Shown piece after piece: positions 1 through 64,000 of a stretch of 64,000 nt of DNA. Source of the stretch: a virus (Duplodnaviria; Caudoviricetes); IMG/VR virus record IMGVR_UViG_3300043432_000238, positions 15,333-79,332 of that record, one strand, 5' to 3'. The notes under the pieces were generated by a model, which saw only the letters and a list, made by a program, of their open reading frames with translations, was not told where the DNA came from and did no database searches. The translations under genes were made by a program, and so were the position numbers. Numbering within the stretch: the stretch's first letter is position 1; every line of letters begins with the position of its first letter.

Positions 1-125
1 TTGTCCATCGCGCAGGTGACGACGGTCTTGCGCTCGGTGTCCTTGTCGTGGCCGTCCATCTCGACGATGAACTGGCCGTCCTTGATCTTGGCCTTGGCGA
101 TACGCTGAACGCTGGTGGTGGTCAT
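1..125 (-). CDS. Hypothetical protein, 3' end outside the window
   Basis: ATG at 125 overlaps the stop of the upstream ORF (ATGA coupling); reads MTTTSVQRIAKAKIKDGQFIVEMDGHDKDTERK open to base 1. Confidence 0.55.
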   Translation of the reverse strand, partial: MTTTSVQRIAKAKIKDGQFIVEMDGHDKDTERKTVVTCAMD

Positions 126-457
126 GGCGATGGCGTCCCCGCATTCGCCGGCTCCTCGACGTCCTCGATGCCGTGCTCGCCATTGACCCAGGCTTCCTGG
201 AAATCGTTCGGGTCGAGCGTGGCATCGCGCAGTTTGAACGCGACCGCCGCAACGTCCTCCCAGTTCATGTTGTTGGATGCCCAATCATGGATTTCGTCCG
301 GGCATTCCTCGAACATTGGCAACGTGTCTTCGACGAGCGACTTCTCGATATCGCCGTCGAACTCGCAGGCGTAATTCTTCGCGCGGTCGCGGGCGATGGC
401 GTCGACCGGGACGGCCCAGATCGAGCCGTCAGCTTGTTTGATGGTGCGGACCTTCAT
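122..457 (-). CDS. Hypothetical phage early protein
   Basis: 111-aa acidic ORF in the coupled leftward operon. Confidence 0.7.
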   Translation of the reverse strand: MKVRTIKQADGSIWAVPVDAIARDRAKNYACEFDGDIEKSLVEDTLPMFEECPDEIHDWASNNMNWEDVAAVAFKLRDATLDPNDFQEAWVNGEHGIEDVEEPANAGTPSP

Positions 458-472
458 GGCTTGCGCTTTGCC

Positions 473-697
473 TCAATTGAAGCCGTTGATAAACTTACGC
501 ATCTCGTCGGCTGTGCCGAGATGTCCGCCGAGTAAGAGTTGATGGCCAAGCACGATGGCGGAATGATCTTTGGTTTCCTCATGCTTGCCCATATCGCTGG
601 CGAATGACGCCCAGGCGCTGGGGAGATCGCCCTGGTCGACATATTCCAGCGCACGGTCCTTGCACCATTGAAGGTGTTCTCCTCTCGCTTGTGTCAT
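473..697 (-). CDS. Hypothetical phage protein (74 aa)
   Basis: C-terminal part of ORF 473..901; plausible start MTQARGEHLQWCKDRALEY preceded by a GAGGA RBS. Confidence 0.7.
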   Translation of the reverse strand: MTQARGEHLQWCKDRALEYVDQGDLPSAWASFASDMGKHEETKDHSAIVLGHQLLLGGHLGTADEMRKFINGFN

Positions 698-701
698 GTC
701 C

Positions 702-1733
702 TCAGACGGTCCCGAATTGTTCGACGTTGATCTTCGAATTCTCCTCGTCCCAGCCACGCAAGAACGCATCGGCCTCCGGCTGCCGGGATTTGTAGTGGTA
801 GCCCTTCGGCACCTCGCGCGGGAAACCGTCGCGCCGGGCACCTCGACCGCGGGCGACAGCGTCCCTGATATTGGCGGGAAGATCGGCGTTGTCCGCACCA
901 TCCGGCCCCGCGGGGGTTAGAGCATCGGATGGTGCGGACGCGTCGGAGGCTTCAGGGAGAGCGACCTGGGCCTCCGGCTCAGCAGGCTCTGCGGCTGGGG
1001 CTGATGCAGATGCCTGGCTGTCGGGATCGCCATCGCTGGCGAATTGGTCGAGACGGGATGAGATAGATTGTGGGGCAGAGGCTTGCACGCGCGATGCGTC
1101 CACCGTCTGATAATCGGCCGGGGCCAGATCGATGACATCGTCGACCTCATCGGCCGTCATCAGCCCCATCGACAGTTCCGGCGCGTAAGCGCGCGTCCAC
1201 CATGCGCCGGCGCGATAGATCAGCATCTGCTGCGGCATGGTCTGCCACTTGCTGTCTTTCCGTCCGTACCAGCCCTCTTTCTTCGCGAGCGCCATAGAGA
1301 TATCGGCACCGACCAGCTTTTCGCCGGTCGATTTTTCGGTTGCCCAAGCGCGGCAACCCCAGTCGTCCTGCCCCTGCGTGCCGAAGAACTCATAGCGCAG
1401 CGCCGTGAACCGCCCGCAAGTGTTGACGCTGGCGATCAGGAACTGGCTCGACCAACTGGGACGCCCGTGCACGACGGCGAGATTCTGCATCACCATCAGC
1501 GGATCAGCGCCGATCCTCTTGGCTAGGTTGAGCGCGATCATGCAATTGCCGATCGCCTCGGGTGTGTTGCCCTGATAGTGCCTCGGCACCAGTGTCGATG
1601 CGCAAAATCCCTTAGCGACCCGCTGCATCAACTCAAAGCTTTGCAGATCGAAGAAGCCAGCATTGACGACCGGCAGCCGCGAAGGCGCGCTATTCGTCTG
1701 ATCGGTAGGCGGACGGACGACGATCTGGTTCAT
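702..1733 (-). CDS. RecT/Bet-like single-strand annealing recombinase
   Basis: LVPRHYQG...CMIALNLAKRIGADPLMVMQN...GRPSWSSQFLIA...W...P.QML.YRA pattern plus an acidic Pro/Ala tail; downstream of YqaJ. Start re-picked at MNQIVV. Confidence 0.75.
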   Translation of the reverse strand: MNQIVVRPPTDQTNSAPSRLPVVNAGFFDLQSFELMQRVAKGFCASTLVPRHYQGNTPEAIGNCMIALNLAKRIGADPLMVMQNLAVVHGRPSWSSQFLIASVNTCGRFTALRYEFFGTQGQDDWGCRAWATEKSTGEKLVGADISMALAKKEGWYGRKDSKWQTMPQQMLIYRAGAWWTRAYAPELSMGLMTADEVDDVIDLAPADYQTVDASRVQASAPQSISSRLDQFASDGDPDSQASASAPAAEPAEPEAQVALPEASDASAPSDALTPAGPDGADNADLPANIRDAVARGRGARRDGFPREVPKGYHYKSRQPEADAFLRGWDEENSKINVEQFGTV

Positions 1734-2320
1734 GACGGCGTTTCCTCCAAGGATTTCAGGTGCAGATAGACGCGCTTGCAGGCCAGGAGATCGGCCATGG
1801 CGTCGTGAGCGTCGACCAGATCCTCGTTGAAGAAATGCCGGATGCATTCCTCGAGCCTGGGCGCTTTGGGACCGTTGAAGCCGGCCGCGCGCATACGATC
1901 AGTTGGCGGGAGAGCGATGACGGGCTTGGCGCTTTCCATCGTGCAATAGAGCGGTTTCTTCAGCCGCATCTCCATGCCCTGCGTGCGCGTCATGGCGGTG
2001 TCGATGACCGCCTTGTCGAATTTGATGTTGTGAGCAACGAGCAAATCCGCCCGCTGATGCAAATGGGCGAAGGTCGCGAGCGCCGATACGGCGGAGACGC
2101 CGAATTTAACGCAATGCTCTTCGGTGATGCCGTGAACGGCCTTTGCCCGCTCGGGGATCTCGACGCCATTGTCGATGATCAGCGAGAATCCGGCGATCGG
2201 CTTGCCGTCCGTGCGGCAAAGCTGGGCCGCAAGCTGCACGATATAGGGCTGCGCGGGATCGGCCAGTGGCAGATTGTCCCGCGTAAAACCGGTGGTTTCG
2301 GTATCGAAGAACAGGATCAT
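1730..2320 (-). CDS. DEDDh 3'-5' exonuclease (DnaQ-like)
   Basis: ExoI FFDTETTG, ExoII VAHNIKFD, ExoIII AHDAMAD. Confidence 0.9.
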   Translation of the reverse strand: MILFFDTETTGFTRDNLPLADPAQPYIVQLAAQLCRTDGKPIAGFSLIIDNGVEIPERAKAVHGITEEHCVKFGVSAVSALATFAHLHQRADLLVAHNIKFDKAVIDTAMTRTQGMEMRLKKPLYCTMESAKPVIALPPTDRMRAAGFNGPKAPRLEECIRHFFNEDLVDAHDAMADLLACKRVYLHLKSLEETPS

Positions 2321-3252
2321 GCAGCCTGCTCCTCGGTTTCTTTGATGTTGCGGCGAGTGACGCGCAGCACGCGGATCTTCTGCCGGGCGACTTGATACCC
2401 GCCCGTCATCTGCGTCTTGCAGGTGATATTGAAGACCGGGTGTTCGCCGCGGTCGGCGTCGCCGAGAATGTCGGCGATCTCGGCGTTGATGATTTCGAGC
2501 GCCTTCTCTGCGGTGGTGTGCCGTCTGGCCCAGGCGAGCTTTTCCTCGCAAAGAAGGCTGATGCGGTTGTGGCGCGTGAGGTCGATGCTCTCGCCGCCAC
2601 CCTTGCTATACACCGAGCGAATGATCTGGCTGTCGCGGCTGTAATCAGCGGGCGGCAGTTCATTCGCAGCGACGGCCGCCCAGAACGCCGCCGTCTCGGC
2701 GATCATGCGATGCTCGGTCGCGGTATGCCGATCGAACTCGTAGACATAGCGCTCGATCTTATAGGGATTGCGGATGACCAGCACACCGATTGCGCCCCAG
2801 GCGACGCCTGTCAGCATCATTTCGAGCAGCGTCTGCAGGATGATCCACATTGGCGGGCCGTCCTGCCACTTCTCGTCGAATTCGGGACCGGCGACGGTCT
2901 TGGCCTGCAGGACGCCGTCACCACGATCCTTGCGGTGCACATAGAAATCAGGTGTGCAGCCGAGCCGCCAATCGGGCGACCACAGATAATCGGTCGCCTT
3001 CCTGATCGTCCAATCGGGCCGCTCCTTCTGCACCGCGACAGCGACGGCTGGCTCGAGGATCTCGCCCCGCTCCAGCACGTCGCCTTCCAATGGCGGCACA
3101 TCGATCAGCCCTGCCTTATCGGCGTGAAGGGCGTAGCGGGTTTGGTAGGGCGAGCACCCGAACAGGGCGCCCACCTCAGAACCGTTGATGTTCGGCTTGC
3201 GGCGCGCGAGCCATTCCTCGCGCGTCGTGATCCCCCAGCGCTCAATCGACAT
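2317..3252 (-). CDS. YqaJ-like viral recombinase exonuclease
   Basis: EEWLARRKPNINGSEVGALFG, G..LEPAVA, LGCTPDF, QAKT motifs. Confidence 0.9.
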   Translation of the reverse strand: MSIERWGITTREEWLARRKPNINGSEVGALFGCSPYQTRYALHADKAGLIDVPPLEGDVLERGEILEPAVAVAVQKERPDWTIRKATDYLWSPDWRLGCTPDFYVHRKDRGDGVLQAKTVAGPEFDEKWQDGPPMWIILQTLLEMMLTGVAWGAIGVLVIRNPYKIERYVYEFDRHTATEHRMIAETAAFWAAVAANELPPADYSRDSQIIRSVYSKGGGESIDLTRHNRISLLCEEKLAWARRHTTAEKALEIINAEIADILGDADRGEHPVFNITCKTQMTGGYQVARQKIRVLRVTRRNIKETEEQAA

Positions 3253-3532
3253 TGGCCGTGACCTCCGCCGGATTATAGGGAAATGCCGGATCGCCCTCCG
3301 TCGCCAGCCGCAGCGCCATCACAGCGACGCGTACCGCTTCGAGATAGATCTCGTTCGCGCCGACGACGGCTTGGTCCTTGACGTTCAAGATGAGCGCGGC
3401 GGACAGCTCGCCCGTCTGCACGGAGAGCGCGGCGAACAGCCGGGGATGGTGCCTGCGCTCCTCGATGCTGTGCTCCAGCTCGGTTTGCAGATCGTGGATG
3501 AATTTCATCGCCAAATCGAAGCGGGTCATCAC
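3242..3532 (-). CDS. Hypothetical protein, possibly MazG-like
   Basis: ALSVQTGELSAAL...IYLEAVRVAVMALRL resembles the MazG helical pattern, but the acidic residues are only partly kept. Confidence 0.5.
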   Translation of the reverse strand: MMTRFDLAMKFIHDLQTELEHSIEERRHHPRLFAALSVQTGELSAALILNVKDQAVVGANEIYLEAVRVAVMALRLATEGDPAFPYNPAEVTANVD

Positions 3533-3894
3533 TCGGACTCCCCTTCGTCGTCCGGGGCTATCTCCTCAAGCGTAATGCGCGCACGGTGGCCGCCATCCTT
3601 GGCGACCTCTGACCGCCGGTCCTTTCCACTTTTGGGAGCTTCGTAATTGGAGGGGTCGGCGTAGAATTCGAGCGCCTTGGCCGTCGTGGTGAGGTGGGTG
3701 GCAGAGACGGTCTGGGAAGCGGCTGGCGGAGCGAGGAGCTTTTGCCGCTGGGCCCTGAGTCCGGCGACGACCCGGAGGCGGTCGATCTCGTGCTGCAGGA
3801 ACGCGATCGTCTGGTCATATCCGCGGATCTCCTCGACGGCAAAAAGGGCCTCATGCAGCTTGTTTTCGGGTTCGGTCTCGGGGGGCCAGGGCAT
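3529..3894 (-). CDS. Hypothetical protein
   Basis: 121-aa ORF with a coupled overlap in the leftward operon. Confidence 0.65.
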   Translation of the reverse strand: MPWPPETEPENKLHEALFAVEEIRGYDQTIAFLQHEIDRLRVVAGLRAQRQKLLAPPAASQTVSATHLTTTAKALEFYADPSNYEAPKSGKDRRSEVAKDGGHRARITLEEIAPDDEGESE

Positions 3895-3897
3895 GAA

Positions 3898-4221
3898 TTA
3901 CCTCGCAAAATGAAGGATGATGGGAAATGCGATGAAGCCGCCCCAACCGATGCCGGCGAGTGTCCATGCCGCCGGCAGCGAGCCCAGGACGTAATGGTAG
4001 AAATCCGCGATCCGCCAGGTGATGCGGCGCCAGATGATGACAGCCGCGATCACCACGCATTGCCGGATCAGGCCGCAGGCACCCCGCATATGGCGGGCCA
4101 GAATGGCCAGCTCGCCGGGAGGCGCTTTATCCGATTGGCACCAGACGATTTCCTGGCGCTTTACCGGGGCGTAGCGGGAGAAATCGAGATCGCGGTCGCA
4201 GACAAGGGCCGGCTCGCTCAT
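3898..4221 (-). CDS. Hypothetical membrane protein
   Basis: Start MSEPAL coupled to the upstream stop; two hydrophobic segments in the C-terminal half. Confidence 0.6.
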   Translation of the reverse strand: MSEPALVCDRDLDFSRYAPVKRQEIVWCQSDKAPPGELAILARHMRGACGLIRQCVVIAAVIIWRRITWRIADFYHYVLGSLPAAWTLAGIGWGGFIAFPIILHFAR

Positions 4222-4385
4222 GCCGCCCTCCGCTCTGTAGAGCATTCCACAATGAGCGCGTCGCGCAGTTCAGCCAGCGCCTTGTGATGGACGATGCCTT
4301 CATACGCCCAGTGGCCGGCTTTGCCTCTTGCCCGGCAGCCTTCGAGTTGGCTTTCGACGATTTCGAGCATCTGCCCGCTCGTCAA
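4218..4385 (-). CDS. Small hypothetical protein, first gene of the leftward operon (start uncertain)
   Basis: C-terminal portion of ORF 4218..4583; its stop is coupled to the next gene. Confidence 0.4.
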   Translation of the reverse strand: MTSGQMLEIVESQLEGCRARGKAGHWAYEGIVHHKALAELRDALIVECSTERRAA

Positions 4386-4564
4386 ATCGATGCACCGCTC
4401 ATAGGACCGGCACAGAAGGCGGAACTGACCTGGGATATCGAGAACCACGCGCACGCCCCGCAAAAGGGGCCGGCTATCAAGCGGGAGCAAAATAGCCGGC
4501 CAGTCTAGGGAGGAAACGCCCGAGGAGGGCTGCGCGCCAGGACAACGAGCTAACCCGCCACGCA

Positions 4565-4657
4565 ACAAAGTGGAACATTCCACTTTGTGTGACGAGTTTT
4601 ACGGGACAATACGCGAAGCGTCAATCGAAAATTTCCACATTTCGTGGAAAATTCCAC
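4565..4657. promoter_or_regulatory. Left operator region (OL-like)
   Basis: GTGGAA-CA-TTCCAC at 4570-4583 inside an 11-bp-arm palindrome (4565-4588), and GTGGAA-AA-TTCCAC at 4644-4657. Confidence 0.7.
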
Positions 4658-5518
4658 TCACCAGAGGTGCGTGGAGGAGATGACGCGTGCGATTCCGAGC
4701 ACTTCGCCGGCGTTGGAGACGACGACGGGCTCATAGGCGGGATTGAACGCGGTCAGTTTGAACGCAACGCCGCGGGCATAGGGGCGCGTCGCCGTATAGA
4801 TCCGCACAAGCGGATGCTCGTAATCCTGGTGATCGACGAGTACGAGATCGCCAGGATTAATCGTGCGCATCGGATCCGCAACAACGACGGAGCCAGGGGC
4901 AATAGAGGTTTTATGATCGACCGTCATGGAGCGGTCGTGATCAGGCAAAATATAAGCGTAGCTGTGAGGGCTTGCAGATACGAGACCCGGCACAGACAGC
5001 GATGGCCCCGACATGTTTGCCAGGCTCCCCCGTCCAGTGTTAATATGCCTTATCTCGCTCGCCGTTAAAATGACTATAAAGCCTACTGCCCTGTTATGTG
5101 AAGTTGTTATTTCTGGTTGTTTGATTGGTTGGTTAATTGGCAAAGGCGAAGTGCCGGAACTATCTCGCGAAATCCCATCATCCGAAGACTTGGCTTTGCG
5201 TTTGCGGAAAATTTCGATTTCACTGTCCGGGATCGATGCGTAACCGCCGCGGAGAAAAAACGCGACCGGGACTTCGAAGAGCGTGGAATACCGCTTGAGG
5301 TCGCTCATCCTCGGCCGGCGTTCGGCCCCTTCATGGCTGTAATAGGTGCGCCCGCGTGTGGCCGCCTCACTATTGCTCAGCTTATCAAGTGCTTTCGCGA
5401 CGTCACTGATCTTGGCGAACTTTCTCACACGCGCAGCTTCGAGCCTGGCGCCAAGCAGGGCCAAGTCGATCTCTTCGCGCAGCGCGGATAAATCAACTTC
5501 TTCGTTGTCGTCGGTCAT
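4658..5518 (-). CDS. CI-like repressor (XRE HTH plus S24/LexA-like C-terminal domain)
   Basis: GARLEAAR...YYSHEGAERRP...YSTLFEVPVAFFLRG HTH; DRSM...IAPGSVVVADP...GDLVLV C-terminal domain; divergent from a Cro-like gene. Confidence 0.85.
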   Translation of the reverse strand: MTDDNEEVDLSALREEIDLALLGARLEAARVRKFAKISDVAKALDKLSNSEAATRGRTYYSHEGAERRPRMSDLKRYSTLFEVPVAFFLRGGYASIPDSEIEIFRKRKAKSSDDGISRDSSGTSPLPINQPIKQPEITTSHNRAVGFIVILTASEIRHINTGRGSLANMSGPSLSVPGLVSASPHSYAYILPDHDRSMTVDHKTSIAPGSVVVADPMRTINPGDLVLVDHQDYEHPLVRIYTATRPYARGVAFKLTAFNPAYEPVVVSNAGEVLGIARVISSTHLW

Positions 5519-5564
5519 TCACGATATGTAACTGATTTTGCCCGCTTCGTCACCACTGGGTTTT

Positions 5565-5598
5565 GTGGATTTTTCTACAATGAGTGGATTGTCTCCAC
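5565..5598. promoter_or_regulatory. Right operator region (OR-like)
   Basis: GTGGAT-TT-TTCTAC at 5565-5578 and GTGGAT-TGT-CTCCAC at 5584-5598, variants of the OL palindrome, between cI and cro. Confidence 0.6.
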
Positions 5599-5623
5599 TC
5601 TCCTTTTGTGCAATATCGCACTT

Positions 5624-5944
5624 ATGCCTGAAAAATCCGTTAGTTTCCGCGAATGGTTCAACCTCTGGCCGAGCGTCGCAACGCTCGCCGAGGACATGGG
5701 CGTGCCCGCGAACCGGGCCCATCAATGGGTCGCGCGCGGGTCTCTGCAGACCTATTACTGGCGGGATTTCATCGTCGCCATGGCAGAGCGCCATGGGCTC
5801 CTGGTGACGCTGGACGATCTGATCGATGCGACCTGCTGGCAGCGCGAGCAGCGCATCCAAGCCTGCATCCGCGGCGCCAAGACTCGCAAGAAGCGCCGCC
5901 GCGAGGCCGCCAAGGCGATGGCAGACGATGCGGAGGCCGCGTGA
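5624..5944 (+). CDS. Cro-like HTH regulator
   Basis: WPSVATLAEDMGVPANRAHQWVARGS; divergent from cI. Confidence 0.75.
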   Translation: MPEKSVSFREWFNLWPSVATLAEDMGVPANRAHQWVARGSLQTYYWRDFIVAMAERHGLLVTLDDLIDATCWQREQRIQACIRGAKTRKKRRREAAKAMADDAEAA

Positions 5945-6393
5945 TGGCCCGCTGGTCCAAGGATATGGACGACCATCTCCTGCGTCTTTCGGCAGCCGCG
6001 GACGCTGATCCGGCGATCACATACAGCGTCATGGCGGCGCGCATCAACGAGGCTTTCGGCGCCAATATCTCACGCAATGCCATCGCCGGCCGGCTGAAAC
6101 GCCTGAAAGCCGGCGCGGAACCGAAACCATCGACCTCATGCGCCGTGGCAGACGCTTCCAAACCGAGACCGCCAAAGCCCCCGGCATCGGCATCGGCATC
6201 GGTGAAGCCGCAATGCCAGCCGGTAGGGCTACTCGCCTTGAAGGCGTCGCAGTGCCGCTGGCCGGTCAACGACGACAGCCCGTTCCTGTTCTGCGCCGCG
6301 CCGAAAAGCCCGCACCATGCGAGCTATTGCGCGCACCACCACACGCTATCGGAGCGGCGCGTGATCCGGAACCGCTGGATGAGTGCGCCATGA
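5944..6393 (+). CDS. gcrA: GcrA-family transcription regulator
   Basis: N-terminal W...LRL...YSVMAA...ISRNAIAGRLKRL HTH; C-terminal LLALKASQCRWPV...FLFCAAP...YCAHH. Confidence 0.85.
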   Translation: MARWSKDMDDHLLRLSAAADADPAITYSVMAARINEAFGANISRNAIAGRLKRLKAGAEPKPSTSCAVADASKPRPPKPPASASASVKPQCQPVGLLALKASQCRWPVNDDSPFLFCAAPKSPHHASYCAHHHTLSERRVIRNRWMSAP

Positions 6394-6716
6394 GACGATG
6401 CCCCGAATGCGGCGAGCGCCCGCAATACACCTCTTTCTGCACCACCTGCGCCAAGCTGTTCAGGCGGCCAGCTCCGAAATGGGACCGGTACTGGTTCCCG
6501 CCGAAAACCTCCCGTCCCGTCCATATCGCCCCGATTTCGCGGCACAATGAGACCGTGGTCGTCCCGGCAGTTTCCGCCATGCTCGACGCTGGCGCCACTC
6601 GCAGAGAGATCGCGGCGCGCTTCGGGAAAACCCACCACTGGGTCGAATGGCTCAGACGCAAATACCAGTTGCCGGCCGTACGCAAGCGCCGGCAATGCAT
6701 CGCGAGCGAGACGTGA
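6390..6716 (+). CDS. Hypothetical protein with Zn-finger and HTH-like end
   Basis: CPEC...CTTC; ATRREIAARFGKTHHWV. Confidence 0.65.
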   Translation: MRRCPECGERPQYTSFCTTCAKLFRRPAPKWDRYWFPPKTSRPVHIAPISRHNETVVVPAVSAMLDAGATRREIAARFGKTHHWVEWLRRKYQLPAVRKRRQCIASET

Positions 6717-6717
6717 G

Positions 6718-7212
6718 ATGGCCGGCAAAGTGCGTTATGCCGATAAACAGGCGGAATTCTTGGCGCTCTGCCGAGACGGCGCGCCGCGCGACCACATTGC
6801 AGCCCGGCTCGGCTGGAGCGTCGACCAAGTCAAAAACCTGCATACGTGGCTGCGCTCGATGGGGCAATGTCCCTATCCGTTGCTGCGGCGCGCATCTCCG
6901 GCCAAACCGCACTGCTCGGTGCTCACCGGCCGCGAGGACGAGATCCGCAAACTATTCGCCGCCGGCCTCGGCCGGATACGCATCGCCCGCCAGCTTGGCG
7001 TCACCGCCAATACCCTCGCCGGCTTCGTCGACCGCCATGGGCTGAGGCCTCCAGAGCGCAAAGGCCGCGGCAAGACCGGCAAGCTGGTCGGCGACCAGAG
7101 GATCACCCTGCCGGCGCTGGCGCTACGGAGCTTGCGCGACTACGGCATCGGCGAGGCCGACATCCGGGCCGGGGCCGAGATGGCGAAGATGATGGAAATG
7201 GAGACCGTGTGA
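6718..7212 (+). CDS. Tandem-HTH protein
   Basis: RDHIAARLGWSVDQVKN and RIRIARQLGVTANTL. Confidence 0.65.
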   Translation: MAGKVRYADKQAEFLALCRDGAPRDHIAARLGWSVDQVKNLHTWLRSMGQCPYPLLRRASPAKPHCSVLTGREDEIRKLFAAGLGRIRIARQLGVTANTLAGFVDRHGLRPPERKGRGKTGKLVGDQRITLPALALRSLRDYGIGEADIRAGAEMAKMMEMETV

Positions 7213-7218
7213 AATGGA

Positions 7219-8073
7219 GTGCCGAGTGTGAGTGAGTTGCAGACCTATGACGCGCCGCTATCGGGTCAAATCGTTGATCGCGATGCAATCGAGATCGGTG
7301 AGTTCTACGAAGCGGCGCGAAACTCGATTATCGATTCCGTGCGTCATGCGGCCGAAGCCGGACGCCGCCTAGCTGAGAAGAAGGCATCACTGAAGCACGG
7401 CGAGTGGTTGCCTTGGCTTGAAGCGAATGCGGAGGTGCTGGGGTTTGGCTCCGATCGGACAGCACAACGTCTCATCGGTTTGGCAAATCCGACGTTAACG
7501 TCGGATTTGGACATTATAAGTTGCAAAGAAGCTGTAAATATCAGCCGTAAGTTGTGGGGCAACGAAAAGGGCGCGGGGCAGCTCATCCAGCAATCCCTCA
7601 GCAACGAGCACTATACGCCCGTCGAGTACATCAACGCAGCGCGCCGTGTCCTTGGTGGCATCGATCTCGATCCTGCCACTTGCCTTCCCGCCAATGAAAC
7701 GGTTCTCGCGGAAAAGATTTTCACACAAGCCGATGACGGCTTGAGACAGCCGTGGAATGGTCGCGTTTGGCTGAATCCACCCTATGGCCGGTTTGTCGGC
7801 GAGTTCATCTCTAAGCTGATGGCGGAGATCGCAGCACAACGGGTGGCCGCAGCCATTACACTCGTGAATGCTCATTGCACGGATACAAGCTGGTTCCAGC
7901 CCCTTTGGAATGGCACGCTTTGCTTCACCCATCACCGCATCAATTTCTACGGCGACGACAGTCGGAGCGGTTCTACGCACGGCAGTGTGTTCGCTTATTT
8001 TGGCGATCAGATCGACCTATTCGCTGACGAGTTTCGTCAGTTCGGCGCAGTTGTAAGAGAACTCCGGCCATGA
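7219..8073 (+). CDS. DUF3102-like domain fused to a phage N6-adenine DNA methyltransferase
   Basis: EAGRRLAEKKASLKHGEWLPWL...RTAQRL N-terminus; NEHYTP...IDLDPA...VWLNPPYG catalytic motif. Confidence 0.88.
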   Translation: MPSVSELQTYDAPLSGQIVDRDAIEIGEFYEAARNSIIDSVRHAAEAGRRLAEKKASLKHGEWLPWLEANAEVLGFGSDRTAQRLIGLANPTLTSDLDIISCKEAVNISRKLWGNEKGAGQLIQQSLSNEHYTPVEYINAARRVLGGIDLDPATCLPANETVLAEKIFTQADDGLRQPWNGRVWLNPPYGRFVGEFISKLMAEIAAQRVAAAITLVNAHCTDTSWFQPLWNGTLCFTHHRINFYGDDSRSGSTHGSVFAYFGDQIDLFADEFRQFGAVVRELRP

Positions 8074-8507
8074 CCATCAGAAACATAGATCACTTCAAAA
8101 ATGCGCTCTGGGATTACGGCTTCTTGGAGAGCGCTTTCGGCGACACTCGAATCCGCGTGAGCGACAAAGACGGCGAAGTCGAGCGGAACGGCTTGTTTCT
8201 CCATTTTGAATTTAAGACGCCAGGGGTAGGCTTGCCGCGCGGGCAAGAAATAACAATTCATCGAAAGGTCAACCGCGGCGACACCGTACTGGTGATTTGG
8301 GGACACCGGCAACAACCAGAGAAAATGCACATTTGGTATCCTGGCAGCGCCAAGCCGATCAATGTTGAACCTGCGACCCTTGAGGACATCTGGAAAGCTA
8401 CAAATCGCTGGTTTTTATGGGCAAATGCGGCAGGCGGAGCACCATCGAAACGCTATACGAAAGATGTTCGCTGCCCTGATTTTGCGGACGCGGCTGTTCA
8501 GCGATGA
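8070..8507 (+). CDS. Putative PD-(D/E)XK / VRR-NUC-like nuclease
   Basis: SDKDG...FEFK...LPRGQ...VLVIWG; coupled to the methyltransferase. Confidence 0.55.
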   Translation: MTIRNIDHFKNALWDYGFLESAFGDTRIRVSDKDGEVERNGLFLHFEFKTPGVGLPRGQEITIHRKVNRGDTVLVIWGHRQQPEKMHIWYPGSAKPINVEPATLEDIWKATNRWFLWANAAGGAPSKRYTKDVRCPDFADAAVQR

Positions 8508-8704
8508 AAGCCGTCCGCATGACCCATCCCCGCCCCTGCGGCTGCCTCGCCCGCGATGCCCATGATTGCCTCGAAGAGCGCCACCGCCGCTGGCCGCGCG
8601 AGTCCGGCGATTATTTCCAAGCCGATGGCTGCCGCTGTGCCTGCCATGACGAGCAGCGGCAGGATGGCGGACGGGCTTCGTCAACAGAGGAGGCGCGGCC
8701 ATGA
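8504..8704 (+). CDS. Small Cys/His-rich hypothetical protein
   Basis: PCGC...HDC...GCRCACH; coupled overlaps at both ends. Confidence 0.6.
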   Translation: MKAVRMTHPRPCGCLARDAHDCLEERHRRWPRESGDYFQADGCRCACHDEQRQDGGRASSTEEARP

Positions 8705-9135
8705 AAGGCATCGCCTGCGCCTTCGAGGGCCGTCTCGGCCGTGATGCCGAGATCAAGACCGCCAAGACCTCCGGCCGCCAGTTCGTGACGCTCTCGGTGA
8801 TCGAGGGCCAGGACGACGAGGCGCAATGGCTGAACGTCGTCGCCTGGTCGGAGAGCCTCGCCGAGATCGCCGGCAACCTAACCAAGGGCACCGAGCTCTA
8901 CATCGAGGGCAAGCTGACGCTGCGCTCCTGGGAGAGCGAGACCGGCACGCGGTATGGATTATCCGTCTCCGCCTCGCTGGTGCAGCCCATGGCGCTGATC
9001 GGCAGGTCGAAGCCGAAGACGCCGCGGACGCCGACGCGCAAGACCAGCGCCGTCAAATCCCGGCCTGACAGCCAAGCGCCGATGGCCTTCGCCGACGGCA
9101 CCGATATGGACCGCGGCGACGCATTGCCGTTCTGA
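8701..9135 (+). CDS. ssb: Single-stranded DNA-binding protein
   Basis: GRLGRDAE...WLNVVAW...KGTELYIEGKL; acidic C-terminus GDALPF. Confidence 0.92.
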   Translation: MKGIACAFEGRLGRDAEIKTAKTSGRQFVTLSVIEGQDDEAQWLNVVAWSESLAEIAGNLTKGTELYIEGKLTLRSWESETGTRYGLSVSASLVQPMALIGRSKPKTPRTPTRKTSAVKSRPDSQAPMAFADGTDMDRGDALPF

Positions 9136-9150
9136 TCTGATGAGCCATTC

Positions 9151-9384
9151 ATGCCTGATGAGACCGCCATCCGCAATCTTGTGCTCGCCGAGCTGCGGAT
9201 CGCGCATCTGAGGGCCAAATCTGCATTGCAGGAGATCGAGTTCCTCGGCCAGGCGCTGCGCCAGGACATCCTGACGGCGGAGGAGATCGTCGAGGCGCTC
9301 GACGGCTATGTCGGCTGGACAGGCTTCCTCCAGCCCGAGCTGATGGAGAAAATTCGCAAGGCGTGCGGGGCCGATGTTGGATAG
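9151..9384 (+). CDS. Hypothetical protein
   Basis: 77-aa helical ORF overlapping the next gene. Confidence 0.65.
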   Translation: MPDETAIRNLVLAELRIAHLRAKSALQEIEFLGQALRQDILTAEEIVEALDGYVGWTGFLQPELMEKIRKACGADVG

Positions 9385-10969
9385 CGCACCCACCCCGACC
9401 CCACGCCGGCGCTTGGCGCTCGTCGATCAGGGCGCGATCGATGAAGCGTTGCCGCTGATCCGCATCAGGGCTGGCCAGCTCGCCGGCATCGCCGACGACG
9501 CCGAGGCGCATCTGATCGCCGCCGGCGTCCCCTTCTACCGGCGCGGCAACCGCTTGGTCCGTCCGGTGATCGATACGGTCCCTGCCTCCGATGGCCGTGA
9601 GACCGGCACGCCGCGTCTCGCCGTGATCGACGACGTCTACATGCGTCTGACGCTCGCCCGCCATATCCGCTGGAAAAAGTTCGACGCCCGTGCCCGCGAC
9701 TGGCTGCCGGCCGATCCCTCCAAGGACATCGCCGCCACCATCAACGCCCGCTATGGCGACTGGCGCTTCCCGCCGGTGACCGGCATCATCGGCACGCAGA
9801 CGATGCGCCGCGACGGCAGCCTGCTCCTGGAGCCGGGCTATGACGCCGTGACCGGGCTGATCCTGGTCGATCCGCCCGCGCTGCCCGAGATGGTCGCCGA
9901 GCCGACCTATGACGATGCCCTCGACGCCTTGATCCTCTTGAAGGAGCTGCTCGCCGAATTTCCCTTCAGCGGTCCTGGCAGCCTCGCGGTCGCGCTCTCG
10001 GCGCTAATTACGCCCGTGGTGCGCGCCAGCCTCGACGCCGCCCCCATGCATGCCACGACCGCCCCGCAGGCCGGCAGCGGCAAGAGCTACGTTTTCGACG
10101 TCTCCTCCGCCATATCGCTCGGCCAGCTCTGCCCGGTGATCGCCGCCGGCAAGACCGAGGACGAGATGGAAAAGCGTCTCGGCGCGGCGCTGATGGCCGG
10201 GCAGCCGATCATCTCGATCGACAACGTCAATGGCGGGCTCGGCGGCGAGATGCTCTGCCAGGCCATCGAGCGTCCCCTGATCACGCCGCGCATCCTCGGC
10301 CGGTCGGAGATCGGCCAGGTGCTGAACCGCGCCACCTTTTTCGCCACCGGCAACAATCTCGCCGTGCTCGACGACATGACCCGGCGGGCGCTGATGTCGT
10401 CGCTCGATGCCGGCCAGGAGCGCCCGGAGCTGCGCCGCTTTGCCGCCAAGCCGGCGCAGGTGGTGCTGGCCGGCCGCGGTCCCTACATTGCCGCCTGCCT
10501 CACCATCGTGCGCGCTTATCTTCTCGCCGGCCGGCCAGCGTGCCTCTCCCCGCTAGCCTCCTTCGAAAGCTGGTCCGACAGCGTGCGCTCGGCGCTGGTG
10601 TGGCTCGGGGAGGACGATCCCGTCGTCACCATGGAAAAGGCCCGCGAGAACGACCCTTGCCGCGTGGAACTCGCTACGGTGATGAACGCCTGGGCCGCCG
10701 AAATCGGCACCGGCCGCAGCTACGAGATGACCGCGGCCGAATTGTTGCAGCGCGTCAACGAGGGACAGATCGGCCTGCATGCCTATCCGCGGTTGCGCGA
10801 GGCCATCCATGCCGCTGTCGCGGAAAAAAACCTCAATTCCAAGAGCCTCGGCCGCTGGCTGGCGAAACACGCCGACAAGATCAGCGATGGCCTCAAGCTG
10901 AAGAAAATCGCCGATCCCAAACATGGGAACAGCTTCTATCTCGATGATCCGGGCACCCGGCTCCTATGA
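9374..10969 (+). CDS. Replicative P-loop ATPase/helicase of the primase-associated type; no primase domain recognised
   Basis: Walker A APQAGSGKS, Walker B ISIDNV, FFATGNN, DMTRR. Confidence 0.8.
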   Translation: MLDSAPTPTPRRRLALVDQGAIDEALPLIRIRAGQLAGIADDAEAHLIAAGVPFYRRGNRLVRPVIDTVPASDGRETGTPRLAVIDDVYMRLTLARHIRWKKFDARARDWLPADPSKDIAATINARYGDWRFPPVTGIIGTQTMRRDGSLLLEPGYDAVTGLILVDPPALPEMVAEPTYDDALDALILLKELLAEFPFSGPGSLAVALSALITPVVRASLDAAPMHATTAPQAGSGKSYVFDVSSAISLGQLCPVIAAGKTEDEMEKRLGAALMAGQPIISIDNVNGGLGGEMLCQAIERPLITPRILGRSEIGQVLNRATFFATGNNLAVLDDMTRRALMSSLDAGQERPELRRFAAKPAQVVLAGRGPYIAACLTIVRAYLLAGRPACLSPLASFESWSDSVRSALVWLGEDDPVVTMEKARENDPCRVELATVMNAWAAEIGTGRSYEMTAAELLQRVNEGQIGLHAYPRLREAIHAAVAEKNLNSKSLGRWLAKHADKISDGLKLKKIADPKHGNSFYLDDPGTRLL

Positions 10970-10976
10970 AAGGTAA

Positions 10977-11119
10977 GGGGTGGTTTTGGGGTTTCTGGGG
11001 TTTTTGGGGTCTGATTCAACCAATGCGTAGCAAGTGTCAACACATTTTAGACATATTTGGTGACAGTTACATGTATAGGGCTGAAACGCACCCCAAAAAC
11101 CCCAGAAACCCCAAACCCC
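10977..11119. repeat. 26-bp perfect inverted repeat of G4/C4 tracts around an AT-rich core; candidate replication origin
   Basis: TTTGGGGTTTCTGGGGTTTTTGGGGT at 10985-11010 and its exact reverse complement at 11090-11115; four GGGG runs on the left, four CCCC runs on the right. Confidence 0.85.
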
Positions 11120-11733
11120 TCAAAAATCCGATCACCACCTGGAAGCTCTTGATCTGGGCCTACCGCATCCAGATGGTGCAATACGATACGGATTGGTGCG
11201 GCGACGGCAGCCGTGATGACGCGCTCGGACCACCCGAGATGTTCGATGTCGCGCTGGCCGCCACTGCCGAGCGCAGCATGGCAGCCCATGCCGATGCCCA
11301 TATCGTGCACCGCCATGTCGTCAAGCTGCGCTGGCCGGCTCCGCGCCTGATCATCGACAGCGCCGCGCGCCGTCAGCCGCCGGTCTGGAACCCCGACCTG
11401 CCGCCGCCGCGCGTCGTGCCGGTCTGGATCGGCGGCGAGGGCCGGATCGTACGAAACAGCCGCGAGCTATGGGATGTCGCCGTCTACGGCCGGCTGCGCA
11501 TGCTCTACGGCGTCACCCGCAAGGGCCGCAAGTCGCACGAGCCGAACGGCTGCGCGATCACCTATGCCGGCACCTCGCCACAGGAGATGGCGGCGATCCG
11601 CGCCAAGGCGCGCGATGACTATGCCACCTGGTGGGAAGGGCTCCGCCTGCTGACCATGCAGATGCGCGGCGAGCAGATGTTCGAGCGCTGGCGCATCGAC
11701 GGCATCGGCGCCACTCGTGACCCGTGGAATTAG
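11071..11733 (+). CDS. Hypothetical phage protein (possible late-gene regulator; start uncertain)
   Basis: LLIWAYRIQ...HADAHIVH...YATWWEGLRLL; last gene of the replication operon. Confidence 0.6.
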   Translation: MYRAETHPKNPRNPKPLKNPITTWKLLIWAYRIQMVQYDTDWCGDGSRDDALGPPEMFDVALAATAERSMAAHADAHIVHRHVVKLRWPAPRLIIDSAARRQPPVWNPDLPPPRVVPVWIGGEGRIVRNSRELWDVAVYGRLRMLYGVTRKGRKSHEPNGCAITYAGTSPQEMAAIRAKARDDYATWWEGLRLLTMQMRGEQMFERWRIDGIGATRDPWN

Positions 11734-11948
11734 GATGTGGACTCAATGGCCTCGGCAATTTTCGCAGATCGCCGCTGCGCAAGCCTGATCAGATCGGCGA
11801 CATGTCCCTCGTGTGGCTCATACTCGCCGGATACCCAGCGATGCACCTGCCGCGGGTTGACGTCTAGATCTCGGGCCACGGCATTCTGCCACCGTGGCCC
11901 GTGAAGAGCCTCGCCGAGCAGGCGGAGTTTGTCGAGATTGGTCAGCAT
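11730..11948 (-). CDS. Small HTH protein (Aca-like position)
   Basis: GPRWQNAVARDLDVNPRQVHRWVSGE. Confidence 0.75.
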   Translation of the reverse strand: MLTNLDKLRLLGEALHGPRWQNAVARDLDVNPRQVHRWVSGEYEPHEGHVADLIRLAQRRSAKIAEAIESTS

Positions 11949-12241
11949 CTGTCGATCGCCGAGCCGCAGAGCTTGGCTTTGATGCCGCACCGTTCAAGCT
12001 CGCCCTTATCGGGCGAGAAATGACGGCCAAGATAGCAGCCATCGCCCCAGATTTCCGCCGTCAGCGGACCAACAAAGCCAATCATATCGGCGTCAGGCAG
12101 GATGTCTTCGGGCATGACCGGCCAAGCGCGGCCCTGGTCATCGACGTCCACCAGCATATATTTCGGCGCATACTGGTTGATGTACCTATCTTCGGTCAGG
12201 TAGTCGCCGCGCACTTTGCGCCGGGTGCGGTTGGTGGTCAT
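11942..12241 (-). CDS. Hypothetical protein
   Basis: 99 aa with a GGAG RBS, overlapping the HTH gene. Confidence 0.65.
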   Translation of the reverse strand: MTTNRTRRKVRGDYLTEDRYINQYAPKYMLVDVDDQGRAWPVMPEDILPDADMIGFVGPLTAEIWGDGCYLGRHFSPDKGELERCGIKAKLCGSAIDRC

Positions 12242-12269
12242 GGTTCAGCGCTCCTTGATGTGTGGATGA

Positions 12270-12776
12270 TCAGTGGTTCATTGCGCGATCGATTGCCTCG
12301 CGCCGTTGGGTCTGAACGGCTTGCCATGCTTCCGGGTCAGCCTTGATGGCGGCAGCCAGATCGGCCCCGGCCTTCGCGAGAGCGGCAAGTTCGGCCATTT
12401 CGCCCTCTTCGTGCGAGGGTTTGACGCCGTGGATGCGGGCGTATTCGACGGCTGCGTTTCTGGCTGATCCGACTTCGGCCTGCCGATCGCGGACGGTGTC
12501 CTCCAATTGCCAGATCCTGTTCATCCGGTCGATCAACGTCGGCGCATAGTGCTGATTGGCGGCCAGGATGGCGTCGATCTCCGTCTCAGTGAGGGCGTAT
12601 TTGCTATCCACGACAGCTACGATCACCTGCCCGCTGGAATGCTTTTTGGGCGTGATCAGCGGCTGATAGACAGCACGCTTGCCGTTGATCATCAGCTCGC
12701 CCACGCCGCCTTTGCAGGGCGTGCAGGTCAGTTTGTCGCCATTCGCGAATGTCTTGATGTCGATCGTTTTCTGCAT
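12270..12776 (-). CDS. Hypothetical protein
   Basis: 168 aa with an AGGAGG RBS. Confidence 0.7.
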   Translation of the reverse strand: MQKTIDIKTFANGDKLTCTPCKGGVGELMINGKRAVYQPLITPKKHSSGQVIVAVVDSKYALTETEIDAILAANQHYAPTLIDRMNRIWQLEDTVRDRQAEVGSARNAAVEYARIHGVKPSHEEGEMAELAALAKAGADLAAAIKADPEAWQAVQTQRREAIDRAMNH

Positions 12777-12823
12777 CGTCGTGGCCTCCTGCCATCAGTT
12801 GAGCGGCCCGATCGCCGTCTCAA

Positions 12824-12842
12824 TGTCTATAATATATAGACA
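12824..12842. promoter_or_regulatory. Palindromic operator upstream of the 12776-11730 operon
   Basis: TGTCTATA-ATA-TATAGACA, 8-bp perfect arms in an AT-rich promoter-like stretch. Confidence 0.6.
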
Positions 12843-12967
12843 GTCATCGGCGTTGACAACAGCGAATTCGTGACCATTCGGAAAAAGGTTATTGACAAAA
12901 ACGGGAAAATCCAAAATGCTTCGGCAAGATTGTGGTATGGCTCGAAAATTATCCGGGCCAGGACGAT

Positions 12968-13002
12968 GCCCGCCCGGACTTGGTCCGCGTTGCGGGCTTT
13001 TT
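12968..13002 (+). terminator. Terminator-like hairpin
   Basis: GCCCGC...GCGGGC-TTTTT with an internal CGGAC/GTCCG stem. Confidence 0.45.
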
Positions 13003-13114
13003 CATGATGACGCCGCCGAGCTTCGCGAAGACGTGCTGCAGAATAAATAGGCTGATGAAACTTCAGATTGCACTTCTGCAACTTGCACCCAACGTTACAG
13101 ATTGAGTTGACCGA

Positions 13115-13318
13115 ATGAGCGCAATCTTCGACCGCACCTCCTTCGGCCGTCAGGAGTTCGAGCCCTATTGGTGGACGGATAATTGGACCGCGGAGCAGAA
13201 GCAGAGCGACGGCGATCCGAAGAACCGCATCGGCCACATGCAGCGCACCAAGGCGCGCATCGACGCCGACCTGGCAAAAGAGCCCGACCATGTCTTCGGT
13301 CCCGAGATCACGCGGTGA
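13115..13318 (+). CDS. Hypothetical protein
   Basis: 67-aa ORF opening the rightward late region. Confidence 0.55.
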   Translation: MSAIFDRTSFGRQEFEPYWWTDNWTAEQKQSDGDPKNRIGHMQRTKARIDADLAKEPDHVFGPEITR

Positions 13319-13462
13319 GCGCCACCGGCATCGCTCTCGCTCTGGTGCTGTTCTTGCTGGCCTGCAACGCCGCGGCTGTCTGGCTTGGTGGCTGGTGAGC
13401 CTCGCCGAGCTGCTCTACTTCGCATTCCTGATCGTGCTGATCTTTTCTGTGGTCGAGGGCGG

Positions 13463-13810
13463 ATGACGACGACTGACGCCGCGGTCAAGCCGCATTGCCG
13501 TATCGGGAAGATCCGTGCCAAGAACGGCGCCGAGCTTCGCGTCCTCCCCGGCCTTGCCGAGCGCAACGCCAAAGAGGCATGGACCGATCTGCGCTCGAAG
13601 GTCGCCAAAGCCGAAAAGCATTACGGCGAGACCCTCGACGGCTTCATCCTGATCGCCTGGGATGCCGAGGGTTGGTGGAGCTGTTTCCATCGCGCTGGCC
13701 GCATGAGGCATGGCAATTCGCTCGCCGATTTCGCTCGCGGCGCCGTGCAGCGGCAGTTCGCATATGAAGAAAGCGCACAGGCGATCGAGGACCTGCTGCA
13801 GAACAAATGA
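13463..13810 (+). CDS. Hypothetical protein
   Basis: Start MTTTDAAV with a GAGG RBS. Confidence 0.65.
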   Translation: MTTTDAAVKPHCRIGKIRAKNGAELRVLPGLAERNAKEAWTDLRSKVAKAEKHYGETLDGFILIAWDAEGWWSCFHRAGRMRHGNSLADFARGAVQRQFAYEESAQAIEDLLQNK

Positions 13811-13871
13811 CCGGTTTATAAAGCTTTAGATTGTACTCAATCGGAGCATACACGCAATCGGTCGCATGCGC

Positions 13872-13897
13872 AAAAAAAACCCGCCTCCAGGGCGGGC
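13872..13897 (-). terminator. Rho-independent terminator for the minus-strand morons
   Basis: Minus strand reads GCCCGCCCTGGAGGCGGG-TTTTTTTT. Confidence 0.8.
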
Positions 13898-13918
13898 TGA
13901 TGGCGAGACATGAGCTGT

Positions 13919-14146
13919 TCACGCATTGTCTCTGTGCGTCCTGATCGCGTCCAGCATCGTCTTGGATGCATCCACGATCCGTCTAAGGCATTTCGCGGCA
14001 AAAGCCTTGGCCAGCTTCATATTTTCGGCTGTGGCTGAAATATCGCCGCCTGTGGCGAGACAGTCGCTGGACAGTCGCCAGACAATGGCGCGGTCCATCG
14101 GGACAGTGACGGCGCCGCGTGGACGTTTGGTGGACGGCTTGGGCAT
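13919..14146 (-). CDS. Hypothetical protein
   Basis: Short ORF between the membrane-HTH gene and the terminator. Confidence 0.4.
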   Translation of the reverse strand: MPKPSTKRPRGAVTVPMDRAIVWRLSSDCLATGGDISATAENMKLAKAFAAKCLRRIVDASKTMLDAIRTHRDNA

Positions 14147-14197
14147 CGGGTGTCTCCATGGATGTGGAGACCGGGCACGGGGCCCGGCCTTCACGGG

Positions 14198-15256
14198 TTA
14201 CGCGACACGGCGGATTTTCGGAACGGAGAACTCGGTCCTCCGTCCGGAACGGACGACGGTGAGAGCACCGCTCTCGATCCAGCGCTGCACCCATTTGGCG
14301 AAGGTCGAGCGGGCCACTCCGATCTCATCGGCGATCTTGTTGCCGGATGCGATGTAGGTGCCCTGGCTCGTACGGATGCGCTGACGGAGCCAGTCGAGCG
14401 CCGCGGCCTCAGTCATGACCGCCGGCGTCTCTGTGGCGGCCGGCTCCGGCTGGTCCTCCGCTGACTGGCGCCGGGACTTGACGCCCGAGCCGATCAGCTT
14501 GACGGCGGTATGGGCCAAGAGCGCCACGCCCTGGGTCACCAAGATGCCGAGGATGGTCATCACCAAGGCGATGGTCCTGGCGATGTCTGCGGCGTCCCGG
14601 TTCGTCCTGGCGGCGATCCAGGTCGCCACCATCGAGGCTTCGGACGGTCCGGCCTCGGCATCGGTCTTGGCCTCGGCGAGCTCGGCCTTCGCGGCGTCGC
14701 GCGTCTTGGCCTCGGCGAGGCGGTCGAGCAAGGCGGCGTGAGCGGCCTTGGCCTCGCGGCAGAACTTGAAGCAGGAGGCGGCACCCATCTTCTTGGTGTC
14801 ACCCTGCTCCAGTGCCTCCGCCGTCTTGCCGGCATCGGCGATCAGCCGTTCCAGCGTGGCGGTGTCGGCGGTCTCCTTGATGGCCGCCAGCGTCGCTCTC
14901 GCGCGGGCCTGGTCCTTCTCGGCCGAGGCGTATTTGGCCGCCTCGGCGGTGCGTCCCAGGATCTGTGCACCCATCTTCTGGGCATAGGCATTGATCGCCG
15001 CCCAGCAGGTCAACAGGACGCATACCGCAGTGAGCGTGCGCAACAGGCTGGACCAGCCGAAGATGGCCGCGACCGCCGGCAATGCGGCAACGCAGACGGC
15101 GGCGATGACCATCACCGTCGCGAGCTCCGGCGAGATGCCGGCGCCGTACTCGTAGTTGTTGATGATGTCGACCTTCAGCGCGCTCATGGCGATGGCGCCG
15201 AGGCCGATCCCGGTCAGGATTTGCATCCATCTCGGGACTGTGCTAGCGTTATGCAC
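14198..15256 (-). CDS. Membrane-anchored coiled-coil protein with C-terminal winged HTH
   Basis: Three N-terminal hydrophobic helices, an Ala/Lys/Glu coiled coil, a further TM segment, then SGNKIADEIGVARSTFAKWVQRW. Confidence 0.8.
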   Translation of the reverse strand: MHNASTVPRWMQILTGIGLGAIAMSALKVDIINNYEYGAGISPELATVMVIAAVCVAALPAVAAIFGWSSLLRTLTAVCVLLTCWAAINAYAQKMGAQILGRTAEAAKYASAEKDQARARATLAAIKETADTATLERLIADAGKTAEALEQGDTKKMGAASCFKFCREAKAAHAALLDRLAEAKTRDAAKAELAEAKTDAEAGPSEASMVATWIAARTNRDAADIARTIALVMTILGILVTQGVALLAHTAVKLIGSGVKSRRQSAEDQPEPAATETPAVMTEAAALDWLRQRIRTSQGTYIASGNKIADEIGVARSTFAKWVQRWIESGALTVVRSGRRTEFSVPKIRRVA

Positions 15257-15548
15257 TGCAAGTCCTCCGTTTGGTCATGGTGGGGTTTTGCCTGTGTTGC
15301 CCGGCCGTGGTGTGGGCCACCACGCGCCGGGTTTTTGCTGGGCTAACGGCGGGTGACGAACGTCGCCGCAAAAGCTGTTTCCAGCCTCCGCGTCCTCGCT
15401 GCCATGATCCGCTGATAGCGCTCGCCGACGGCTGCACGGCGCTCGATCGTCCAGCCGCGGTCGATATAGGTTCTGTTCATGGGTTGTCCTCTGTGTGGAG
15501 GCGTCTCGCATCTCCCTGCAAGGACAGCCCGAAGGCTGTCCGAGAGGA

Positions 15549-15731
15549 TTATTCGGCGGGGTAACAGTCTGGGTAGGAGGCGGAAACGCAGACTTCTCCG
15601 CGTTCGAGTTTGACTTCCACCATACCTTCACAGATGCCAGACAGAACGGCGGCGATGCGGCCAGGGTGGCCGTTGCAAATCACTTTGTCGCCTACGGAAA
15701 ACTTGAATTTCTCGCCGATTTGATAGGCCAT
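15549..15731 (-). CDS. Small hypothetical protein (SH3/KOW-like)
   Basis: FSVGDKVICNGHPGRI; GGAGG RBS. Confidence 0.6.
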   Translation of the reverse strand: MAYQIGEKFKFSVGDKVICNGHPGRIAAVLSGICEGMVEVKLERGEVCVSASYPDCYPAE

Positions 15732-15958
15732 GTCGTCCTCCAGGATGGTTGAGTTGTCCTTGGAGAGAGATGCGCGTCGCTTCGGGCTTTTCAGCTCCCC
15801 CGCGCCGGCTTGATCCAGGGCTCCTCCCCTTTACGGGGAACCTTCGCGGCGCGGGTTCGTCGCGATGACAAGGGGATTGTAGCGCGGTTTCCGCGCAAAC
15901 ACCAAGGAAAGGTCGCGGTTCCCGCGCCTAATATGCGATCACGTTTTCGTGAACACAG

Positions 15959-16198
15959 TCAATCGATCGGGATAACGAGCTGCGCAAGCGCGTGGATAAG
16001 CTCCGGCCCAAGTTGCTCCACGATGAAATCGCGCAGCTCGTGCCGATCGATGACGATGGCGACTTGATTGTGTCGCATCGTCGCGAGAGCCATGCCGCCG
16101 CCGAAAGGCAGCTTGGCCGCGCGCTTGATCTCGGTTTTGTTCATCGGGCGGCCGATGACGATGAAATGGTCTTTGTGACGGGTGATCATCGCTTTCAT
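15959..16198 (-). CDS. Hypothetical protein
   Basis: Coupled to the stop of the XRE gene. Confidence 0.55.
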   Translation of the reverse strand: MKAMITRHKDHFIVIGRPMNKTEIKRAAKLPFGGGMALATMRHNQVAIVIDRHELRDFIVEQLGPELIHALAQLVIPID

Positions 16199-16437
16199 TC
16201 CGGCCAAGGCTCCGGTATGCTGGCGCCCTTCGCCATCATATCCATGAGCACGCGGGCTGCGTAGTCGGGCACGGCGGGGCGTCCTGTCTTGGGATCGGGC
16301 CGCTCGTAGGCTTGGATGGCGCGCCGGCTTTTCTGCAATTTCGCCGCCGCCTCTTCTTGGGTAAGCCCAAGCATCAGCCGCCAGCGGGCGAAACTGGTCG
16401 CCGCGTTCTCGATCTTCTCTGCGCGCTTTCTGCTCAT
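16195..16437 (-). CDS. XRE-family HTH protein
   Basis: FARWRLMLGLTQEEAAAKLQKSRRAIQAYE. Confidence 0.85.
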   Translation of the reverse strand: MSRKRAEKIENAATSFARWRLMLGLTQEEAAAKLQKSRRAIQAYERPDPKTGRPAVPDYAARVLMDMMAKGASIPEPWPE

Positions 16438-16503
16438 GACAGCATCTTTGTGCACAGAAACTGCGTTCGTCAAGTCTCAGTCATAATCGAAAGGACCACC
16501 CGC

Positions 16504-16605
16504 ATGGCGAAATCGCCCAAGCCTGCATCGAGTCCGAAGCCTTCGTCTTCCAAGCCTGCGCCCAAGCCGATGGGCGGCGGCAAAGGCGGCAAGCGCGGCT
16601 GCTGA
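16504..16605 (+). CDS. 33-aa Lys/Pro/Ser-rich basic peptide
   Basis: GAAAGGA RBS; MAKSPKPASSPKPSSSKPAPKPMGGGKGGKRGC. Confidence 0.6.
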   Translation: MAKSPKPASSPKPSSSKPAPKPMGGGKGGKRGC

Positions 16606-16618
16606 GGCGGAAAGACAC

Positions 16619-16816
16619 ATGCCCAGCACCAGCCAGGCCCAGCACCGTTTCATGAACATCATCGCCCACTCGCCGAAATTCGCCAAGAAAGCCGGCGTCA
16701 AGCAATCCGTCGGCCGCGATTTCGTCGCCGCTGACAAGAAGCGCGGTAAGAAGGCGCTCGGCAAGCTGCCGGCCCGGGTCGCGCCGAAGCGCACCATCGC
16801 AGCGGGCGGCTACTGA
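16619..16816 (+). CDS. Small basic phage protein
   Basis: MPSTSQAQHRFM...AHSPKFAKKAGV...DFVAADK, a pattern common near phage packaging genes. Confidence 0.75.
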   Translation: MPSTSQAQHRFMNIIAHSPKFAKKAGVKQSVGRDFVAADKKRGKKALGKLPARVAPKRTIAAGGY

Positions 16817-17250
16817 TGAGCGACCGGCCCGGCTACCTGATCGCGACGATTGGCCCAACCGGGCACCTCACCATCTTCTCGACCCATTGGACCGAGGGCG
16901 AGGCGCGGCGCATGCTCGACGGCCTGGGCCGCCTGATCGGGCACGATCACACCGCCTATCTCATCGTGGTGCCTGAGGGCGAAGGCGTGGTTGACGAGCC
17001 GCAGATACGGCTCGAGCCGAAATCACCGAGCCCGGCGCAGGCGGCACCAGCGCCAATGTCGGACTCGGCTCCAGCCTCCGCACCAGCGCAGCCGCCAGCG
17101 CCTGCCGAGAAGCCGGCTCCCTTCCGCCGCCGGTCGCAAGCCGAATTCGAAGCCGAGACCATCGCTATGATGAACGGCGAGATCCCCATGGACGGCATCC
17201 GGTTCCGCGACGCCGACGCGCCGCTCTCCGAAGGCGGAGCGATCTCCTGA
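16816..17250 (+). CDS. Hypothetical protein with Pro/Ala linker
   Basis: TGATG coupling at both ends. Confidence 0.65.
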   Translation: MSDRPGYLIATIGPTGHLTIFSTHWTEGEARRMLDGLGRLIGHDHTAYLIVVPEGEGVVDEPQIRLEPKSPSPAQAAPAPMSDSAPASAPAQPPAPAEKPAPFRRRSQAEFEAETIAMMNGEIPMDGIRFRDADAPLSEGGAIS

Positions 17251-17654
17251 TGCCGCTCGATCACGTCCATGGCGAGCGCATCGAGGGGCTCGACGAGGTG
17301 TTCCTGGTCGCGCCCTTTGAGAAATATGCCGAGCAGACGCGCCTCACCGCGATCGTCGAGGAAACCACCGGGGGCAAGTTCAAGCGCAAGGTCAAGCGCG
17401 AGCGCCGCATCGTCGACGTCGCCATGGGCTACGCGGCAAATGGCTTCGCCAAGATGGGCCTGCCGCAAAACAGCGAGATCGACATCCTGGTCCAGGAATA
17501 TGTCCGGGTGAACCAGGTCGCATTTCTGTTCTGCGCTCGCATGGGCGGCAAGGACTATTACATCGCGCCGCCGGCGGTGTTCCAGCTCGGCGAGGAGCAG
17601 ATCGCCGACCTGACGCTGCGCGGGCTTTGGCAACCCTACAGGCTGAATTCATGA
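17250..17654 (+). CDS. Hypothetical protein
   Basis: 134 aa, coupled to TerS. Confidence 0.65.
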   Translation: MPLDHVHGERIEGLDEVFLVAPFEKYAEQTRLTAIVEETTGGKFKRKVKRERRIVDVAMGYAANGFAKMGLPQNSEIDILVQEYVRVNQVAFLFCARMGGKDYYIAPPAVFQLGEEQIADLTLRGLWQPYRLNS

Positions 17655-18232
17655 GCGACGACAAGCCCGGCGCCTGGAAAGAGGGCCTCGAGCCCAAGCA
17701 GGTCCGCTTCGTCGAGGAATATCTCGTCGACCTCAACGGCACGCAGGCGGCGATCCGGGCCGGCTATTCCGAGCACACCGCCAACCAGCTCGCCTACCAG
17801 CTCTTGCGCAAGCCGAAGGTCGCCGAAGCCGTCGCATTGGCGATGGCCGAAAGACCCGGCGTCACGCGCGCGCGGATCGTCGACGAGCTGGCCAGCATCG
17901 CCTTCGCCAATGCCGGGGATTATTTCGCCTGGGGGCCAGACGGCGTCACCGTGAAGCCAAGCGATGACCTGACGGAAGCCCAGCGCGGCGTCATTGCCGA
18001 GGTCAGCCAGACCGTCACCGAGAAGGGCGGCGCCATCCGCGTCAAGCTCTCGGATAAGCAGGCGGCGCTGGAGAAACTGGCGCGGGTGTTCGGCATGTTC
18101 TCCGACAAGGTCGAGCTGACCGGCAAGGGCGGCGAGCCGCTGGCGCCGGAGACCGGCACGCGCGATCTGGCCAGAGCGGTCTTGGATATTCTGCGCACGG
18201 CGCAAGTCAAGAAAGAGGGCGACGGCCAATGA
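17651..18232 (+). CDS. terS: Terminase small subunit
   Basis: KQVRFVEEYLVDLNGTQAAIRAGYS...DKQAALEKL...KVELTGKGG. Confidence 0.93.
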   Translation: MSDDKPGAWKEGLEPKQVRFVEEYLVDLNGTQAAIRAGYSEHTANQLAYQLLRKPKVAEAVALAMAERPGVTRARIVDELASIAFANAGDYFAWGPDGVTVKPSDDLTEAQRGVIAEVSQTVTEKGGAIRVKLSDKQAALEKLARVFGMFSDKVELTGKGGEPLAPETGTRDLARAVLDILRTAQVKKEGDGQ

Positions 18233-18603
18233 TGCAGCGCATGCGATTCGACATCAATACCGATACTGGAACGCAGGGCGATACCGGTCCGGTTTTTTCC
18301 GGCATCATTCGCCAGATGGGCTGGGCACCAACGGTTAGCGATACTGGTGCCGCACTCTACGTAGCGTTAATCAACGCTCAAGGCGATACTTCCGGCGGTC
18401 TCACGCTCGTCAATGATGAGGACAGCCTTGGTGCCAGCTTTCTTCGCGCACCGGTCATCCCCGGTACTTCACCCGATGGTTTTGACACTGGTGTAGACCA
18501 GTATTTTCCGCCGGTCGCTGCGGGTGGCCGGCTTCGTATCAAAGTAACACCAGCAAGCGCTGGAGTCGCCGGCAAGCTGTACGTCTGGGCTGACAACGGC
18601 TGA
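18229..18603 (+). CDS. Putative virion protein, DTG-rich
   Basis: 124 aa, beta-rich, 4 DTG plus 1 DTS; coupled to terS. Confidence 0.75.
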   Translation: MMQRMRFDINTDTGTQGDTGPVFSGIIRQMGWAPTVSDTGAALYVALINAQGDTSGGLTLVNDEDSLGASFLRAPVIPGTSPDGFDTGVDQYFPPVAAGGRLRIKVTPASAGVAGKLYVWADNG

Positions 18604-18634
18604 TAACAGACATCTCCTGGGAGATGATTGAATT

Positions 18635-19021
18635 ATGGCGGTAATAAATTATACGATTGAGCAGAATGTTCCCGAAGGCTGGGTCAAACTTACTTGGAAC
18701 TTTTCTTCGTCCGGCGAAGTGTCACCATTTCCCAATCAGGACGAAGGGCAGGCTTTTGATTGCGATGGCCTATTGGTTAGCGCAGCCGTTACCTCAGGTG
18801 ACTTCGGCGGAGTGAATGACAACGGTAAGATCGATGTTCTAGGAAGCCATTTGGTTTCTCCCGCTAACTTTTTCTCACTATTCACGTTTGATCGCACGAC
18901 TGGGGAAAGTTTCGGCATAAAGCCACAATTGAGTGTTCCCTCCTACCTACAGCAAATAAAACCGACCTATAACAGGAACAATAGAGCGGTAAGTCTTACA
19001 GTGTTGCTGGTCCGCACGTGA
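18635..19021 (+). CDS. Small beta-sandwich-like protein, paralog 1 of 3
   Basis: INYTIEQN...VKLTW...DEGQAFDCDGL shared with 29059 and 30112; AT-richer DNA. Confidence 0.75.
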   Translation: MAVINYTIEQNVPEGWVKLTWNFSSSGEVSPFPNQDEGQAFDCDGLLVSAAVTSGDFGGVNDNGKIDVLGSHLVSPANFFSLFTFDRTTGESFGIKPQLSVPSYLQQIKPTYNRNNRAVSLTVLLVRT

Positions 19022-19062
19022 TCTCCCGTCTTTCTTACACGCATACAAAAGACTAACCATTA

Positions 19063-19623
19063 ATGCTCCACATCGTCTCCGGCTTCATGCGCTGCGGCAC
19101 ATCGATGATGATGCAGGCGCTGGAGGCTGGCGGCTTGGCAGCCGTCTATTCCACCCGGCGCGACGAGGAAATGAACGCCCGCTGGGGCGAGGCCGACTAC
19201 AAGCCCAATGATAGCTATTACGAGCTGGACGGGGAGGATTATCTGCGCGGCGATCTCGAGCAGCGCTATCCCGGCAAGCTGGTGAAGTGCCTGTGGGGCG
19301 GCGTTCTGCGCATGCCGCCCGGCGATTACCGCATCGTCTTCATGCGGCGCCCGGCGTCGGAGATCCGCGTCTCGCTGCTGGCGTTCTTCGGCACTGACTA
19401 TGCGGCGGCCCGCATCCCCGATCTCGACCGGTCGATGGACGGCATCGTCGAGGTGCTGCGCGACCGCAGATCCTTCCGTTCCGTCGACGTGCTGCACTAT
19501 CGCGATGTGCTGGCAAATCCATTTGCCGCATTCACCTCGCTGAAAGCGAGCGGATGGCCGATCGATGTTGCTGCCGCTGCCGCTATCCCGTCTCGCCAGA
19601 AGGCGCGCTTCAGCCATGCGTGA
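19063..19623 (+). CDS. Sulfotransferase-family protein
   Basis: IVSGFMRCGTSMMMQALEAGG matches the 5'-PSB loop; IVFMRRP...IRVS matches the 3'-PB region. Confidence 0.8.
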   Translation: MLHIVSGFMRCGTSMMMQALEAGGLAAVYSTRRDEEMNARWGEADYKPNDSYYELDGEDYLRGDLEQRYPGKLVKCLWGGVLRMPPGDYRIVFMRRPASEIRVSLLAFFGTDYAAARIPDLDRSMDGIVEVLRDRRSFRSVDVLHYRDVLANPFAAFTSLKASGWPIDVAAAAAIPSRQKARFSHA

Positions 19624-20872
19624 GATCGAGGCCAAGCGGACGCCGTGCTCCAAGACCTTCGATCTCGGCGACGGCCGGCACCGGCTAGATGTCGGCCAGC
19701 AGCCAAAGCATTATGAGCAGGACGGCCGGCTGCTCGACATCGACCTGACCCCGGAGTTCGACGCCGTCCGCGGCTGCCATGCGCTGCGCAACTGCCCCTA
19801 TGCGCTGCAGGTCGCCCACGATGCGCCGGCCCATGTCTACAATTCCCGCAGCGGCAAGCGTGTCTCGATCGAACTCGTCACTGAAGCCAGAGGCGCGCTC
19901 GCCGAGGGCGGCCTGTTCAAATGGGGTGAGGTCGGCCGCGACACCGATTACATCATCCAGCCACTCCCCGGCGGCTGCGCAACGCTGCTCGTGCTGAACA
20001 CGCCATCTGCGCCGCGTGAGTGGTCATGGCGCGTCCAGGGTGACATGGACCTGATCGTGCCGTTGGTCGGACAGGATAGCGCCAGGCGGCGTCTGGAGCT
20101 GATCGAGACGCGCGACCCTGCCGCCTGCATCATCGCGGTCCGATGGACTGGCCGCACGATGGTGCCGCGAGAGCTCAGGCGGCAGAAGCAAACCGTCTGG
20201 ACGGATGACGTCACCTGGCCGGTGGTCATTGACCCAACGGTCAACGAGAACATCGCCGCCAATGGTGACGACGTGTGGTCTTACTGGAAAAACAACGGGG
20301 CAACATTCAGTTCCTTCAATGCGTATCCGCGATCATACCTTTACGCGGGCAGGGCCAACGCAGCTCGAAGCTATGCAGGATTGCGTTTCCAGACGATCGC
20401 AATTCCGGCCGGTTCTACCGTCAACTCGGCGACATTGACGATCCGCGTCACGGGCGTCACCGGCAGTCCCAATATCAATATATTTGGCAACGCTGTTGAC
20501 GATGCGGCAGCTTTCACCTCGCCGGCCAACCGCATCAAGGCCATGACCAAGACTTCGGCTTCGGTGAACAAGACATCCTGGACGAATGGTGCTGATAACG
20601 CCATTACGGTTACGAGCATCATTTCGGAACTGCTTGGAAGGGCCGGCTGGGCCTCCAATAACGACGTCGCGCTCGGGTTTTTCAACAATAGCGGCGCTAG
20701 CGTGAACTTCGTGAAATTCGCCGCGCTTGAGCACGCGACGCTCACCGAGGCCCGCCTTTCAATCGACTACACGGCAGGCGGCGGTGGCGGCGGAACGGTT
20801 CTCGACCACTACGCCGACAAGGAATTCCAGAGCAGCCGCTTCGTCAAACCGAGGTTCCTGATCCGGCAATGA
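19616..20872 (+). CDS. Protein with an RHS-type N-terminal region and a C-terminal DNRLRE-like carbohydrate-binding domain
   Basis: KRTPCSKTFDLGDG...PKHYE...IDLT; IDPTV...LYAG...AGLRFQTIAIPAGSTVNSATLTIRV. Confidence 0.65.
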   Translation: MREIEAKRTPCSKTFDLGDGRHRLDVGQQPKHYEQDGRLLDIDLTPEFDAVRGCHALRNCPYALQVAHDAPAHVYNSRSGKRVSIELVTEARGALAEGGLFKWGEVGRDTDYIIQPLPGGCATLLVLNTPSAPREWSWRVQGDMDLIVPLVGQDSARRRLELIETRDPAACIIAVRWTGRTMVPRELRRQKQTVWTDDVTWPVVIDPTVNENIAANGDDVWSYWKNNGATFSSFNAYPRSYLYAGRANAARSYAGLRFQTIAIPAGSTVNSATLTIRVTGVTGSPNINIFGNAVDDAAAFTSPANRIKAMTKTSASVNKTSWTNGADNAITVTSIISELLGRAGWASNNDVALGFFNNSGASVNFVKFAALEHATLTEARLSIDYTAGGGGGGTVLDHYADKEFQSSRFVKPRFLIRQ

Positions 20873-22029
20873 CCATCAATTTCGGCAAGCGCAACGGCGG
20901 CGCGCTGACGGCGGCCTCTCCCGGCGACACGCTCTACATCCCGCTGAACTTCTACAACGACAGCGGTGCGAGCATCAGCATCGGCTCATCGCTCGCCGTC
21001 ACCGATATCGAGGTGTTCAAGAACGGCGGCGTCGCCCAGCGTGCGACCGACAGCGGCTATGCGATCCTCGGCGACACCGGTAATTTCGATGAGCGGATCG
21101 GCTTCAAGGGCATCTCGATCTCGCTGTTCAACACGGCCGACGATCCAAGCTTCTATGCGGTAGGGTCAAGCTACTGGGTGGCGATCGACAGCGTCACGGT
21201 CGATGCGCGCACGGTGCGCTTTTTCCCGGCGGTGTTCGAGATCGGCGAGCCGCGCGCCAATGTCGTGCAGGTGAACGGCGACACCGGCGCCGCCGACGTG
21301 CTGCAGAAATTTGCCGGTACGGCTGGCACCTTGTCCCCGACCGGCGGCCTCGATACCGGTTCCGTCGACAACAACAGCTATCTGACGGCCGATACCAAGC
21401 GCATGAGCGGCGACACGGGAGCCGCCGACGTGCTCAGGCAATTTGCCGCGACCAATGGCACACTATCGCCCACGGGCGAGCTGGATACGGGATCGGTCGC
21501 CAACAATTCCTATCTGCCGGGAAATGTGATCCGCTGGCTCGGTACCGCCGCCGCCGCGCCGACCTTGGCGGGCGTTCCGAAGGTAGAAGTTTCGTCCTTC
21601 GCCGATACGGGCATTCAGGACCGGCTCAACAAGATCGCATCTGACACGGACACCGGCATCAAGGACGGCGTGTGGGATAGCGCGACACGGACGCTGACAG
21701 CCAATACCAACCTGTCCGGCCTGCAAGTCAGCGTCACTGCTTTCTCCGACACTGGCGTCAACGACCGATTGGCGAAGATTCTGGCGGATACCGACACGGG
21801 CATCCAATCCAGCGTCAACGTCACCAGCTTTGCCGATACCGGCGTCAATCAGCGGCTTTCCGCGATTGCAACGGAAGTCGCCACCGTCGATACGGCGACC
21901 AGCGCCATCAAGGCCAAGACCGACAGCCTGACCTTTACCGTGGCTGGCAACGTCGACGCCAATATCCAGCGCGTCAACGACGTTGCCGTCTCGGGCACTG
22001 GCGCGGCTGGCGACGAGTGGGGACCATGA
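20869..22029 (+). CDS. Fibre-like virion protein with internal repeats and 10 DTG motifs
   Basis: Two 44-aa-period repeats and three FxDTG repeats; C-terminal NIQRVNDVAVSGTGAAGDEWGP. Confidence 0.75.
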   Translation: MTINFGKRNGGALTAASPGDTLYIPLNFYNDSGASISIGSSLAVTDIEVFKNGGVAQRATDSGYAILGDTGNFDERIGFKGISISLFNTADDPSFYAVGSSYWVAIDSVTVDARTVRFFPAVFEIGEPRANVVQVNGDTGAADVLQKFAGTAGTLSPTGGLDTGSVDNNSYLTADTKRMSGDTGAADVLRQFAATNGTLSPTGELDTGSVANNSYLPGNVIRWLGTAAAAPTLAGVPKVEVSSFADTGIQDRLNKIASDTDTGIKDGVWDSATRTLTANTNLSGLQVSVTAFSDTGVNDRLAKILADTDTGIQSSVNVTSFADTGVNQRLSAIATEVATVDTATSAIKAKTDSLTFTVAGNVDANIQRVNDVAVSGTGAAGDEWGP

Positions 22030-22250
22030 CCACGACCATCACGCGGAGGGTCGCGGAGCCGCCGGCAGCCGGCAACACGGCGCGCGTGGCTGGCGTCAAA
22101 GGCTTCACCCACGACGCCTGGGGCGGTCACTGGGGAACGTCCTGGGGACTGACGTGGACGGTTCCGTTCACCTTCGGTGAGCTCGGCCTCTCCCGGCGGA
22201 TAACGGCCGACGCTTCGACGAACAACACCAAGCGCATTACGGGGATCTGA
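22026..22250 (+). CDS. Small Trp/Gly-motif protein
   Basis: AWGGHWGTSWGLTW; coupled to the fibre-like gene. Confidence 0.65.
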   Translation: MTTTITRRVAEPPAAGNTARVAGVKGFTHDAWGGHWGTSWGLTWTVPFTFGELGLSRRITADASTNNTKRITGI

Positions 22251-22251
22251 C

Positions 22252-22455
22252 ATGGCTGGAAAGCCTGAGAAGTTCATGGCCAAGGCCGTACCGCCATCGC
22301 ATCGCGGCCTCTTCACCGCCAAGGCCAAAAAGGCCGGCATGACCGTCGCCGGCTTTGCGGCCAAGACGCTGGCTGCCGGTTCCAAGGCCGATACCAGAAC
22401 CAAGCGCCAGGCGGCCTTTGCCAAGGCTGCGGAGAAGATCGCCAGTGATCGCTGA
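22252..22455 (+). CDS. Small Lys/Ala-rich basic protein
   Basis: PSHRGLFTAKAKKAGMTV...KRQAAFAK. Confidence 0.75.
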   Translation: MAGKPEKFMAKAVPPSHRGLFTAKAKKAGMTVAGFAAKTLAAGSKADTRTKRQAAFAKAAEKIASDR

Positions 22456-23122
22456 TGTCTTGCCGCAACCATTGAGCCACGAAGAACTGCAAGGCATCGC
22501 CGGTGAGCCCTACGAGCCGCGCGGCATCCTGCATTCCGAGATGGCGCTGATCATCCACACCTGCCGGGCCTATGGCGTCGAGGTCGTGATCGAAAGCGGC
22601 CGGGCGCGCGGGCAGTCCACCTACATGCTGGCGACATATCTGCCGGACACCGAGATCCATTCGGTGGAGCTGCGCGGCTCGGCGGATGAAGAGTTTGCCT
22701 GCGAGCGTCTGAAGGATTTTGCCAATGTCGCGCTCTATAGCGGCGACGGGCGCGGCAGCCTGCCGCTGCTGGCGGCGAGCGAGGCGGGCGGGCGGCGGAC
22801 GGCCATTCTCTGCGACGGGCCGAAAGGCGCAGCCGCCGTCGAGGTGCTGAAAGACTGCTTCCGCATGAGCCATGTGCGCGTCGGCTTCGTGCACGACATG
22901 CGCAGGCTCGACCACGGCCAGCCGTCGATGCACCGTGCCGCGGCCCTCGCCGCCTTCCCGGCGGCCAAGTTTTCCGATGAGCCCGCGATCGTCGCCAGCT
23001 CGTCCTGGATGGATGCCAATATCCTCGCGAGCGGCGGCCCCTGCGGCCCGGCGCACGAGGCGGAGTTCGGCTCTTACGGGCCGACCATCGGGGTGTTCCT
23101 GAACCCCAGCTTCAAGCACTAA
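22445..23122 (+). CDS. Class I SAM-dependent methyltransferase
   Basis: VIESGRARGQSTYMLA...IHSVE...ILCDGPK...FVHD; GTG start chosen. Confidence 0.7.
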   Translation: MIADVLPQPLSHEELQGIAGEPYEPRGILHSEMALIIHTCRAYGVEVVIESGRARGQSTYMLATYLPDTEIHSVELRGSADEEFACERLKDFANVALYSGDGRGSLPLLAASEAGGRRTAILCDGPKGAAAVEVLKDCFRMSHVRVGFVHDMRRLDHGQPSMHRAAALAAFPAAKFSDEPAIVASSSWMDANILASGGPCGPAHEAEFGSYGPTIGVFLNPSFKH

Positions 23123-23159
23123 GCACTAAGCAATCGGCACAAACTAAGGACGTTTCTCT

Positions 23160-24038
23160 ATGACCTTCAGCATTCTGAAAGGCATTCACCGCCGTGCCTT
23201 GGGGCTCGGCAATGCGGGCGAGGTGGTCGCCCGCCACGGCGTGGTCGTCGGTGGCGACGACAAGCCGGCTATCTATCTTTCTGGTCCCGATACCGTGGCC
23301 TTGTTCGAGGACTTCACGGGACTGCAAGCCGGTGACACCGGCGAGCTGACGCTCCGCTATGGCCCCTCTCAGCTCATTATCGGTTTTTCCGACACGGGAC
23401 AGATCGTGCCTCGGCAAGGGCCCGTCGCTCCAGCCTCAGCACTCGCCAATGGCGTGTTTCGCCTGACGTCGTCCGCGACGTCGACGCAAACGCCCATCGG
23501 CGGCGCGCAGAGCCTGAACACGCCTGCGATCTGGAAGGCGAACCAGGGCCAGTTGTCGCAACCCTACGCAAGGCCGCTGCATTTCGGCGTTCGGCTGAAG
23601 ACGAACACGCTTGCCGGAAATAGCCTGTTTGTCGGCTTCACGGATTCTGGCGGTACCGAGATCGCCGCTTACGATACTGGTGGCGGCATCCTCACCCCAG
23701 CCGATGATTATGCCGGCTTCATCTGGTCAGGCGAAGGCGGTGCCACCCAGCAGGCTTATCGGGCCGTGACAGGCAAGGCCGGTGTGGACCAGTCCGCGAC
23801 GACCGGCGTCACGCCGACGGCCGGCGTCTACGACGTGCTCGAAGTCGAAGTCAGCCCGGATGGCGCCGTCGCTAGCTTCTTCATCAACGGCAAGTCCGTG
23901 GCGCAGATCACATCGGCGGCGCTCACTCCGACTGTAGCGCTCGGTGCCGGCGTATGGCGAGCCAACACGGACGGGGCGGCCGATGCCATCGATATCGACT
24001 GGATCAATGTCGCCGCGCCTCGGGATACCGGCACTTGA
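23160..24038 (+). CDS. Putative virion protein (lectin/jelly-roll-like), 4 DTG
   Basis: LFEDFTG...FGVRLKT...LEVEVSPDGAVASFFINGKSV...IDIDWI; beta-rich. Confidence 0.7.
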   Translation: MTFSILKGIHRRALGLGNAGEVVARHGVVVGGDDKPAIYLSGPDTVALFEDFTGLQAGDTGELTLRYGPSQLIIGFSDTGQIVPRQGPVAPASALANGVFRLTSSATSTQTPIGGAQSLNTPAIWKANQGQLSQPYARPLHFGVRLKTNTLAGNSLFVGFTDSGGTEIAAYDTGGGILTPADDYAGFIWSGEGGATQQAYRAVTGKAGVDQSATTGVTPTAGVYDVLEVEVSPDGAVASFFINGKSVAQITSAALTPTVALGAGVWRANTDGAADAIDIDWINVAAPRDTGT

Positions 24039-24054
24039 TCGGGTCAGGCCGCTA

Positions 24055-24678
24055 ATGTTGGACGCGATCATCGACGAAACGGCCGGCAGCCCCTCCCTGC
24101 CGGCCTCCACCCAAGTCAAGCCCACCGGCATCGCTATCCTCGGCTCGCATCCCCAGACCGTGGCGATGGCCCCCTTCGACAAGGCCGACTGGCTCATCTA
24201 TGCCTGCTCGCCTCACAATATCGAACTACGCACCTTGCCGCGCTGGGACCAGTGGTTCGAGGTCCACTTGCCCGTCCAGGACAAGACGCGTTCCTATCAC
24301 TATCTGCGCGGGCTCGAGGAACAGGCTCGCCAGAAGGAGGCGCGCGGCGAAGAACCCGTGATCTGGATGCGGGACAAGCTGGCCCTGCCGCATTTCCCGT
24401 GGGCGAACCCATATCCGGAAGCAGAGATGAAGCGGCTGTTCTGCCCGTTTCTATTCTCCTCCTCGATCGCCTTCATGCTGGCCAAGGCCATCACCGATTG
24501 CGAGGCGCAAGGGCTCAAGCAGATCGGCCTGTGGGGCATCCTGCAGCGCGGCCAGGGCGAGTATGAGAAGCAGCGCCCGGGCACGCAGTATTTCCTCTGG
24601 GAGGCGACGCGGCGCGGCATCAAGGTGCTGGCGGCGCCGGAGAGCGGTCTATTCGAGATCCCGCCGGAGGATTTCTGA
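24055..24678 (+). CDS. Maf/DUF115-like (GT29-fold-like) putative transferase
   Basis: IAILGSHP...WLIYAC...WFEVH...SSSIAFMLAKAI...KQIGLWGI...EYEKQRP...RRGIKV. Confidence 0.5.
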   Translation: MLDAIIDETAGSPSLPASTQVKPTGIAILGSHPQTVAMAPFDKADWLIYACSPHNIELRTLPRWDQWFEVHLPVQDKTRSYHYLRGLEEQARQKEARGEEPVIWMRDKLALPHFPWANPYPEAEMKRLFCPFLFSSSIAFMLAKAITDCEAQGLKQIGLWGILQRGQGEYEKQRPGTQYFLWEATRRGIKVLAAPESGLFEIPPEDF

Positions 24679-24683
24679 TCCAG

Positions 24684-24800
24684 ATGCTCGCGGACTTTCT
24701 TCTGTTCGCCGTGATCTTCCTGCCCGGAGCTTTTCTCGCGCTCTGCCTGCTGGCGAACTTCATCATCATGACCTGCCTCATCAGCAAGCGAGTGCGATAG
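24684..24800 (+). CDS. 38-aa membrane peptide, absent from the ORF track
   Basis: MLADFLLFAVIFLPGAFLALCLLANFIIMTCLISKRVR; fills the gap, and its TAG abuts the next ATG. Confidence 0.6.
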   Translation: MLADFLLFAVIFLPGAFLALCLLANFIIMTCLISKRVR

Positions 24801-25385
24801 ATGCTCTCCGTCACCGGTTATGGGTCGAAGATCATCGAGGAGCTGAAGCCGCTGCTGCCGGAAGGCGAGCAGATCGTCGCCTCGGCATGCGAGGGGCCGG
24901 TGCTGGAAGAAGCGCGCCGCTTCGTGCTCTGCGCCGGGCTCCTGCGTCCGGCACGGCTCGCCATGCAGACGCCGGAGGAAACCGCCGAGGCGATGGAGGT
25001 GAACGTCTTCAAGCCGATCCGGCTTTGCGAGCACATCCTCAAGCGCTTCGACGATGCCCGGATCTGCGTCGTCGGCAGCGAATCCGCCTTCACCTGGTCC
25101 TATGACGACGCCTATGCGGCGGCGAAGGTGGCGCTGCACCGCTATGTCGAGACCCGCAAGCTGACGCCGAAACAGCAGCTGATCTGCGTGGCGCCTTCGA
25201 TCATCGGCGATTGCGGGATGACGACGCGGCGCACCGACCTGGAGAACCTGGAGCGGCGCCGGCAGGAGCATCCGAAACGCCGCTTTCTCAAGGCCGCCGA
25301 AGTTGCGCGGCTCATTCATTTCCTGCTCTACGTTGACGAGGGCTATCTCTCGGGGCAGGTGATCCGGATGAATGGCGGGGTCTGA
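24801..25385 (+). CDS. SDR-family NAD(P)-dependent oxidoreductase
   Basis: VTGYGS, LCAG, VNV, GS, YAAAK catalytic motif, YLSGQVIRMNGG. Confidence 0.88.
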   Translation: MLSVTGYGSKIIEELKPLLPEGEQIVASACEGPVLEEARRFVLCAGLLRPARLAMQTPEETAEAMEVNVFKPIRLCEHILKRFDDARICVVGSESAFTWSYDDAYAAAKVALHRYVETRKLTPKQQLICVAPSIIGDCGMTTRRTDLENLERRRQEHPKRRFLKAAEVARLIHFLLYVDEGYLSGQVIRMNGGV

Positions 25386-25388
25386 CGA

Positions 25389-26099
25389 ATGCTTTCCGTC
25401 TGCTGCTTTCTCTGGGACGATCCTTCCCGCGAGCGCGACTACACCTTCGGCGAGGGCCATGTCGTCACGCTGCGCAACATGGTGGCGCGCCACCTACACC
25501 TGCCGCATGAGTTCGTCTGCGTCACCGACCGCACGCATATCGCCGAAGGCATCCGCTGTGTGCCGCTCGACGACCGCGTCCATGTCCCAGGCACGTGCGG
25601 GCGCAAGCTGACGATCTGGGCGCCGGACGCCGGGACACGCATCGGCACGCGCATCCTCAGTCTTGATCTCGACATGGTTATCGTCGACGACATCACGCCG
25701 CTGGTCGACCGGCCGGAGGACGTTGTGATGTTCCGCAATCCGAACTATGTCGAGGGCGGCCGGCGCGCCTTCTATCAGGGCTCGATCCAGCTCATGACGG
25801 CGAACAGCCGGCCGAAAGTATGGAACGTCCGTTTCCATCCGCACGCGCCGATGATCGTCAATCGCCGGTTCGGCGGCCACGAGCAGGCATGGCTCTCAGA
25901 GATGCTTCCCTGGACGGAGGCGCACTGGAGCGACGCCGACGGCATCTACGGCGCCGGCCGCGTCGGCGACTGGACGGATAAGACTGTGGTCGCCGAGCTG
26001 CCGCCTGGCGCGCGCATCGTGGTATTCCCCGGCAACCGCGAGCCGGGCCAGCCGCATGTGAAAGAGAAGTTTCCCTGGATCACGGAGCACTATGCTTGA
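25389..26099 (+). CDS. GT-A glycosyltransferase, paralog 1
   Basis: LRNMVARHLHLPHEFVCVTD; ILSLDLDMVIVDDI (DxD); YQGSIQL; HEQAWL; IVVFPG. Confidence 0.85.
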   Translation: MLSVCCFLWDDPSRERDYTFGEGHVVTLRNMVARHLHLPHEFVCVTDRTHIAEGIRCVPLDDRVHVPGTCGRKLTIWAPDAGTRIGTRILSLDLDMVIVDDITPLVDRPEDVVMFRNPNYVEGGRRAFYQGSIQLMTANSRPKVWNVRFHPHAPMIVNRRFGGHEQAWLSEMLPWTEAHWSDADGIYGAGRVGDWTDKTVVAELPPGARIVVFPGNREPGQPHVKEKFPWITEHYA

Positions 26100-26707
26100 C
26101 TGACGCCTTGATGGAATACCTGCCGCCCGCCCCGCCGATGCCCGCCCTCGCACATGGCGCCGGCAAATATGTCGGCCCCGTCGCCGCGAACTACGACGCC
26201 AAGCGCGAGCAGTCGCCGAAATGGCTCGCCGAGCAGGCCATCATCGAAGGCTGGCTCGATGAGATGCCGGAAGGCAGCGTCATCCTCGACGCCCCCGTCG
26301 GCACCGGACGTTTCCTGGAGGTCTACGCCCGCCGCAAGTTCGACCTCTACGGCCTCGACCTCTCCGCCGATATGCTGAACCAATGTGCGGCCAAGATGCC
26401 GCTCGGCTTCAGCGCCAAGCTGGGCCAGGGAAATGTCCTGAGATGCGGCTTGCCCGACGCCCATGTCGACGTCGCCGTCAACTGCCGCATCACCCGCTGG
26501 CTGTCGCCGGACGAGAACATCCTGCTCATGAAAGAGATGCAGCGCGTCTGCCGCAAGCGCATCATCTGGACGGCGCGCGTCGAGGGACACATCCACGCCC
26601 GCACCGTCGAGCTGTTCAAGAGCGCGCTCCATGGCTGGCAGATCACCCGCAATGTCGCCGGCTATGAGCCGGCCTACCGCATCCTGATGGCAGAACCGTC
26701 ATGCTGA
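26096..26707 (+). CDS. Class I SAM-dependent methyltransferase
   Basis: ILDAPVGTGRF...GLDLSADML...GNVL. Confidence 0.9.
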   Translation: MTDALMEYLPPAPPMPALAHGAGKYVGPVAANYDAKREQSPKWLAEQAIIEGWLDEMPEGSVILDAPVGTGRFLEVYARRKFDLYGLDLSADMLNQCAAKMPLGFSAKLGQGNVLRCGLPDAHVDVAVNCRITRWLSPDENILLMKEMQRVCRKRIIWTARVEGHIHARTVELFKSALHGWQITRNVAGYEPAYRILMAEPSC

Positions 26708-27420
26708 CCGTCGCCACCTATTTCTGGCAGCCTGATAGCGGCAGCAAGTTCGCCGCGCCCTATACGCCTGACGATGTACGCCGGCTGCAGCGCGCCGTGG
26801 CGAAGAACCTGACGCTGCCGCATCGCTTCGCCGTCATCACCGACCGACCGCAATTGTTCGCTGATGATGCCGCGATCACCGCCATTCCGATCGACTGGAC
26901 AACGCACGTCCCGCGCACCTGCTATGTCCGGCTGATGACGTTTCATCCCGATGGCGCGGCGATCTTCGGCGAGCGCATCCTGCAGCTTGATCTCGACACG
27001 ATGATCGTCGGCAATCTCGACGCCATCGCCTCTCGCGAGGAGGATCTCATTCTCTGGCGGAATTCCTGCTGGGGGCCTGCCTTCCCGAGCCGCGCGTTCT
27101 ACAACACGTCCGTGCTGTCGCACCGCTGCGGCACCGAGCCCTATATCTGGCGTCAGTGCGCGCGAATGACCGAAGCGGCGTGCAGGGCCCTGAAGGATGA
27201 CCAATGGTATCTTTCCGCCGTCGTCGGCAAGGAAGCGCCCTATTTCGATGGCGCCCGTGACGGCGTTTATCGCATCGCCCGCGAGGACACGCCGGGTTCC
27301 GGCGTCTGGGGGGCGCTGCCTAAAAACGCGCGGATCGTGACCTTCCCCGGATCTGAAGGCAAGGCTGACAACCCACGCGTTCGGGCTGGCAATCCGTGGA
27401 TCAGGGAGTTTGCAGCGTGA
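26701..27420 (+). CDS. GT-A glycosyltransferase, paralog 2
   Basis: LQRAVAKNLTLPHRFAVITD; ILQLDLDTMIVGNL; YNTSVL; DDQWYL; IVTFPG. Confidence 0.85.
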   Translation: MLTVATYFWQPDSGSKFAAPYTPDDVRRLQRAVAKNLTLPHRFAVITDRPQLFADDAAITAIPIDWTTHVPRTCYVRLMTFHPDGAAIFGERILQLDLDTMIVGNLDAIASREEDLILWRNSCWGPAFPSRAFYNTSVLSHRCGTEPYIWRQCARMTEAACRALKDDQWYLSAVVGKEAPYFDGARDGVYRIAREDTPGSGVWGALPKNARIVTFPGSEGKADNPRVRAGNPWIREFAA

Positions 27421-28238
27421 CCGCGGACGAACTCAACGTCGCTATCGCGCAGATCGCTACCCTGCCGCGCGTGCGTTTCGAGGTCGGCCTGGGCGAAAGC
27501 GCGGACAACTGGCTCCGGAAGAAGCATGCCCAGCCCGGCGATGTGCATGAGCCGGCGACGCTGGCTGCGTTCCTCGCCGCCTTCAAGCGCGGCGGCATCA
27601 AGCAGATTTTCGACGTCGGCGCGCTCTACGGCTATTTCACGCTGTTCGCGCTGAGCCTGTTCGACGAGGCCGAGGTCACCGCCTTCGAGATGCATCCCGG
27701 CACCGTCGGTCCGCTCTATTACAACGTCGCCCCCTATGCCGGCGTCGTCGCTGCGGCGATCTCCGATCAATGCCGCCGGAAGCAAAAGATCTGGATCTCC
27801 GGCTTCAATATCTTCGAGGAGCCGACCGGCGGCTGGGAGATGCTGGAGACGATCCCCGGCGCGATGAAGGAGCGCGGCCCCGGCAATCGCGGGCGCGGCT
27901 TCGCCGAGGTCGACTTCATCACGCTGGATGCCTGGTGCGCCGACCATCCGGCGCCGGACCTGATCAAGATCGACGTCGAGGGTTTTCAGGCCAAGGCCGT
28001 CCGCGGCGGCCTCAACACCATCGCCGCGCACAAGCCGATGATCGTCATCGAGCTGCACGATCCGGAGAAGCTGGCGCGCTTCGGCACCACCAATGCTCAA
28101 ACCGTGAAGCCGCTGTTCGATCTCGGCTACAAGGCATTCTGGTGCCCGAACTTCCGGGACAAAAATGCGCGCTTCGAACCGGTCGAGGCGATGGATGAGC
28201 GGCATGAGAAGCTCTGCATCATGGTGTTTGCGGTTTGA
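27417..28238 (+). CDS. FkbM-family methyltransferase
   Basis: IFDVGALYGYFT...AFEMHP...LDAW...PDLIKIDVEGFQ. Confidence 0.88.
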   Translation: MTADELNVAIAQIATLPRVRFEVGLGESADNWLRKKHAQPGDVHEPATLAAFLAAFKRGGIKQIFDVGALYGYFTLFALSLFDEAEVTAFEMHPGTVGPLYYNVAPYAGVVAAAISDQCRRKQKIWISGFNIFEEPTGGWEMLETIPGAMKERGPGNRGRGFAEVDFITLDAWCADHPAPDLIKIDVEGFQAKAVRGGLNTIAAHKPMIVIELHDPEKLARFGTTNAQTVKPLFDLGYKAFWCPNFRDKNARFEPVEAMDERHEKLCIMVFAV

Positions 28239-29062
28239 AGGGCATCGTCGAGGCTGAGGCGTTTCCGGCACCAGCCGCCGCGGCATTATTCGGCCCTGGC
28301 GTTGTCAGTGTCGAAGAGGTGCGTTGGTCTGCGACCAGCGGCGCAAGAGGCCGGTTTTGGACGGCAGTCTCTCCAGATGGCGTATTCTGGGTTTCCGACG
28401 GCGAAGACCGGATGGCAGCATTGCCAAAGCGCGCATTGCGGTTTCTGCGCTCCGGCATCGCCTCGCGCTGCAATGGTCTGGTTGATCGTTACCTGAAGGG
28501 AATCGTCCCCGTCGGCGAAGGCGATACCGTCGTCAACTTCGGCGCCAATATCGGCGAGGTCGCTGTCACACTTGCGAAGCGCGGCGCGCGCGTCATCGCG
28601 ATTGAGCCCGACCCGAATATCCTTCCGTTCCTCGCAGCCAACGCGGAAGGCAAGCGGATCGAGATCGCGCCAGTCGCGGCGTGGTATCTGGATGGTGATG
28701 TCGAGGTGCACATCGCGACGGACACCGCCGATACTTCGGTGTTCGAGCCCAAGCCAGGTCGCTCGACTTCTCGGATGTCGTTGCCATGCCGCACGATCGA
28801 CGGTATCGTCGCAGATCGCGGAATCGACCGTGTCCGCCTTATCGTTGGGGACGCTGAAGGCGCTGAGCCCGAGGTGCTCGCGGGCGCGTTCGCAACCCTG
28901 GCGATGACCGACTATGTCAGTATTTCCTGCAGCGATGAGCGCTGCGGTCAAACGACGATCGACACATGTGAGAGGATCTTGTGGAACAGCGGGTTTGAAA
29001 CCGTCCACCGCGAAAGCACAAAATTCTGCATACTGATTGGGAAAAACCGAAGGTCTGAATGA
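28235..29062 (+). CDS. FkbM-family methyltransferase
   Basis: VNFGANIGEV...IAIEPDP...TIDGI...LIVGDAEGAEPEVLAG. Confidence 0.85.
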   Translation: MKGIVEAEAFPAPAAAALFGPGVVSVEEVRWSATSGARGRFWTAVSPDGVFWVSDGEDRMAALPKRALRFLRSGIASRCNGLVDRYLKGIVPVGEGDTVVNFGANIGEVAVTLAKRGARVIAIEPDPNILPFLAANAEGKRIEIAPVAAWYLDGDVEVHIATDTADTSVFEPKPGRSTSRMSLPCRTIDGIVADRGIDRVRLIVGDAEGAEPEVLAGAFATLAMTDYVSISCSDERCGQTTIDTCERILWNSGFETVHRESTKFCILIGKNRRSE

Positions 29063-29388
29063 CGACTGTCAGCTACACATCGGAGGTCAATATCCTCGCC
29101 AAGACGGTGAAAGTCGAATGGGCTGGTCTTTCCGCAGGCGACGAAGGCCAGCCCTTTGATTGCACAGGCTTACGGCTTGCTTCGATCCAAGCTACCGGAG
29201 ATTTTGGCAGCGGTGGGAATGTGTACCTTCACGCCAGCGATGAGATTACGCCGACAAACTTTGGACGGTGGCAAAAAATCGAGCATGTCAGCATAGGCGA
29301 CGTGGATTTCACAATGTTCGGAGCGATCAAACCCGTTGCTGACGCCAATATCGCGAATGCGGGTGTCGCTCTCCTTTTCGCGCGGTGA
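29059..29388 (+). CDS. Small beta-sandwich-like protein, paralog 2 of 3
   Basis: VKVEWAGLSAGDEGQPFDCTGL...GDFGSGGNVYLHASD. Confidence 0.78.
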   Translation: MTTVSYTSEVNILAKTVKVEWAGLSAGDEGQPFDCTGLRLASIQATGDFGSGGNVYLHASDEITPTNFGRWQKIEHVSIGDVDFTMFGAIKPVADANIANAGVALLFAR

Positions 29389-30110
29389 CGCTGACCGTCT
29401 GCACCTATCTCTGGGAGCCCGTCGAAGGCAGCCGGTATTCCCGTTACGGACCCGACGACGTGCGCCTCCTTCAGCGGATGGTGGCGCGCAATCTATCCAT
29501 TCCGCATGACTTCGTGGTGGTCACCGATCATCCGGAAGCCTTCGCCGACGACAGCGCGATCAGGGTCGTGCCGATCGACTGGACGACGCATGTGTCTGAT
29601 ACCTGCTTCGTGCGCCTGTTCACCTTCAGCCCAAGAGCGAGGAAGATCATCGGCGAGCGCGTGCTGCAGCTTGACCTCGACACGGTCATCGTCGGAGATC
29701 TCGGACCGATCGTCGATCGCAGCGAAGACCTTGTGCTCTGGCGCAACCCGCGGAAATGGCCGCTGACTTTCCCGGAAGTCGGGCATGCCAAGAGGCTGTC
29801 CTGGTTCAATGGCGCGGTGATGTTGCACAGTCCCGGCACCTGGGGGGTGATCTGGCAGAATTTTGATCCGCATGACCCCGGTGCTAGGGACGATCAATGG
29901 TTGATTTCCGATTATGCGGGCAAGGACAATCCGTATTGGGATCAGAATGACGGGATCTACCGACCCGCGTCGCGATACAGGCCCTGGCAGGGTATCGGTG
30001 ACGGGAAATTGCCAGCGAATGCTAGGCTGGTGACCTTTGCTGGCGATTGTAAGCCATGGTTGCCAGAAGTGATCGCAGAAAATCCATGGATTCAGGAATT
30101 CAGGAGATAG
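29385..30110 (+). CDS. GT-A glycosyltransferase, paralog 3
   Basis: LQRMVARNLSIPHDFVVVTD; VLQLDLDTVIVGDL; FNGAVML; DDQWLI; LVTFAG. Confidence 0.85.
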   Translation: MTLTVCTYLWEPVEGSRYSRYGPDDVRLLQRMVARNLSIPHDFVVVTDHPEAFADDSAIRVVPIDWTTHVSDTCFVRLFTFSPRARKIIGERVLQLDLDTVIVGDLGPIVDRSEDLVLWRNPRKWPLTFPEVGHAKRLSWFNGAVMLHSPGTWGVIWQNFDPHDPGARDDQWLISDYAGKDNPYWDQNDGIYRPASRYRPWQGIGDGKLPANARLVTFAGDCKPWLPEVIAENPWIQEFRR

Positions 30111-30111
30111 C

Positions 30112-30435
30112 ATGGCAACGATCAATTACTCGATCGAGCAGAACCTTGCCGCTGGTTATACCAAGGTAGAATGGGCCGGTATGGCAACCGGCGATGTCGG
30201 TCAAGTCTTTGACTGCGCGGGCCTGCGCATCGCTTGCGTGCATCAATCGGCGACACTGTCGGGAAATGTCAACATCTACGCCAGCAATCAGATCACGCCG
30301 ACTGATTTTGGCTTGATCTTGCAGATGAACGAGACGTCGCCTCGGACGCCAGACCAGAAAGAGGTCGGTGCCGTCAAGCCAATCATTACAGGCACCGGCA
30401 CCGGCATTACCGTCGCGATCCTGTTCAAAGTTTAA
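30112..30435 (+). CDS. Small beta-sandwich-like protein, paralog 3 of 3
   Basis: INYSIEQN...TKVEWAGMATGDVGQVFDCAGL. Confidence 0.78.
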   Translation: MATINYSIEQNLAAGYTKVEWAGMATGDVGQVFDCAGLRIACVHQSATLSGNVNIYASNQITPTDFGLILQMNETSPRTPDQKEVGAVKPIITGTGTGITVAILFKV

Positions 30436-30437
30436 AC

Positions 30438-31112
30438 GTGCGCTGGCTCGACGTTGCCGGCCCCCCCGGCTGTGGAAAATCCACCCTCTGCTATCCGGTC
30501 TGGGGCGACAAATCCGTGACCTGGGACGGGCATCTGCCGCCCGCCTACTGGCAGCCGTTTCTCGACGAGATGACCACGCTCATGCTTCTGGTGCGCGATC
30601 ACCCGTCATTCGAGGCGGTGCTGCGGATGAATGACCGCTCCGCCAAGAAGATGGCGAGCGTCGAGCGCATCCGCGATGAGGGCACCTTCGTGCAGACCGG
30701 GCTCATTCAGCGCGTGCTCGGCTTCGGCTGGCGCCTCAAGGATCTCGGCCGGGACGTCAATCTGATCCGCCGCGCCTTGCGGGTGATGCCGGTCTCGGTC
30801 GGCGCGGCCTTTCTCGAAGCCGACGACGCGACCATCATCGCCCGCAACAAGGCCCGCGAGCAGGTGGCGGCGACCGCGCACGAAAACCGCTCTTTCCAGG
30901 CGCCGCTGATGCGGCCCGCCATCATCATCGCCAAAGAGGTTCTGCGTGAGCGAGGCGTCCCCTTCGTCGAGATCGATGTCCAGCATCAGCTCGTCAACGC
31001 TGCCCGGTTTGATCTGCTCGACTTTGCCGACCGGCAGCCTTGTGACGCCGCGCAGGTTCGATCTGGCGGTGAAATGGCGCCTGTTCCGGCACCTCCTCCA
31101 TGGTGGCGATGA
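30438..31112 (+). CDS. P-loop NTPase / small-molecule kinase-like protein
   Basis: N-terminal Walker A VAGPPGCGKSTL. Confidence 0.75.
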   Translation: MRWLDVAGPPGCGKSTLCYPVWGDKSVTWDGHLPPAYWQPFLDEMTTLMLLVRDHPSFEAVLRMNDRSAKKMASVERIRDEGTFVQTGLIQRVLGFGWRLKDLGRDVNLIRRALRVMPVSVGAAFLEADDATIIARNKAREQVAATAHENRSFQAPLMRPAIIIAKEVLRERGVPFVEIDVQHQLVNAARFDLLDFADRQPCDAAQVRSGGEMAPVPAPPPWWR

Positions 31113-31494
31113 GGACGCGGTTCGCGTCTATCGCTGGCACATCGAGAAGCGCTCCGGGCTCCGCATTAAGGCGGGACTGCCGACGGACGGCTGGAAGCGC
31201 AGTCTCGACGACTACCTCCAATCGGCGAGCGCGCTCGCCGGCTGCATGCGCCGGCAGGGCTTCTTTCGCGGCGGTGCCATTCCCGTCGATCCGGACGGCG
31301 AGCTCCTGGGCGGCGCTCATCGTTTGGCCTGCGCACTGGCGCTCGGCATTGCCGAAGTGCCGGTGACCCGCGATCAGCGCCGGGTGTGGGCGCCGGCTTG
31401 GGGTGAAGCGTGGTTCCGGGACAATGAGATGGCCGTCGAGGATATCGTCAGGCTCAGGCGTGACTGGCTGGCTTTGTATTCGGGCCAGCATTGA
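31009..31494 (+). CDS. ParB/sulfiredoxin-like domain protein (start uncertain)
   Basis: RFDLAVKW...YRWHI...GF...IPV...LLGGAHRLACALALGI. Confidence 0.65.
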   Translation: MICSTLPTGSLVTPRRFDLAVKWRLFRHLLHGGDEDAVRVYRWHIEKRSGLRIKAGLPTDGWKRSLDDYLQSASALAGCMRRQGFFRGGAIPVDPDGELLGGAHRLACALALGIAEVPVTRDQRRVWAPAWGEAWFRDNEMAVEDIVRLRRDWLALYSGQH

Positions 31495-33116
31495 CATCAG
31501 CCACACTCGCCGACCTTCAGGCCATTGAGCGCCTGATCGAAGGACTGCCGCCGGAAAGCCGCAAGGCGCTCGAAAGCATCCCCGCGATCAGGGAACGGCT
31601 CGGCAAGTGGCGGCCAAACCCGGGGCCGCAAGAGCAGGCTTATTATTCGAAGGCCGATTGCCTGCTCTATGGCGGCCAGCCCGGCGGCGGCAAGACCTCG
31701 CTGATTTTGGGCCTGGCCTTCAACGAGCATAAGCGCACGCTGATCATGCGCCGCGAATATGGCGGCCTCGACCGCATCATCGAGGATGCGCTGAAGATCC
31801 ATGGCAGCCGCGATGGCTTCAACGGATCGCCGCCGCCCCGGCTGAAAATCGACGGTGACCGCGTGATTTATTTCCGCGCGGCGCACCGCGTCGGCGATGA
31901 GCAGGGCACCATGGGTCAGGGCCGCGATCTGCTCGCCATCGACGAGGCGACGCAATTCGCCGAGAGCCAGGTCCGCTTCATGATGGGCTGGGTTCGCTCG
32001 GAAGATCCGCGCCAGCGCTGCCGCACGGTGCTCGCCACCAATCCGCCGCTCCAAGCCGAGGGTTTGTGGGTGGTCAAGATGTTCGCGCCCTGGATCGACG
32101 AGCGCTACCCAAGGCCGGCGCTGCCCGGCGAATTGCGCTGGGTGGTGTCGGACGCGGAAGGCAACGACGAATGGGTCGAGGGAGCGGATGACACGCGCGA
32201 GGTGGCCGGCAAGGTCGTCCGGCCGACCTCGCGGACCTATATTCCGGCGTCCACGAAGGACAACCCCTATTACGTCGACAGCGACTATGAGCGCCAGCTC
32301 GACGCCATGCCGGAGCCGTTCCGCTCATTGCTCATGGGCGGCTTCAAGACGCAGTTCCGCGACGACGACAACCAGCTCATCCCCACCGTCTGGGTGAAGG
32401 CGGCGCAGGCCAGGTGGAAGGCCGACGGCTGGAAAGAGTTCGATATGACGGCCATGGCGCTCGATCCTGCGGGCGGCGGTCCCGACAAGGGCGTGCTCGC
32501 CTGGCGTCATGGAGGCTGGTACGCGCCGCTCGTCGTCATCCGCGCGGATCAGGATGGCGATAGCGACGATCCGAACGCATCCGCAGAACGAGCGATGCTT
32601 CGTGCTTCGAAAATGGCCGCCAGCGTCATCATGCATCGCCGCGCGAGCGCTCCGGTAATCGTCGATATGGGCGGCGGCTATGGCGGCGATGTCTCGGCGC
32701 GGCTGAAAGAAAACGGCATCGCCTATCAAAGCTTCAACGGCGCCGAGAAATCGACCTTCATCGGCAAGGAGGGCGTCCGCTATGTCAATCGCCGCGCTCT
32801 CGCCTGGTGGCAGTTTCGTGACGAGCTCAATCCGGATCGCGAGGGCGGCTCGCTGATCGCCTTGCCGAACGATCCTGAGCTCCTCGCCGACCTGACCGCG
32901 CCGCGGTTCGAGATGACGCGGGCCGGCGTCAAGATCGAGGACAAGGACGAGATCAAGAAACGGCTGGGCCGCTCGCCGGACAAGGGCGACGCTGCGGTGA
33001 TGTGTCTCGCACCCGGTAACAAGGCCGTGAAACGCGTCGAGGCAATGCTTTCGCGCGGCGGCAAGCCGCTTCAGGCCAAGCTCGGCTATGCCAGCGCAAA
33101 AAGGGGAAAACGATAG
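31491..33116 (+). CDS. terL: Terminase large subunit
   Basis: LYGGQPGGGKT Walker A, LAIDEATQF Walker B, LATNPP, nuclease ALDPAGGGPD, SPDKGDAAVM. Confidence 0.95.
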   Translation: MTSATLADLQAIERLIEGLPPESRKALESIPAIRERLGKWRPNPGPQEQAYYSKADCLLYGGQPGGGKTSLILGLAFNEHKRTLIMRREYGGLDRIIEDALKIHGSRDGFNGSPPPRLKIDGDRVIYFRAAHRVGDEQGTMGQGRDLLAIDEATQFAESQVRFMMGWVRSEDPRQRCRTVLATNPPLQAEGLWVVKMFAPWIDERYPRPALPGELRWVVSDAEGNDEWVEGADDTREVAGKVVRPTSRTYIPASTKDNPYYVDSDYERQLDAMPEPFRSLLMGGFKTQFRDDDNQLIPTVWVKAAQARWKADGWKEFDMTAMALDPAGGGPDKGVLAWRHGGWYAPLVVIRADQDGDSDDPNASAERAMLRASKMAASVIMHRRASAPVIVDMGGGYGGDVSARLKENGIAYQSFNGAEKSTFIGKEGVRYVNRRALAWWQFRDELNPDREGGSLIALPNDPELLADLTAPRFEMTRAGVKIEDKDEIKKRLGRSPDKGDAAVMCLAPGNKAVKRVEAMLSRGGKPLQAKLGYASAKRGKR

Positions 33117-33338
33117 ATGTCGAACATGTTCGGCGGGCCTTCCGCCAGTGCCGCCGCGGCCGCGGCGCCGTCCAGGGCCCGCACGCTCCGCGTGGCCCCG
33201 CAGAACGATCCTGCCGCGGTCGCGGCGGCTCAGCGCACACAGCAGACCGCCGCCGCGACCGGCCGCGGGCTCTCGACCATCCTCACCGACCAGGTGAAGC
33301 AGCTGACCGGCTCCAGCGGCCAGAAGCTGGGCGCCTGA
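33117..33338 (+). CDS. Small pre-portal protein, copy 1
   Basis: DPAAVAAAQRT...GLSTILTD...GQKLGA. Confidence 0.75.
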   Translation: MSNMFGGPSASAAAAAAPSRARTLRVAPQNDPAAVAAAQRTQQTAAATGRGLSTILTDQVKQLTGSSGQKLGA

Positions 33339-33373
33339 CCTTTCGATTTCCAAGACCAAAGGGGAACATCATC

Positions 33374-33586
33374 ATGACGGCCTTATTTGGCGGCGGCGAC
33401 GTGAAGCAGCCCGAGCCCACCTCGCCCAAAACCATCCGCATGCCGACGCAGGACGATCCGGACGTGCTCGCCGCCGCCCAAAGGACGCGCCAGGCGGCGC
33501 TGGCGCGGACCGGCCGGCTGTCGACCATCCTCACCGACCAGACCAAGGCGACGACAGGCGGCGCCAGCCAGAAACTGGGGGCTTGA
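33374..33586 (+). CDS. Small pre-portal protein, copy 2
   Basis: DPDVLAAAQRT...GRLSTILTD...SQKLGA. Confidence 0.8.
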   Translation: MTALFGGGDVKQPEPTSPKTIRMPTQDDPDVLAAAQRTRQAALARTGRLSTILTDQTKATTGGASQKLGA

Positions 33587-33589
33587 CCC

Positions 33590-35323
33590 TTGGCCATGGA
33601 CAGCCGCGCCAAGGAAGTCGTCCGCATGGGCGACAAGCTGTTCAGCGACAAATACCAGTTGAACAGCTTGCACCAGGAACTTGCGCTCAACTTCTATCCC
33701 GAGCGCGCCGACTTCACCAACAAGCGCAATATCGGCGATGAATATGCCGATCACCTGTTCTCGTCCTTTCCGGTGATGGCGAGGCGCGAATTCGGCAATA
33801 TGCTCGACGAGTTCCTGTTTCCCGACAAGTTCTTCTCGATCCATGTCGACGACGAGGAACTCGATGAGGGCGACGCCGAGCGGGCGTTTCTGGAGCGGCT
33901 GACCAACATCATGTACCGGGCGATGACGGACCCGGCGGCCAATCTGATCATCGCCCGCGGCCAGACCAACCATGATTTTGCGACCTTCGGCGATGGCGTC
34001 ATCAAATTCGGGCTGAACGTCGCACGCGATGCACTGCTCTATACCAACTACCACCTGCGCGACTGCGCCTGGACGGACAATGCCGAGGGCCGCACCGACC
34101 TTCTGCATCGCGACTGGAACCCCAGCGCACGCCAGCTTTCCTCGCATTTCAAGGACAAGGTCTCCGGCGACGTCAAGCGCGCGCTGGAGAAAGATCCCGA
34201 CAAGAGGTTCCCCTGCCGCCATGTGGTGCTGCCCTCGCGCATCTACCGCTATCAGTCCAAGGGCGGCAAGGATTTCGATTTCGTCTCGCTCTATGTCGAA
34301 TGCGAGAGCGAAACCGTGCTCGAAGAGGTCGGCCTCAACTATTTCTGCTATGTCGTACCGCACTGGCAGCGCGTCTCGGGCTCGCAATATTCCTCCTCGA
34401 TGGCGACCAGCATCCTGCTCCCCGATGGGCGCACCATGCAGGTGGTGATGCGCACCATCCGCGAGGCCGGCGAGAAATATGTCGACCCGCCGATGATCGC
34501 GGTCGGCGAGGCCATTCGCGGCGATCTCGGCCTCTATGCCGGCGGCGTCACCAATGTCGATGCCGAATATGACGAGCGCCTCGGCGAGGTGCTGCGGCCC
34601 ATCACCCGCGACCGCGGCGGCTTTCCGATCGGCAAGGAGGTCGCCGGCGCCCTCAGGGACGACATCACCAAGGGCTGGTTCCTCGACAAGATCAAGCTGC
34701 CGGAGACCAGCTACCAGATGACGGCGACGCAGGTGCGCCGCATCATCCAGGAGCATATCCGCGCCGCCGGCCCGATCTCCAAGCCGATCCAGGCGTCCTA
34801 CAACTATCCGCTCTGCGACGGCACCTTCCAGCTCCTGTCGCTGGAGAAGGTCTTCCCCTTCGAGCAGATGCCGCAAAGCTTGCAGGGCCGCGATCTGAAA
34901 TTCAAATTCCGCTCGCCGCTCGACGAGCTGGTGGAGCAGAACGAGGCCGACACCTATGTCGACGTCCGCGACCGCATCTATCTGCCCGCGATCCAGCTCG
35001 ACCCGAGCCTGAAGGAGATCGTCGATCTGGAGGCATCGACGCGCGATGCCATGCGCTCGGCCGGCTGGCAGGCGAAATGGTTCAAGCCGAAAGAGGCCGT
35101 CGCCGGCGCGCGCCAGCAACAGGCGCAGCAGCAGCAGCTGTCCGAGTTGGCGGGCCAGGTCAGCACCGCAGGCCAAGTGGCGCAGGAAGCCGGCAAGGGC
35201 GTCGATGCCTTGATGACCGCAGGCCAGCCGAAGGGCGGGGCAGGCGGCTCGCCGCAAGCGCTGATGCAGCAGATGCAGCAGCAACAGGCGATGCAGCGCC
35301 TGCTCGGTCAGCAGGGGGCCTAA
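33590..35323 (+). CDS. Portal (head-to-tail connector)
   Basis: 577 aa; DFATFGDG, W..VSG..Y..S, YVDPP, MTATQV; Gln-rich tail; follows TerL. Confidence 0.92.
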   Translation: MAMDSRAKEVVRMGDKLFSDKYQLNSLHQELALNFYPERADFTNKRNIGDEYADHLFSSFPVMARREFGNMLDEFLFPDKFFSIHVDDEELDEGDAERAFLERLTNIMYRAMTDPAANLIIARGQTNHDFATFGDGVIKFGLNVARDALLYTNYHLRDCAWTDNAEGRTDLLHRDWNPSARQLSSHFKDKVSGDVKRALEKDPDKRFPCRHVVLPSRIYRYQSKGGKDFDFVSLYVECESETVLEEVGLNYFCYVVPHWQRVSGSQYSSSMATSILLPDGRTMQVVMRTIREAGEKYVDPPMIAVGEAIRGDLGLYAGGVTNVDAEYDERLGEVLRPITRDRGGFPIGKEVAGALRDDITKGWFLDKIKLPETSYQMTATQVRRIIQEHIRAAGPISKPIQASYNYPLCDGTFQLLSLEKVFPFEQMPQSLQGRDLKFKFRSPLDELVEQNEADTYVDVRDRIYLPAIQLDPSLKEIVDLEASTRDAMRSAGWQAKWFKPKEAVAGARQQQAQQQQLSELAGQVSTAGQVAQEAGKGVDALMTAGQPKGGAGGSPQALMQQMQQQQAMQRLLGQQGA

Positions 35324-35326
35324 CGG

Positions 35327-35659
35327 TTGAGCAAGCACGAAATCTGGCATCCGCCGCTCTATGAGAAGCAGGATGTTGCCGCCATCCAGTCGCTCGAGCG
35401 TTATGCCCGCACGGCGGGTTTGACGCCCCGCCCCGGCGAAGACTTCACGGCGCCATCGGCCGAGCAGATCAGGCGTTCGCTCGATTGGATCATCCACCAG
35501 GCTTGCGGCACCTATGACGAGCCGTTCGTTCCCGGCCGTCCAGATGTGCGCGACTACCTGCTCGGCCGGCGCTCGGTCGGCCTGGCGATCGTAAAACTGA
35601 CCAAGCTCAACATCGGCAAGGTCTTTCGCGGCAAGGACGATTTCAGCGAACAGGGATGA
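35327..35659 (+). CDS. Conserved post-portal protein (Bbp19-like)
   Basis: SLDWII...TYD.PF...DYLLGRRSVGLAI. Confidence 0.75.
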   Translation: MSKHEIWHPPLYEKQDVAAIQSLERYARTAGLTPRPGEDFTAPSAEQIRRSLDWIIHQACGTYDEPFVPGRPDVRDYLLGRRSVGLAIVKLTKLNIGKVFRGKDDFSEQG

Positions 35660-35838
35660 CCGACATGGCGAACGCGATGCCGAAAATGGACAAGGGATAC
35701 CAGGCCGAATGCGACCTCGGAACCTTAATCGAGGCCGAGAAGATCAAGCGCGACAAACCGCGCTTTAAAGCCGCTTTGGCCAAGCGCAAGGAACGGATGG
35801 CGGCAATGGCCGCAATCGATGAAGAGAAGGGTGAATGA
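35656..35838 (+). CDS. Hypothetical protein
   Basis: YQAECDLGTLIEAEKIKRDKPRFKAA; coupled at both ends. Confidence 0.7.
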   Translation: MTDMANAMPKMDKGYQAECDLGTLIEAEKIKRDKPRFKAALAKRKERMAAMAAIDEEKGE

Positions 35839-36911
35839 GCATGCGATGGAGGTGGGACCAGCCGATGATGGCGCCGTGGAGCGATGATGGCGCACCGAGC
35901 TTCAGCGCCGACGATCTCGCTCTGGTGGCGGACGATGATGCCAGTGACGATGCCGGCGATAAAGCGGCCGCGGACAAGACGCCGCCCGCGGCCGGTGCGG
36001 AAAAAGCCGGCGACGACAAGACCGGCAAAACCATCGCCGGCGGCGAGGAGACCAAAGAGCCCGAGCCCAAGAAAGCTTATTGGCCCGAGGATTGGCGCGA
36101 GAAGGCTGCCGAGCATCTGGCGGCCGGCGACAAGAAGATCTACGAGAAGGAGCTTCGCCGGCTTCAGCGCATCTCGGACCCGGCCAGCGTCTATGGTCTC
36201 TACCGCGAGGCCGAGAGCCGCCTGACCAGCGGCGGCTTGATCAAGATGCCCGGCAAGGACGCCAAGCCCGAGGACGTCGCCGCCTTCCACAAGGCGCTCG
36301 GCGTGCCGGAGAAGGCCGAGGAGTATCTGAAAGATCTCCAGCTCGACAATGGCGCCGTGGTCGGCGAGGCCGACAAGCCCTTCGTCGACGGCGTTCTCGG
36401 CGCGATCCATGCAGCCGGCGCCACGCCCCAGGTCGCCAAGGCGATGCTGAACTGGTATTACGCCGAGCAGGAAAAACAGGCCGCCGATCTCGACGAGGCC
36501 GACGACGATTTCCGGCGCGAAGCAGAGACGGCGCTGAAGGACGAGTTTGGACCCTCCTTCCGCCGCTCGGTCAACGCCATCGCGCCGCTGTTCGCCGCCG
36601 CGCCCGGCGGCGCCGATATCACCAATGAGGGCTCGCTCTATGCGCGGCTGATGGGCGGGCGCACCGCCGATGGCCGCGTGATCGGCAACGATCCCGACAT
36701 GGTGCGCTTCCTGATCGGGCTCGCCCGCGAGGTCAACCCGGCTGCGACCATCACCGAGGACGGCGACCAGAGCGGCAAGACCATCGATGCCGAGCTGGCC
36801 GACATCCAGAAGCTGCGCACCAGCGAGCCGAAGCGATATTGGAGCGCTGCCGTGCAGGCGCGCGAGCTGGAGCTGATCACCGCCCAGCAGAAGATGAAGG
36901 CGAGAGCCTGA
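35835..36911 (+). CDS. Capsid assembly / scaffolding protein
   Basis: Acidic N-terminus, WPEDWR, FHKALGVPE, GNDPDMVRFL; lies between portal and capsid. Confidence 0.85.
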   Translation: MSMRWRWDQPMMAPWSDDGAPSFSADDLALVADDDASDDAGDKAAADKTPPAAGAEKAGDDKTGKTIAGGEETKEPEPKKAYWPEDWREKAAEHLAAGDKKIYEKELRRLQRISDPASVYGLYREAESRLTSGGLIKMPGKDAKPEDVAAFHKALGVPEKAEEYLKDLQLDNGAVVGEADKPFVDGVLGAIHAAGATPQVAKAMLNWYYAEQEKQAADLDEADDDFRREAETALKDEFGPSFRRSVNAIAPLFAAAPGGADITNEGSLYARLMGGRTADGRVIGNDPDMVRFLIGLAREVNPAATITEDGDQSGKTIDAELADIQKLRTSEPKRYWSAAVQARELELITAQQKMKARA

Positions 36912-36964
36912 ACCCTATCGGCGTTTGCCGCTCGCGGTGAACGTTCGTCTCTGATCGCCCTGCC

Positions 36965-37095
36965 CGGACAACCCGACATAATCGGCGCCGGATAGGCGGT
37001 CATCCACCCACCCGTCACGAACGCGCTCCTGGATGCGTTAGCGGCGCCTGCCTCCGGGCGGGACAATCCGTGCACGCATCGGAAGGAGACAACCG
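36965..37095 (+). promoter_or_regulatory. Capsid leader with three GACAAY hairpin-loop motifs
   Basis: CGGACAACCCG at 36965, CGGGACAATCCG at 37059, GGAGACAACCG at 37085. Confidence 0.4.
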
Positions 37096-37139
37096 GAACG
37101 GACGGCATCTCAGCAACCATTATATGAGGTGCCAAACCT

Positions 37140-37973
37140 ATGGCAGAGAATGCCCCTCAGATTCAGTATCGACAACAACTCGTTGCCGGTTTTGAAGAGG
37201 GAATGTCCTGGCTTCGGCAGACGACCGTCACCGAGGCTGTGATCAAGGGGAATCAGGCCACATTTCTGGTCGGAGACTCCGGCGGCGCCAGCGCCGTCAC
37301 CCGCGGTATCAACGGCCTGATCCCGGCGCGAGCCGACAATCTGAGCCAGCCGACCGCGACGCTCGTCGAATGGCATGACCTGGTCCGCAAGACCCGGTTC
37401 AACATCTTCGAGTCCCAGGGCGACCAGAAAGCCCTGATGCAATCGACGACCCGCAAGGTTCTCAACCGCCGCATCGATGCCGACGTCATCGCGCAGATGG
37501 ATACGGCGACCAACAACCTCGGCGCAGCGACGACGTTCTCGCTGTCGATCGTGGCGAAAGCCTCGGTCACTCTCGGCGAGAACGAGGTTCCGGTCGAGGA
37601 GGAGAACAACATGTTCGCGGTCTGCACCCCTGCGGTCCGCGGCTACTTCATGCAGATCCCGGAAGGCATCAAGATCGACTATGTCGATCTGAAATACCTC
37701 GCCGGGCCGGTCCGCCGCACCATGCGCTGGGGTGGTTTCAACTGGATCTTCCACCCGAACCTGACCGGGGTGGGGACGGCCGCCGAGCTGTGCTACTTCT
37801 TCCACCGCGACAGCCTTGGAAGCGCTTTCGACTCGGGCGAGGGCCTCAACACCGCCATCGGGTACAATGACGAGCAGGATTATTCCTATGCCCGCGCGTC
37901 ATCGTTCACCGGGGCGAAGATCCTGCAACAGTCCGGCATCGTGCAGTTCAAGCACGACGCTTCGGCGATCTAA
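37140..37973 (+). CDS. Major capsid protein
   Basis: QIQYRQQLVAGFE...GLIPAR...LNRRIDADVI...GFNWIFHPNL...GAKILQQSGIV; GAGGT RBS. Confidence 0.9.
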   Translation: MAENAPQIQYRQQLVAGFEEGMSWLRQTTVTEAVIKGNQATFLVGDSGGASAVTRGINGLIPARADNLSQPTATLVEWHDLVRKTRFNIFESQGDQKALMQSTTRKVLNRRIDADVIAQMDTATNNLGAATTFSLSIVAKASVTLGENEVPVEEENNMFAVCTPAVRGYFMQIPEGIKIDYVDLKYLAGPVRRTMRWGGFNWIFHPNLTGVGTAAELCYFFHRDSLGSAFDSGEGLNTAIGYNDEQDYSYARASSFTGAKILQQSGIVQFKHDASAI

Positions 37974-37986
37974 GGAGGGCTGACAC

Positions 37987-38262
37987 ATGGCAAACTATCA
38001 GTCCGCCAACTTCAACCTTCGCAGCCAGTCGATCGCCGGCCGCAAGGAATGGGTCTACGAGGACACTGGACCGATCGCCGACGTGATCGCCTCCGGCTTC
38101 GTCTCCGACGGAGCGCAGAAGGGCGCAAGCGTGGGGGATTTCGTGAAATATTACGATACCTCGCGCGGCATCTGGTACGGCCTTCGGGTGAGTGCCCGAA
38201 GCGATACCGGCGCCACCCAGCTCACGCTCGACGGCCAGGTGATCATCGGCGATACGAGCTGA
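37987..38262 (+). CDS. Putative capsid decoration/cement protein (2 DTG, 2 DTS)
   Basis: 91 aa directly after the capsid gene with an AGGAGG RBS, ahead of a terminator. Confidence 0.7.
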   Translation: MANYQSANFNLRSQSIAGRKEWVYEDTGPIADVIASGFVSDGAQKGASVGDFVKYYDTSRGIWYGLRVSARSDTGATQLTLDGQVIIGDTS

Positions 38263-38282
38263 TCGTCTCGCTTGGCGACATC

Positions 38283-38312
38283 AGGGCGGCTCCTCATCGG
38301 GCCGCCCTTTTT
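38283..38312 (+). terminator. Rho-independent terminator after capsid and decoration genes
   Basis: AGGGCGGC...GCCGCCCT-TTTT. Confidence 0.8.
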
Positions 38313-38335
38313 CTTTCTACCATCAGGGAATTCTC

Positions 38336-38848
38336 ATGTCCGAAACCACGACCGTCCCGCCGAAGCCGGCGAGGACCGCATCGCCGCTTGCCGCCACCTC
38401 TGCTGCTGCCCAGCCGGCCGCCAAGGCGCCGGAGCAGACACTGCGCGCCACCAAGCCGAAATGTTTTGCGCCCTCCTCGCTCAAGCCTCTCGGCTATGGC
38501 GAGACCGAGATCATGACGCTGACCGTGCCGGAAGGCTGGCGCTTCGATGAGGTCATGAAGAGCGTCGCCTGGGTGAGCGTGGTCGGCCCGATCGCCGCCA
38601 ACGCCATCAAGACCCAGATCGACCGCATCGGCTCGCTGATCTACGTCAACACCGCCGACAACCGCTTCATGGCCTGGCTGCGCATCACCAGGATCGTGCG
38701 AGACGAACTAAAGAATGCCTGCGGCCTGGAGGCGCTGTGCATCGGTCCGGCGATCGATCTCAAGACCGGCCGGCCCTGCCCGATGGACCTGAAGACGGGT
38801 CTCGCCTGGGTCGATCCGGAGCTGCCCAAGGAAGCGGCTGCGGCGTAA
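38336..38848 (+). CDS. Hypothetical virion-module protein
   Basis: 170-aa ORF between the capsid and tail genes. Confidence 0.7.
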   Translation: MSETTTVPPKPARTASPLAATSAAAQPAAKAPEQTLRATKPKCFAPSSLKPLGYGETEIMTLTVPEGWRFDEVMKSVAWVSVVGPIAANAIKTQIDRIGSLIYVNTADNRFMAWLRITRIVRDELKNACGLEALCIGPAIDLKTGRPCPMDLKTGLAWVDPELPKEAAAA

Positions 38849-38870
38849 GCGCACATAGAGGAGGCGGGTA

Positions 38871-39512
38871 GTGACGACCAAACTGGCGATCTTCAACGCC
38901 GCGCTCGACGAGCTCGGCGAGACCAATGTCTCGGACACCGGCGAGGCGATCGAATCCGCGCGCGTTCTGGCGCGCCGTTACGACCGCGTGGTCGCAGACT
39001 GCCTGTCGGCCGGCTCCTGGAACTTTGCCATGGAGACCATCCAGGCCGATGCCGATACCGGCGTCACGCCGTCCTTCGGCTACGCCAAGGTCTTCGCCAA
39101 GCCATCGGACTGGGTGAACACCGTGGCGATCTCGGCCGACCCGTATTTCACCTTCCCGCTGACGCAATATGTCGACGACGTCAATTTCTGGTCGTCGGAT
39201 TATACGCCGATCTATGTGCGCTACGTCTCGAACGATACCGGGCTCGGCCTCGAGCTGGCGCGCTGGACACCGGCCTTCATCCGGTTCGTCGAGCTGGAGC
39301 TCGCCGATCGCTGCTGCATCAAGATCACGCAGAGCGAGACGACGAAGGAGCGGGTCGCCAAAGACCTGAAGAAGGCGAGGACCAAGGCGCTGGCTCAGGA
39401 TGCCCTCAACGAGCCGCAGCCGAAATTTCCCCCGCCCGGCTCCTGGTCGATGTCGCGTTCCGGCCGCATCGGCCTGCGCGACCGCGGCAACCGCAACTCG
39501 CTGATCGGCTGA
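38871..39512 (+). CDS. Tail tubular protein A / adaptor (3 DTG)
   Basis: IFNAALDELG...YDRVVADCL...WNFA...FGY...PSD; position before tail tube B. Confidence 0.85.
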   Translation: MTTKLAIFNAALDELGETNVSDTGEAIESARVLARRYDRVVADCLSAGSWNFAMETIQADADTGVTPSFGYAKVFAKPSDWVNTVAISADPYFTFPLTQYVDDVNFWSSDYTPIYVRYVSNDTGLGLELARWTPAFIRFVELELADRCCIKITQSETTKERVAKDLKKARTKALAQDALNEPQPKFPPPGSWSMSRSGRIGLRDRGNRNSLIG

Positions 39513-39516
39513 TCCC

Positions 39517-42500
39517 GTGGCGAAGCAGAACGTCCCGCTGGTATCCTTCAATCGGGGGATCATCTCGCCGAAGGCGCTGGCCCGTGTCGATCTCGACCGC
39601 ACGCGGCTGTCCGCCGAGGTCATGCGCAACTGGCTCGCCAAGACGCAAGGGGCGATGACCATCCGTCCGGGCACGAAGTATTTCGGCTCATCGCTGAACG
39701 ATACCGGCGCGGCCTGGATCGAATTCGCCGCCGCGACCGACGATGTGGCGCTCCTGGAAGTGACGCCTCTGGCTATGCGCGTCTGGCTGGGCGATGACCC
39801 GCATGCTCTGGCGCTGCTGTCGCGCCCGCATGTCGACACCACGCTCAGCCTTTCCGATACCGGCTGGGAAGATGCCTCGACCGGCGGCACCTCTTCGACG
39901 AGTTCGACCGACGCCATCCCGACCATGACGGGTGCGACCACCAATGGCGTTACGATCAGCGCTTCGTCGGAGGACGCCTCAATTGGAGCGTCAGCCTGGA
40001 AGGTCGGCGACGACAACATCAGTAGTCTTTGGGTCGATACCGGCTTCTTCGAAGGCGGCACGCTGCCATCCTGGCTGAAGGTCGATTTTGGCGCGGGCAA
40101 TACCAAGACTATTGCCGCTTATTCGATCCGTGCCCCGGGCAACTCCAATGCGCTCGACAACGTGCCGCGCTCCTGGGACTTTCAGGGCAATGATGTCGAT
40201 ACCGGGTCCGATGCGTCCTGGACCACGCTCGACACCGGCGGCGACCAGACCGACTGGTCTGTCAGCGAGAAGCGGATCTTTACCGTCGGGTCTCCGCAAG
40301 CCTTCCGCTTCTATCGCTGGAACATCAAGGAAATCACCGGCGGCGGCGATGCGAGTGGCGAGATAGCCCTACCAGAAGTCGAATTATTCCCCTCTATCGT
40401 CAATACCAAGGCGGCCTTTTCCTCTGGCCGTTTGACGATGAACGCCACCGCCATCGGCGCTTTGGCCAGGGTGCGCAAGCGCGTCATTGTCGACACGGGT
40501 GATGCGGGCGTCGAGCATGGCCTCGCGATCAATATCGCACGCGGTCCCGTGACATTCCGCGTGGGGTCGAGCGTCGGTGATGACGATTACGTCAGCGAGA
40601 CGGTGCTCGGCACCGGCTATCACAACCTCGCCTTTACACCCGCCAGCGATTTCTATGTCACGCTGCAGACCGACGCCATTGTCAACCGGCTCATAAACTC
40701 GCTGGCCATCAGCGACACCGGCACGGTCTCGATAACCTCGCCGTGGGAAGCGGGGGATCTCGACAACATCCGTTTCGACCAGTCGGCCGACGTGATCTAT
40801 GTCGACTGCGCCGGCGTTCACCCAGCCAAGATTGAGCGCCGCGGCACTGGCCGGTCCTGGTCCGTCGTCCGTTATGAACCCAACAACGGCCCATTTCTTA
40901 CCTCGCCTTCCAGCGCGGCCAAACTTTCGGTGAGCTTTTATTACGGCAACGTCACGCTGAGTTCCGACGTACCCTTCTTCAAGCCTGGCCATGTCGGTGC
41001 GCTGATCCGGATCTTCCACGAAACGCAGGGAGGCCAATGGATACTCGGCACGCTCGACGCCAAGACGGACGCGGTTGCGGTCACCGGAATTTCCGATACG
41101 GGCACGACGCCTCCCACGGATTCGGAACGGGCCATTACTTTTAACGTTGCCGGCAGCGGCGTATTTGCGACGACCATTGAGAAATCGGTCGATGGTGCCG
41201 AATTCGGCTTCAAGGCCATCTCCTCATCCATCGGCACTGCGACCGATACCGGTACACGTTCGCTTACGATCATCGACAAGGACGATAATATCAAGGTCTG
41301 GTATCGTATCCGTGTCAGCTCTTACACATCGGGCGTTGTGTTGGTCGCTATCACCTATGATGGCGGCGGCGGTACTACCGGCATCGGACGCATCACCAGC
41401 TACAACTCCAACACTTCCGTCGCCATGGAAGTGCTCTCGCGCTTCGCCGAACTCGCTTCATCGGACAATTGGCAGGAAGGCTATTGGTCGGATGCGCGCG
41501 GCTTTCCGAGCGCCGTCGCCCTGCATAGCGGACGACTGGCTCATGCGGGCGGTTCCACGCTGTTCCTCTCGGTCTCCGACGATTACGAGAATTTCGACGA
41601 CACCACGGTCGGCGATGCCGGGCCGATCATCCGTACGCTCGGCTCGGGGCCGGTCGACGCCATCTATTTCCTGATCTCGCTGATCCGGCTGGTGATCGGC
41701 ACCACGGGCTCGGAGCTGTCGCTGCGCTCATCCTCGCTGGACGAGCCGGTGACGCCGTCGAACTCGGCGGCGCGGTCGTTCTCGACCCACGGCTCGGCCA
41801 ATATCCGCGCATTGAAACTCGACAGCCGCGGCATCCAACTGCAACGCTCGAAGCAGCGCATCTTCATGGTCGGCTTCGGTGCGACCAGCCAGACGCTCGG
41901 CGACTATGAAGGCGTCGAGCTGACGCTGTTCGTCCCCGATCTGCTGAAAGCCGGCGTCGTCTCGCTCGCCATCCAGCGCATGCCGGACACCCGCCTGCAC
42001 TGCGTGCTTGCCGACGGCACCGTCGGCATCCTGACCTATGAACCGAACGAGGAGGTGATCTGCTGGCAGTTCTGGACCACCGAGGGCTCCGTGGAGAAGG
42101 CTATGGTGCTGCCCGGCGTCAGCGAGGACGCGGTCTATTACCACATCAACCGCACCGTCAACGGTCACACGAAGCGCTTCCTGGAGAAATGGGCCAAGGA
42201 GACCGAATGCCTCGGCGATAGCGGCCTCTGCTGGCTCGCCGACTGCGCCGTCTCCACCACCGACACCGGCCGGACGAAATCTCTGGCGGTGCCGCACCTC
42301 ATCGGCGAGCGGGTCATCGCCTGGGGCGATCTCGACACCGGCTCCATGCCGCTGGTCGACCTCTCGCCGGACACCGATACCGGCGGCGCGCAGCGCACCT
42401 ATCTGGTCGACACCGGCGGCGACATCACACTGGGCCTCACCGAAGGCGTGCATCACGGCGTCGCCGGCTTGCCCTATAGCGCCGCCTGGAAAAGCGCCAA

Positions 42501-42822
42501 GCTCGCCTATGCCGCCCAGCTCGGCACCGCGCTGACCATGAAGAAGCGCGTGCCCCAGCTCGGCATGGTGCTTTACCAGACGCACAATAACGGCCTGTTC
42601 ACCGGCTCCGACACCGGCATGGACAAGGTGCAACCCCTGCCGCGCACGCTCGATAAGGGCGGCGTCGTCGATCCGGACAAGATTTATCCGGTCATCGACG
42701 AGGCCCCCTTCGCCTCGCCCGGCGGCTGGGACTCGGATTCGCGCGTGACGCTTCGGGCGAAAGCGCCCAGGCCCTGTACCGTGCTCGCCCTCGTGCCTGC
42801 GGTCGACACCAATGAGCAATAG
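39517..42822 (+). CDS. Tail tubular protein B / nozzle with an inserted F5/8-type C (discoidin) domain; 14 DTG
   Basis: SFNRGIISP...QGAMTIRPGT, FDQSADV, GFPSAVALHSGRL; insert WLKVDFG...YSIR...PRSWDFQG...WTTLD...FRFYRWNI. Confidence 0.88.
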   Translation: MAKQNVPLVSFNRGIISPKALARVDLDRTRLSAEVMRNWLAKTQGAMTIRPGTKYFGSSLNDTGAAWIEFAAATDDVALLEVTPLAMRVWLGDDPHALALLSRPHVDTTLSLSDTGWEDASTGGTSSTSSTDAIPTMTGATTNGVTISASSEDASIGASAWKVGDDNISSLWVDTGFFEGGTLPSWLKVDFGAGNTKTIAAYSIRAPGNSNALDNVPRSWDFQGNDVDTGSDASWTTLDTGGDQTDWSVSEKRIFTVGSPQAFRFYRWNIKEITGGGDASGEIALPEVELFPSIVNTKAAFSSGRLTMNATAIGALARVRKRVIVDTGDAGVEHGLAINIARGPVTFRVGSSVGDDDYVSETVLGTGYHNLAFTPASDFYVTLQTDAIVNRLINSLAISDTGTVSITSPWEAGDLDNIRFDQSADVIYVDCAGVHPAKIERRGTGRSWSVVRYEPNNGPFLTSPSSAAKLSVSFYYGNVTLSSDVPFFKPGHVGALIRIFHETQGGQWILGTLDAKTDAVAVTGISDTGTTPPTDSERAITFNVAGSGVFATTIEKSVDGAEFGFKAISSSIGTATDTGTRSLTIIDKDDNIKVWYRIRVSSYTSGVVLVAITYDGGGGTTGIGRITSYNSNTSVAMEVLSRFAELASSDNWQEGYWSDARGFPSAVALHSGRLAHAGGSTLFLSVSDDYENFDDTTVGDAGPIIRTLGSGPVDAIYFLISLIRLVIGTTGSELSLRSSSLDEPVTPSNSAARSFSTHGSANIRALKLDSRGIQLQRSKQRIFMVGFGATSQTLGDYEGVELTLFVPDLLKAGVVSLAIQRMPDTRLHCVLADGTVGILTYEPNEEVICWQFWTTEGSVEKAMVLPGVSEDAVYYHINRTVNGHTKRFLEKWAKETECLGDSGLCWLADCAVSTTDTGRTKSLAVPHLIGERVIAWGDLDTGSMPLVDLSPDTDTGGAQRTYLVDTGGDITLGLTEGVHHGVAGLPYSAAWKSAKLAYAAQLGTALTMKKRVPQLGMVLYQTHNNGLFTGSDTGMDKVQPLPRTLDKGGVVDPDKIYPVIDEAPFASPGGWDSDSRVTLRAKAPRPCTVLALVPAVDTNEQ

Positions 42823-43180
42823 CCCGGTCATCCGCCCCGCGGGCCGCGCCGATATCGATATTTTCGCCAGAGGCGATGCCGTGCCATCGATCAGGGCCGT
42901 CTGCATGGAGGTGGACGGCAAGGTGATCGCGCTCGGCGGCGTTGCCTACGCCAAAGGCCGCTGGATCGGCTTCTGCGATCTCACCCCCGAGGCGAGGCGT
43001 TACAAGATGCGCATCATGCGGGCGGCCCGCCGCTTTCTGGACGAGGCGCGCCGTGACGGCATCCGCTTCATCTATGCCGGCCGGGACACCGATGAGCCTC
43101 GCTCGCTCGCCTGGCTCACCAGCCTCGGCTTCGTCCTCGATCCCAGATCGCAATCCCTCTATCGCTGGAGCGCCAAATAG
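42812..43180 (+). CDS. Acetyltransferase-like internal virion protein (T7 gp13-like)
   Basis: VIALGGV...WLTSLGF; position after the nozzle gene. Confidence 0.7.
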   Translation: MSNSPVIRPAGRADIDIFARGDAVPSIRAVCMEVDGKVIALGGVAYAKGRWIGFCDLTPEARRYKMRIMRAARRFLDEARRDGIRFIYAGRDTDEPRSLAWLTSLGFVLDPRSQSLYRWSAK

Positions 43181-43684
43181 ATGGCCGCACTGCCTTTCAT
43201 CTCCGCAGTCGCAGGGCTGGCGGGTTCTTTCATTGCTGCGCGCGGAACGATCGCCGCGGGGAAGGCGCAGCAGCGGGCGCTGAACTATGAGGCGGCGCAG
43301 CTCGACCAGGAGGCCAAGCAGAAAGAGGCCGAAGCCCAGGTCGAGGCGCAGCAATATCAGCGCAAGAAGGAACTGACGCTGTCGAACCTGCAGGCGAATG
43401 CGGCGGCGTCGGGCTTCACCGCGACAGATCCGACCGCATTGGCGCTGGCCGACGAGATCTCGCGCTACGGCACCTATCAGCAGCAACTGGCGCAATATGG
43501 CGGCGAGAACCAGCGCGCCGGGCTGGAAGCGCAGGCGGAAGGTCGCCGGATGACCGGCCGGGCCGCCGTGACGGGTGCACGCTATAGTGCCGCCGGTACC
43601 ATCCTCGGCGGGATTTCATCGCTCGCCGGTAAATTCGCGTCCTCGACACCAGCGGTCGGGGCCACCAGCTTCAGATACGGATAA
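43181..43684 (+). CDS. Internal virion protein (T7 gp14-like)
   Basis: Ala/Gln-rich helix; QANAAASG...GAR.SAAGTILGG. Confidence 0.78.
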   Translation: MAALPFISAVAGLAGSFIAARGTIAAGKAQQRALNYEAAQLDQEAKQKEAEAQVEAQQYQRKKELTLSNLQANAAASGFTATDPTALALADEISRYGTYQQQLAQYGGENQRAGLEAQAEGRRMTGRAAVTGARYSAAGTILGGISSLAGKFASSTPAVGATSFRYG

Positions 43685-43690
43685 TCCGGC

Positions 43691-46123
43691 GTGGCAAAGC
43701 TTCCGACCCAGGAATCGCTCGGCGGTCTGCCGGCGATCCAGAACCGTCCGATTGCGACCTACGACACGACGGCGATCGGCCGCGGCGCGGCCAATCTCGG
43801 TCAGGGCATCGAGCGGGTGGGTGCCGCGCTCGACACCATCGACGCCGCCCAGAATCAGGCGCAGGCATTCGAGACCGAGCGGCGTTTCCAGGAATTCAAA
43901 TGGGACCAGCAGAAGGGTCTCGACACCCAGATGCGGCAGGTCGAACCGGGACAGGCGGACGGCTTTGCCGATCAATGGGCGCAGGGTTACAAGCAAAACG
44001 CCAAAGATTTCTTTGCGACCGTCCCGGACCGGCTGAAACCGCAGTTTGACGAACGGCTGTTCGGCGTCGAGCGCGATTTCTACAACAGCGCCGCGACCTT
44101 CGCGCGCACCGAGCAGAAGCGCTATTCGCTCGAGCAGCTCAACGATACGTCCAGCCAGTATTATTCCCGCGCATCGGCGGGCGAGCCACTCGATAATATC
44201 AGGAATGATTACAAGACTGCCATCAAGCTGAATCCCTATCTGACGCCGATCGAAAAGGACGAGGAAGCAAGAAACGGGTTCCTCGGACTTGAAAAGGCGG
44301 CGATCGAGGGCCGGCTCGCGCGCGGCGAGGATCCGGTTGCGCTGCTGAAAGACGTGAAGATACAGCCGCGCAAATCGCCGATCGATACCGACCTCAATCC
44401 GGAAGTCCGGGCAAAGCCTTTCGATGGTTCGGCAGAAATCCCAGCGGCACCCAAGCCCTTGCCGTTTTCCGCCAGCGTCAACGACGCCATTACCGCCGCG
44501 GCCAACAAGCACGGCGTTGATCCCGGATTGCTCGCAACCTTTGCCAAGATCGAGAGCGGCGGTAAGCCGGGAGCGCAGACCGGCTCATACAAGGGATTGT
44601 TTCAGCTTTCGAACACCGAATTCCGCAAACATGGCGGCGAAGGGAATATTTTCGATCCTGCCGCTAATGCCGATGCGGCCGCGGCGAAACTGAAAACTGA
44701 AGCTGATCAGTTCCAGGAAAAATATGGTCGGCCGCCATCGCCGATCGATCTCTACATGATCCACCAGCAGGGCGAGGCCGGCTACGATGCGCACATGGCC
44801 ATGCCGGATGCGCCGGCCTGGCAGAATATGGCATCGACAGGCGAAGGCCGCGAGAAAGGCACGCGCTGGGCGAAGCAGGCGATCTGGGGAAACATCCCCG
44901 ACGATGTCAAGGCGCAGTTTCCGGGTGGCGTCGACAGTGTCACCAGCGCCGATTTCGTCAAGATCTGGCAGAACAAGCTCGATCATTTCGGCGCGCCTTC
45001 CGCGGCAGCAACGCCGAAACAGGAATATGATCTCGGTCCTTACCCGCATCTCGACGCCAAAACCCGCTCTGCGCTGATCTATCAGATCACCCTGGCCGGC
45101 CATGAGACCGCGCTCGCCGATATGCGCGACGCCGAGGCTTCACTTCGCCGCGTTGGTAAAGCTGCGGTCGACGATCAGGGCCGCACCGCTCTCGATCGTG
45201 CCAAGACCATCCTGACGCGGAACCAATACACCAAGGCGAAATTGGGTTGGGATGCGGCTATTGCCGAACATGAGGCTGTGTCACCGATCGCCGATATGAC
45301 GGCGACCGAAGCTGCCGATCATCTCGATAGCCTGACGCCGAATCTGGGGATGGACGATGAACGCTATGCCATAGCCGACCGGGTGCAGAAGAAGGCGAAC
45401 GATGAATGGACGCGGATCGCGGGCCTGCGTGATACCGACCCGGCGCTTTCGGTCGACAAGTCGCCAGAGGTGCTGGAGGCCAAGGACAAGCTCAAGCACC
45501 TGACACAGATGTGGCCGGCCCAGCAGAACGCCATCCTGATCGACGCCAGGAAAGCGGCGCAGACCCGCGTCGGCATCCCGGACTTCCAACAGCGTGTCCT
45601 GACCGATGCCGAGGCCGCCGATCTGCTGCGGTTGCCCCGCCACCCCGACGATCCGCAGATCGTCCAGGACGCCATGAAAGACGCCGTCGAGAGGGCGCGC
45701 GAGCGTTACGGTCACTATGCCGGCGACGCGCTCGACAGCGCCATCTCCGTGCATCTGAAGCCCAAAGAGAACAGGGACGCCGCGCGCTTTTTCTCCGACA
45801 CCTTGCGGGCGGAGAACAAGCCGAAGCCGGCGGCAGGCGACAATTCATGGGGACAGTATTTCACCGGCTGGTTCGGCGGTGCATCGCCTCCCGAGATGCC
45901 AGGGAAGAATCCGTTGCGGACAGGCGCGGCCCAGGCCCCGACGAAAGCGAACCCGCTGCCGGCGCAGCCATCCGCCAGCTCATCCGCGCCTCTCCCCAAT
46001 CAGGCGCAGATCGACTGGGCGGCGAGCGACCCGCAGAACCGGCAGGCCGCGTTTGACGACAAGTTCGGCCCCGGCGCATTCGCCAAAGCGATGGCGGGCC
46101 GGCAGGCAGGAGGCGCGCGCTGA
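43691..46123 (+). CDS. Internal virion protein with a lytic transglycosylase (SLT) domain
   Basis: AAANKHGVDPGLLATFAKIESGG...YKGLFQLS...IFDPAAN...LYMIHQQG. Confidence 0.85.
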   Translation: MAKLPTQESLGGLPAIQNRPIATYDTTAIGRGAANLGQGIERVGAALDTIDAAQNQAQAFETERRFQEFKWDQQKGLDTQMRQVEPGQADGFADQWAQGYKQNAKDFFATVPDRLKPQFDERLFGVERDFYNSAATFARTEQKRYSLEQLNDTSSQYYSRASAGEPLDNIRNDYKTAIKLNPYLTPIEKDEEARNGFLGLEKAAIEGRLARGEDPVALLKDVKIQPRKSPIDTDLNPEVRAKPFDGSAEIPAAPKPLPFSASVNDAITAAANKHGVDPGLLATFAKIESGGKPGAQTGSYKGLFQLSNTEFRKHGGEGNIFDPAANADAAAAKLKTEADQFQEKYGRPPSPIDLYMIHQQGEAGYDAHMAMPDAPAWQNMASTGEGREKGTRWAKQAIWGNIPDDVKAQFPGGVDSVTSADFVKIWQNKLDHFGAPSAAATPKQEYDLGPYPHLDAKTRSALIYQITLAGHETALADMRDAEASLRRVGKAAVDDQGRTALDRAKTILTRNQYTKAKLGWDAAIAEHEAVSPIADMTATEAADHLDSLTPNLGMDDERYAIADRVQKKANDEWTRIAGLRDTDPALSVDKSPEVLEAKDKLKHLTQMWPAQQNAILIDARKAAQTRVGIPDFQQRVLTDAEAADLLRLPRHPDDPQIVQDAMKDAVERARERYGHYAGDALDSAISVHLKPKENRDAARFFSDTLRAENKPKPAAGDNSWGQYFTGWFGGASPPEMPGKNPLRTGAAQAPTKANPLPAQPSASSSAPLPNQAQIDWAASDPQNRQAAFDDKFGPGAFAKAMAGRQAGGAR

Positions 46124-49100
46124 TGGACGAGATGCCTGTTTCGACTCTGGCTGGCGGCGCAGAGATGGATCTGCGCGCCCAGCTCGATGCGCTGGACGAC
46201 ACGCCGCAGACGACGATCATCCCGAAATCGCGTCCGGAGGGCAGCGCCGACGTCGAGGTCGATCCGCTCATGCAGCAGATCACGGACAGCGGCAAGCTGG
46301 ACCAGCTCACGCGCTCGGTCGTCAACGACCGCGACATGGCGCCGATCGACGCCACCGCCCGCAGCCAGGCCGAAGCCCATCAGGGCATGCTGGATGAGTG
46401 GGAGAAGGAGGTCGCCCACCAACAGGCGCTGCTCGCCGACCCCTCCATCTCCGGCCAGCCGGTCGACATCCTGAAGGCCAATCTCGCCTTTGCCGAGAAG
46501 CGCCGCGACGAGATCCGCGCTGAGCGCGACAAGGCGCGGGCCCTGCAGACCGAGAACCTCTCCGATTTCTGGCAGCCCTTTGCACAAGCGTTTGCGCCGC
46601 AGCCGACCGAGGCCAAAGCGCTGCAGCAATATGCGGAGAGCGCGGGTGCCGACGGGCTGGCGGCAGGTGCTGGAGCCTTTGCCGATTATCTCGGCAGCGA
46701 GCTGGCGGCCTCTGGCTGGGAACCCTTGTCGCTGTCGAAGGTCAGCGGCATTAGCGATTTCGGCCGCTATCTGGAGCAGACTGCGGGCTCGGCGGCCGGC
46801 ACGCTGGCGCATTTCGGCACCATTGGCGCGTTGACGGGCGGCACCGGCGTCGTCGCCGACCTGATGGCGCAGGGCCATGGCCAGATGCGCCAGGCGCTGG
46901 AGCAGGCCGGCGTCACCGACAAGGCATCGCTCGCCAAGGGCACCTATACCTACGGCACGCTGGTCGGCGGGCTGCAGGCTGTGGTGCCCTGGGCGGTGAT
47001 GCGCGGACTGACCGCGCCGGCACAAGCCGCTTTCGTCGGCACCCTTGCGCAGATCTCCGCACGCGTCGCCACCGGCAGCTTGAAGATGGGCCTCGCGCAG
47101 ACGCTCGCCATGTCGCTGGCGGGCGTTGCCGAGACCTATGGCATCACCGACGTCACCGGCAAGCCGATCGACTGGGGCGCGGTCGGCCAGAAGGTGTTGG
47201 AAGACATCCCGCAGAACGCCATCACCGGCACGCTGTTCGGGGCGTTCGGTGAGGCCGGCAAGATCGCGGGAGGCGGCTACAAGTTGCGATCGAGCGACGA
47301 GCAGGTGCAAGCCTTCATGGAATTGGCCGGCATCAAGCCGGGCACGCCTGCCGCCGACGAATTCATGGCGGCAAAGGCGAAGTTCGATGCCGAGCGCGCT
47401 GCTGCCGAGCAGGCGGCCCGACCGCGTCTTCCCGCGCCGCAGATGGGTGAGACGACTGCCGGCGAAGCTGCCACTGGGAAACCCTCACCTGCCCCTGACG
47501 CATTGCGCCAGGAACTCGGCGAGCTGGCCACCGAGCGCACACCCGAAGCCGATGCACGCCGCGCCGAGATCGAACGGCAACTGGCAGCAGCAGAGCAAAA
47601 GCCTGAAGCGAAGGCACCGGAAGAAGACGCTCTGCGTTCGGAATTGGCGCGTCAGGACGAAGCCGTCGGCACGCCGGTCCTGACGCAGGCTTACGACCGT
47701 TTGAGCGATGCGCAGCGCCGCGAGGCCGCCGACCGCGTCGGCAAGGGCGAGGACGCCGCCGACGTGGTCGAAAACATCGCCATCCGCAGCGTGCAGGTCG
47801 AGCAATATCTGGAGGACAATGATCTCTCATTGTCCGATGAAGCCAAGGGCGGCGTCACTCGCTGGATGGCGAACGGCCGGCCGATCGAGGAGGCAGCGTC
47901 ACTCTATGCCGAGGAAGAATTCCTCCGGGAACTCACCAGCCGACAAGGGCTCGCCGCGGGCGCGCCTGCCGGGGAAACCGCAGCCGCTGGCGGCGGAGCC
48001 ACAGCCGAACCCAACGCCGGAGCTGGCGAGCCAGCCGCCGGCTCCGCCAGCGGAGCAACCGGCACTGCCGTCGCCGGAGCCGAGCCCACAGCAGGAGAGC
48101 CAGCCGCAGGCGCAGCCGGAGCCATCACCCGCCCCGCAGCCGCCGAGCCCACCGCAGCAGCCCCAGGAACCAGCCTCCCAGCCGGCGGAGCCCCAGCAGC
48201 CGCAGGGCTGGAGCCCGGATCAGCACGCCCAGGCGGCGAGCCAGTTGCAGGCATGGGCACGGGAGGAGCCGGCCCCGAAGGAACGCCAGCGGCTGGAAGA
48301 GCTGGCGGCGTTGCACCGGCATCTGGCGGGGAGGGTGCAGCCGGAGCCGGCTCAGGCATAACCTTCAAGACCGCGAAGGGCTCGTCCTACGTCGTTCATG
48401 ACGATGGCACGACATCGCGGGACAAAAAATACCGGCCCGAGCATGGCGAGAAGGAGCAAGGACCGCAGCCGCGTTCTGAACGCACGTTCTATGTGACGGC
48501 AGAAGACGCGCAAAAGCTAGGAGAGTTCCAGACCCAAGGCACCAAGAAAGCCGTGGTCGTCGACGAAAAGACCGGTCACGCCGCGGTCAAATATTTGGAG
48601 GGCAAGGCTGCCGGAAAAATCGAAAAGCGGACCGTCGTCAAGTTCCAGACCGAGCCCGCGGTCGGGCTGACCCCAGTCGAGATCTGGAAGGACGGCACGC
48701 GCGTTCACTTTGGCAACGCGATCACCGAGGTGACACAGCCGCGCGAGATCGTTACGCCTGACGGTTCCATGTCCGTCAAAACGACACCGGAAATCGTCGA
48801 TCTCGCCAGCCTAAAGACCGCGAGCGGCAACCTCCAACCGCGTGACCGGTCTCGCGCCGAAAGCCAAATTCAGATCCGCAACATCGCGGCCAATCTGGAT
48901 CCGCAGCAATTGATGCCGGCGCGCGTCTCCGATAGCGGTGCTCCCGTCGTGGCGCAGGACGGCACGGTGATTTCCGGCAATGGCCGTGTCGCGGCTCTGG
49001 CAGAGGTTTACCGCGATCCCGCGCTGAAGGAGAAAGCTGACGCCTATCGTGCGGCGCTCGGACCGGCGGCCGAAGGCATGCAGGAGCCGGTCATGGTTTC

Positions 49101-52100
49101 GCGCCTGCCGGCGATGGAGCAGGCCGAGCTCGAGAAATTCGCCGATCTTTCCAATCGCTCGCGCATCGGCGCGATGTCGGCGACCGAACGCGCAATGCGT
49201 GACGCCCGCGCTGCCGGTCCCGAAATCATGGGCCTTTATACCGGCGGCGCATTCACATCGCCGGCGAACCGCGACTTCTTCCGGACTTTTCTGGCCAAGG
49301 CGGTCGCGCAGAACGAGCGTGGCGCAATCTCGCGCGACGGCATGTTGACCAAGGAGGGCGAGGACCGCCTCTCCGCCGCCGTCCTGGCGGCCGCTTATGG
49401 CGACCAGGATCTGCTGGCTCGGATGCTGGAGAGCACCGACGACAACATCCGCAACGTTACCGGCGCGATGCGTGATGCCGCCGGCGCTTTCATCCGGCTC
49501 AAGGAGACCATCCGTAGCGGGCAGGCATCAGAAAAATTCGACATTACGCCGCAAATCACAGAGACTGCCAAACGCATCGCCGATTTGCGCAGCCGCGACA
49601 TCAAGCCGGCCGCGTTCCTGGCGCAGCAGGATGCCTTCACGCAGATCGATCCCATCGTCGAGGCGTTGCTGCGCGCATTTTACAATGACGATCTTTCGCG
49701 GGCGCTCTCGCGCGAAAAACTCACCGAGGTCTTGATCCGCTATGCCGAAGAAGCTGAAAAGCACACCGAAAATGGCCTTATCCCAGACGAAACCACGCCC
49801 GAAGACGTCATCCGCGTCGTCCGCGACCGCGCCCTCGCAGGCGAACGCCTCGCCGCCAGCCAGACCGACATCTTCACCAGCCGCCCAAGCGCTGCTGGCG
49901 GGACTGCTGCAGGGGCTGGGACAGAGGGACAGCGACCAAGCAATGCAGAGCGCGGGCGAGAACCTGGCGGCACAGCTCAGCCAACCCAAGGCCAGCCAGG
50001 GTTAACCCAATCCCAACTCCTAAAATCCGCTACCTGGCACGAGCCGCTGCAATCGCTGAAGCTCGCCGAGGAAGATGCCGCAAAGCTCGCGTCGAAGCTC
50101 ACCGGTGAAGCGCGCGCGCTCGTCGGGCAGATCGGCGCGAATGCCGTTCAGATCCGCGACCGCGTCCGCGCGCAGGATTTCGCCGGCGCCGAGCAGCTAC
50201 TGCGCCAGACGCTGGATGCTGCCGCACGCGCTGCGGCCCTGGACGATCGCGCTAACCTTCCGACGCAATGGGTGCGGCAGGCGGCAAACGCCTTGCCGGG
50301 AACCGAAGCAGGCAAGGCCGCCGTCGCGCAGAATTTCACGCACGAGCAAAACATCTTTCGCGCGGCTTGGAGCGATTCTGTCCGATCCCTTGATGATTTT
50401 ATCAATCGCGGCTTTGAAGGCGAAGCTCCAGCATCTATCCGTCGTGCCGCCGAATTTACTGGCGATGCGAGGGGCGCTTTCGATCGGCTGATTGGCGATT
50501 ACAAAGACATCGTTGAAGCCTATACGGCAGGTAATCGCGGATCTGCCGTGACGGCTCTCGGCAAAGCGATCGAAGATGCTGCGTTGCTTGATCGGCTGGA
50601 CGACAGCCCCAAAGCACGACTTTTTACGCAGTACGCGCGTTTCATGGCGCGCAAACATCTCGGCGAAACAAAAGCGCCCGCCCCCACCATCACCCCCGAG
50701 CAGCGCGATCATTTCCGTGAAGTCCTGAGAGGCTCGACACCCCGCAAGCAATGGATGTCGGAGCTTGGCGTCGATCCTGCCCAGATGGATGCGCTGATCC
50801 GCGAAGGTGAAGCGCAAGGACTGCTGCGCGTCGACCGTAACGGCATTGTCCGCCGGACGGCAAAGGCGAGGACGGACGAGCCGACGCCAGAAGAGCAGAT
50901 GCTGGCGATGCGTGCTTATCATGGCTCTCCGCATGCCTTCGACAAGTTCGACCTATCGAAAATCGGAACCGGCGAAGGAGCGCAGGTTTTCGGACACGGG
51001 CTGTATTTTGCCGAGAACGAGGCAACCGCAAAAAGTTATCAATTGACGCTCGGAATGCGGGCGGCAGACCCGCAACTGCTGGCAAAAGAGACAATGCCGG
51101 ACCTGCTGAAGAAGCAGCCGACATTGGGCGGTATGCTCTACCAAGCTGCTATCAACGGGCGTAAATCGGCGCTCGATGAAGCACTTGCGATCCAGATGCA
51201 ATCCATTGATTTGCGCGACCCCGGTGATATGCGCAAGGTCGGGCCGGTTCGCAAGCGCTTAGCCGAAGCAATTCAAGCACTTCGAGATCAGAGCAAGGGG
51301 AATCTCTATGAAGTCTCCCTCGATGTCGAGCCCCATCAGCTCCTTGATTGGGATAAGCCGCTGAGTGAGCAGAGTCCTGAGGTTCGCCAAGCATTGCTTG
51401 ATAATTTCGTGCAGGTGCGTTTGCAAACTGGCGACATTGCGAGTGGTATTTATACGCGAGCGGAAGCTGAACAGATTGCCGCCAAACCTGGGCGCGCCGT
51501 TGTCCCGCTTTCTGATGATGTGCGAGGCGACACCATTGTCCAATACGCTGATGATCCGGAATTTGTCAGCGCCCTTCGCGAAGCCGGCATCGCCGGCATC
51601 CGCTATCTAGACCAAGGCTCTCGCACTCTTGACGTGCAGATTCTCAACCCGCACGAAACGACGCACGGCAACTGGGTCGTCAAGCAAATCCCCAACGGAG
51701 AGGTCTATTATCGCGGTTCTGACGAAGCCGCTGCTCGCGCTGCCTATGAGGCGGCGCCCAAGCCGACGCACAACATCGTCATCTTCGACGACAGCCTTAT
51801 CAAGATCACCCACAAGAACGGCGTGCCTGTTACAGCAAAAGAACGCGCCGACGCGCTCGATCAGATGCACTCTGACCAAGCCGCAGCGGATGAGCAGCGC
51901 TTCGCCCTGCGCGGTTTCTACTCCCCCGCGATCCAGGCCGCAGAATCCATCGCCCAGGCGAAAGGCACCGGCGAGCAATTCTGGAAGCAGATCACCAAAG
52001 TCCCCGGCGTCAAGAAGGACGAGCTGGACTGGATGGGTCTTGAAGAGTTCCTGAAGGATAAGACCTCGATCACCAAGGCCGATGTGCTCGACTATATGCG

Positions 52101-55100
52101 GGCGCATCAGGCGGTGCTGGAAGAGAAGGTGCTCGGCGGCACGCCAGAAGGACAAGTGAGCCGATGGGAAATCTCTCTCGGGACACTGCGTAATCTCCTG
52201 CGCATGGACCAAGACGAGCTACCTGATGGCGCTTACACGGATATCGAACAATTTGCCTCCGGCAAAGAGCAGGCGTTCGTCGTCTATGATCCACATGGCC
52301 CGGGCGGTGGATGGTTCGTTTTGGATGATTCAGGCAATCCGAGGGGCGCATCAAGTCGTGAGCAGGCGCTTCATATGGCCACCGGCTATGTGACGAGTGA
52401 GTCAGAAACTGCACCGAAATTTGGCGAGTATAAAGTCCCCGGCGGCGAGAACTACCGCGAGTTGCTGCTCCGGCTGCCGGAGCTGGCCGACAGAAAACTG
52501 ACGCCTGAGCAGCAAAACCGTATCGCGCAAATCGGCGCTGATATGCGTGATCTGCGTGCAAGAATGAGCGAGGGAGATGCGCCGCAGCGGGAAGCTCTGC
52601 GCAAAAAAAACCGCGCGCTCAGTGCCGAAGAGAATGCGATCCAGGATACGGTTCGCCCCTATCTGTCCAAGCACTTCCAGGATCAGGAACTCGTCCATCT
52701 CCGCGTCGATGACCGCTACATCCCGGCCCCCGGGCCATCGGCGGAGCGGGCCGCCGCAATTCGAGAGCAGCTTCTCGATCTGAATGCCGCCGATCCTGAA
52801 GCCAAAGCGCTGCGCGAAGAACTCAATCCGAAGCGGAAGATCCTCTTCATCAATGAGGTGCAAAGCGATCTGCATCAGGAAGGAAGACGGGCGGGGTATC
52901 AGCAAGAAGATTTGTCCGGCAGGATCGCAGAGGCAAGGGCGGCCGTGCTCAAAGCGCTCGAAGATGAGCGGTCTGCATCTGTCGCGTATGAACGAGATGA
53001 GTCTCGCTTCCAGCAACTGCGCGACGCAGCAATACGCGTATCCGATGCCCGGAATGAACTTTCGGCATTAGAAGAAGCAGAGCGCGTTCCGAATGCTCCT
53101 TTCAAAGGCGACCTCTGGCTCGAACTCGCTCTAAAACGTGCCCTGCAATATGCCGCAGAGAACGGCTATGACGCCATCTCTTGGGCGAGATCGGATCAGA
53201 TCGCCAAGGCTGTCGGCGCCGAACCTGAAAAACTCGCACTCCAATACGATCAGAAGATCGGCAAATTCCTTGATAAATATACCAGGAAATGGGGAGGGAA
53301 GGTAGAGAGCGAGAAGGGGATCGTCAAGCCAGAACACCTGCAGGCTGACGTCGATGTCGGTGATGGCTATATATCGGAACATTTCTACAGGCCGATGCGC
53401 GAATTGCTGCCGCGCCCGTTCAACTCCGATCACTACGCCCGTCTTGCCTTCGACGAAACAGCGCTTGGCGAAATCCCTCGATCTTTCGATGTGCTTGGCG
53501 CAATCCGCGAAGCGGGAGATCCGGCAAATGTCGAGAAGGCAAAAAAGCTTTTAGAGGCATACCAAAAGCATCTGACCCCGCGTCCCGAGCCCAACCCCAT
53601 CCTCCGCATCACCCCGGAGATGCGCGACGCCATCGAAAGAGGGCAGCCGCTCTTTGCCCTGACCGATCAGCAGAGCCGCGTCCACGTCATGCGCCAGCTT
53701 TCAGCGGGGCGTGCCGCCGAGATCGAGCCTCGGCTAGTGAGTGCGGTCAATGACGTTCTCGCTCCGATCGCGCAAGGATTGCCTGAAGGCGTGCGGATCG
53801 GCGCCGTGTCGCGTGTCGAGCCGACCAGTGACCCAGAGCAATTCACGGCACATTTCGCTGCGCCTGATGGCTCAGCCTTTACGCTTCCCGTCACCGGGAT
53901 GCATATCTTCGACGGTCGCGCCGCCTACAACCCCCGGACCGACACCATCATTTCGCTGCGCTTCGGCGCCCTCCCTGGCGAGACGGCGAGCAGTCATTTT
54001 AGCCGCGCCCTCCGCGGTGAGATTTATCATGAGACCGTCCATGCCGTCTGGCGCCGACTTCCGTCCAGTCTTCGCACCGCGCTTATCGACCATGCGAACA
54101 GCCTCCACATCATGAATTTGCCGTTCCGACGATATCTCGGTTTGATCGGCGATCCAAGTGCACATAACGCACCGATCACATCGCTGCGGTTCAACTACGA
54201 GGAAGCCTATAGCGAGCGCAAGGATGTGCCGGGCCTGATTGATCAGGAAGCTGCAGCTCACATGATGGAGTTGTATGTCCATGGCGTGCTGAGTGATGAA
54301 CAGGTCGCACCGGTCAAAGGTATCCTTGACGCGCTCATCAATGACGCCGGCGGTTTCGTCAAGCAAGCCCGTAGGAAAGGCGGCGGAGCGGCGCTCCTGG
54401 CGGCCCGCGGTACCGAAACCGACGCAACACAGCCGCGCACGCCGACCGAAGTCAAAGTCTATCACGGTACCGGCGCGGAGATGGAACAGTTCGACCCGGA
54501 GTTTTTCGGACAACGCACCCAATTCCGCGAACCCGGCGAGAAGCCGAACCGCACGACGGAGAAAGCGTTCTTTTTCAGCGCCGAGCCATCGCTGGCCAAT
54601 GCCTATGCCGAAAACCGCACGAATGTTCCCTATGAGCTGCGGGCGGAAGCGATCAAGAGCGGCTTCGCCGAGGGCGACGATCCGACAGCGTTCTCATCGC
54701 TCAGCCGCTACAACCCGAAGATCGTCGAAGAAAAGATGAACCGCCTTGAGGAACAATATTTCCAGAGCGGCGCACGCGTCTTTCCCGCTTTCATTGAGAC
54801 GAAGAATTTCAAATCCGTCGACATGAAAGGCTATCGCTGGAACAGCGACGAGGGCACCAAGATCCGCAGCCAGATCAACAAGGCGAGGAAGGAAGGTTTC
54901 TCCGGCCTGATCATCGACGGTATGCAGGACGCGGGCGGATCGACCGCGCGGCAATATGCGGTCTGGGACAAGGGCACCGTCCGCAGCGCGCTGAGCGACA
55001 ATATGCTTTTCGCCATGCGCTCCCAATCCGCCGGCATCAACGAGATCTTCGCGGGCATCCGCGCCGATCTTGGCTTGAAGGAACCGGAGGGCCCCAAGAA

Positions 55101-57966
55101 AGGCGTAAAGCCTTCACTTCGCGCGCAGATCGTCGCCATCGCCTCCGAAGGCGGCCGTCAGCTCGTGGACATCTATGGCGCAAAACTGATGCCGGCGATC
55201 GCGCCCCACCGCGCTGCGATTGAGGACATGGCGCTGCCTTTGTCGACCGACCGCATCGGTGAGGGCTTCTCGCGCTTCTTCCGCGAGTTCGTGCTGAAAC
55301 CGGGCGATCTGCGCCAGCGCCAGCGCGCTCTGTATGATGACTTCTCCGATTTCCTCGATGCCGAGGCCCCGCAATTGCTGGAAGCCATCGACGAGATGCA
55401 CCGGATCGGCCGAGAGCGCATCGCCGAGATCAAGGCACGGGCGACATCTGCCGGTTCAGGTGGCGCATCGCCGCCGCCGAGCGCGCCGCCCCATGTCGGC
55501 ACGGGAGCGCCAGAGCCGGATAGACGCCGTTTGCCGCTGGTCTTCCGCCAGTTCGTCGACGGCTGGAAGCGCAATTTCCAGCCCGAGCTGATCTCGACGA
55601 GGGCGCTCGAAGCCGACCCGCTGTTTGCGAAATACAAGTCGGCGCCGGCGAAAGACAAGGACATGATCGTCGCCCGCGGCGAGGAACTCTACGACCATTG
55701 GAACACCATCCCGGAGCGCCAGCGCCTCGACTTCATCCGCGATGTCGAGCTGGGTGCCGCCCAGCCGACGCCCGAGCTTGCCGAGATCGCCTGGCGTTAC
55801 CGCCAGATGCTCGACCAGGCGCAGCGGGACGAGGCCGTCTACGGCTCAAAGGCAGCTTATGTCGAGGACTATTTCCCCCACATCTGGGAGGACGCCGCCA
55901 AGGCGCGCGAAGTTTTCAAGGCGCTGTCCGCCGCGCAGAATCTCGGGCCGAAATGGTTCCAGAAAGAGCGCGTCTTCGACCTGATCGAGGAAGGCATCAA
56001 AGCCGGCCTGAAACTGAAGACCACCAACCCGGAAGAGCTCGTCTCGCTCCGCCTGATGGCCGGCGCCGACATGCGGATGCGCATGGAGTTACTCCAGGAA
56101 CTCGAAAAGATGGGTCTTGCCCGCAGGGTCAAGGAGCTGAATGTCAGGCTCGACATCGGCGCCAACGGCGGACCGCAACTCGACGAAGGCTCGGGTTTCG
56201 CTCGGGAAGGCTGGGCCGCGATCAACGCCCCGAACATGGAGCAATGGCTGATCTCGCCGGATATCCAGCCGATCTGGGAGAATGCGGTGGAGAGCAAGGG
56301 GCTCTGGGCCGATGAAGGTATTGCCGGCTCGGCCTTCAAAAAGTGGATGGCGTTCAAGAACATCTGGGTGCCGATCAAGCTCTCGATCTCGGCGTTCCAC
56401 CCGCTGCATGTCATGCACATCAATTTCAACAACGACATGGCGCGGGGCCTGACGCAGATCATTCGCGGCGGCGATTTTGTCGGCGGGATGCGCAGCATGG
56501 CCGGCGCCTTCGATATGCGCCAGGGCGTTGGTTATGACGCGCGGCAAGCCTGGCTGAAGCCGCGCGAGGAGCAGACGCCGTTCGAGCGCGCCATCGTCGA
56601 CCTGATGACCGATGGCGGCTTCGTGCCGCAGCTTTCCGAGCAGCTCCGCATTGCCGGCCGGCGCAGCTTCCAGAAAGCCATTGATGAGAGCCGGTGGCTG
56701 GCGGCGATGCCGCTCGGCCTTCGGCGTGGACTGGAACTTCTCCAGGGTCGAATTTTCGAGCGCTGGATTCCCGGCATCAAAGCCGCCGCCTACATTAAGG
56801 AGGCGCAGGCTCTGTTCGAGCGCCGGCCGGATCTGCTCGACGACAATATCCAGCGCCGCGTCGCGCTCCGCGCCATCGCCAAATCCGTCGACAACCGTTT
56901 CGGCGAGATGTTCTACGGCAGCCTGTTCTGGAACCGGACCATCAAGGACGCTGGTATCGGCTCTTTCCTGTCGCTCGGTTGGAACCTCGGTTTCTTCCGC
57001 GAGTTCGGCGGTGCCGTCATCGACACCGGTTTGAGGTTCAAGCCGAATTCAAAACCACGCCAGACTATCTTGGATGCCACCAACAAGATGGAGTTCGCTC
57101 TTCTTTACTTCCTCACCGGGGCGGCGCTTGCCGGAGCGATGACCTATGCCTTCACCGGCGAGATGCCGAAGGACGATGATTTCACCTTCCCGCGCATCGG
57201 CGGCCTCAATCCCGACGGCTCGCCGCGCCGCATCACCACGATGTTCTACAACCGCGAATATCCGATGCTGATGAAGCACATCCAGGAACAGGGCGGCGGT
57301 CTTGGCGGCTCGATCTCGGGTCTGTTCGAGATGTACTACAACAAGACCATGATCCAGCCGTTCAGGGAAATCGCGCAGAACAAGGATTATTTCGGCTATC
57401 CTTTGTGGGACGAGAGCGCGCCGCTGTATAAGAAAGCCTTCCAGTTCGCCAAGAAGGAATTCGCCAACCAGATGATCCCGATGACCGGATCGGGCGCTGC
57501 CCGCGCCGCGACGCTGGGCAATTCATGGACCGATAAGGGCGTATTTCTGTCCTTCCTCGGCTTCGGCCCGGCACCGTCCTATGTCGAGAAGACCGCGATC
57601 GAGAACCACATCCAGCATCTCTACGGCAAATATGTCGCGCCCTCGGCGAAACCCTATGCAGCGGAGGAGCGTGATCGGATTAAGCGCGAAGCAAAGGACG
57701 AGCTGCGCCTTGCCAATCAGCGCGGCGATGTGGATGCGGCCAACGCCGCGAGAAAGAAGGCCATAGACGCTGGGGCCAAGGGCAAATATCTGACGGCGTC
57801 GAAGCTGAACCAGAACAGTACCTATTTCCTCTTCAGCAGACTGCCGGAGGACATCCAGCGGCAAGTGCTGGAAGAGGCGTCGCCCGCCGAGGTGAACGCC
57901 TATCGTAGTTACGCCAAGGCTAAGGTGCAAACGGCGTTCCCGGCGCGGCCGGTCACCGCGCATTAA
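46123..57966 (+). CDS. 3,947-aa polyvalent ejected virion protein (ParB-like, two ART-like domains, HExxH metallopeptidase)
   Basis: LQPRDRSR...SDSGAPVV...SGNGR; YHGSPHAFDKFDLSKIGTGEGAQVFGHGLYF; IYHETVH; VYHGT...AFFFS...VFPAFI. Confidence 0.88.
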   Translation: MDEMPVSTLAGGAEMDLRAQLDALDDTPQTTIIPKSRPEGSADVEVDPLMQQITDSGKLDQLTRSVVNDRDMAPIDATARSQAEAHQGMLDEWEKEVAHQQALLADPSISGQPVDILKANLAFAEKRRDEIRAERDKARALQTENLSDFWQPFAQAFAPQPTEAKALQQYAESAGADGLAAGAGAFADYLGSELAASGWEPLSLSKVSGISDFGRYLEQTAGSAAGTLAHFGTIGALTGGTGVVADLMAQGHGQMRQALEQAGVTDKASLAKGTYTYGTLVGGLQAVVPWAVMRGLTAPAQAAFVGTLAQISARVATGSLKMGLAQTLAMSLAGVAETYGITDVTGKPIDWGAVGQKVLEDIPQNAITGTLFGAFGEAGKIAGGGYKLRSSDEQVQAFMELAGIKPGTPAADEFMAAKAKFDAERAAAEQAARPRLPAPQMGETTAGEAATGKPSPAPDALRQELGELATERTPEADARRAEIERQLAAAEQKPEAKAPEEDALRSELARQDEAVGTPVLTQAYDRLSDAQRREAADRVGKGEDAADVVENIAIRSVQVEQYLEDNDLSLSDEAKGGVTRWMANGRPIEEAASLYAEEEFLRELTSRQGLAAGAPAGETAAAGGGATAEPNAGAGEPAAGSASGATGTAVAGAEPTAGEPAAGAAGAITRPAAAEPTAAAPGTSLPAGGAPAAAGLEPGSARPGGEPVAGMGTGGAGPEGTPAAGRAGGVAPASGGEGAAGAGSGITFKTAKGSSYVVHDDGTTSRDKKYRPEHGEKEQGPQPRSERTFYVTAEDAQKLGEFQTQGTKKAVVVDEKTGHAAVKYLEGKAAGKIEKRTVVKFQTEPAVGLTPVEIWKDGTRVHFGNAITEVTQPREIVTPDGSMSVKTTPEIVDLASLKTASGNLQPRDRSRAESQIQIRNIAANLDPQQLMPARVSDSGAPVVAQDGTVISGNGRVAALAEVYRDPALKEKADAYRAALGPAAEGMQEPVMVSRLPAMEQAELEKFADLSNRSRIGAMSATERAMRDARAAGPEIMGLYTGGAFTSPANRDFFRTFLAKAVAQNERGAISRDGMLTKEGEDRLSAAVLAAAYGDQDLLARMLESTDDNIRNVTGAMRDAAGAFIRLKETIRSGQASEKFDITPQITETAKRIADLRSRDIKPAAFLAQQDAFTQIDPIVEALLRAFYNDDLSRALSREKLTEVLIRYAEEAEKHTENGLIPDETTPEDVIRVVRDRALAGERLAASQTDIFTSRPSAAGGTAAGAGTEGQRPSNAERGREPGGTAQPTQGQPGLTQSQLLKSATWHEPLQSLKLAEEDAAKLASKLTGEARALVGQIGANAVQIRDRVRAQDFAGAEQLLRQTLDAAARAAALDDRANLPTQWVRQAANALPGTEAGKAAVAQNFTHEQNIFRAAWSDSVRSLDDFINRGFEGEAPASIRRAAEFTGDARGAFDRLIGDYKDIVEAYTAGNRGSAVTALGKAIEDAALLDRLDDSPKARLFTQYARFMARKHLGETKAPAPTITPEQRDHFREVLRGSTPRKQWMSELGVDPAQMDALIREGEAQGLLRVDRNGIVRRTAKARTDEPTPEEQMLAMRAYHGSPHAFDKFDLSKIGTGEGAQVFGHGLYFAENEATAKSYQLTLGMRAADPQLLAKETMPDLLKKQPTLGGMLYQAAINGRKSALDEALAIQMQSIDLRDPGDMRKVGPVRKRLAEAIQALRDQSKGNLYEVSLDVEPHQLLDWDKPLSEQSPEVRQALLDNFVQVRLQTGDIASGIYTRAEAEQIAAKPGRAVVPLSDDVRGDTIVQYADDPEFVSALREAGIAGIRYLDQGSRTLDVQILNPHETTHGNWVVKQIPNGEVYYRGSDEAAARAAYEAAPKPTHNIVIFDDSLIKITHKNGVPVTAKERADALDQMHSDQAAADEQRFALRGFYSPAIQAAESIAQAKGTGEQFWKQITKVPGVKKDELDWMGLEEFLKDKTSITKADVLDYMRAHQAVLEEKVLGGTPEGQVSRWEISLGTLRNLLRMDQDELPDGAYTDIEQFASGKEQAFVVYDPHGPGGGWFVLDDSGNPRGASSREQALHMATGYVTSESETAPKFGEYKVPGGENYRELLLRLPELADRKLTPEQQNRIAQIGADMRDLRARMSEGDAPQREALRKKNRALSAEENAIQDTVRPYLSKHFQDQELVHLRVDDRYIPAPGPSAERAAAIREQLLDLNAADPEAKALREELNPKRKILFINEVQSDLHQEGRRAGYQQEDLSGRIAEARAAVLKALEDERSASVAYERDESRFQQLRDAAIRVSDARNELSALEEAERVPNAPFKGDLWLELALKRALQYAAENGYDAISWARSDQIAKAVGAEPEKLALQYDQKIGKFLDKYTRKWGGKVESEKGIVKPEHLQADVDVGDGYISEHFYRPMRELLPRPFNSDHYARLAFDETALGEIPRSFDVLGAIREAGDPANVEKAKKLLEAYQKHLTPRPEPNPILRITPEMRDAIERGQPLFALTDQQSRVHVMRQLSAGRAAEIEPRLVSAVNDVLAPIAQGLPEGVRIGAVSRVEPTSDPEQFTAHFAAPDGSAFTLPVTGMHIFDGRAAYNPRTDTIISLRFGALPGETASSHFSRALRGEIYHETVHAVWRRLPSSLRTALIDHANSLHIMNLPFRRYLGLIGDPSAHNAPITSLRFNYEEAYSERKDVPGLIDQEAAAHMMELYVHGVLSDEQVAPVKGILDALINDAGGFVKQARRKGGGAALLAARGTETDATQPRTPTEVKVYHGTGAEMEQFDPEFFGQRTQFREPGEKPNRTTEKAFFFSAEPSLANAYAENRTNVPYELRAEAIKSGFAEGDDPTAFSSLSRYNPKIVEEKMNRLEEQYFQSGARVFPAFIETKNFKSVDMKGYRWNSDEGTKIRSQINKARKEGFSGLIIDGMQDAGGSTARQYAVWDKGTVRSALSDNMLFAMRSQSAGINEIFAGIRADLGLKEPEGPKKGVKPSLRAQIVAIASEGGRQLVDIYGAKLMPAIAPHRAAIEDMALPLSTDRIGEGFSRFFREFVLKPGDLRQRQRALYDDFSDFLDAEAPQLLEAIDEMHRIGRERIAEIKARATSAGSGGASPPPSAPPHVGTGAPEPDRRRLPLVFRQFVDGWKRNFQPELISTRALEADPLFAKYKSAPAKDKDMIVARGEELYDHWNTIPERQRLDFIRDVELGAAQPTPELAEIAWRYRQMLDQAQRDEAVYGSKAAYVEDYFPHIWEDAAKAREVFKALSAAQNLGPKWFQKERVFDLIEEGIKAGLKLKTTNPEELVSLRLMAGADMRMRMELLQELEKMGLARRVKELNVRLDIGANGGPQLDEGSGFAREGWAAINAPNMEQWLISPDIQPIWENAVESKGLWADEGIAGSAFKKWMAFKNIWVPIKLSISAFHPLHVMHINFNNDMARGLTQIIRGGDFVGGMRSMAGAFDMRQGVGYDARQAWLKPREEQTPFERAIVDLMTDGGFVPQLSEQLRIAGRRSFQKAIDESRWLAAMPLGLRRGLELLQGRIFERWIPGIKAAAYIKEAQALFERRPDLLDDNIQRRVALRAIAKSVDNRFGEMFYGSLFWNRTIKDAGIGSFLSLGWNLGFFREFGGAVIDTGLRFKPNSKPRQTILDATNKMEFALLYFLTGAALAGAMTYAFTGEMPKDDDFTFPRIGGLNPDGSPRRITTMFYNREYPMLMKHIQEQGGGLGGSISGLFEMYYNKTMIQPFREIAQNKDYFGYPLWDESAPLYKKAFQFAKKEFANQMIPMTGSGAARAATLGNSWTDKGVFLSFLGFGPAPSYVEKTAIENHIQHLYGKYVAPSAKPYAAEERDRIKREAKDELRLANQRGDVDAANAARKKAIDAGAKGKYLTASKLNQNSTYFLFSRLPEDIQRQVLEEASPAEVNAYRSYAKAKVQTAFPARPVTAH

Positions 57967-58187
57967 TTGTTCTTGTCCATCCATTTGCCGACGAAACCGG
58001 AGACCATGGCGGCAATGGCCCAGAGCAGAAACTTCGTCTGGGTAGCCTCCTGCGTCGCGATCTCCGGTATATACCAATAATCGAAACACCAGCCGGCTCC
58101 GATCAGGAACGGGGGCACCAGCACAGCCAGACGCAAGGTCGGCGCGCACGCGCCGATGACGATGCCCATAATGATGACGATGAGCAT
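57963..58187 (-). CDS. Small membrane protein (moron)
   Basis: 74 aa, mostly hydrophobic. Confidence 0.6.
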   Translation of the reverse strand: MLIVIIMGIVIGACAPTLRLAVLVPPFLIGAGWCFDYWYIPEIATQEATQTKFLLWAIAAMVSGFVGKWMDKNN

Positions 58188-58257
58188 GGAAGTCGCCTCA
58201 GAAGATGATGTGGGAAGGGCCGAAAATTGCGGCAACGAAAACGAGGTTGCCGCAATC

Positions 58258-58518
58258 TCATGGCTTCTCTTTTTGGCCACTTTCCAACGCGTCGAGACGT
58301 TGTTCAATCGCACGAAGGCGCTGATCCAGTTTCATATTGGCAGATGACATCGGCGAAATCGCATTGACCATTCGACTTAAGCTTTCGGTCTGCATGCTGA
58401 AACGATCGTTCGTCCACTTCGCCTGCTGAATAACCTGATCTAATTTTTGTTCAATTTGATGATACTGTTTCGCGACGATCTCTCGAATTTCGGAAACGAT
58501 ACTCTTGACGTCGGTCAT
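58258..58518 (-). CDS. Coiled-coil hypothetical protein
   Basis: AAGGAGA RBS; heptad pattern. Confidence 0.6.
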   Translation of the reverse strand: MTDVKSIVSEIREIVAKQYHQIEQKLDQVIQQAKWTNDRFSMQTESLSRMVNAISPMSSANMKLDQRLRAIEQRLDALESGQKEKP

Positions 58519-58541
58519 GCCTTCTCCTTTAGGCCGCTCAC

Positions 58542-58850
58542 CTACGCGGCAGCCTCGATGCGCTCGATCTTCAGGCTCTTTGCCTGCTGCTGAGCCACCC
58601 AAAGATCATGGGCCATCTGCATCCGGAGCCAAGTCTCGGGCGTCGAGCCGAACGCCATCGACAAGCGCAAGGCCATCGTCGCAGAAACACCAGTACGCTC
58701 GTTGAGCACTTCAGAAAGCGCCTGACGAGTGACGCCAAGATGCTTGGCGGCTGCTGTCACCGTGAGCCCGAGCGGCTCCAGGCACTGACGTCTTACGAAT
58801 CCGCCGGGATGCGTCGGTTTGCGGTTGGGATCTCTAGTGGTAGTCTTCAT
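58542..58850 (-). CDS. higA: HigA-family antitoxin
   Basis: PTHPG...LGLTVTAAAKHLGVTRQALSEVLN...MALRLSMAFGSTPETWLRMQ...DLW. Confidence 0.93.
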   Translation of the reverse strand: MKTTTRDPNRKPTHPGGFVRRQCLEPLGLTVTAAAKHLGVTRQALSEVLNERTGVSATMALRLSMAFGSTPETWLRMQMAHDLWVAQQQAKSLKIERIEAAA

Positions 58851-59099
58851 AATCGACCTCGATCGCGTCACCATCGGCCCAGGCGAAAGTGATGCGGTAA
58901 TTGGCGCGCACGGTCACGCTGTAGCAACTCTCAGAGAGTGGAAACGAAGACCCGGGACGTCCATAGCTTGGGGAGATCCGGCGACATCGAGCGCGTCCAG
59001 AATATCGGCGGTCTGCTGAAGATCGTGTTTCTGAAACTTGCTCTCGTCGCCGCGTTCCCAGAACCGTTTCAGAGCGCGGCTGCGAAATGATCTGATCAT
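58834..59099 (-). pseudogene. higB: HigB-family toxin, frameshifted
   Basis: Frame 1 MIRSFRSRALKRFW...PGLRFHSL then an early stop; frame 2 YSVTVRANYRITF...EVDYEDYH. Confidence 0.85.
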
Positions 59100-59143
59100 G
59101 AAAATAGTCCTCTGGGTGTCGACCGTCAAGCGATTGGCGACAG

Positions 59144-59308
59144 CTAACCCTTCTTGGACTGCTTTGAGGCTTCAAGGCCGAGTTCGATGAGACGGCGGAT
59201 GGCCTCTGAACGGGACGCCAGACGGTTTGCAAACCGGTAATCATCTACAGCGTCCAACAACCGGCGCGGGATTGGCGTGATGATCCGAGGGTCTTTTTCA
59301 TCGCTCAT
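59144..59308 (-). CDS. Ribbon-helix-helix (CopG-like) regulator
   Basis: IITPIP...LDAVDDYR...SRSEAIRRLIELGL. Confidence 0.85.
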   Translation of the reverse strand: MSDEKDPRIITPIPRRLLDAVDDYRFANRLASRSEAIRRLIELGLEASKQSKKG

Positions 59309-59336
59309 GCGCGGACGATATGGACGTATGTCGAAT

Positions 59337-59380
59337 ATGTCAACTATGCTATTGACATAGCGGTATGCCACAAACATACT
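59337..59380 (+). promoter_or_regulatory. Sigma70-type promoter with an overlapping inverted repeat
   Basis: TTGACA (59352) N17 CATACT (59375); ATGTCAA-N8-TTGACAT at 59337-59358. Confidence 0.7.
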
Positions 59381-59454
59381 CGGCATATCGAGGCTAGAAG
59401 GTGTTTGAGCCACCTCCCAGCCTCTAACCACAGCAACCTTCTGAGGAGGCTACC

Positions 59455-59706
59455 GTGACTGTCATCGACCTACCATCTCGCCTGACCACTGCCAAGCCTG
59501 AGCGTCCGAGCATCGCCACTCCGATTCTAAACAAGGAGCGGATCTGCAAGTCGCTCGAGGAGATCGACCAGAACATTGATCTGCTGTTCTGCGTCAAGGG
59601 CACGATCGTCGGATCGCAGGATGTACCGGACGAAGTCATTGCGGCGCTGAACATGATCCACGGCCGGCTGCGCCGTCTGACGGACAACTTGTTCGCGATC
59701 CTCTGA
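59455..59706 (+). CDS. Hypothetical protein divergent from the RHH gene
   Basis: GAGGAGG RBS, GTG start. Confidence 0.7.
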   Translation: MTVIDLPSRLTTAKPERPSIATPILNKERICKSLEEIDQNIDLLFCVKGTIVGSQDVPDEVIAALNMIHGRLRRLTDNLFAIL

Positions 59707-59757
59707 TGATAGAAAGACGGAAACTATCCGTCGCAAAGACAGATATTATCTATCAAG

Positions 59758-59779
59758 GCCCGCCACTCGCGGGCTTTTT
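59758..59779 (+). terminator. Rho-independent terminator
   Basis: GCCCGC-CACTC-GCGGGC-TTTTT. Confidence 0.75.
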
Positions 59780-59802
59780 GTCGTGACAGCGATTGTCGCC
59801 GG

Positions 59803-59841
59803 TTGACGCGGCAGCGGCGAATACATAGAATACGTGTATTC
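59803..59841 (+). promoter_or_regulatory. TA operon promoter/operator
   Basis: TTGACG (59803) N17 TAGAAT (59826); repeated GAATAC and inverted GTATTC over the -10. Confidence 0.7.
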
Positions 59842-59856
59842 ACTGGAGTTTCCGAC

Positions 59857-60078
59857 ATGGTTACCTCGATCCGCCTGGATGCCGAGACCGATCAGCGCCT
59901 TACGGCACTTGCCGCTCAGACCGGGCGCAGCAAGGCGTATTATCTGCGCGAACTAATCCAGCGAGGCATGGACGATCTGGAAGACTACTATCTCGCGACG
60001 CAGACTCTGGAGCGCGTCCGGAAAGGTGAAGAGCGCATCTTGAGCAGCGAGGAGTTCTGGTGTGCCGTGGAGGATTGA
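59857..60078 (+). CDS. RHH antitoxin (RelB/StbD-like)
   Basis: SIRLDAETDQRLTALAAQTGRSKAYYLRELI...LEDYYLA. Confidence 0.9.
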   Translation: MVTSIRLDAETDQRLTALAAQTGRSKAYYLRELIQRGMDDLEDYYLATQTLERVRKGEERILSSEEFWCAVED

Positions 60079-60331
60079 GTACGCCGCCACGGTCGAGAAG
60101 TCGATGCGGAAGCTCGATAGCCAGACCCGTAAGCGCCTTTGCGATTTTCTCGAAACACGAATCGCTAATCTGGATGATCCGCGGCAACAAGGCAGTGCGT
60201 TGACCGGAACGCTGGGCGGGTTATGGAGATACCGGGTCGGGGATCATCGGATCATCTGTGAGATCCAGGACTTCCGCATCGTGATCCTCGTGCTTAGGAT
60301 CGGCCATCGGCGCGAGATCTACCGGGATTGA
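60062..60331 (+). CDS. relE: RelE/StbE-family toxin
   Basis: GSALTG...LWRYRVGDHRIICEIQD...LVLRIGHRREIY. Confidence 0.92.
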   Translation: MPWRIEYAATVEKSMRKLDSQTRKRLCDFLETRIANLDDPRQQGSALTGTLGGLWRYRVGDHRIICEIQDFRIVILVLRIGHRREIYRD

Positions 60332-60367
60332 AATCAGCCTATGCTGGCCAAGAACGCAGTCGATTGA

Positions 60368-60392
60368 GCCCGCTACCCACGCGGGCTTTTTT
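60368..60392 (+). terminator. Rho-independent terminator
   Basis: GCCCGC-TACCCAC-GCGGGC-TTTTTT. Confidence 0.75.
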
Positions 60393-60406
60393 ATTGGAGC
60401 ATCCTG

Positions 60407-60976
60407 ATGCAATTCGAATCCGTCCAGCGCGGCTACGCGAGCCTATGGTCGCGCGCCGAGATCCGCCCGGAACGCGCCTCCGCCGCGACCGCAATCGCCA
60501 AGAAGCTCGCCGGCAACCAGACGCGCTATGCCAGCGTCTCGGCGAGCGTCGGCGCGCCCTGGTGGTGGGTGGCGATCATCCACCAGATGGAAGCGGATGC
60601 GAATTTCACCAAGCACCTGCACAATGGCGACCCGCTCAACGCGCGCACGACGCATGTGCCGCGCGGACGCCCGCCAAAACCTTTGAACCCGCCCTTCACC
60701 TGGGAGCAGTCCGCCGCCGACGCGCTGACCATGGAAGGCATTGCCGACGTCAAGAGCTGGGGGATTGCCCGCGCGCTCTACCAGTTCGAGAAATACAACG
60801 GCTTCGCCTACTTCAACCATGCCATCAACTCGCCTTACCTCTGGAGCTTCACCACGCTCTACGACAGGGGCAAATACGTCGCCGACGGCAAGTTCGACCC
60901 GGACGCCGTCAGCCAGCAATGCGGCGCTGCGGCCATCCTGAAGGCGATGGTCAGCGCAGGGATCGTCAGCCTCTAG
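60407..60976 (+). CDS. Endolysin (lysozyme-like)
   Basis: VAIIHQMEA...HLHNGDPL.ART.HVP.GRP...EKYNG...SPYLWS...GKYVADG...Q.GAAAIL. Confidence 0.85.
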   Translation: MQFESVQRGYASLWSRAEIRPERASAATAIAKKLAGNQTRYASVSASVGAPWWWVAIIHQMEADANFTKHLHNGDPLNARTTHVPRGRPPKPLNPPFTWEQSAADALTMEGIADVKSWGIARALYQFEKYNGFAYFNHAINSPYLWSFTTLYDRGKYVADGKFDPDAVSQQCGAAAILKAMVSAGIVSL

Positions 60977-61010
60977 CCGAGCATGGATCAATCAACCAAA
61001 GGAGATCGAT

Positions 61011-61226
61011 ATGGACGAATCCAAACCCTGGTACGCCTCGCAAACCGTCTGGGCCAGCATCATTCAGGTCGGCGTCGGGCTTGGCGTCAGCCTGCATCTG
61101 TTCGACAGCGCGGCCGGCGCCGCGATCGCCACCGAAGGCCCCGGCTTGCTGGTCGGCATCGCCACCACCGTGCTCGGCGTCTGGTCGTTCTATGGCCGGG
61201 TGAAAGCCTCCAAGACGATCGGCTGA
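61011..61226 (+). CDS. Holin
   Basis: KPWYASQTVW, two TM helices, basic C-terminus, directly after the endolysin. Confidence 0.8.
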   Translation: MDESKPWYASQTVWASIIQVGVGLGVSLHLFDSAAGAAIATEGPGLLVGIATTVLGVWSFYGRVKASKTIG

Positions 61227-61231
61227 GCCCC

Positions 61232-61561
61232 GTGGTCGCGGTCCACTTCCATCACCATTCCGACCCAGTCATCGAGCGCAGACTGGACCGGATCGAAGCG
61301 GCGCTCGAAACCATCATTGGAGATCTAAAACGAATGGCACTCAACTTCGACAGCCTCGAAACCGCGATGAGCGAAAATTCCTCCGCGATCGATAGCGCGA
61401 TCAAGGCGTTTCAGGATCTAGCGCAAGCGTTCAAGGATGAAGCCGCCAACCAGTCCAAGGTGTTGCAGCTCGCCGACCAGTTGCATCAGCGCGCACAGTC
61501 GCTGGCAGGTGCGATCGTGACCAACACGCCGGCCGATCCGGGCGCAGCTCCGGCCGCATGA
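61232..61561 (+). CDS. Hypothetical lysis-module protein (start uncertain)
   Basis: Helical ORF coupled to the next gene. Confidence 0.6.
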   Translation: MVAVHFHHHSDPVIERRLDRIEAALETIIGDLKRMALNFDSLETAMSENSSAIDSAIKAFQDLAQAFKDEAANQSKVLQLADQLHQRAQSLAGAIVTNTPADPGAAPAA

Positions 61562-61770
61562 GCTGGCTGCAGGCCATCCTCGCCGCGCTCCAGGCCATCA
61601 ACGCATTGGTGGCCTGGCTGCGCGAGCGGCAACTGATCACGGCCGGCGAAGCCGAAGCCGTCGCGGAAGGACTGAAGCTGACCAATGACCGTATCGCTGC
61701 GGCCCTGGCCGCTCGTCGGCGCGCTCGCGATAGCGATCCCGACCCTCACGATCCCTATCTCCGCGACTGA
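61558..61770 (+). CDS. Putative i-spanin (Rz-like)
   Basis: N-terminal TM, coiled coil, C-terminal DPYLRD. Confidence 0.65.
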   Translation: MSWLQAILAALQAINALVAWLRERQLITAGEAEAVAEGLKLTNDRIAAALAARRRARDSDPDPHDPYLRD

Positions 61771-61981
61771 CGCGGGAGATCGCCGGTTCTGCGCCGCGGA
61801 ATTCTATCTCGGTGGAACGGGCGGCTCGGTGCTGTGCGAGCAGCCGGCGCAAACCGCCGTCGCCGATACGGCCTGCCAAGCGTTCGAGCCGATCCGCTAC
61901 AGCCGCAAGGATACACCAGACACCATCAAAGCCATACGGGCTCACAATGCGGCCTGGGATGCGCTGTGCAAAGGCAAATGA
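61685..61981 (+). CDS. Putative o-spanin (Rz1-like), overlapping
   Basis: C..FEPIRYS..DT..T...IRAHNAAWDALC; no clear lipobox seen. Confidence 0.55.
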   Translation: MTVSLRPWPLVGALAIAIPTLTIPISATDAGDRRFCAAEFYLGGTGGSVLCEQPAQTAVADTACQAFEPIRYSRKDTPDTIKAIRAHNAAWDALCKGK

Positions 61982-61988
61982 GAGATGC

Positions 61989-62288
61989 ATGACAGATACC
62001 CCAGCTCGGGACGAGGCGAACCACGGCGCAAGGCTAACGGCTCTGGAGACTGGTTTGCGCCATTTCCAGGACATCTGCGACCTGCGGAACCAGCAGGTCA
62101 GGGACACGTTTGTGATATTGCAGCAGCAGAACGAGCGCCAGGACCGCGAACGGCAGGAAATGGAGAAGCGGCTGCAGGATCAGCTCGAGGAGCTCAACGC
62201 CTTATTGTGGAGCGGCATGAAATGGCTGGGCAGCTTTCTCGGCGTCACCTTATGCACGATTGTCTTGAAAGCATTGCGTCTCGTCTGA
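61989..62288 (+). CDS. Coiled-coil protein with C-terminal TM (XhlA-like)
   Basis: ARLTALE coiled coil then WLGSFLGVTLCTIVLKAL. Confidence 0.7.
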   Translation: MTDTPARDEANHGARLTALETGLRHFQDICDLRNQQVRDTFVILQQQNERQDRERQEMEKRLQDQLEELNALLWSGMKWLGSFLGVTLCTIVLKALRLV

Positions 62289-62305
62289 GGCAAAGCCGGT
62301 GGGTG

Positions 62306-62374
62306 ATGAGATGGCTGACCCTCGGGGCGGTCGCTTTTCTTGTGGTGTCAGCGATATTGGAATGGTGGAAATAA
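62306..62374 (+). CDS. 22-aa membrane peptide
   Basis: MRWLTLGAVAFLVVSAILEWWK. Confidence 0.4.
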   Translation: MRWLTLGAVAFLVVSAILEWWK

Positions 62375-62386
62375 GCCTGGATCTCG

Positions 62387-64000
62387 CGTCCCTCCACGCG
62401 CGCTCGGGCGACGAAAGTGACAAACTTTAAGGTGCAAGCGCAAGCAAGAAATTTTTTTAGAAATTCAAAAGCCGTCCCCCCATACGCGTTCGGGGCGACC
62501 CTGACAATCCATATTCGGGCGCAATTGACTTTGCATCCCTCCACACGCGCTCGGGGCGACCACAAATATCTGCGTTCTAATATAGGCTCCTAATCGTCCC
62601 TCCACACGCGCTCGGAGCGACCTCCGTGTAAGGCAATATACGGACAAACATGCATCGTCCCCCCGTACGCGTTTGGGCGACCAGTCCGCCGACGATTTAA
62701 TCAAGCCGCACGGAACGTCCCCCCCGTACGCGTTTGGGCGATCTTAGACGCGTCACGCGCAAGAGAACCTTCTTAACGTCCCCCTCTACGCGCTCGGGAC
62801 GACCCAGGAACATATGTCGCATCTCCATTGATGCACGCGTCCCCCTCTACGCGCTCGGGACGACCTTCCGGGTAGCGACGCGATCTCTGTTTCCAGAGCG
62901 TCCCCCTCTACGCGCTCGGGACGACCCGTCACCACCCGAAACTTGACGTGGGCGGCGCACGTCCCCCTCTACGCGCTCGGGACGACCTTGTAGCTGAAAG
63001 GAGGAAAGCTCAATTTCAGACGTCCCCCTCTACGCGCTCGGGACGACCTGCCTGCGTCGCGGCCTCGCTTGTTGTTTGCCACGTCCCCCTCTACGCGCTC
63101 GGGACGACCTCCAATTTTGCAATTATTTGTGGGAGTATAAGACGTCCCCCTCTACGCGCTCGGGACGACCGCCGAATGATGGCGCCTGCCTCTCCTGCAT
63201 CTACGTCCCCCTCTACGCGCTCGGGACGACCCGCTGCGGTAGTCGGCCCGGAACGATGACGCGCCGTCCCCCTCTACGCGCTCGGGACGACCCAACCTTG
63301 GCATCCTCACCGAGATCGCTCCAGCCGTCCCCCTCTACGCGCTCGGGACGACCGCGATCCCCACCAGCGTGACTGACACGTCGTGCCGTCCCCCTCTACG
63401 CGCTCGGGACGACCTCGGAAGGCTTCCAGTTCGCGCGCGCCGTCAATCGTCCCCCTCTACGCGCTCGGGACGACCTGGCTTTGGGGTTCCAATGCCCTTC
63501 TTGGATTTCGTCCCCCTCTACGCGCTCGGGACGACCCTTGAGGCAGGCGACACTGAGCGATGGAACGAGCGTCCCCCTCTACGCGCTCGGGACGACCGCG
63601 TTGCCGATCATGACTTCGATCCTAAGACCACGTCCCCCTCTACGCGCTCGGGACGACCTTGCCCAGGCCCTCGAAGACCGAGGCATTCCGGCGTCCCCCT
63701 CTACGCGCTCGGGACGACCGTACGTCTTACCAACAACTTGCAAACCACCTAGCGTCCCCCTCTACGCGCTCGGGACGACCTCGACCTGGGCTTCCAGGCT
63801 TTCGAGGGTGTAACGTCCCCCTCTACGCGCTCGGGACGACCGCAGACATTCGCCAGATATCGCATCAACGGAGACGTCCCCCTCTACGCGCTCGGGACGA
63901 CCTCGTAGTCGTTGTCGGGGTCGCGGCACATCGTCCGTCCCCCTCTACGCGCTCGGGACGACCGTTGGCGCCAAGATCATGAAAGTGCCGCCAGGGCGTC
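62387..64000. CRISPR. CRISPR array: 28-bp repeat CGTCCCCCTCTACGCGCTCGGGACGACC, 33-bp spacers, continuing past the window edge
   Basis: 20 identical repeats at 61-bp periodicity (62777 to 63936), 6 degenerate repeats (62387, 62473, 62534, 62595, 62656, 62716), a partial repeat at 63997, and unique spacers. No cas genes in the window. Confidence 0.97.

Follow-up and report, generated by a model that had tools for sequence, protein, structure and literature searches.

An Asp-Thr-Gly tag on outer virion proteins of a phage clade, inherited with a cassette of sugar-transferase-like genes

Maf enzymes transfer nonulosonic acids in the cytoplasm to Ser or Thr residues of a surface filament protein, and we know of no strict sequon for flagellin glycosylation. 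HMW1C/NGT, acting at Asn-X-Ser/Thr, and the autotransporter heptosyltransferases are soluble cytoplasmic enzymes that use short repeated signals to modify surface fibre or beta-rich proteins at many sites. The O-glycosylation motif of Bacteroidota is D-(S/T)-(A/I/L/V/M/T). Freeman et al. reportedly demonstrated by experiment, in 2023, that mycobacteriophages carry glycans on their major capsid protein; to our knowledge, virion glycosylation in these phages follows no strict tripeptide signal. PMC11256854 cites a report that mycobacteriophages Che8 and Rita encode the glycosylation of their own virions, and general O-glycosylation with a three-residue motif is described for Bacteroidota (PMC8698959).

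Here we analyse a 64,000-nucleotide stretch (the window) from an uncultured 79-kb freshwater phage in which the tripeptide Asp-Thr-Gly (DTG) tags outer tail, fibre-like and small head-associated proteins. The excess over chance in outer virion proteins is ~20-fold and is common to the phage's whole clade. A literature search found no published description of a DTG tag, and because the tag is inherited with a sugar-transferase-like cassette, we consider it most likely to be a previously undescribed sugar attachment signal.

A strict tripeptide on outer virion proteins

Six proteins (Table 1; genes are named by their first position) contain 37 DTG against 1.76 expected from composition (Poisson P ~2e-35), and 20,000 within-protein shuffles gave a mean of 1.78 and a maximum of 8. 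The per-protein counts of the first-pass annotation (4, 10, 4, 2, 3 and 14) were reproduced exactly and stood against these shuffled controls. Elsewhere in the 79-kb genome DTG is at or below chance: a 3947-aa protein has one (1.03 expected), and direct counting found none in the portal, TerL, an 810-aa protein or the major capsid protein (MCP), which has 2 DSG. These protein-by-protein counts bear out the proposal of a peptide tag restricted to outer-type virion proteins. In a proteome-wide tripeptide scan, DTG was by far the most over-represented (40 vs 6.5, P 8e-19). The MCP, the most exposed protein of all, lacks DTG, an observation that counts against a glycosylation reading.

Selection on the peptide, claimed earlier from codon usage, is indicated by the restriction of GAYACNGG to frame 0: the + strand has 44 copies of this word and the - strand 2, and 37 of its 38 + strand occurrences in the six genes are in frame, with no out-of-frame enrichment seen within them. 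Synonymous codons are used at all three positions (Asp: GAT 19, GAC 18; Thr: ACC 24, ACG 7, ACT 6, a mild ACC preference; Gly: GGC 22, GGT 8, GGA 5, GGG 2). The sites in tail tubes A and B lie in mutually unrelated sequence contexts; in 20869, an internal duplication (117 nt, 75% identical) accounts for part of the count.

Across the target proteins of six genomes of the clade DTG numbers 205; of its five permutations, GDT reaches 38 and the other four 5-10 each. Near-absence of ETG (1), NTG (1), DTA (5) and DTS (5) from the same proteins makes D and G strict; at the Thr position Ser is the sole common replacement, with DSG raised too (23). In the off-target proteins of these six rich genomes DTG is depleted ~3-fold, with 8 occurrences against a permuted-tripeptide mean of 23.4 among the matches listed (P 2e-4); four DTG-poor genomes have 14 against 16.2. 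Rich and poor genomes differ in this depletion only at P 0.07, and the rich six are relatives of one another.

Carriers other than the nozzle (tail tube B) vary between relatives. Pfam and PHROG searches with the 124-aa protein 18229 gave no match. Relatives of 20869 have up to 32 DTG in 681 aa, and those of the 91-aa protein 37987 have 3-4, with GDTS or GDTG at the C-terminus. All 5 other rich genomes encode an orthologue of 23160 and none of 4 poor ones does, and every aligned orthologue ends in RDTGx. The three positions in tail tube A are kept across the clade.

Table 1. DTG-carrying genes and genes from TerS to TerL, with positions in the window
Feature	Position	Strand	Remarks
Terminase small subunit, left border of block	17627..18232	+	phrog_51 E 2.9e-36
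124-aa DTG protein, family not recognised	18229..18603	+	4 DTG; relatives' homologues with 4-6
386-aa DTG protein, repeat-bearing, probably fibre-like	20869..22029	+	10 DTG
292-aa DTG protein, clade core	23160..24038	+	4 DTG
GT42/Maf-fold (sialyltransferase-like, MptE-like) protein, clade core	23944..24678	+	AF2 and Foldseek
SDR-family oxidoreductase-like protein, variable accessory	24801..25385	+	PF13561 E 3e-11
Core GT-A-like transferase, invariant LDLD (DxD)	25389..26099	+	phrog_1962 E 5.7e-10
SAM-dependent methyltransferase (Methyltransf_25), core	26096..26707	+	PF13649 E 4e-11; in all rich genomes
GT-A-like paralogue, variable	26701..27420	+	phrog_1962 E 1e-9
FkbM-type methyltransferase, variable	27396..28238	+	PF05050 E 1.2e-13
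FkbM-type methyltransferase, variable	28235..29062	+	PF05050 E 3.4e-9
GT-A-like paralogue, variable	29385..30110	+	phrog_1962 E 2.3e-10; GT alignment
P-loop (GPPGxGKSTL) kinase-like protein, core	30438..31112	+	Alignment; in all rich genomes
182-aa conserved protein, core	30946..31494	+	In other phages beside GT, methyltransferase and, at some loci, P-loop gene
Terminase large subunit, right border of block	31491..33116	+	phrog_979 and phrog_2, E 1e-22
91-aa DTG protein, gene directly after major capsid gene	37987..38262	+	2 DTG; phrog_18004
Tail tubular protein A, 213 aa	38871..39512	+	3 DTG; phrog_394 E 7e-31
Tail tubular protein B / nozzle, 1101 aa	39517..42822	+	14 DTG; phrog_376 E 1e-124

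Confinement of the tag to one clade

Among 150 representatives of the nozzle family, DTG counts are bimodal, at 7-18 or 0-3. In a nozzle phylogeny inferred after masking D[TS]G, the DTG-rich members form one clade (support 98), which requires one change of state. Nozzle homologues at 56-73% identity (n=120) have 10-20 DTG each; ~14 sites are retained in >90% of them, DSG being the only common substitute, and additional sites are gained or lost between homologues, often within insertions. Sister clades have DAA, SFA/TFA, AAG, ITA/YTA, DFT or gaps at these columns, and sister phages likewise lack DTG at the clade's tail tube A columns. More than 100 relatives spanning 41-70% GC are DTG-poor, and the poor sisters include phages of equal GC content. 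On whether cassette-free homologues are equally rich, a question raised by the first-pass annotation, the answer is no: ~130 representatives and >100 loci have nozzles with 0-3 DTG. DTG is a property of the clade and not of the fold.

The AF2 model of the nozzle (pLDDT 89.6) places 11 of the 14 sites in loops, a marginal preference (P 0.05), and the DTG turn usually follows a beta-strand directly or falls at a C-terminus. The closest solved structure is that of Carin-1 (Foldseek, 8ck1_A, E 2e-40), and T7 gp12 was also matched. Such placement would suit an unmodified DTG serving as a structural or binding micro-motif, a turn for a metal ion, a host surface component or a virion part, adopted on the clade's outer proteins beside unrelated enzymes: Asp-x-Gly type turns are common in loops after strands, the positions of most sites are conserved, the MCP is untagged, and the GT-A module is found elsewhere without DTG. 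We nevertheless regard this as rather unlikely, as sister phages with the same fold have unrelated residues there, including Phe, Ile and Ala; new insertions and extreme C-termini carry the tag as well; its three residues are strict across unrelated contexts; and a passive structural motif does not predict depletion in the clade's other proteins.

The terminase-adjacent cassette and its inheritance

The enzyme genes lie between TerS and TerL, on the structural-gene strand and with head-to-tail overlaps; profile searches and a structure match support the glycosyltransferase-like and methyltransferase cassette proposed there. Its clade-specific core comprises the GT-A-like, GT42/Maf-fold, methyltransferase, P-loop and 182-aa proteins and DTG protein 23160. 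Extra transferases, FkbM methyltransferases and the SDR vary between phages: only part of the relatives carry an SDR counterpart, and FkbM gene 27396 occurs in 0 of 5 compared rich genomes and is present in one further locus, L215.

The GT-A assignment is putative, resting on the PHROG name, the DxD motif and weak or lead-level matches, and a Pfam search with these proteins gave no family match. Weak glycogenin profile matches (E ~0.8) were obtained for 25389, and 26701 falls in the Atlas cluster 'Glycosyltransferase family protein', with GT8/Nucleotid_trans the nearest named clusters. As the best match (47-50%) of the GT in single-copy genomes, 25389 is, by sequence comparison, the orthologue of the minimal genomes' single copy. 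The true start of 23944 is probably near ORF residue 38-55; a Pfam search found no match, and its AF2 model has a confident core whose best Foldseek match is CstII (E 4.7e-5). Structural alignment gave Z 9.7-9.8 to CstII, CstI and Maf 5mu5, and the fold is common to pyrophosphokinases, HPPK and TPK also scoring Z 9.7. The P-loop family matches AAA_18/AAA_33 in 5 of 5 members (best E 7e-6), and Pfam and PDB searches with the 182-aa protein returned nothing. No nucleotide-sugar synthesis genes were recognised, and for a sulfated virion, suggested earlier as possible, a Sulfotransfer_4 match at E 0.096 is the one lead.

These contents raise the question of whether DTG is read by an enzyme that adds something other than a glycan: the Thr might be phosphorylated by the P-loop protein, methylated by the SAM methyltransferase or given another group, with the transferase-like proteins serving something else. 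A strict motif, a retained hydroxyl (T far above S) and off-target avoidance fit any enzymatic tag, the P-loop protein and methyltransferase are both in the clade-specific core, and the GT42/Maf fold is shared with pyrophosphokinases. However, the families that the P-loop protein matches (AAA_18, AAA_33, weakly UMP-CMP kinase) are kinases of small molecules or nucleotides rather than of proteins, the core also includes two transferase-like proteins, and the variable GT paralogues, FkbM methyltransferases and SDR resemble glycan tailoring. We judge a non-glycan modification of this kind improbable.

Each of the 5 DTG-rich records at least 90% complete carries the phrog_1962 GT, as does the source genome; among DTG-poor records it is found in 0 of 12 at least 90% complete and in 0 of 28 of all those searched. 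Of the 14 IMG/VR loci with a homologue of the Maf-fold gene at 40% identity or more, all carry DTG-rich ORFs; a distant homologue is found in a DTG-poor genome (G015). Tetraselmis viridis virus S20 and L219, a distant relative with a T7-like tail, each have a GT-A homologue and a methyltransferase in the structural module without DTG enrichment, and ~70 further GT-bearing loci, many of them short, have no ORF with at least 3 DTG. Since tag and cassette arose once, their co-occurrence is one event and cannot be read as a statistical association; many other genes and genome size also distinguish the clade from its sisters. The proposed link between tag and cassette therefore holds as adjacency and co-inheritance from a single evolutionary origin, and the expected co-occurrence holds in one direction: cassette-free homologues are DTG-poor, but phrog_1962-type GTs also occur in phages without DTG enrichment.

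DNA and host surface glycans are frequent substrates of the glycosyltransferases, methyltransferases and P-loop kinases that phages encode. The cassette could accordingly act on phage DNA or host envelope glycans, with DTG read by a host system or another phage protein. Two loci (L209 and L214) carry the GT, methyltransferase, P-loop and 182-aa genes together without the clade's other genes, and L219 carries the GT, methyltransferase and 182-aa genes; no DTG was seen in these three. We give this reading a slim chance: no thymidylate-synthase-like hydroxymethylase was found in the genome, the DTG proteins are encoded within the same block as the enzymes, and three separate contexts place the module in a late or structural block: the source phage, L219, where it separates the capsid gene from the tail tube A gene, and S20, where its neighbours are the capsid and head-closure genes.

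A proposed scheme and its known counterparts

The reading that we prefer, and to which we give about an even chance, is that DTG is a putative cytoplasmic, phage-encoded O-glycosylation sequon modified on Thr; we infer the action of the cassette enzymes on DTG, the glycan nature of the modification and the identity of the enzyme that reads the tag. The clade's ancestor would have written DTG, with Ser tolerated, as a short linear acceptor signal into outer virion proteins: the nozzle, the tail adaptor, the small protein whose gene follows that of the capsid, and two or three fibre-like proteins whose genes adjoin those of the enzymes. At a late stage of infection, enzymes of the terminase-adjacent block would read the D-T-G turn in the host cytoplasm and link a sugar to the hydroxyl of its Thr. 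Of the DxD GT-A and GT42/Maf-fold enzymes, one would start the glycan and the other extend it. Decoration of this glycan would fall to the conserved SAM methyltransferase and the P-loop kinase-like protein, and the variable transferases, FkbM methyltransferases and SDR would diversify it between phages.

Several known systems share parts of this scheme. 23944 has the fold of Maf/GT42 proteins (PDB 5mu5, 1ro7, 2p2v; 155-168 residues aligned) at 12-19% sequence identity and may instead have a kinase function of the same fold; unlike Maf it has no TPR or flagellin-binding parts. Cytoplasmic decoration at short repeated signals, as proposed here, recalls HMW1C/NGT and the heptosyltransferases; those, however, are GT41 and BAHT enzymes, use other acceptor atoms and are not phage-encoded. 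Tail tubes A and B belong to the T7 gp11/gp12 adaptor and nozzle families (PDB 6r21, 7boy), whose other members, including close sisters, are without DTG enrichment.

The parallel with Bacteroidota drawn in the first-pass annotation stands as an analogy and not as membership. Both systems place an Asp-Ser/Thr-initial tripeptide on many unrelated proteins, but the third residue of DTG is strictly Gly, the Bacteroidota system works outside the cytoplasm, on exported proteins, whereas phage virions are assembled inside it, and the phage family's relatives are alphaproteobacterial prophages. Compared with mycobacteriophages, the source phage has an untagged MCP, with tail, fibre-like and small head-associated proteins as putative acceptors, and an exact D-T-G signal at ~40 sites per genome, the sugar here being a prediction from sequence; like them, it is a tailed phage with glycosyltransferase-like genes of its own, and its virion proteins are the proposed acceptors for a glycan coat.

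Genomic setting of the tagged proteins

The record comprises 79,332 bp, of which the window covers bases 15333–79332, with a GC content of ~62%, and the phage is contained in five DNA metagenome runs from freshwater, landfill and sediment; RNA runs are absent from the listing, which is no evidence on expression. Searching by tblastn yielded no close cultured phage, the best identity being 23–29%. In the block inserted between TerS and TerL, the enzyme genes follow one another head to tail with short overlaps of a few bases; they share the strand of the virion genes, and are therefore most likely expressed together with them.

Features of the window, with predicted assignments
Feature	Position (start or range)	Strand	Remarks
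TerS	17627–18232	+	phrog_51, E 3e-36
Inserted 13-kb block	18229–31494	+	follows TerS, precedes TerL
124-aa protein	18229	+	4 DTG
386-aa protein	20869	+	10 DTG
292-aa protein	23160	+	4 DTG
GT42/Maf-fold protein	23944	+	assigned from model
SDR-like protein	24801–25385	+	194 aa
GT-A-like paralogues	25389, 26701, 29385	+	probable GT-A enzymes
Methyltransferase	26096	+	Methyltransf_25
P-loop protein	30438	+	GPPGxGKSTL
182-aa protein	30946–31494	+	
TerL, portal, scaffold-like protein		+	in this order, before the capsid gene
Major capsid protein	37140–37973	+	phrog_3437
91-aa post-capsid protein	37987–38262	+	2 DTG
170-aa protein		+	after major capsid protein
Tail tubular protein A (adaptor)		+	phrog_394; 3 DTG
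Tail tubular protein B (nozzle)		+	phrog_376, E 1.4e-124; 14 DTG
Internal virion proteins, 810-aa protein, 3947-aa protein		+	after tail tube B

The tail tube B model has high confidence (pLDDT 89.6, pTM 0.81), and Foldseek matched it to the nozzle of Carin-1 (8ck1_A, E 2e-40), to T7 gp12 (7boy, E 6e-16) and to the LME-1 nozzle. Over its full length, sequence and modelled fold alike mark it as a T7-like tail tubular protein B. About one fifth of nozzle homologues are 200–250 aa longer, with lectin-type insert domains (PF13385 Laminin_G_3, PF00754 F5/8 type C, PF22633).

The enrichment of Asp-Thr-Gly (DTG) in six proteins of this genome is real and very strong. Hand counts made in the first-pass annotation proved exact: the copies listed in the table add up to 37 as compared to 1.76 expected, and 20,000 shuffles averaged 1.78 and never exceeded 8. 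Among the 51 DT dipeptides in these proteins 37 are followed by G, and 37 of 52 TG dipeptides are preceded by D, indicating that the three residues act as one unit. At the DNA level, GAYACNGG occurs 44 times on the + strand and twice on the − strand, and within the six genes 37 of 38 + strand copies lie in frame 0, so that the out-of-frame check proposed by the same annotation came out in favor of the peptide. All synonymous codons are used, ACC being mildly preferred. The rest of the genome holds no more DTG than chance predicts, or fewer. The flanks of the tag are only weakly biased (toward hydrophobic residues at -5 and -2, toward Ser/Asn/Thr/Gly at -1, and toward Thr or Ala behind the Gly), and the sites of the tail tube proteins lie in unrelated sequence contexts; an internal duplication supplies part of the count in the 386-aa protein.

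ACC accounts for 24 of the 37 tag Thr codons versus 79 of 177 other Thr codons in the same proteins, and the tag likewise uses GAT, GGT and GGA somewhat more often. Several relatives of the 386-aa protein show an extreme density: 32 DTG in 681 aa (IMG/VR locus L211:1049-3091), 35 in a partial ORF of 923 aa (L293:1-2769) and 29 in 657 aa (L296:6087-8057). The DSG sites of the major capsid protein were rejected as tags and ascribed to chance, since they are not conserved in the clade. An aspartic protease D-T/S-G signature was likewise rejected: with 14 copies in a beta-propeller nozzle, three in an adaptor and no match to a protease family, the likeness is one of letters only.

Distribution and strictness of DTG in the clade

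Each of the 120 nearest nozzle homologues (56–73% identity) carries 10–20 DTG. Approximately 14 alignment columns hold DTG in >90% of these sequences, with DSG as the only frequent substitute; the other sites are found in 5–40% of sequences, often within insertions. Across 150 nozzle representatives, reaching down to 35% identity, DTG counts are bimodal, at either 7–18 (rich) or 0–3 (poor). When all D[TS]G were masked before tree building, the rich sequences grouped as a single clade (support 98), with one change on the tree. The nearest sisters (P0127, P0131 and P0132, together with P0134 and P0137; 43–48% identical to the query) have no DTG, and at the conserved columns they show DAA/NAF, SFA/TFA, AAG/SAG, ITA/YTA or DFT/DFN, or no residues at all where DTG sits in a clade-specific insertion. 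Contigs encoding P0127 and P0139 were short or absent, and an IMG/VR scan with the single sister nozzles P0127 and P0134 gave no match, an alignment query being used instead.

The pattern recurs in the neighboring genes. Three DTG in tail tube A are conserved in the clade, where relatives mostly have ALT/SLT, DPS/DED and DVD/DDA; among the poor genomes, G015 shares a single one of these three DTG. Nearly all IMG/VR loci with a nozzle at least 50% identical to the query (GC 50–70%) possess the full trio, with 2–4 DTG in the small post-capsid protein, 2–3 in tube A and 10–20 in the nozzle, apart from a few short contigs in which the post-capsid ORF is missing. Enrichment is absent from more than 100 loci in the wider family, which span a GC content of 41–70%. 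On these sequences, the tag is best described as a property of the clade, and not of the fold or of base composition. Of eight relatives located in genome records, most lie in Alphaproteobacteria (Bauldia, Hyphomicrobiales, Xanthobacter), with one each in Anaerolineaceae and in a Flavipsychrobacter MAG; those in the alphaproteobacterial records are all DTG-poor.

Two further loci deserve mention. A 5.1-kb IMG/VR contig (L029:518-4874) encodes a nozzle of the DTG-poor sister type (50–54% identical to the sisters) with three DTG at non-clade positions, in variable loops or insertions, next to a tube A without DTG and a post-capsid protein clearly of the DTG type (three DTG, 44% identical to that of the window); it is possibly a mosaic or an early stage. 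A DTG-poor relative (G028, the record behind locus L094) encodes at 45534-46763 a protein of 410 aa in which the tetrapeptide (A/D)-Q-V-(G/R/W) is repeated in a long tandem array; DQV was rejected as a dispersed tag, as it stems from this one repeat.

To gauge strictness, tripeptides were counted in the target proteins of six complete or near-complete clade genomes. These contain 205 DTG, as compared to 5–10 for each of four of its five permutations; the fifth, GDT, is raised to 38 because Gly often precedes the tag. Single-residue variants were rare (ETG 1, NTG 1, DTA 5, DTS 5) except for DSG, with 23; Asp and Gly are thus required, and Thr is favored over Ser. The remaining proteins of the six rich genomes hold 8 DTG versus a mean of 23.4 for the five permutations, counted identically (Poisson P 2e-4); for four DTG-poor relatives this comparison gave 14 versus 16.2. 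Genes for this test were picked with GC3 weighting and truncated to match, since a greedy choice of ORFs in high-GC DNA hides DTG genes in loci L290, L292 and L299, for which all ORFs and orthologues were examined. Rich and poor genomes differ only marginally when set against each other (Fisher P 0.07), and the six rich ones are relatives of one another; avoidance of DTG in non-target proteins is therefore suggestive. It bears on the alternative that DTG is a binding or structural motif that carries no modification: purging of the tripeptide from other proteins is not expected of a passive structural motif, and fits a tag read by a trans-acting factor.

In the nozzle model, 11 of the 14 DTG threonines lie outside regular secondary structure, mostly 2–5 residues past a beta-strand, while Thr 239, 577 and 916 are in strands or at a strand end; against a background loop fraction of 54% the preference for loops is marginal, at P 0.05. 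Every orthologue of the 292-aa protein closes with RDTG and a single further residue, and the small post-capsid protein has GDTS or GDTG at its C-terminus. Sites placed in loops, at C-termini and in insertions would be consistent with accessible positions.

The cassette enzymes and their inheritance with the tag

If DTG is written upon by the cassette, the two should travel together, as the first-pass annotation had expected of phages with glycosyltransferase genes. The records searched agree with this: phrog_1962 occurs in five of five rich records (at least 90% complete) and in none of 28 poor ones, 12 of which are at least 90% complete. In a tblastn matrix of this genome against five rich and four poor complete genomes, genes 23160, 25389, 26096, 30438 and 30946 matched all five rich and no poor genome. 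Gene 23944 matched all five rich genomes and, among the poor, G015 alone, through a distant homologue (34% identity over 181 residues); the 91-aa post-capsid protein matched four of the five rich genomes and none of the poor. Presence differs between genomes for the two further GT paralogues, both FkbM methyltransferases, the SDR-like protein and several small ORFs, and in genomes with a single transferase the best match is to 25389 (47–50%). All 14 IMG/VR loci with a 23944 homologue of at least 40% identity have adjoining DTG-rich ORFs; as these share the synteny of the clade, they are not an independent origin, and tag and cassette became associated only once.

The three ~240-aa paralogues are probable GT-A enzymes by sequence: L-D-L-D (D93, D95) is invariant in eight sequences, phrog_1962 ('glycosyltransferase') matches at E about 1e-9 to 6e-10, and in the ESM Atlas they fall in a viral cluster named glycosyltransferase, with GT8 and Nucleotid_trans as the nearest Pfam-bearing neighbors (0.93–0.94). 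No family matched in Pfam or NCBIfam, and a profile search of the PDB returned glycogenin only, weakly (E about 0.8). For 23944, the model has a confident core (residues 57–240) resembling CstII (Foldseek E 4.7e-5, probability 1.0). By VIA it matches the Campylobacter sialyltransferases CstII (Z 9.8) and CstI (Z 9.8) and the flagellin glycosyltransferase Maf (5mu5, Z 9.7; 155 residues, rmsd 3.9), and it also resembles the Pasteurella sialyltransferase. It equally matches MptE-type and thiamine pyrophosphokinases of the same fold, and HPPK at Z 9.7. Sequence searches with 23944 gave no match (none in Pfam for six of six members), and the Atlas lead, PF01973, scores 0.84 only; its N-terminal GIAILGSHPxT resembles, we presume, the GNGPS nucleotide loop. 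The P-loop protein weakly matches nucleotide-kinase-like families in five of five members tested, and the FkbM family is typical of O-methylation of sugars and polyketides. A complex prediction of 25389, 23944 (residues 55–244) and the 91-aa DTG protein scored 0.00 when run without controls, and is evidence neither way.

The 292-aa DTG protein matched nothing in a PDB profile search, nor did the 182-aa protein there or in Pfam. An invariant stretch of the latter (DP.GELL.G.HR.ACA.AL), whose segment LLGGAHR we take to recall the ParB/Srx DGxHR motif, is thus unsupported as such a motif. The SDR-like protein matches its family profile only from position 75, and its N-terminal dinucleotide-binding segment seems shortened; its orthologues are equally long, so this is not a frameshift peculiar to the genome.

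Many phages carry members of the GT-A family, which has 271 matches in IMG/VR, and among about 70 GT-bearing loci outside the clade none has an ORF with three or more DTG. In the siphovirus Tetraselmis viridis virus S20 (NC_020840.1, L016:26950-32533), the stretch from capsid to head-closure genes includes a homologue of the GT at 31% identity, together with a methyltransferase, two genes annotated as sialyltransferases and a further glycosyl transferase; no tripeptide is enriched in this virus. In a distant phage with a T7-like tail (L219:7279-17301; nozzle 33% identical), homologues of the GT, the Methyltransf_25 enzyme and the 182-aa protein are encoded between capsid and tube A; DTG is not enriched, the nozzle is untagged, and the record, only 51% complete, shows no 23944 homologue. 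In L209 and L214, GT, methyltransferase, P-loop and 182-aa genes adjoin in contexts without the clade's other genes. Recurring in L219, L209 and L214, this gene set looks like a mobile module, and GT-A enzymes in phages without DTG indicate that the GT-A alone does not dictate the tag. If the cassette writes on DTG, the reader is the clade's own version of one enzyme, or the Maf-fold protein. The cassette might instead act on another substrate; for DNA glycosylation through hydroxymethyl bases, this is mildly disfavored by the lack of any thymidylate-synthase-like gene in the genome.

Tandem-repeat, fibre-like proteins lie within a few kb of GT homologues at L258:940-3825 (21-aa repeats with ADT(S/L)T), L259:8681-10411 (14-aa repeats with ADSK) and L226:2262-3656 (collagen-like GKD). 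ADT, DSK and GKD were rejected as dispersed tags, belonging as they do to tandem-repeat fibre or collagen-like proteins.

A candidate virion sequon and known systems

The best explanation, which we put at even odds, is that DTG serves as a sequon-like tag by which the phage has its outer virion proteins modified with enzymes of its own, most probably through O-glycosylation of the Thr. A fuller version, offered tentatively as somewhat short of evenly balanced, is that the clade evolved a strict D-T/S-G O-glycosylation sequon: a small soluble transferase set (DxD GT-A plus Maf/GT42-fold) would read it in the bacterial cytoplasm; glycans would be placed at ~40 selected sites, in loops or at C-termini, on the tail proteins, the fibre-like proteins and the small proteins associated with the head, with the tag purged from the phage's other proteins. 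Even if DTG bears an enzymatic modification other than a sugar, as one rival holds, a strict tag written ~40 times in outer virion proteins and avoided elsewhere would still point to an undescribed reader.

If the glycosylation reading is true, this would be the first phage system known to glycosylate virions by way of a sequon, a three-residue code by which phages could program their glycosylation sites. The minimal conserved set pairs two transferase-like proteins with a methyltransferase and a kinase-like protein; working on DTG, it would provide a compact, portable tag-and-writer pair for site-specific cytoplasmic glycosylation in bacteria. The reading would also account for the large group of unannotated transferase genes that keeps recurring in the structural modules of phages, and bear on how tails are masked or tuned against host defenses, proteases, antibodies and sticky environmental polymers.

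To our knowledge, short glycosylation codes are known for cellular systems (Asn-X-Ser/Thr, the Bacteroidota motif) and not for phages, and the full-text literature, as incompletely covered, yielded no description of a DTG tag or a phage sequon. The first-pass annotation had likened DTG to the D-(S/T)-x sequon of Bacteroidota O-glycosylation, a home that does not suit it: the third residue there is A/I/L/V/M/T, whereas here it is strictly Gly (DTG 205, DTA 5, DTS 5), and the relatives found for this phage are mostly in Alphaproteobacteria. The phage system would thus work alike without being a member. To virion glycosylation in mycobacteriophages the likeness is one of principle only, the shared feature being GT genes beside virion genes: here, three phrog_1962 paralogues with DxD and one GT42/Maf-fold protein, by prediction, sit between TerS and TerL on the strand of the structural genes.

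Follow-up and report, generated by a model that had tools for sequence, protein, structure and literature searches.

A phage-borne CRISPR array linked to a TnpB-like, probably nuclease-inactive type V effector and to type I-E-like adaptation genes

Closest described systems

Silencing of targets by inactive Cas12 proteins has precedent (PMC12669027; PMC11013384). Cas12m of subtype V-M (formerly V-U1) derives from TnpB, is compact, has a RuvC site that is either non-canonical or inactive, and interferes through DNA binding instead of cutting (PMC11013384; PMC12669027). The RuvC triad of Cas12m is D-E-D, H-D-D, or N-D-D. No tracrRNA is involved, and the protein itself processes a longer repeat; the crRNA of PmCas12m retains a repeat part of ~33 nt. 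Cas12m is found on mobile elements, in one phage case beside a type I-E-like repeat (10.64898/2026.09.14.751636), and V-M loci are devoid of cas1 and cas2 (PMC10691335). Subtypes V-O and V-P are predicted to be inactive as well (PMC12669027).

The Cas12r-CRISPR system of the Thermus Lalka phages combines a small, phage-encoded, TnpB-derived type V effector with a repeat of type I-E-like length and spacers of 32–33 nt. The Cas12r PAM overlaps the type I-E PAM, no adaptation genes are present on the phage, and a role in conflicts between mobile elements has been proposed (10.64898/2026.04.20.719267). TldR proteins are prophage-encoded TnpB homologues with an inactivated RuvC site that bind DNA under RNA guidance, using a single fixed guide RNA, with neither an array nor adaptation genes (10.1101/2023.11.30.569447). 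The route by which TnpB gave rise to Cas12 systems is not settled: Altae-Tran et al. (PMC10691335) favor arrays that arose by duplication of the omega-RNA, and they state that insertion beside an existing array "cannot be ruled out". The locus described here is compared with these systems and with type I-E below.

The array and the closure of the phage genome

The window, that is, the whole stretch of DNA analyzed, is the final 64 kb of a 79,332-bp IMG/VR virus contig (C1 denotes contig coordinates). The 28-nt repeat is CGTCCCCCTCTACGCGCTCGGGACGACC on the plus strand. Twenty identical copies are located at 62777–63963 (array on the minus strand), and the unique spacers of 33 nt between them give the 61-bp period that was reported in the first-pass annotation. 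Tandem Repeats Finder recovers the array only in part, since the spacers all differ. Toward the trailer, the array (62473–62743, minus strand) consists of five degenerate repeats, starting at 62473, 62534, 62595, 62656, and 62716, and four old spacers. Beyond these, a 58-nt AT-rich stretch of non-repeat sequence (62415–62472) separates the contiguous array from an isolated repeat copy at 62387–62414 (minus strand). This copy is the most degenerate, with substitutions and a 1-nt deletion relative to the consensus, and its distance to the next copy is 86 nt versus the usual 61. It starts 12 bp past an ORF ending at 62374, also in agreement with the first-pass annotation.

The last plus-strand phage ORFs before the array (61812–62374), delimited from the ORF list and the sequence, form a boundary that lies outside the CRISPR system. 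The ORF at 61812–62288 encodes a coiled-coil protein with a hydrophobic C-terminal segment and is followed by a short hydrophobic peptide ending at 62374. The label "lysis module" had been given to this region and is at most putative, since ORFs 60407–62374 returned no PHROG or Pfam family match. The closest recognizable genes encode a ParD-like RHH protein and a ParE toxin (59803–60331).

The terminus of the window falls within a repeat. A check for circularity, as had been proposed, identified a terminal overlap of 126 bp in the array: window positions 63875–64000 (minus strand), which hold two repeats, two spacers, and the start of a third repeat, are identical to C1:6–131. The recurrence of the last 126 bases at contig bases 6–131 closes the genome into a circle of ~79.2 kb, and the first 704 contig bases are the continuation of the array. 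Twelve perfect repeats are located there (C1:6–704, minus strand), the first two being the copies at window 63875–63963. Across the circular junction, the whole array contains 35 contiguous repeats (30 perfect and 5 degenerate) with 34 different spacers, in addition to the isolated copy. The 30 identical 28-nt repeats and unique 33-nt spacers are those of a CRISPR array in the generic sense.

The contig encodes the phage hallmark proteins TerL, portal/adaptor, major head, and tail, together with an S24 repressor, YqaJ, and a RecT-like protein. The TerL is less than 40% identical to that of any cultured phage. The array is borne on a complete, circularly closing phage genome. A cI-like HTH gene adjoins the CRISPR locus and is conserved in six loci. 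The first-pass annotation had also considered a prophage integrated at the trailer of a host array, which would here be chromosomal and of type I-E, and the array does abut phage genes on a contig that ends inside it. Both contig ends are located in the same array, however, and have two unique spacers in common. The CheckV completeness is 99%, the contig is free of host genes, and relatives that carry the same system are phage genomes with direct terminal repeats. Neither Cascade genes nor cas3 follow the array, and the canonical host type I-E operon with adjoining host genes that this arrangement called for was not found. A neighboring host array is therefore contradicted and extremely improbable. 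As this window illustrates, closure should be looked for at the opposite end whenever a contig stops within an array.

Adaptation genes and effector beyond the junction

The leader and any cas genes had been expected to the right of the array, and they were found there through the circular junction, outside the window. A cas2e fossil at C1:974–1207 (minus strand) was detected with PF09707 at 37.2 bits, versus a cutoff of 24.7. The N-terminal remnant of cas1e (the first ~19 codons) and a deletion breakpoint are located at about C1:1198–1254 (minus strand). In this phage, cas1 is deleted and cas2 is truncated. The deletion is spanned by two run assemblies without differences, and a minor variant reads on into cas1. 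The deleted form is dominant in the sample, with a depth of 51 versus 5. Because the intact cas1e-cas2e pair was lost by deletion, the array of this phage can no longer grow.

An effector-cas1e-cas2e operon, the same RNA (see below), and 28/33 arrays are kept in eight related loci, each from a metagenomic contig that is viral or phage-like. The intact cas1e and cas2e of the relatives score 288–302 and 72–82 bits, respectively, well above the NCBIfam equivalog cutoffs. Every one of the relatives' arrays is composed of 28-nt repeats and 33-nt spacers, with no spacers in common. The effector, cas1e-cas2e, scaffold RNA, and array co-occur at every locus. The system is restricted to phages: of the seven loci present in IMG/VR, two belong to genomes that have direct terminal repeats, and neither relatives of the effector nor the exact repeat were found in 185,579 species genomes.

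Type I-E systems have a repeat of 28–29 nt, spacers of 32–33 nt, and adjacent cas1e-cas2e, all of which are found in this family, with cas2e as a fossil in this phage. The cas2-leader-array order is also the same. The resemblance to type I-E pointed out in the first-pass annotation reflects real ancestry, as judged from the cas2e fossil here and the intact cas1e-cas2e of the relatives. In contrast to type I-E, there is no cas3, Cascade, or cas6e, the repeat hairpin has been lost, and the "leader" has turned into a structured RNA of ~200 nt that carries an anti-repeat. No match to Cas6e or Cas7e was obtained anywhere in the contig, and searches with Pfam, PADLOC, and NCBIfam identified neither cas3 nor Cascade genes beside the array or in the relatives.

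The effector is a 685-residue TnpB-like Cas12 with a RuvC site predicted to be dead, assigned using PADLOC, structure, and active-site residues, and encoded outside the window at C1:1251–3308 (minus strand). The PADLOC profile Cas12_x2, placed by PADLOC under CAS-V-F, matches with an E-value of 1.4e-192. The Cas12f profiles match at 1e-16 or weaker only, and the Guided_TnpB profile matches above its cutoff. An AF2 model (pLDDT 92.2) was superimposed on ISDra2 TnpB with a Z-score of 21.1 over 338/341 residues at 2.4 Å, such that the whole TnpB core is covered. A single TnpB-derived effector of RuvC fold is thus linked to an array, as in type V, and the array is downstream of it in every sufficiently long locus. 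Members of the effector family range from 510 to 740 aa. The literature search returned no paper on this architecture, although the effector profile is already in PADLOC, and no V-U number or V-O or V-P label was found for this effector family.

All three RuvC carboxylates are replaced in the effector: K420, Q551, and N662 align with the D/E/D of canonical TnpBs, so the intact D-E-D triad of nuclease-active type V effectors is absent. The lysine and a non-acidic RuvC-III residue are common to the whole family, which places the system with the inactivated type V variants. The RuvC site is probably inactive, to judge from these substitutions; some TnpB/Cas12 lineages with rearranged sites stay active (PMC10691335). 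The dN/dS of the effector is 0.10–0.11, equal to that between two relatives that retain cas1-cas2.

Membership in the Cas12m group was considered and rejected on sequence, structural Z-score, the tracrRNA-like RNA, and the triad. No phmmer match to the solved Cas12m or Cas12m2 chains was obtained at E ≤ 1, the structural Z-scores to them (15.2–15.7) are well under the 21.1 to TnpB, and the triad here is K-Q-N. Unlike the crRNA-only V-M systems, this locus encodes a predicted scaffold RNA with a covarying anti-repeat, and the relatives possess cas1 and cas2. For V-P and V-O, comparison of the effector with the Cas12p chain gave an E-value of 0.053 by sequence and a Z-score of 15.6, and comparison with Cas12o1 gave a Z-score of 10.9. 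Relative to TnpB and Cas12f, the effector contains about 300 extra inserted residues and a predicted dead RuvC site, and it is accompanied by a true array with a type I-E adaptation module instead of a transposase or transposon ends. Cas12r, which is found in thermophiles and comes from another branch of TnpB, differs in having an active RuvC site (D238A abolishes interference), no tracrRNA, and a crRNA whose repeat part is 3′ (10.64898/2026.04.20.719267).

Predicted scaffold RNA and its pairing with the repeat

A predicted structured RNA of ~200 nt, conserved in the relatives, is located between the effector and the array. This tracrRNA-like scaffold was delimited by alignment and covariation to about C1:751–957 (minus strand). 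Its 3′ end is the anti-repeat (C1:751–778, minus strand), identified by pairing to the repeat, and a conserved leader-proximal segment, identified by alignment, is located at C1:705–750 (minus strand). All three features are outside the window. Two pairings are predicted for the scaffold, one between the 3′ anti-repeat and nucleotides 1–22 of the repeat and the other between a 5′ segment and nucleotides 24–27. In an ungapped pairing scan, the best anti-repeat was found at the same position at each locus, and RNAalifold recovered it independently. Cas12f guide RNAs contain two repeat:anti-repeat duplexes, which the long scaffold and the two separate pairings with the guide-adjacent repeat resemble. 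A non-coding RNA near the array with a repeat-complementary anti-repeat, as predicted here, is also a property of tracrRNA-dependent type V subtypes such as V-B, V-E, V-F, and V-K.

Across the eight loci, 90.3% of cells are paired in the consensus structure, versus 80.2% in shuffles and ≤48% when the sequences are slid, a control inflated by the use of one set of eight sequences both to derive the consensus structure and to count its pairs. Helix 9, the 20-bp anti-repeat helix, has compensatory pairs at 9 of 20 positions. Helix 2, the 4-bp guide-proximal helix, is 100% paired, and all 4 of its pairs covary. Of the degenerate repeats, those of full length (28 nt) that were tested (62473, 62534, and 62595) keep the anti-repeat pairing at 19/22 positions. 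There are 87 G·U pairs in the sense orientation versus 19 in the antisense, an asymmetry that places the RNAs on the minus strand of the window; by this measure the array and the effector are read in the same direction, on the minus strand. No minus-strand promoter was found with a sigma-70 consensus scan, and no Rfam family matches the array, tracr, or effector region. We infer that the scaffold RNA may act as a tracrRNA.

The stem emphasized in the first-pass annotation (CGTCCC/GGGACG around a loop of 13 nt, with 3 nt remaining past it) is present in the repeat. It had been analyzed on the non-transcribed strand, and it is perfect only in this phage; seven relatives form 3–5 of the 6 pairs in the same register. 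The short-loop Cas6e hairpin and ~8-nt handle of type I-E are absent from the repeat. At the positions of the central Cas6e-type hairpin, 3/6 are paired here, and the hairpin is mostly kept in one relative only (L003). The functional pairing of the repeat appears to be with the tracrRNA-like RNA and not within the repeat itself.

These results bear on whether the array could be an orphan of type I-E that loads its spacers onto a host Cascade, with the TnpB-like neighbor unrelated to it. The geometry of the array and the cas2e fossil agree with such an arrangement, and virus-borne arrays that operate on host machinery are known (reviewed in PMC11656645). It is nevertheless very unlikely: the Cas6e-type short-loop hairpin has been lost from the repeat, the repeat covaries with the anti-repeat of the adjacent RNA, and at every locus the effector is accompanied by cas1e-cas2e, the scaffold RNA, and the array. 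In addition, the repeat occurs in 0/185,579 species genomes, and the phage has neither cas6e nor cas7e. We conclude, with a probability of about 75%, that this array stores the guides of a nuclease-inactive, TnpB-derived type V system encoded by the phage, and that the system acquired its array and adaptation module from type I-E.

Spacer targets, proposed activity, and origin

The first-pass annotation had proposed a phage-borne array with an unusual effector, used against competing elements, and the matching of spacers to phage and plasmid databases for derivation of a PAM. The phage-borne array and the effector were found. For the proposed use, no protospacer was obtained from GenBank phages or PLSDB. 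A blastn search with window positions 62777–64000 returned no match at E ≤ 1 against GenBank phages and only two ~45-nt matches against PLSDB plasmids (82% identity, E 0.1–0.3), which were treated as noise. Searches with 33 of the 34 spacers and 77 from relatives against the contig and all related loci gave only chance matches of 14–20 nt, with none of the spacers matching the phage's own genome. In IMG/VR, the three newest spacers were searched as exact 24-mers without a match, and the array gave only short or repeat-to-repeat matches to the complete records of five related phages. Since no protospacer was found in these searches, no PAM can be derived, and the biological role is inferred.

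For the proposed activity, host RNase III would cut the 20-bp tracr:repeat duplex to yield repeat-spacer crRNAs. The effector-tracr-crRNA complex would then bind matching DNA beside a PAM and block transcription or replication without cutting, as has been demonstrated for Cas12m and Cas12c. The effector thus probably silences rather than cuts its targets, as its active-site residues suggest. In a lysogen, competing phages or plasmids would be excluded by this activity in a heritable and programmable way.

The same null searches could also fit a locus without activity, namely a decaying relic whose array was frozen upon the loss of cas1-cas2. The deletion of cas1 and truncation of cas2 could be the first step of such decay, and the repeats at the trailer are degenerate. 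This account is unlikely given that 30 repeats are identical, that the effector ORF is intact with a dN/dS (0.10–0.11) as between relatives retaining cas1-cas2, and that the scaffold RNA is intact, as are the two pairings it makes with the repeat of this phage. The deleted form is also the dominant one in the sample (depth 51 versus 5), and adaptation genes are absent from many working phage and plasmid CRISPR systems (PMC10691335; 10.64898/2026.04.20.719267).

A TldR-like, RNA-guided regulator of host or phage genes, instead of a defense against mobile elements, is an improbable reading as well. Nuclease-dead TnpB homologues of prophages do regulate host genes (10.1101/2023.11.30.569447), the neighboring gene, conserved in six loci, encodes a cI-like HTH protein, and protospacers are absent from GenBank phages and PLSDB plasmids. 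TldRs operate with one fixed guide and no CRISPR array, whereas 34 different spacers are present here and the adaptation module of the relatives looks functional from its sequence. The arrays of the relatives have no spacers in common, and this phage's own genome is unmatched by its spacers.

The type V guide store favored here leads to a proposal for its origin. A TnpB lineage may have turned into a CRISPR effector through the capture of an already existing adaptation module and array of class 1 (type I-E), not by duplication of its own omega-RNA; the tracrRNA would then have evolved to the foreign repeat, and cutting would have been traded for binding. As a joint statement this proposal is tentative, and we rate it at somewhat less than an even chance. 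A type I-E module would suit a type V effector in that each reads a PAM 5′ of the protospacer and uses the upstream spacer-adjacent repeat. The capture route is directly testable in this family, which combines a type I-E array, leader position, cas1, and cas2 with an effector closest to TnpB among solved structures and a scaffold that co-evolved with the borrowed repeat.

If the capture proposal is correct, the family would constitute a distinct, undescribed type V subtype and a natural form of adaptive CRISPRi, with which temperate phages silence rivals or reprogram their hosts. The family would be a naturally occurring DNA binder that is guided by a tracrRNA, lacks nuclease activity, and has its own genes for spacer acquisition, found in phages only. 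It is relevant to conflicts between phages in lysogens and may find use as a compact CRISPRi scaffold.

CRISPR array and closure of the phage genome

Window positions 62777–63963 contain twenty identical 28-nt repeats. A unique 33-nt spacer comes after every copy, which gives a period of 61 bp, and the final four bases of the window are the start of another repeat. Five degenerate repeats start at 62473, 62534, 62595, 62656, and 62716, to the left of the perfect block. An isolated degenerate repeat at 62387–62414 lies 12 bp past the ORF ending at 62374 and is followed by 58 AT-rich bases before the remaining array. These coordinates bear out the first-pass annotation on where the array lies, on its period and repeat length, and on the side toward which it decays. 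The lysis module that it places beside the array is putative; the ORFs at 60407–62374 match no PHROG or Pfam family. The nearest recognizable genes, ~2 kb before the array at 59803–60331, encode a ParD-like RHH antitoxin (91 aa) and a ParE toxin (89 aa, 61 bits). Toxin-antitoxin pairs of the ParD/ParE type are of the kind that stabilizes plasmids and phage-plasmids. An Rfam match above the gathering score, FinP (59384–59461, minus strand, 51.5 bits), is found beside this pair.

The window covers bases 15333–79332 of one IMG/VR virus record of 79,332 bp. At the record start, 12 further perfect repeats appear at C1:6–704 (C1 denotes the whole contig). The final 126 bases of the contig, which include two complete spacers, are identical to C1:6–131. 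Since these unique spacers are common to both contig ends, the inspection for circularity proposed with the first-pass annotation yields a single array that runs across the junction of a circular genome, or of one with terminal redundancy. Once closed, the unit measures 79,201 bp, and its array counts 34 spacers between 35 contiguous repeats, of which 30 are perfect. The CheckV completeness is 99%, and the IMG/VR class is "linear", presumably because of a 5-nt offset of the terminal overlap. The bases at C1:1–5 (CCTAG) match the end of the spacer at window 63748–63752, three units upstream of the overlap start, a match apparently left by a co-existing variant of the array from which two spacers are absent.

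The hallmark genes on the contig, for TerL, portal/adaptor, major head protein, and a tail protein (418 bits), confirm that it is a phage. An S24 cI/LexA-type repressor, YqaJ, a RecT-like protein, Dam, and a GcrA-like regulator are also encoded, a set that suggests a temperate lifestyle. The scan of the larger genes turned up no integrase. At 6547–8073 the GcrA-like/HTH regulator adjoins the Dam-type adenine methyltransferase, a pair that recalls phage-carried alphaproteobacterial cell-cycle control modules. A second Rfam match above the gathering score, to the alphaproteobacterial sRNA family suhB/mmgR (4453–4537, minus strand, 44.5 bits), may hint at the host class. An 810-aa protein that contains an SLT lytic transglycosylase domain is encoded at 43691–46123; the single ORF that comes next, of 3,947 aa at 46123–57966, probably encodes a giant tail or injection protein.

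No host genes were found on the contig. This result and the array shared by the contig ends contradict the alternative of a prophage beside a host array, and the array is not an ordinary neighboring host array. A canonical host type I-E operon does not follow either, as Cas1e, Cas6e, and Cas7e were found nowhere in the contig. The cas and effector genes that had been expected to the right of the array lie across the junction and on its minus strand, in the order effector, cas1 remnant, cas2 fossil, structured RNA, 46-nt leader segment, and array.

Effector and its nuclease site

The effector (C1:1251–3308, minus strand) is a protein of 685 aa that is already catalogued, since it matches the PADLOC profile Cas12_x2 over nearly its entire length (E 1.4e-192). 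The match to NCBIfam guided_TnpB is barely over the cutoff, and no close solved relative was found by sequence. A confident AlphaFold2 model was built from 93 homologues (pLDDT 92.2, pTM 0.86). The top structural match is ISDra2 TnpB, with a Z of 21.1, an rmsd of 2.4 Å, and 338 of 341 residues aligned. Clearly lower Z scores were obtained for Cas12m (15.7), Cas12p (15.6), Cas12m2 (15.2), Cas12f (~14), and Cas12o1 (10.9). On the ISDra2 TnpB alignment, the effector is modeled as a full TnpB core with ~300 residues of insertions. A DUF2695-like Cys/His insert (Pfam PF10905, E 1.7e-10) at residues ~165–245 is found only in the sub-branch of this effector and is missing from shorter family members.

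The RuvC residues were compared by aligning the effector with canonical TnpB-like proteins. [quoted passage not shown] Throughout the family, RuvC-I has the lysine and RuvC-III a non-acidic residue; E or D is retained at RuvC-II in a few distant members. The CxxC...CxxC zinc ribbon is retained. By this comparison the nuclease site is lost. The effector gene is under purifying selection and is not decaying; its dN/dS is 0.10–0.11 against its two closest relatives and equal to that between those two relatives.

Directly upstream of the effector, a 184-aa protein with no family match is encoded at L001:3887–4441 on the minus strand (L001 is the start region of the contig). Five related loci have it in the corresponding place (44–80% identity), and a cI-like HTH_3 gene is kept in six. 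This conservation could be phage synteny, or the 184-aa protein could work together with the dead effector.

A word-indexed search returned 93 relatives of the effector, nearly all metagenomic. In an exhaustive HMMER search of 1.84 billion representatives, no more than 33 clusters reached E ≤ 1e-30, and beyond these the scores fell steeply to those of generic TnpB. IMG/VR contains seven loci of the family, of which two are on genomes that have direct terminal repeats; none was found among 185,579 species genomes. Wherever a locus includes sufficient downstream DNA, it carries an array in which the repeats are 28 nt and the spacers 33 nt long, and the repeats are diverged homologues of the repeat of this phage.

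Adaptation-module deletion and scaffold RNA

The first ~19 codons of cas1 remain directly after the effector stop, on the minus strand. The cas2e fossil (C1:974–1207, minus strand) is a 78-codon frame that matches positions 22–86 of PF09707 with 37.2 bits (cutoff 24.7). In all eight related loci, including two with 85–86% identical effectors, intact cas1e (288–302 bits, cutoff 215.6) and cas2e (72–82 bits, cutoff 33) form an operon behind the effector, and the adaptation module was thus deleted specifically in the lineage of this phage. The source sample is a freshwater metagenome, and two of its run assemblies cover the deletion junction with zero differences. A minor contig in this sample (depth ~5 vs ~51) diverges at exactly C1:1198 and encodes GLVWLDHGRL, the Cas1e continuation, beyond that point. 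Because this low-abundance relative runs into an intact cas1 at the breakpoint (L001:1198–1258), adaptation-competent and adaptation-deleted forms co-occur in the sample. Identical effector fragments are present in a landfill metagenome from a different study.

From cas2 to the array, a stretch of ~300 nt can be aligned across eight loci and contains many invariant blocks. The best repeat complement lies at the same place in each locus, on the effector strand and 46–75 nt ahead of the first repeat, and this anti-repeat begins GGGGAAYCC. Independently, RNAalifold predicts several scaffold hairpins and two repeat contacts: an anti-repeat helix of 20 pairs with repeat nt 1–22, and a guide-proximal 4-bp helix between a 5′ scaffold segment and repeat nt 24–27. 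In counts made on the same sequences used to predict the structure, 90.3% of the cells in the eight-locus alignment are paired (shuffles 80.2 ± 1.0, 0 of 500 as high; slid partners ≤48%), and 34 pairs are changed on both sides (shuffles 22.7 ± 2.8). The anti-repeat helix is 94.4% paired with 9 of 20 pairs compensatory; the 4-bp helix is 100% paired and 4 of 4 pairs covary. G·U pairs number 87 in the effector sense vs 19 in the opposite sense, an asymmetry that assigns the RNA to the effector strand, and the anti-repeat helix is only 74.4% paired in antisense. The scaffold RNA is a predicted tracrRNA. In Cas12f and TnpB guide RNAs, a long scaffold is combined with two repeat:anti-repeat contacts and the guide lies on the 3′ side, a layout that the scaffold RNA appears to share.

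The CGTCCC/GGGACG stem noted in the first-pass annotation is perfect in the repeat of this phage but retains only 3–5 of 6 pairs in the relatives. TTGAC(A/G) occurs in the final cas2 codons of all eight loci with an A/T-rich hexamer 17 nt beyond, plausibly an embedded promoter, which is a possible reason for the cas2 3′ end outlasting the deletion.

Relation to known systems and proposed role

Identity with Cas12m was rejected, given the lack of a sequence match, a structural score below that of TnpB, the tracrRNA-like RNA, and cas1-cas2 in the relatives. TldR was rejected by the presence of the array, and type I-E by the missing Cascade and the loss of the repeat hairpin. In its proposed action the system comes closest to Cas12m and Cas12c, in which DNA is bound and not cut. 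The build resembles tracrRNA-dependent miniature type V systems, and a class 1 adaptation module is carried, intact in the relatives and as a fossil here. According to a 2023 survey of TnpB and Cas12, type V systems arose independently ~50 times and took up adaptation genes at least 12 times, and several V-U variants have altered sites (PMC10691335). Among the subtypes of the 2025 classification, V-O and V-P are predicted to be inactive (PMC12669027). The effector family may be a V-U variant, V-O, or V-P. No description was found in the literature of a dead RuvC combined with cas1e-cas2e, a type I-E-derived array, a co-evolved tracrRNA, and a phage-only distribution.

In the proposed mechanism, the scaffold RNA would act as tracrRNA and host RNase III would cleave the tracr:repeat duplex. 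The ribonucleoprotein would then bind PAM-flanked targets and block transcription or replication without cleavage, by analogy with Cas12m and Cas12c, for which such a block by DNA binding is described (PMC11013384; PMC12669027). Type I-E adaptation suits a type V effector because in both the PAM is 5′ of the protospacer and the upstream repeat is used beside the spacer; a similar compatibility argument was made by the Cas12r authors for Thermus phages (10.64898/2026.04.20.719267). No protospacers were found in GenBank phages, PLSDB plasmids, this genome, and the records of five relatives, or in IMG/VR with three spacers as exact 24-mers. Spacer acquisition should persist in the relatives, and the array of this phage is frozen. 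The system may serve either to keep rival phages or plasmids out of the lysogen or to regulate genes.
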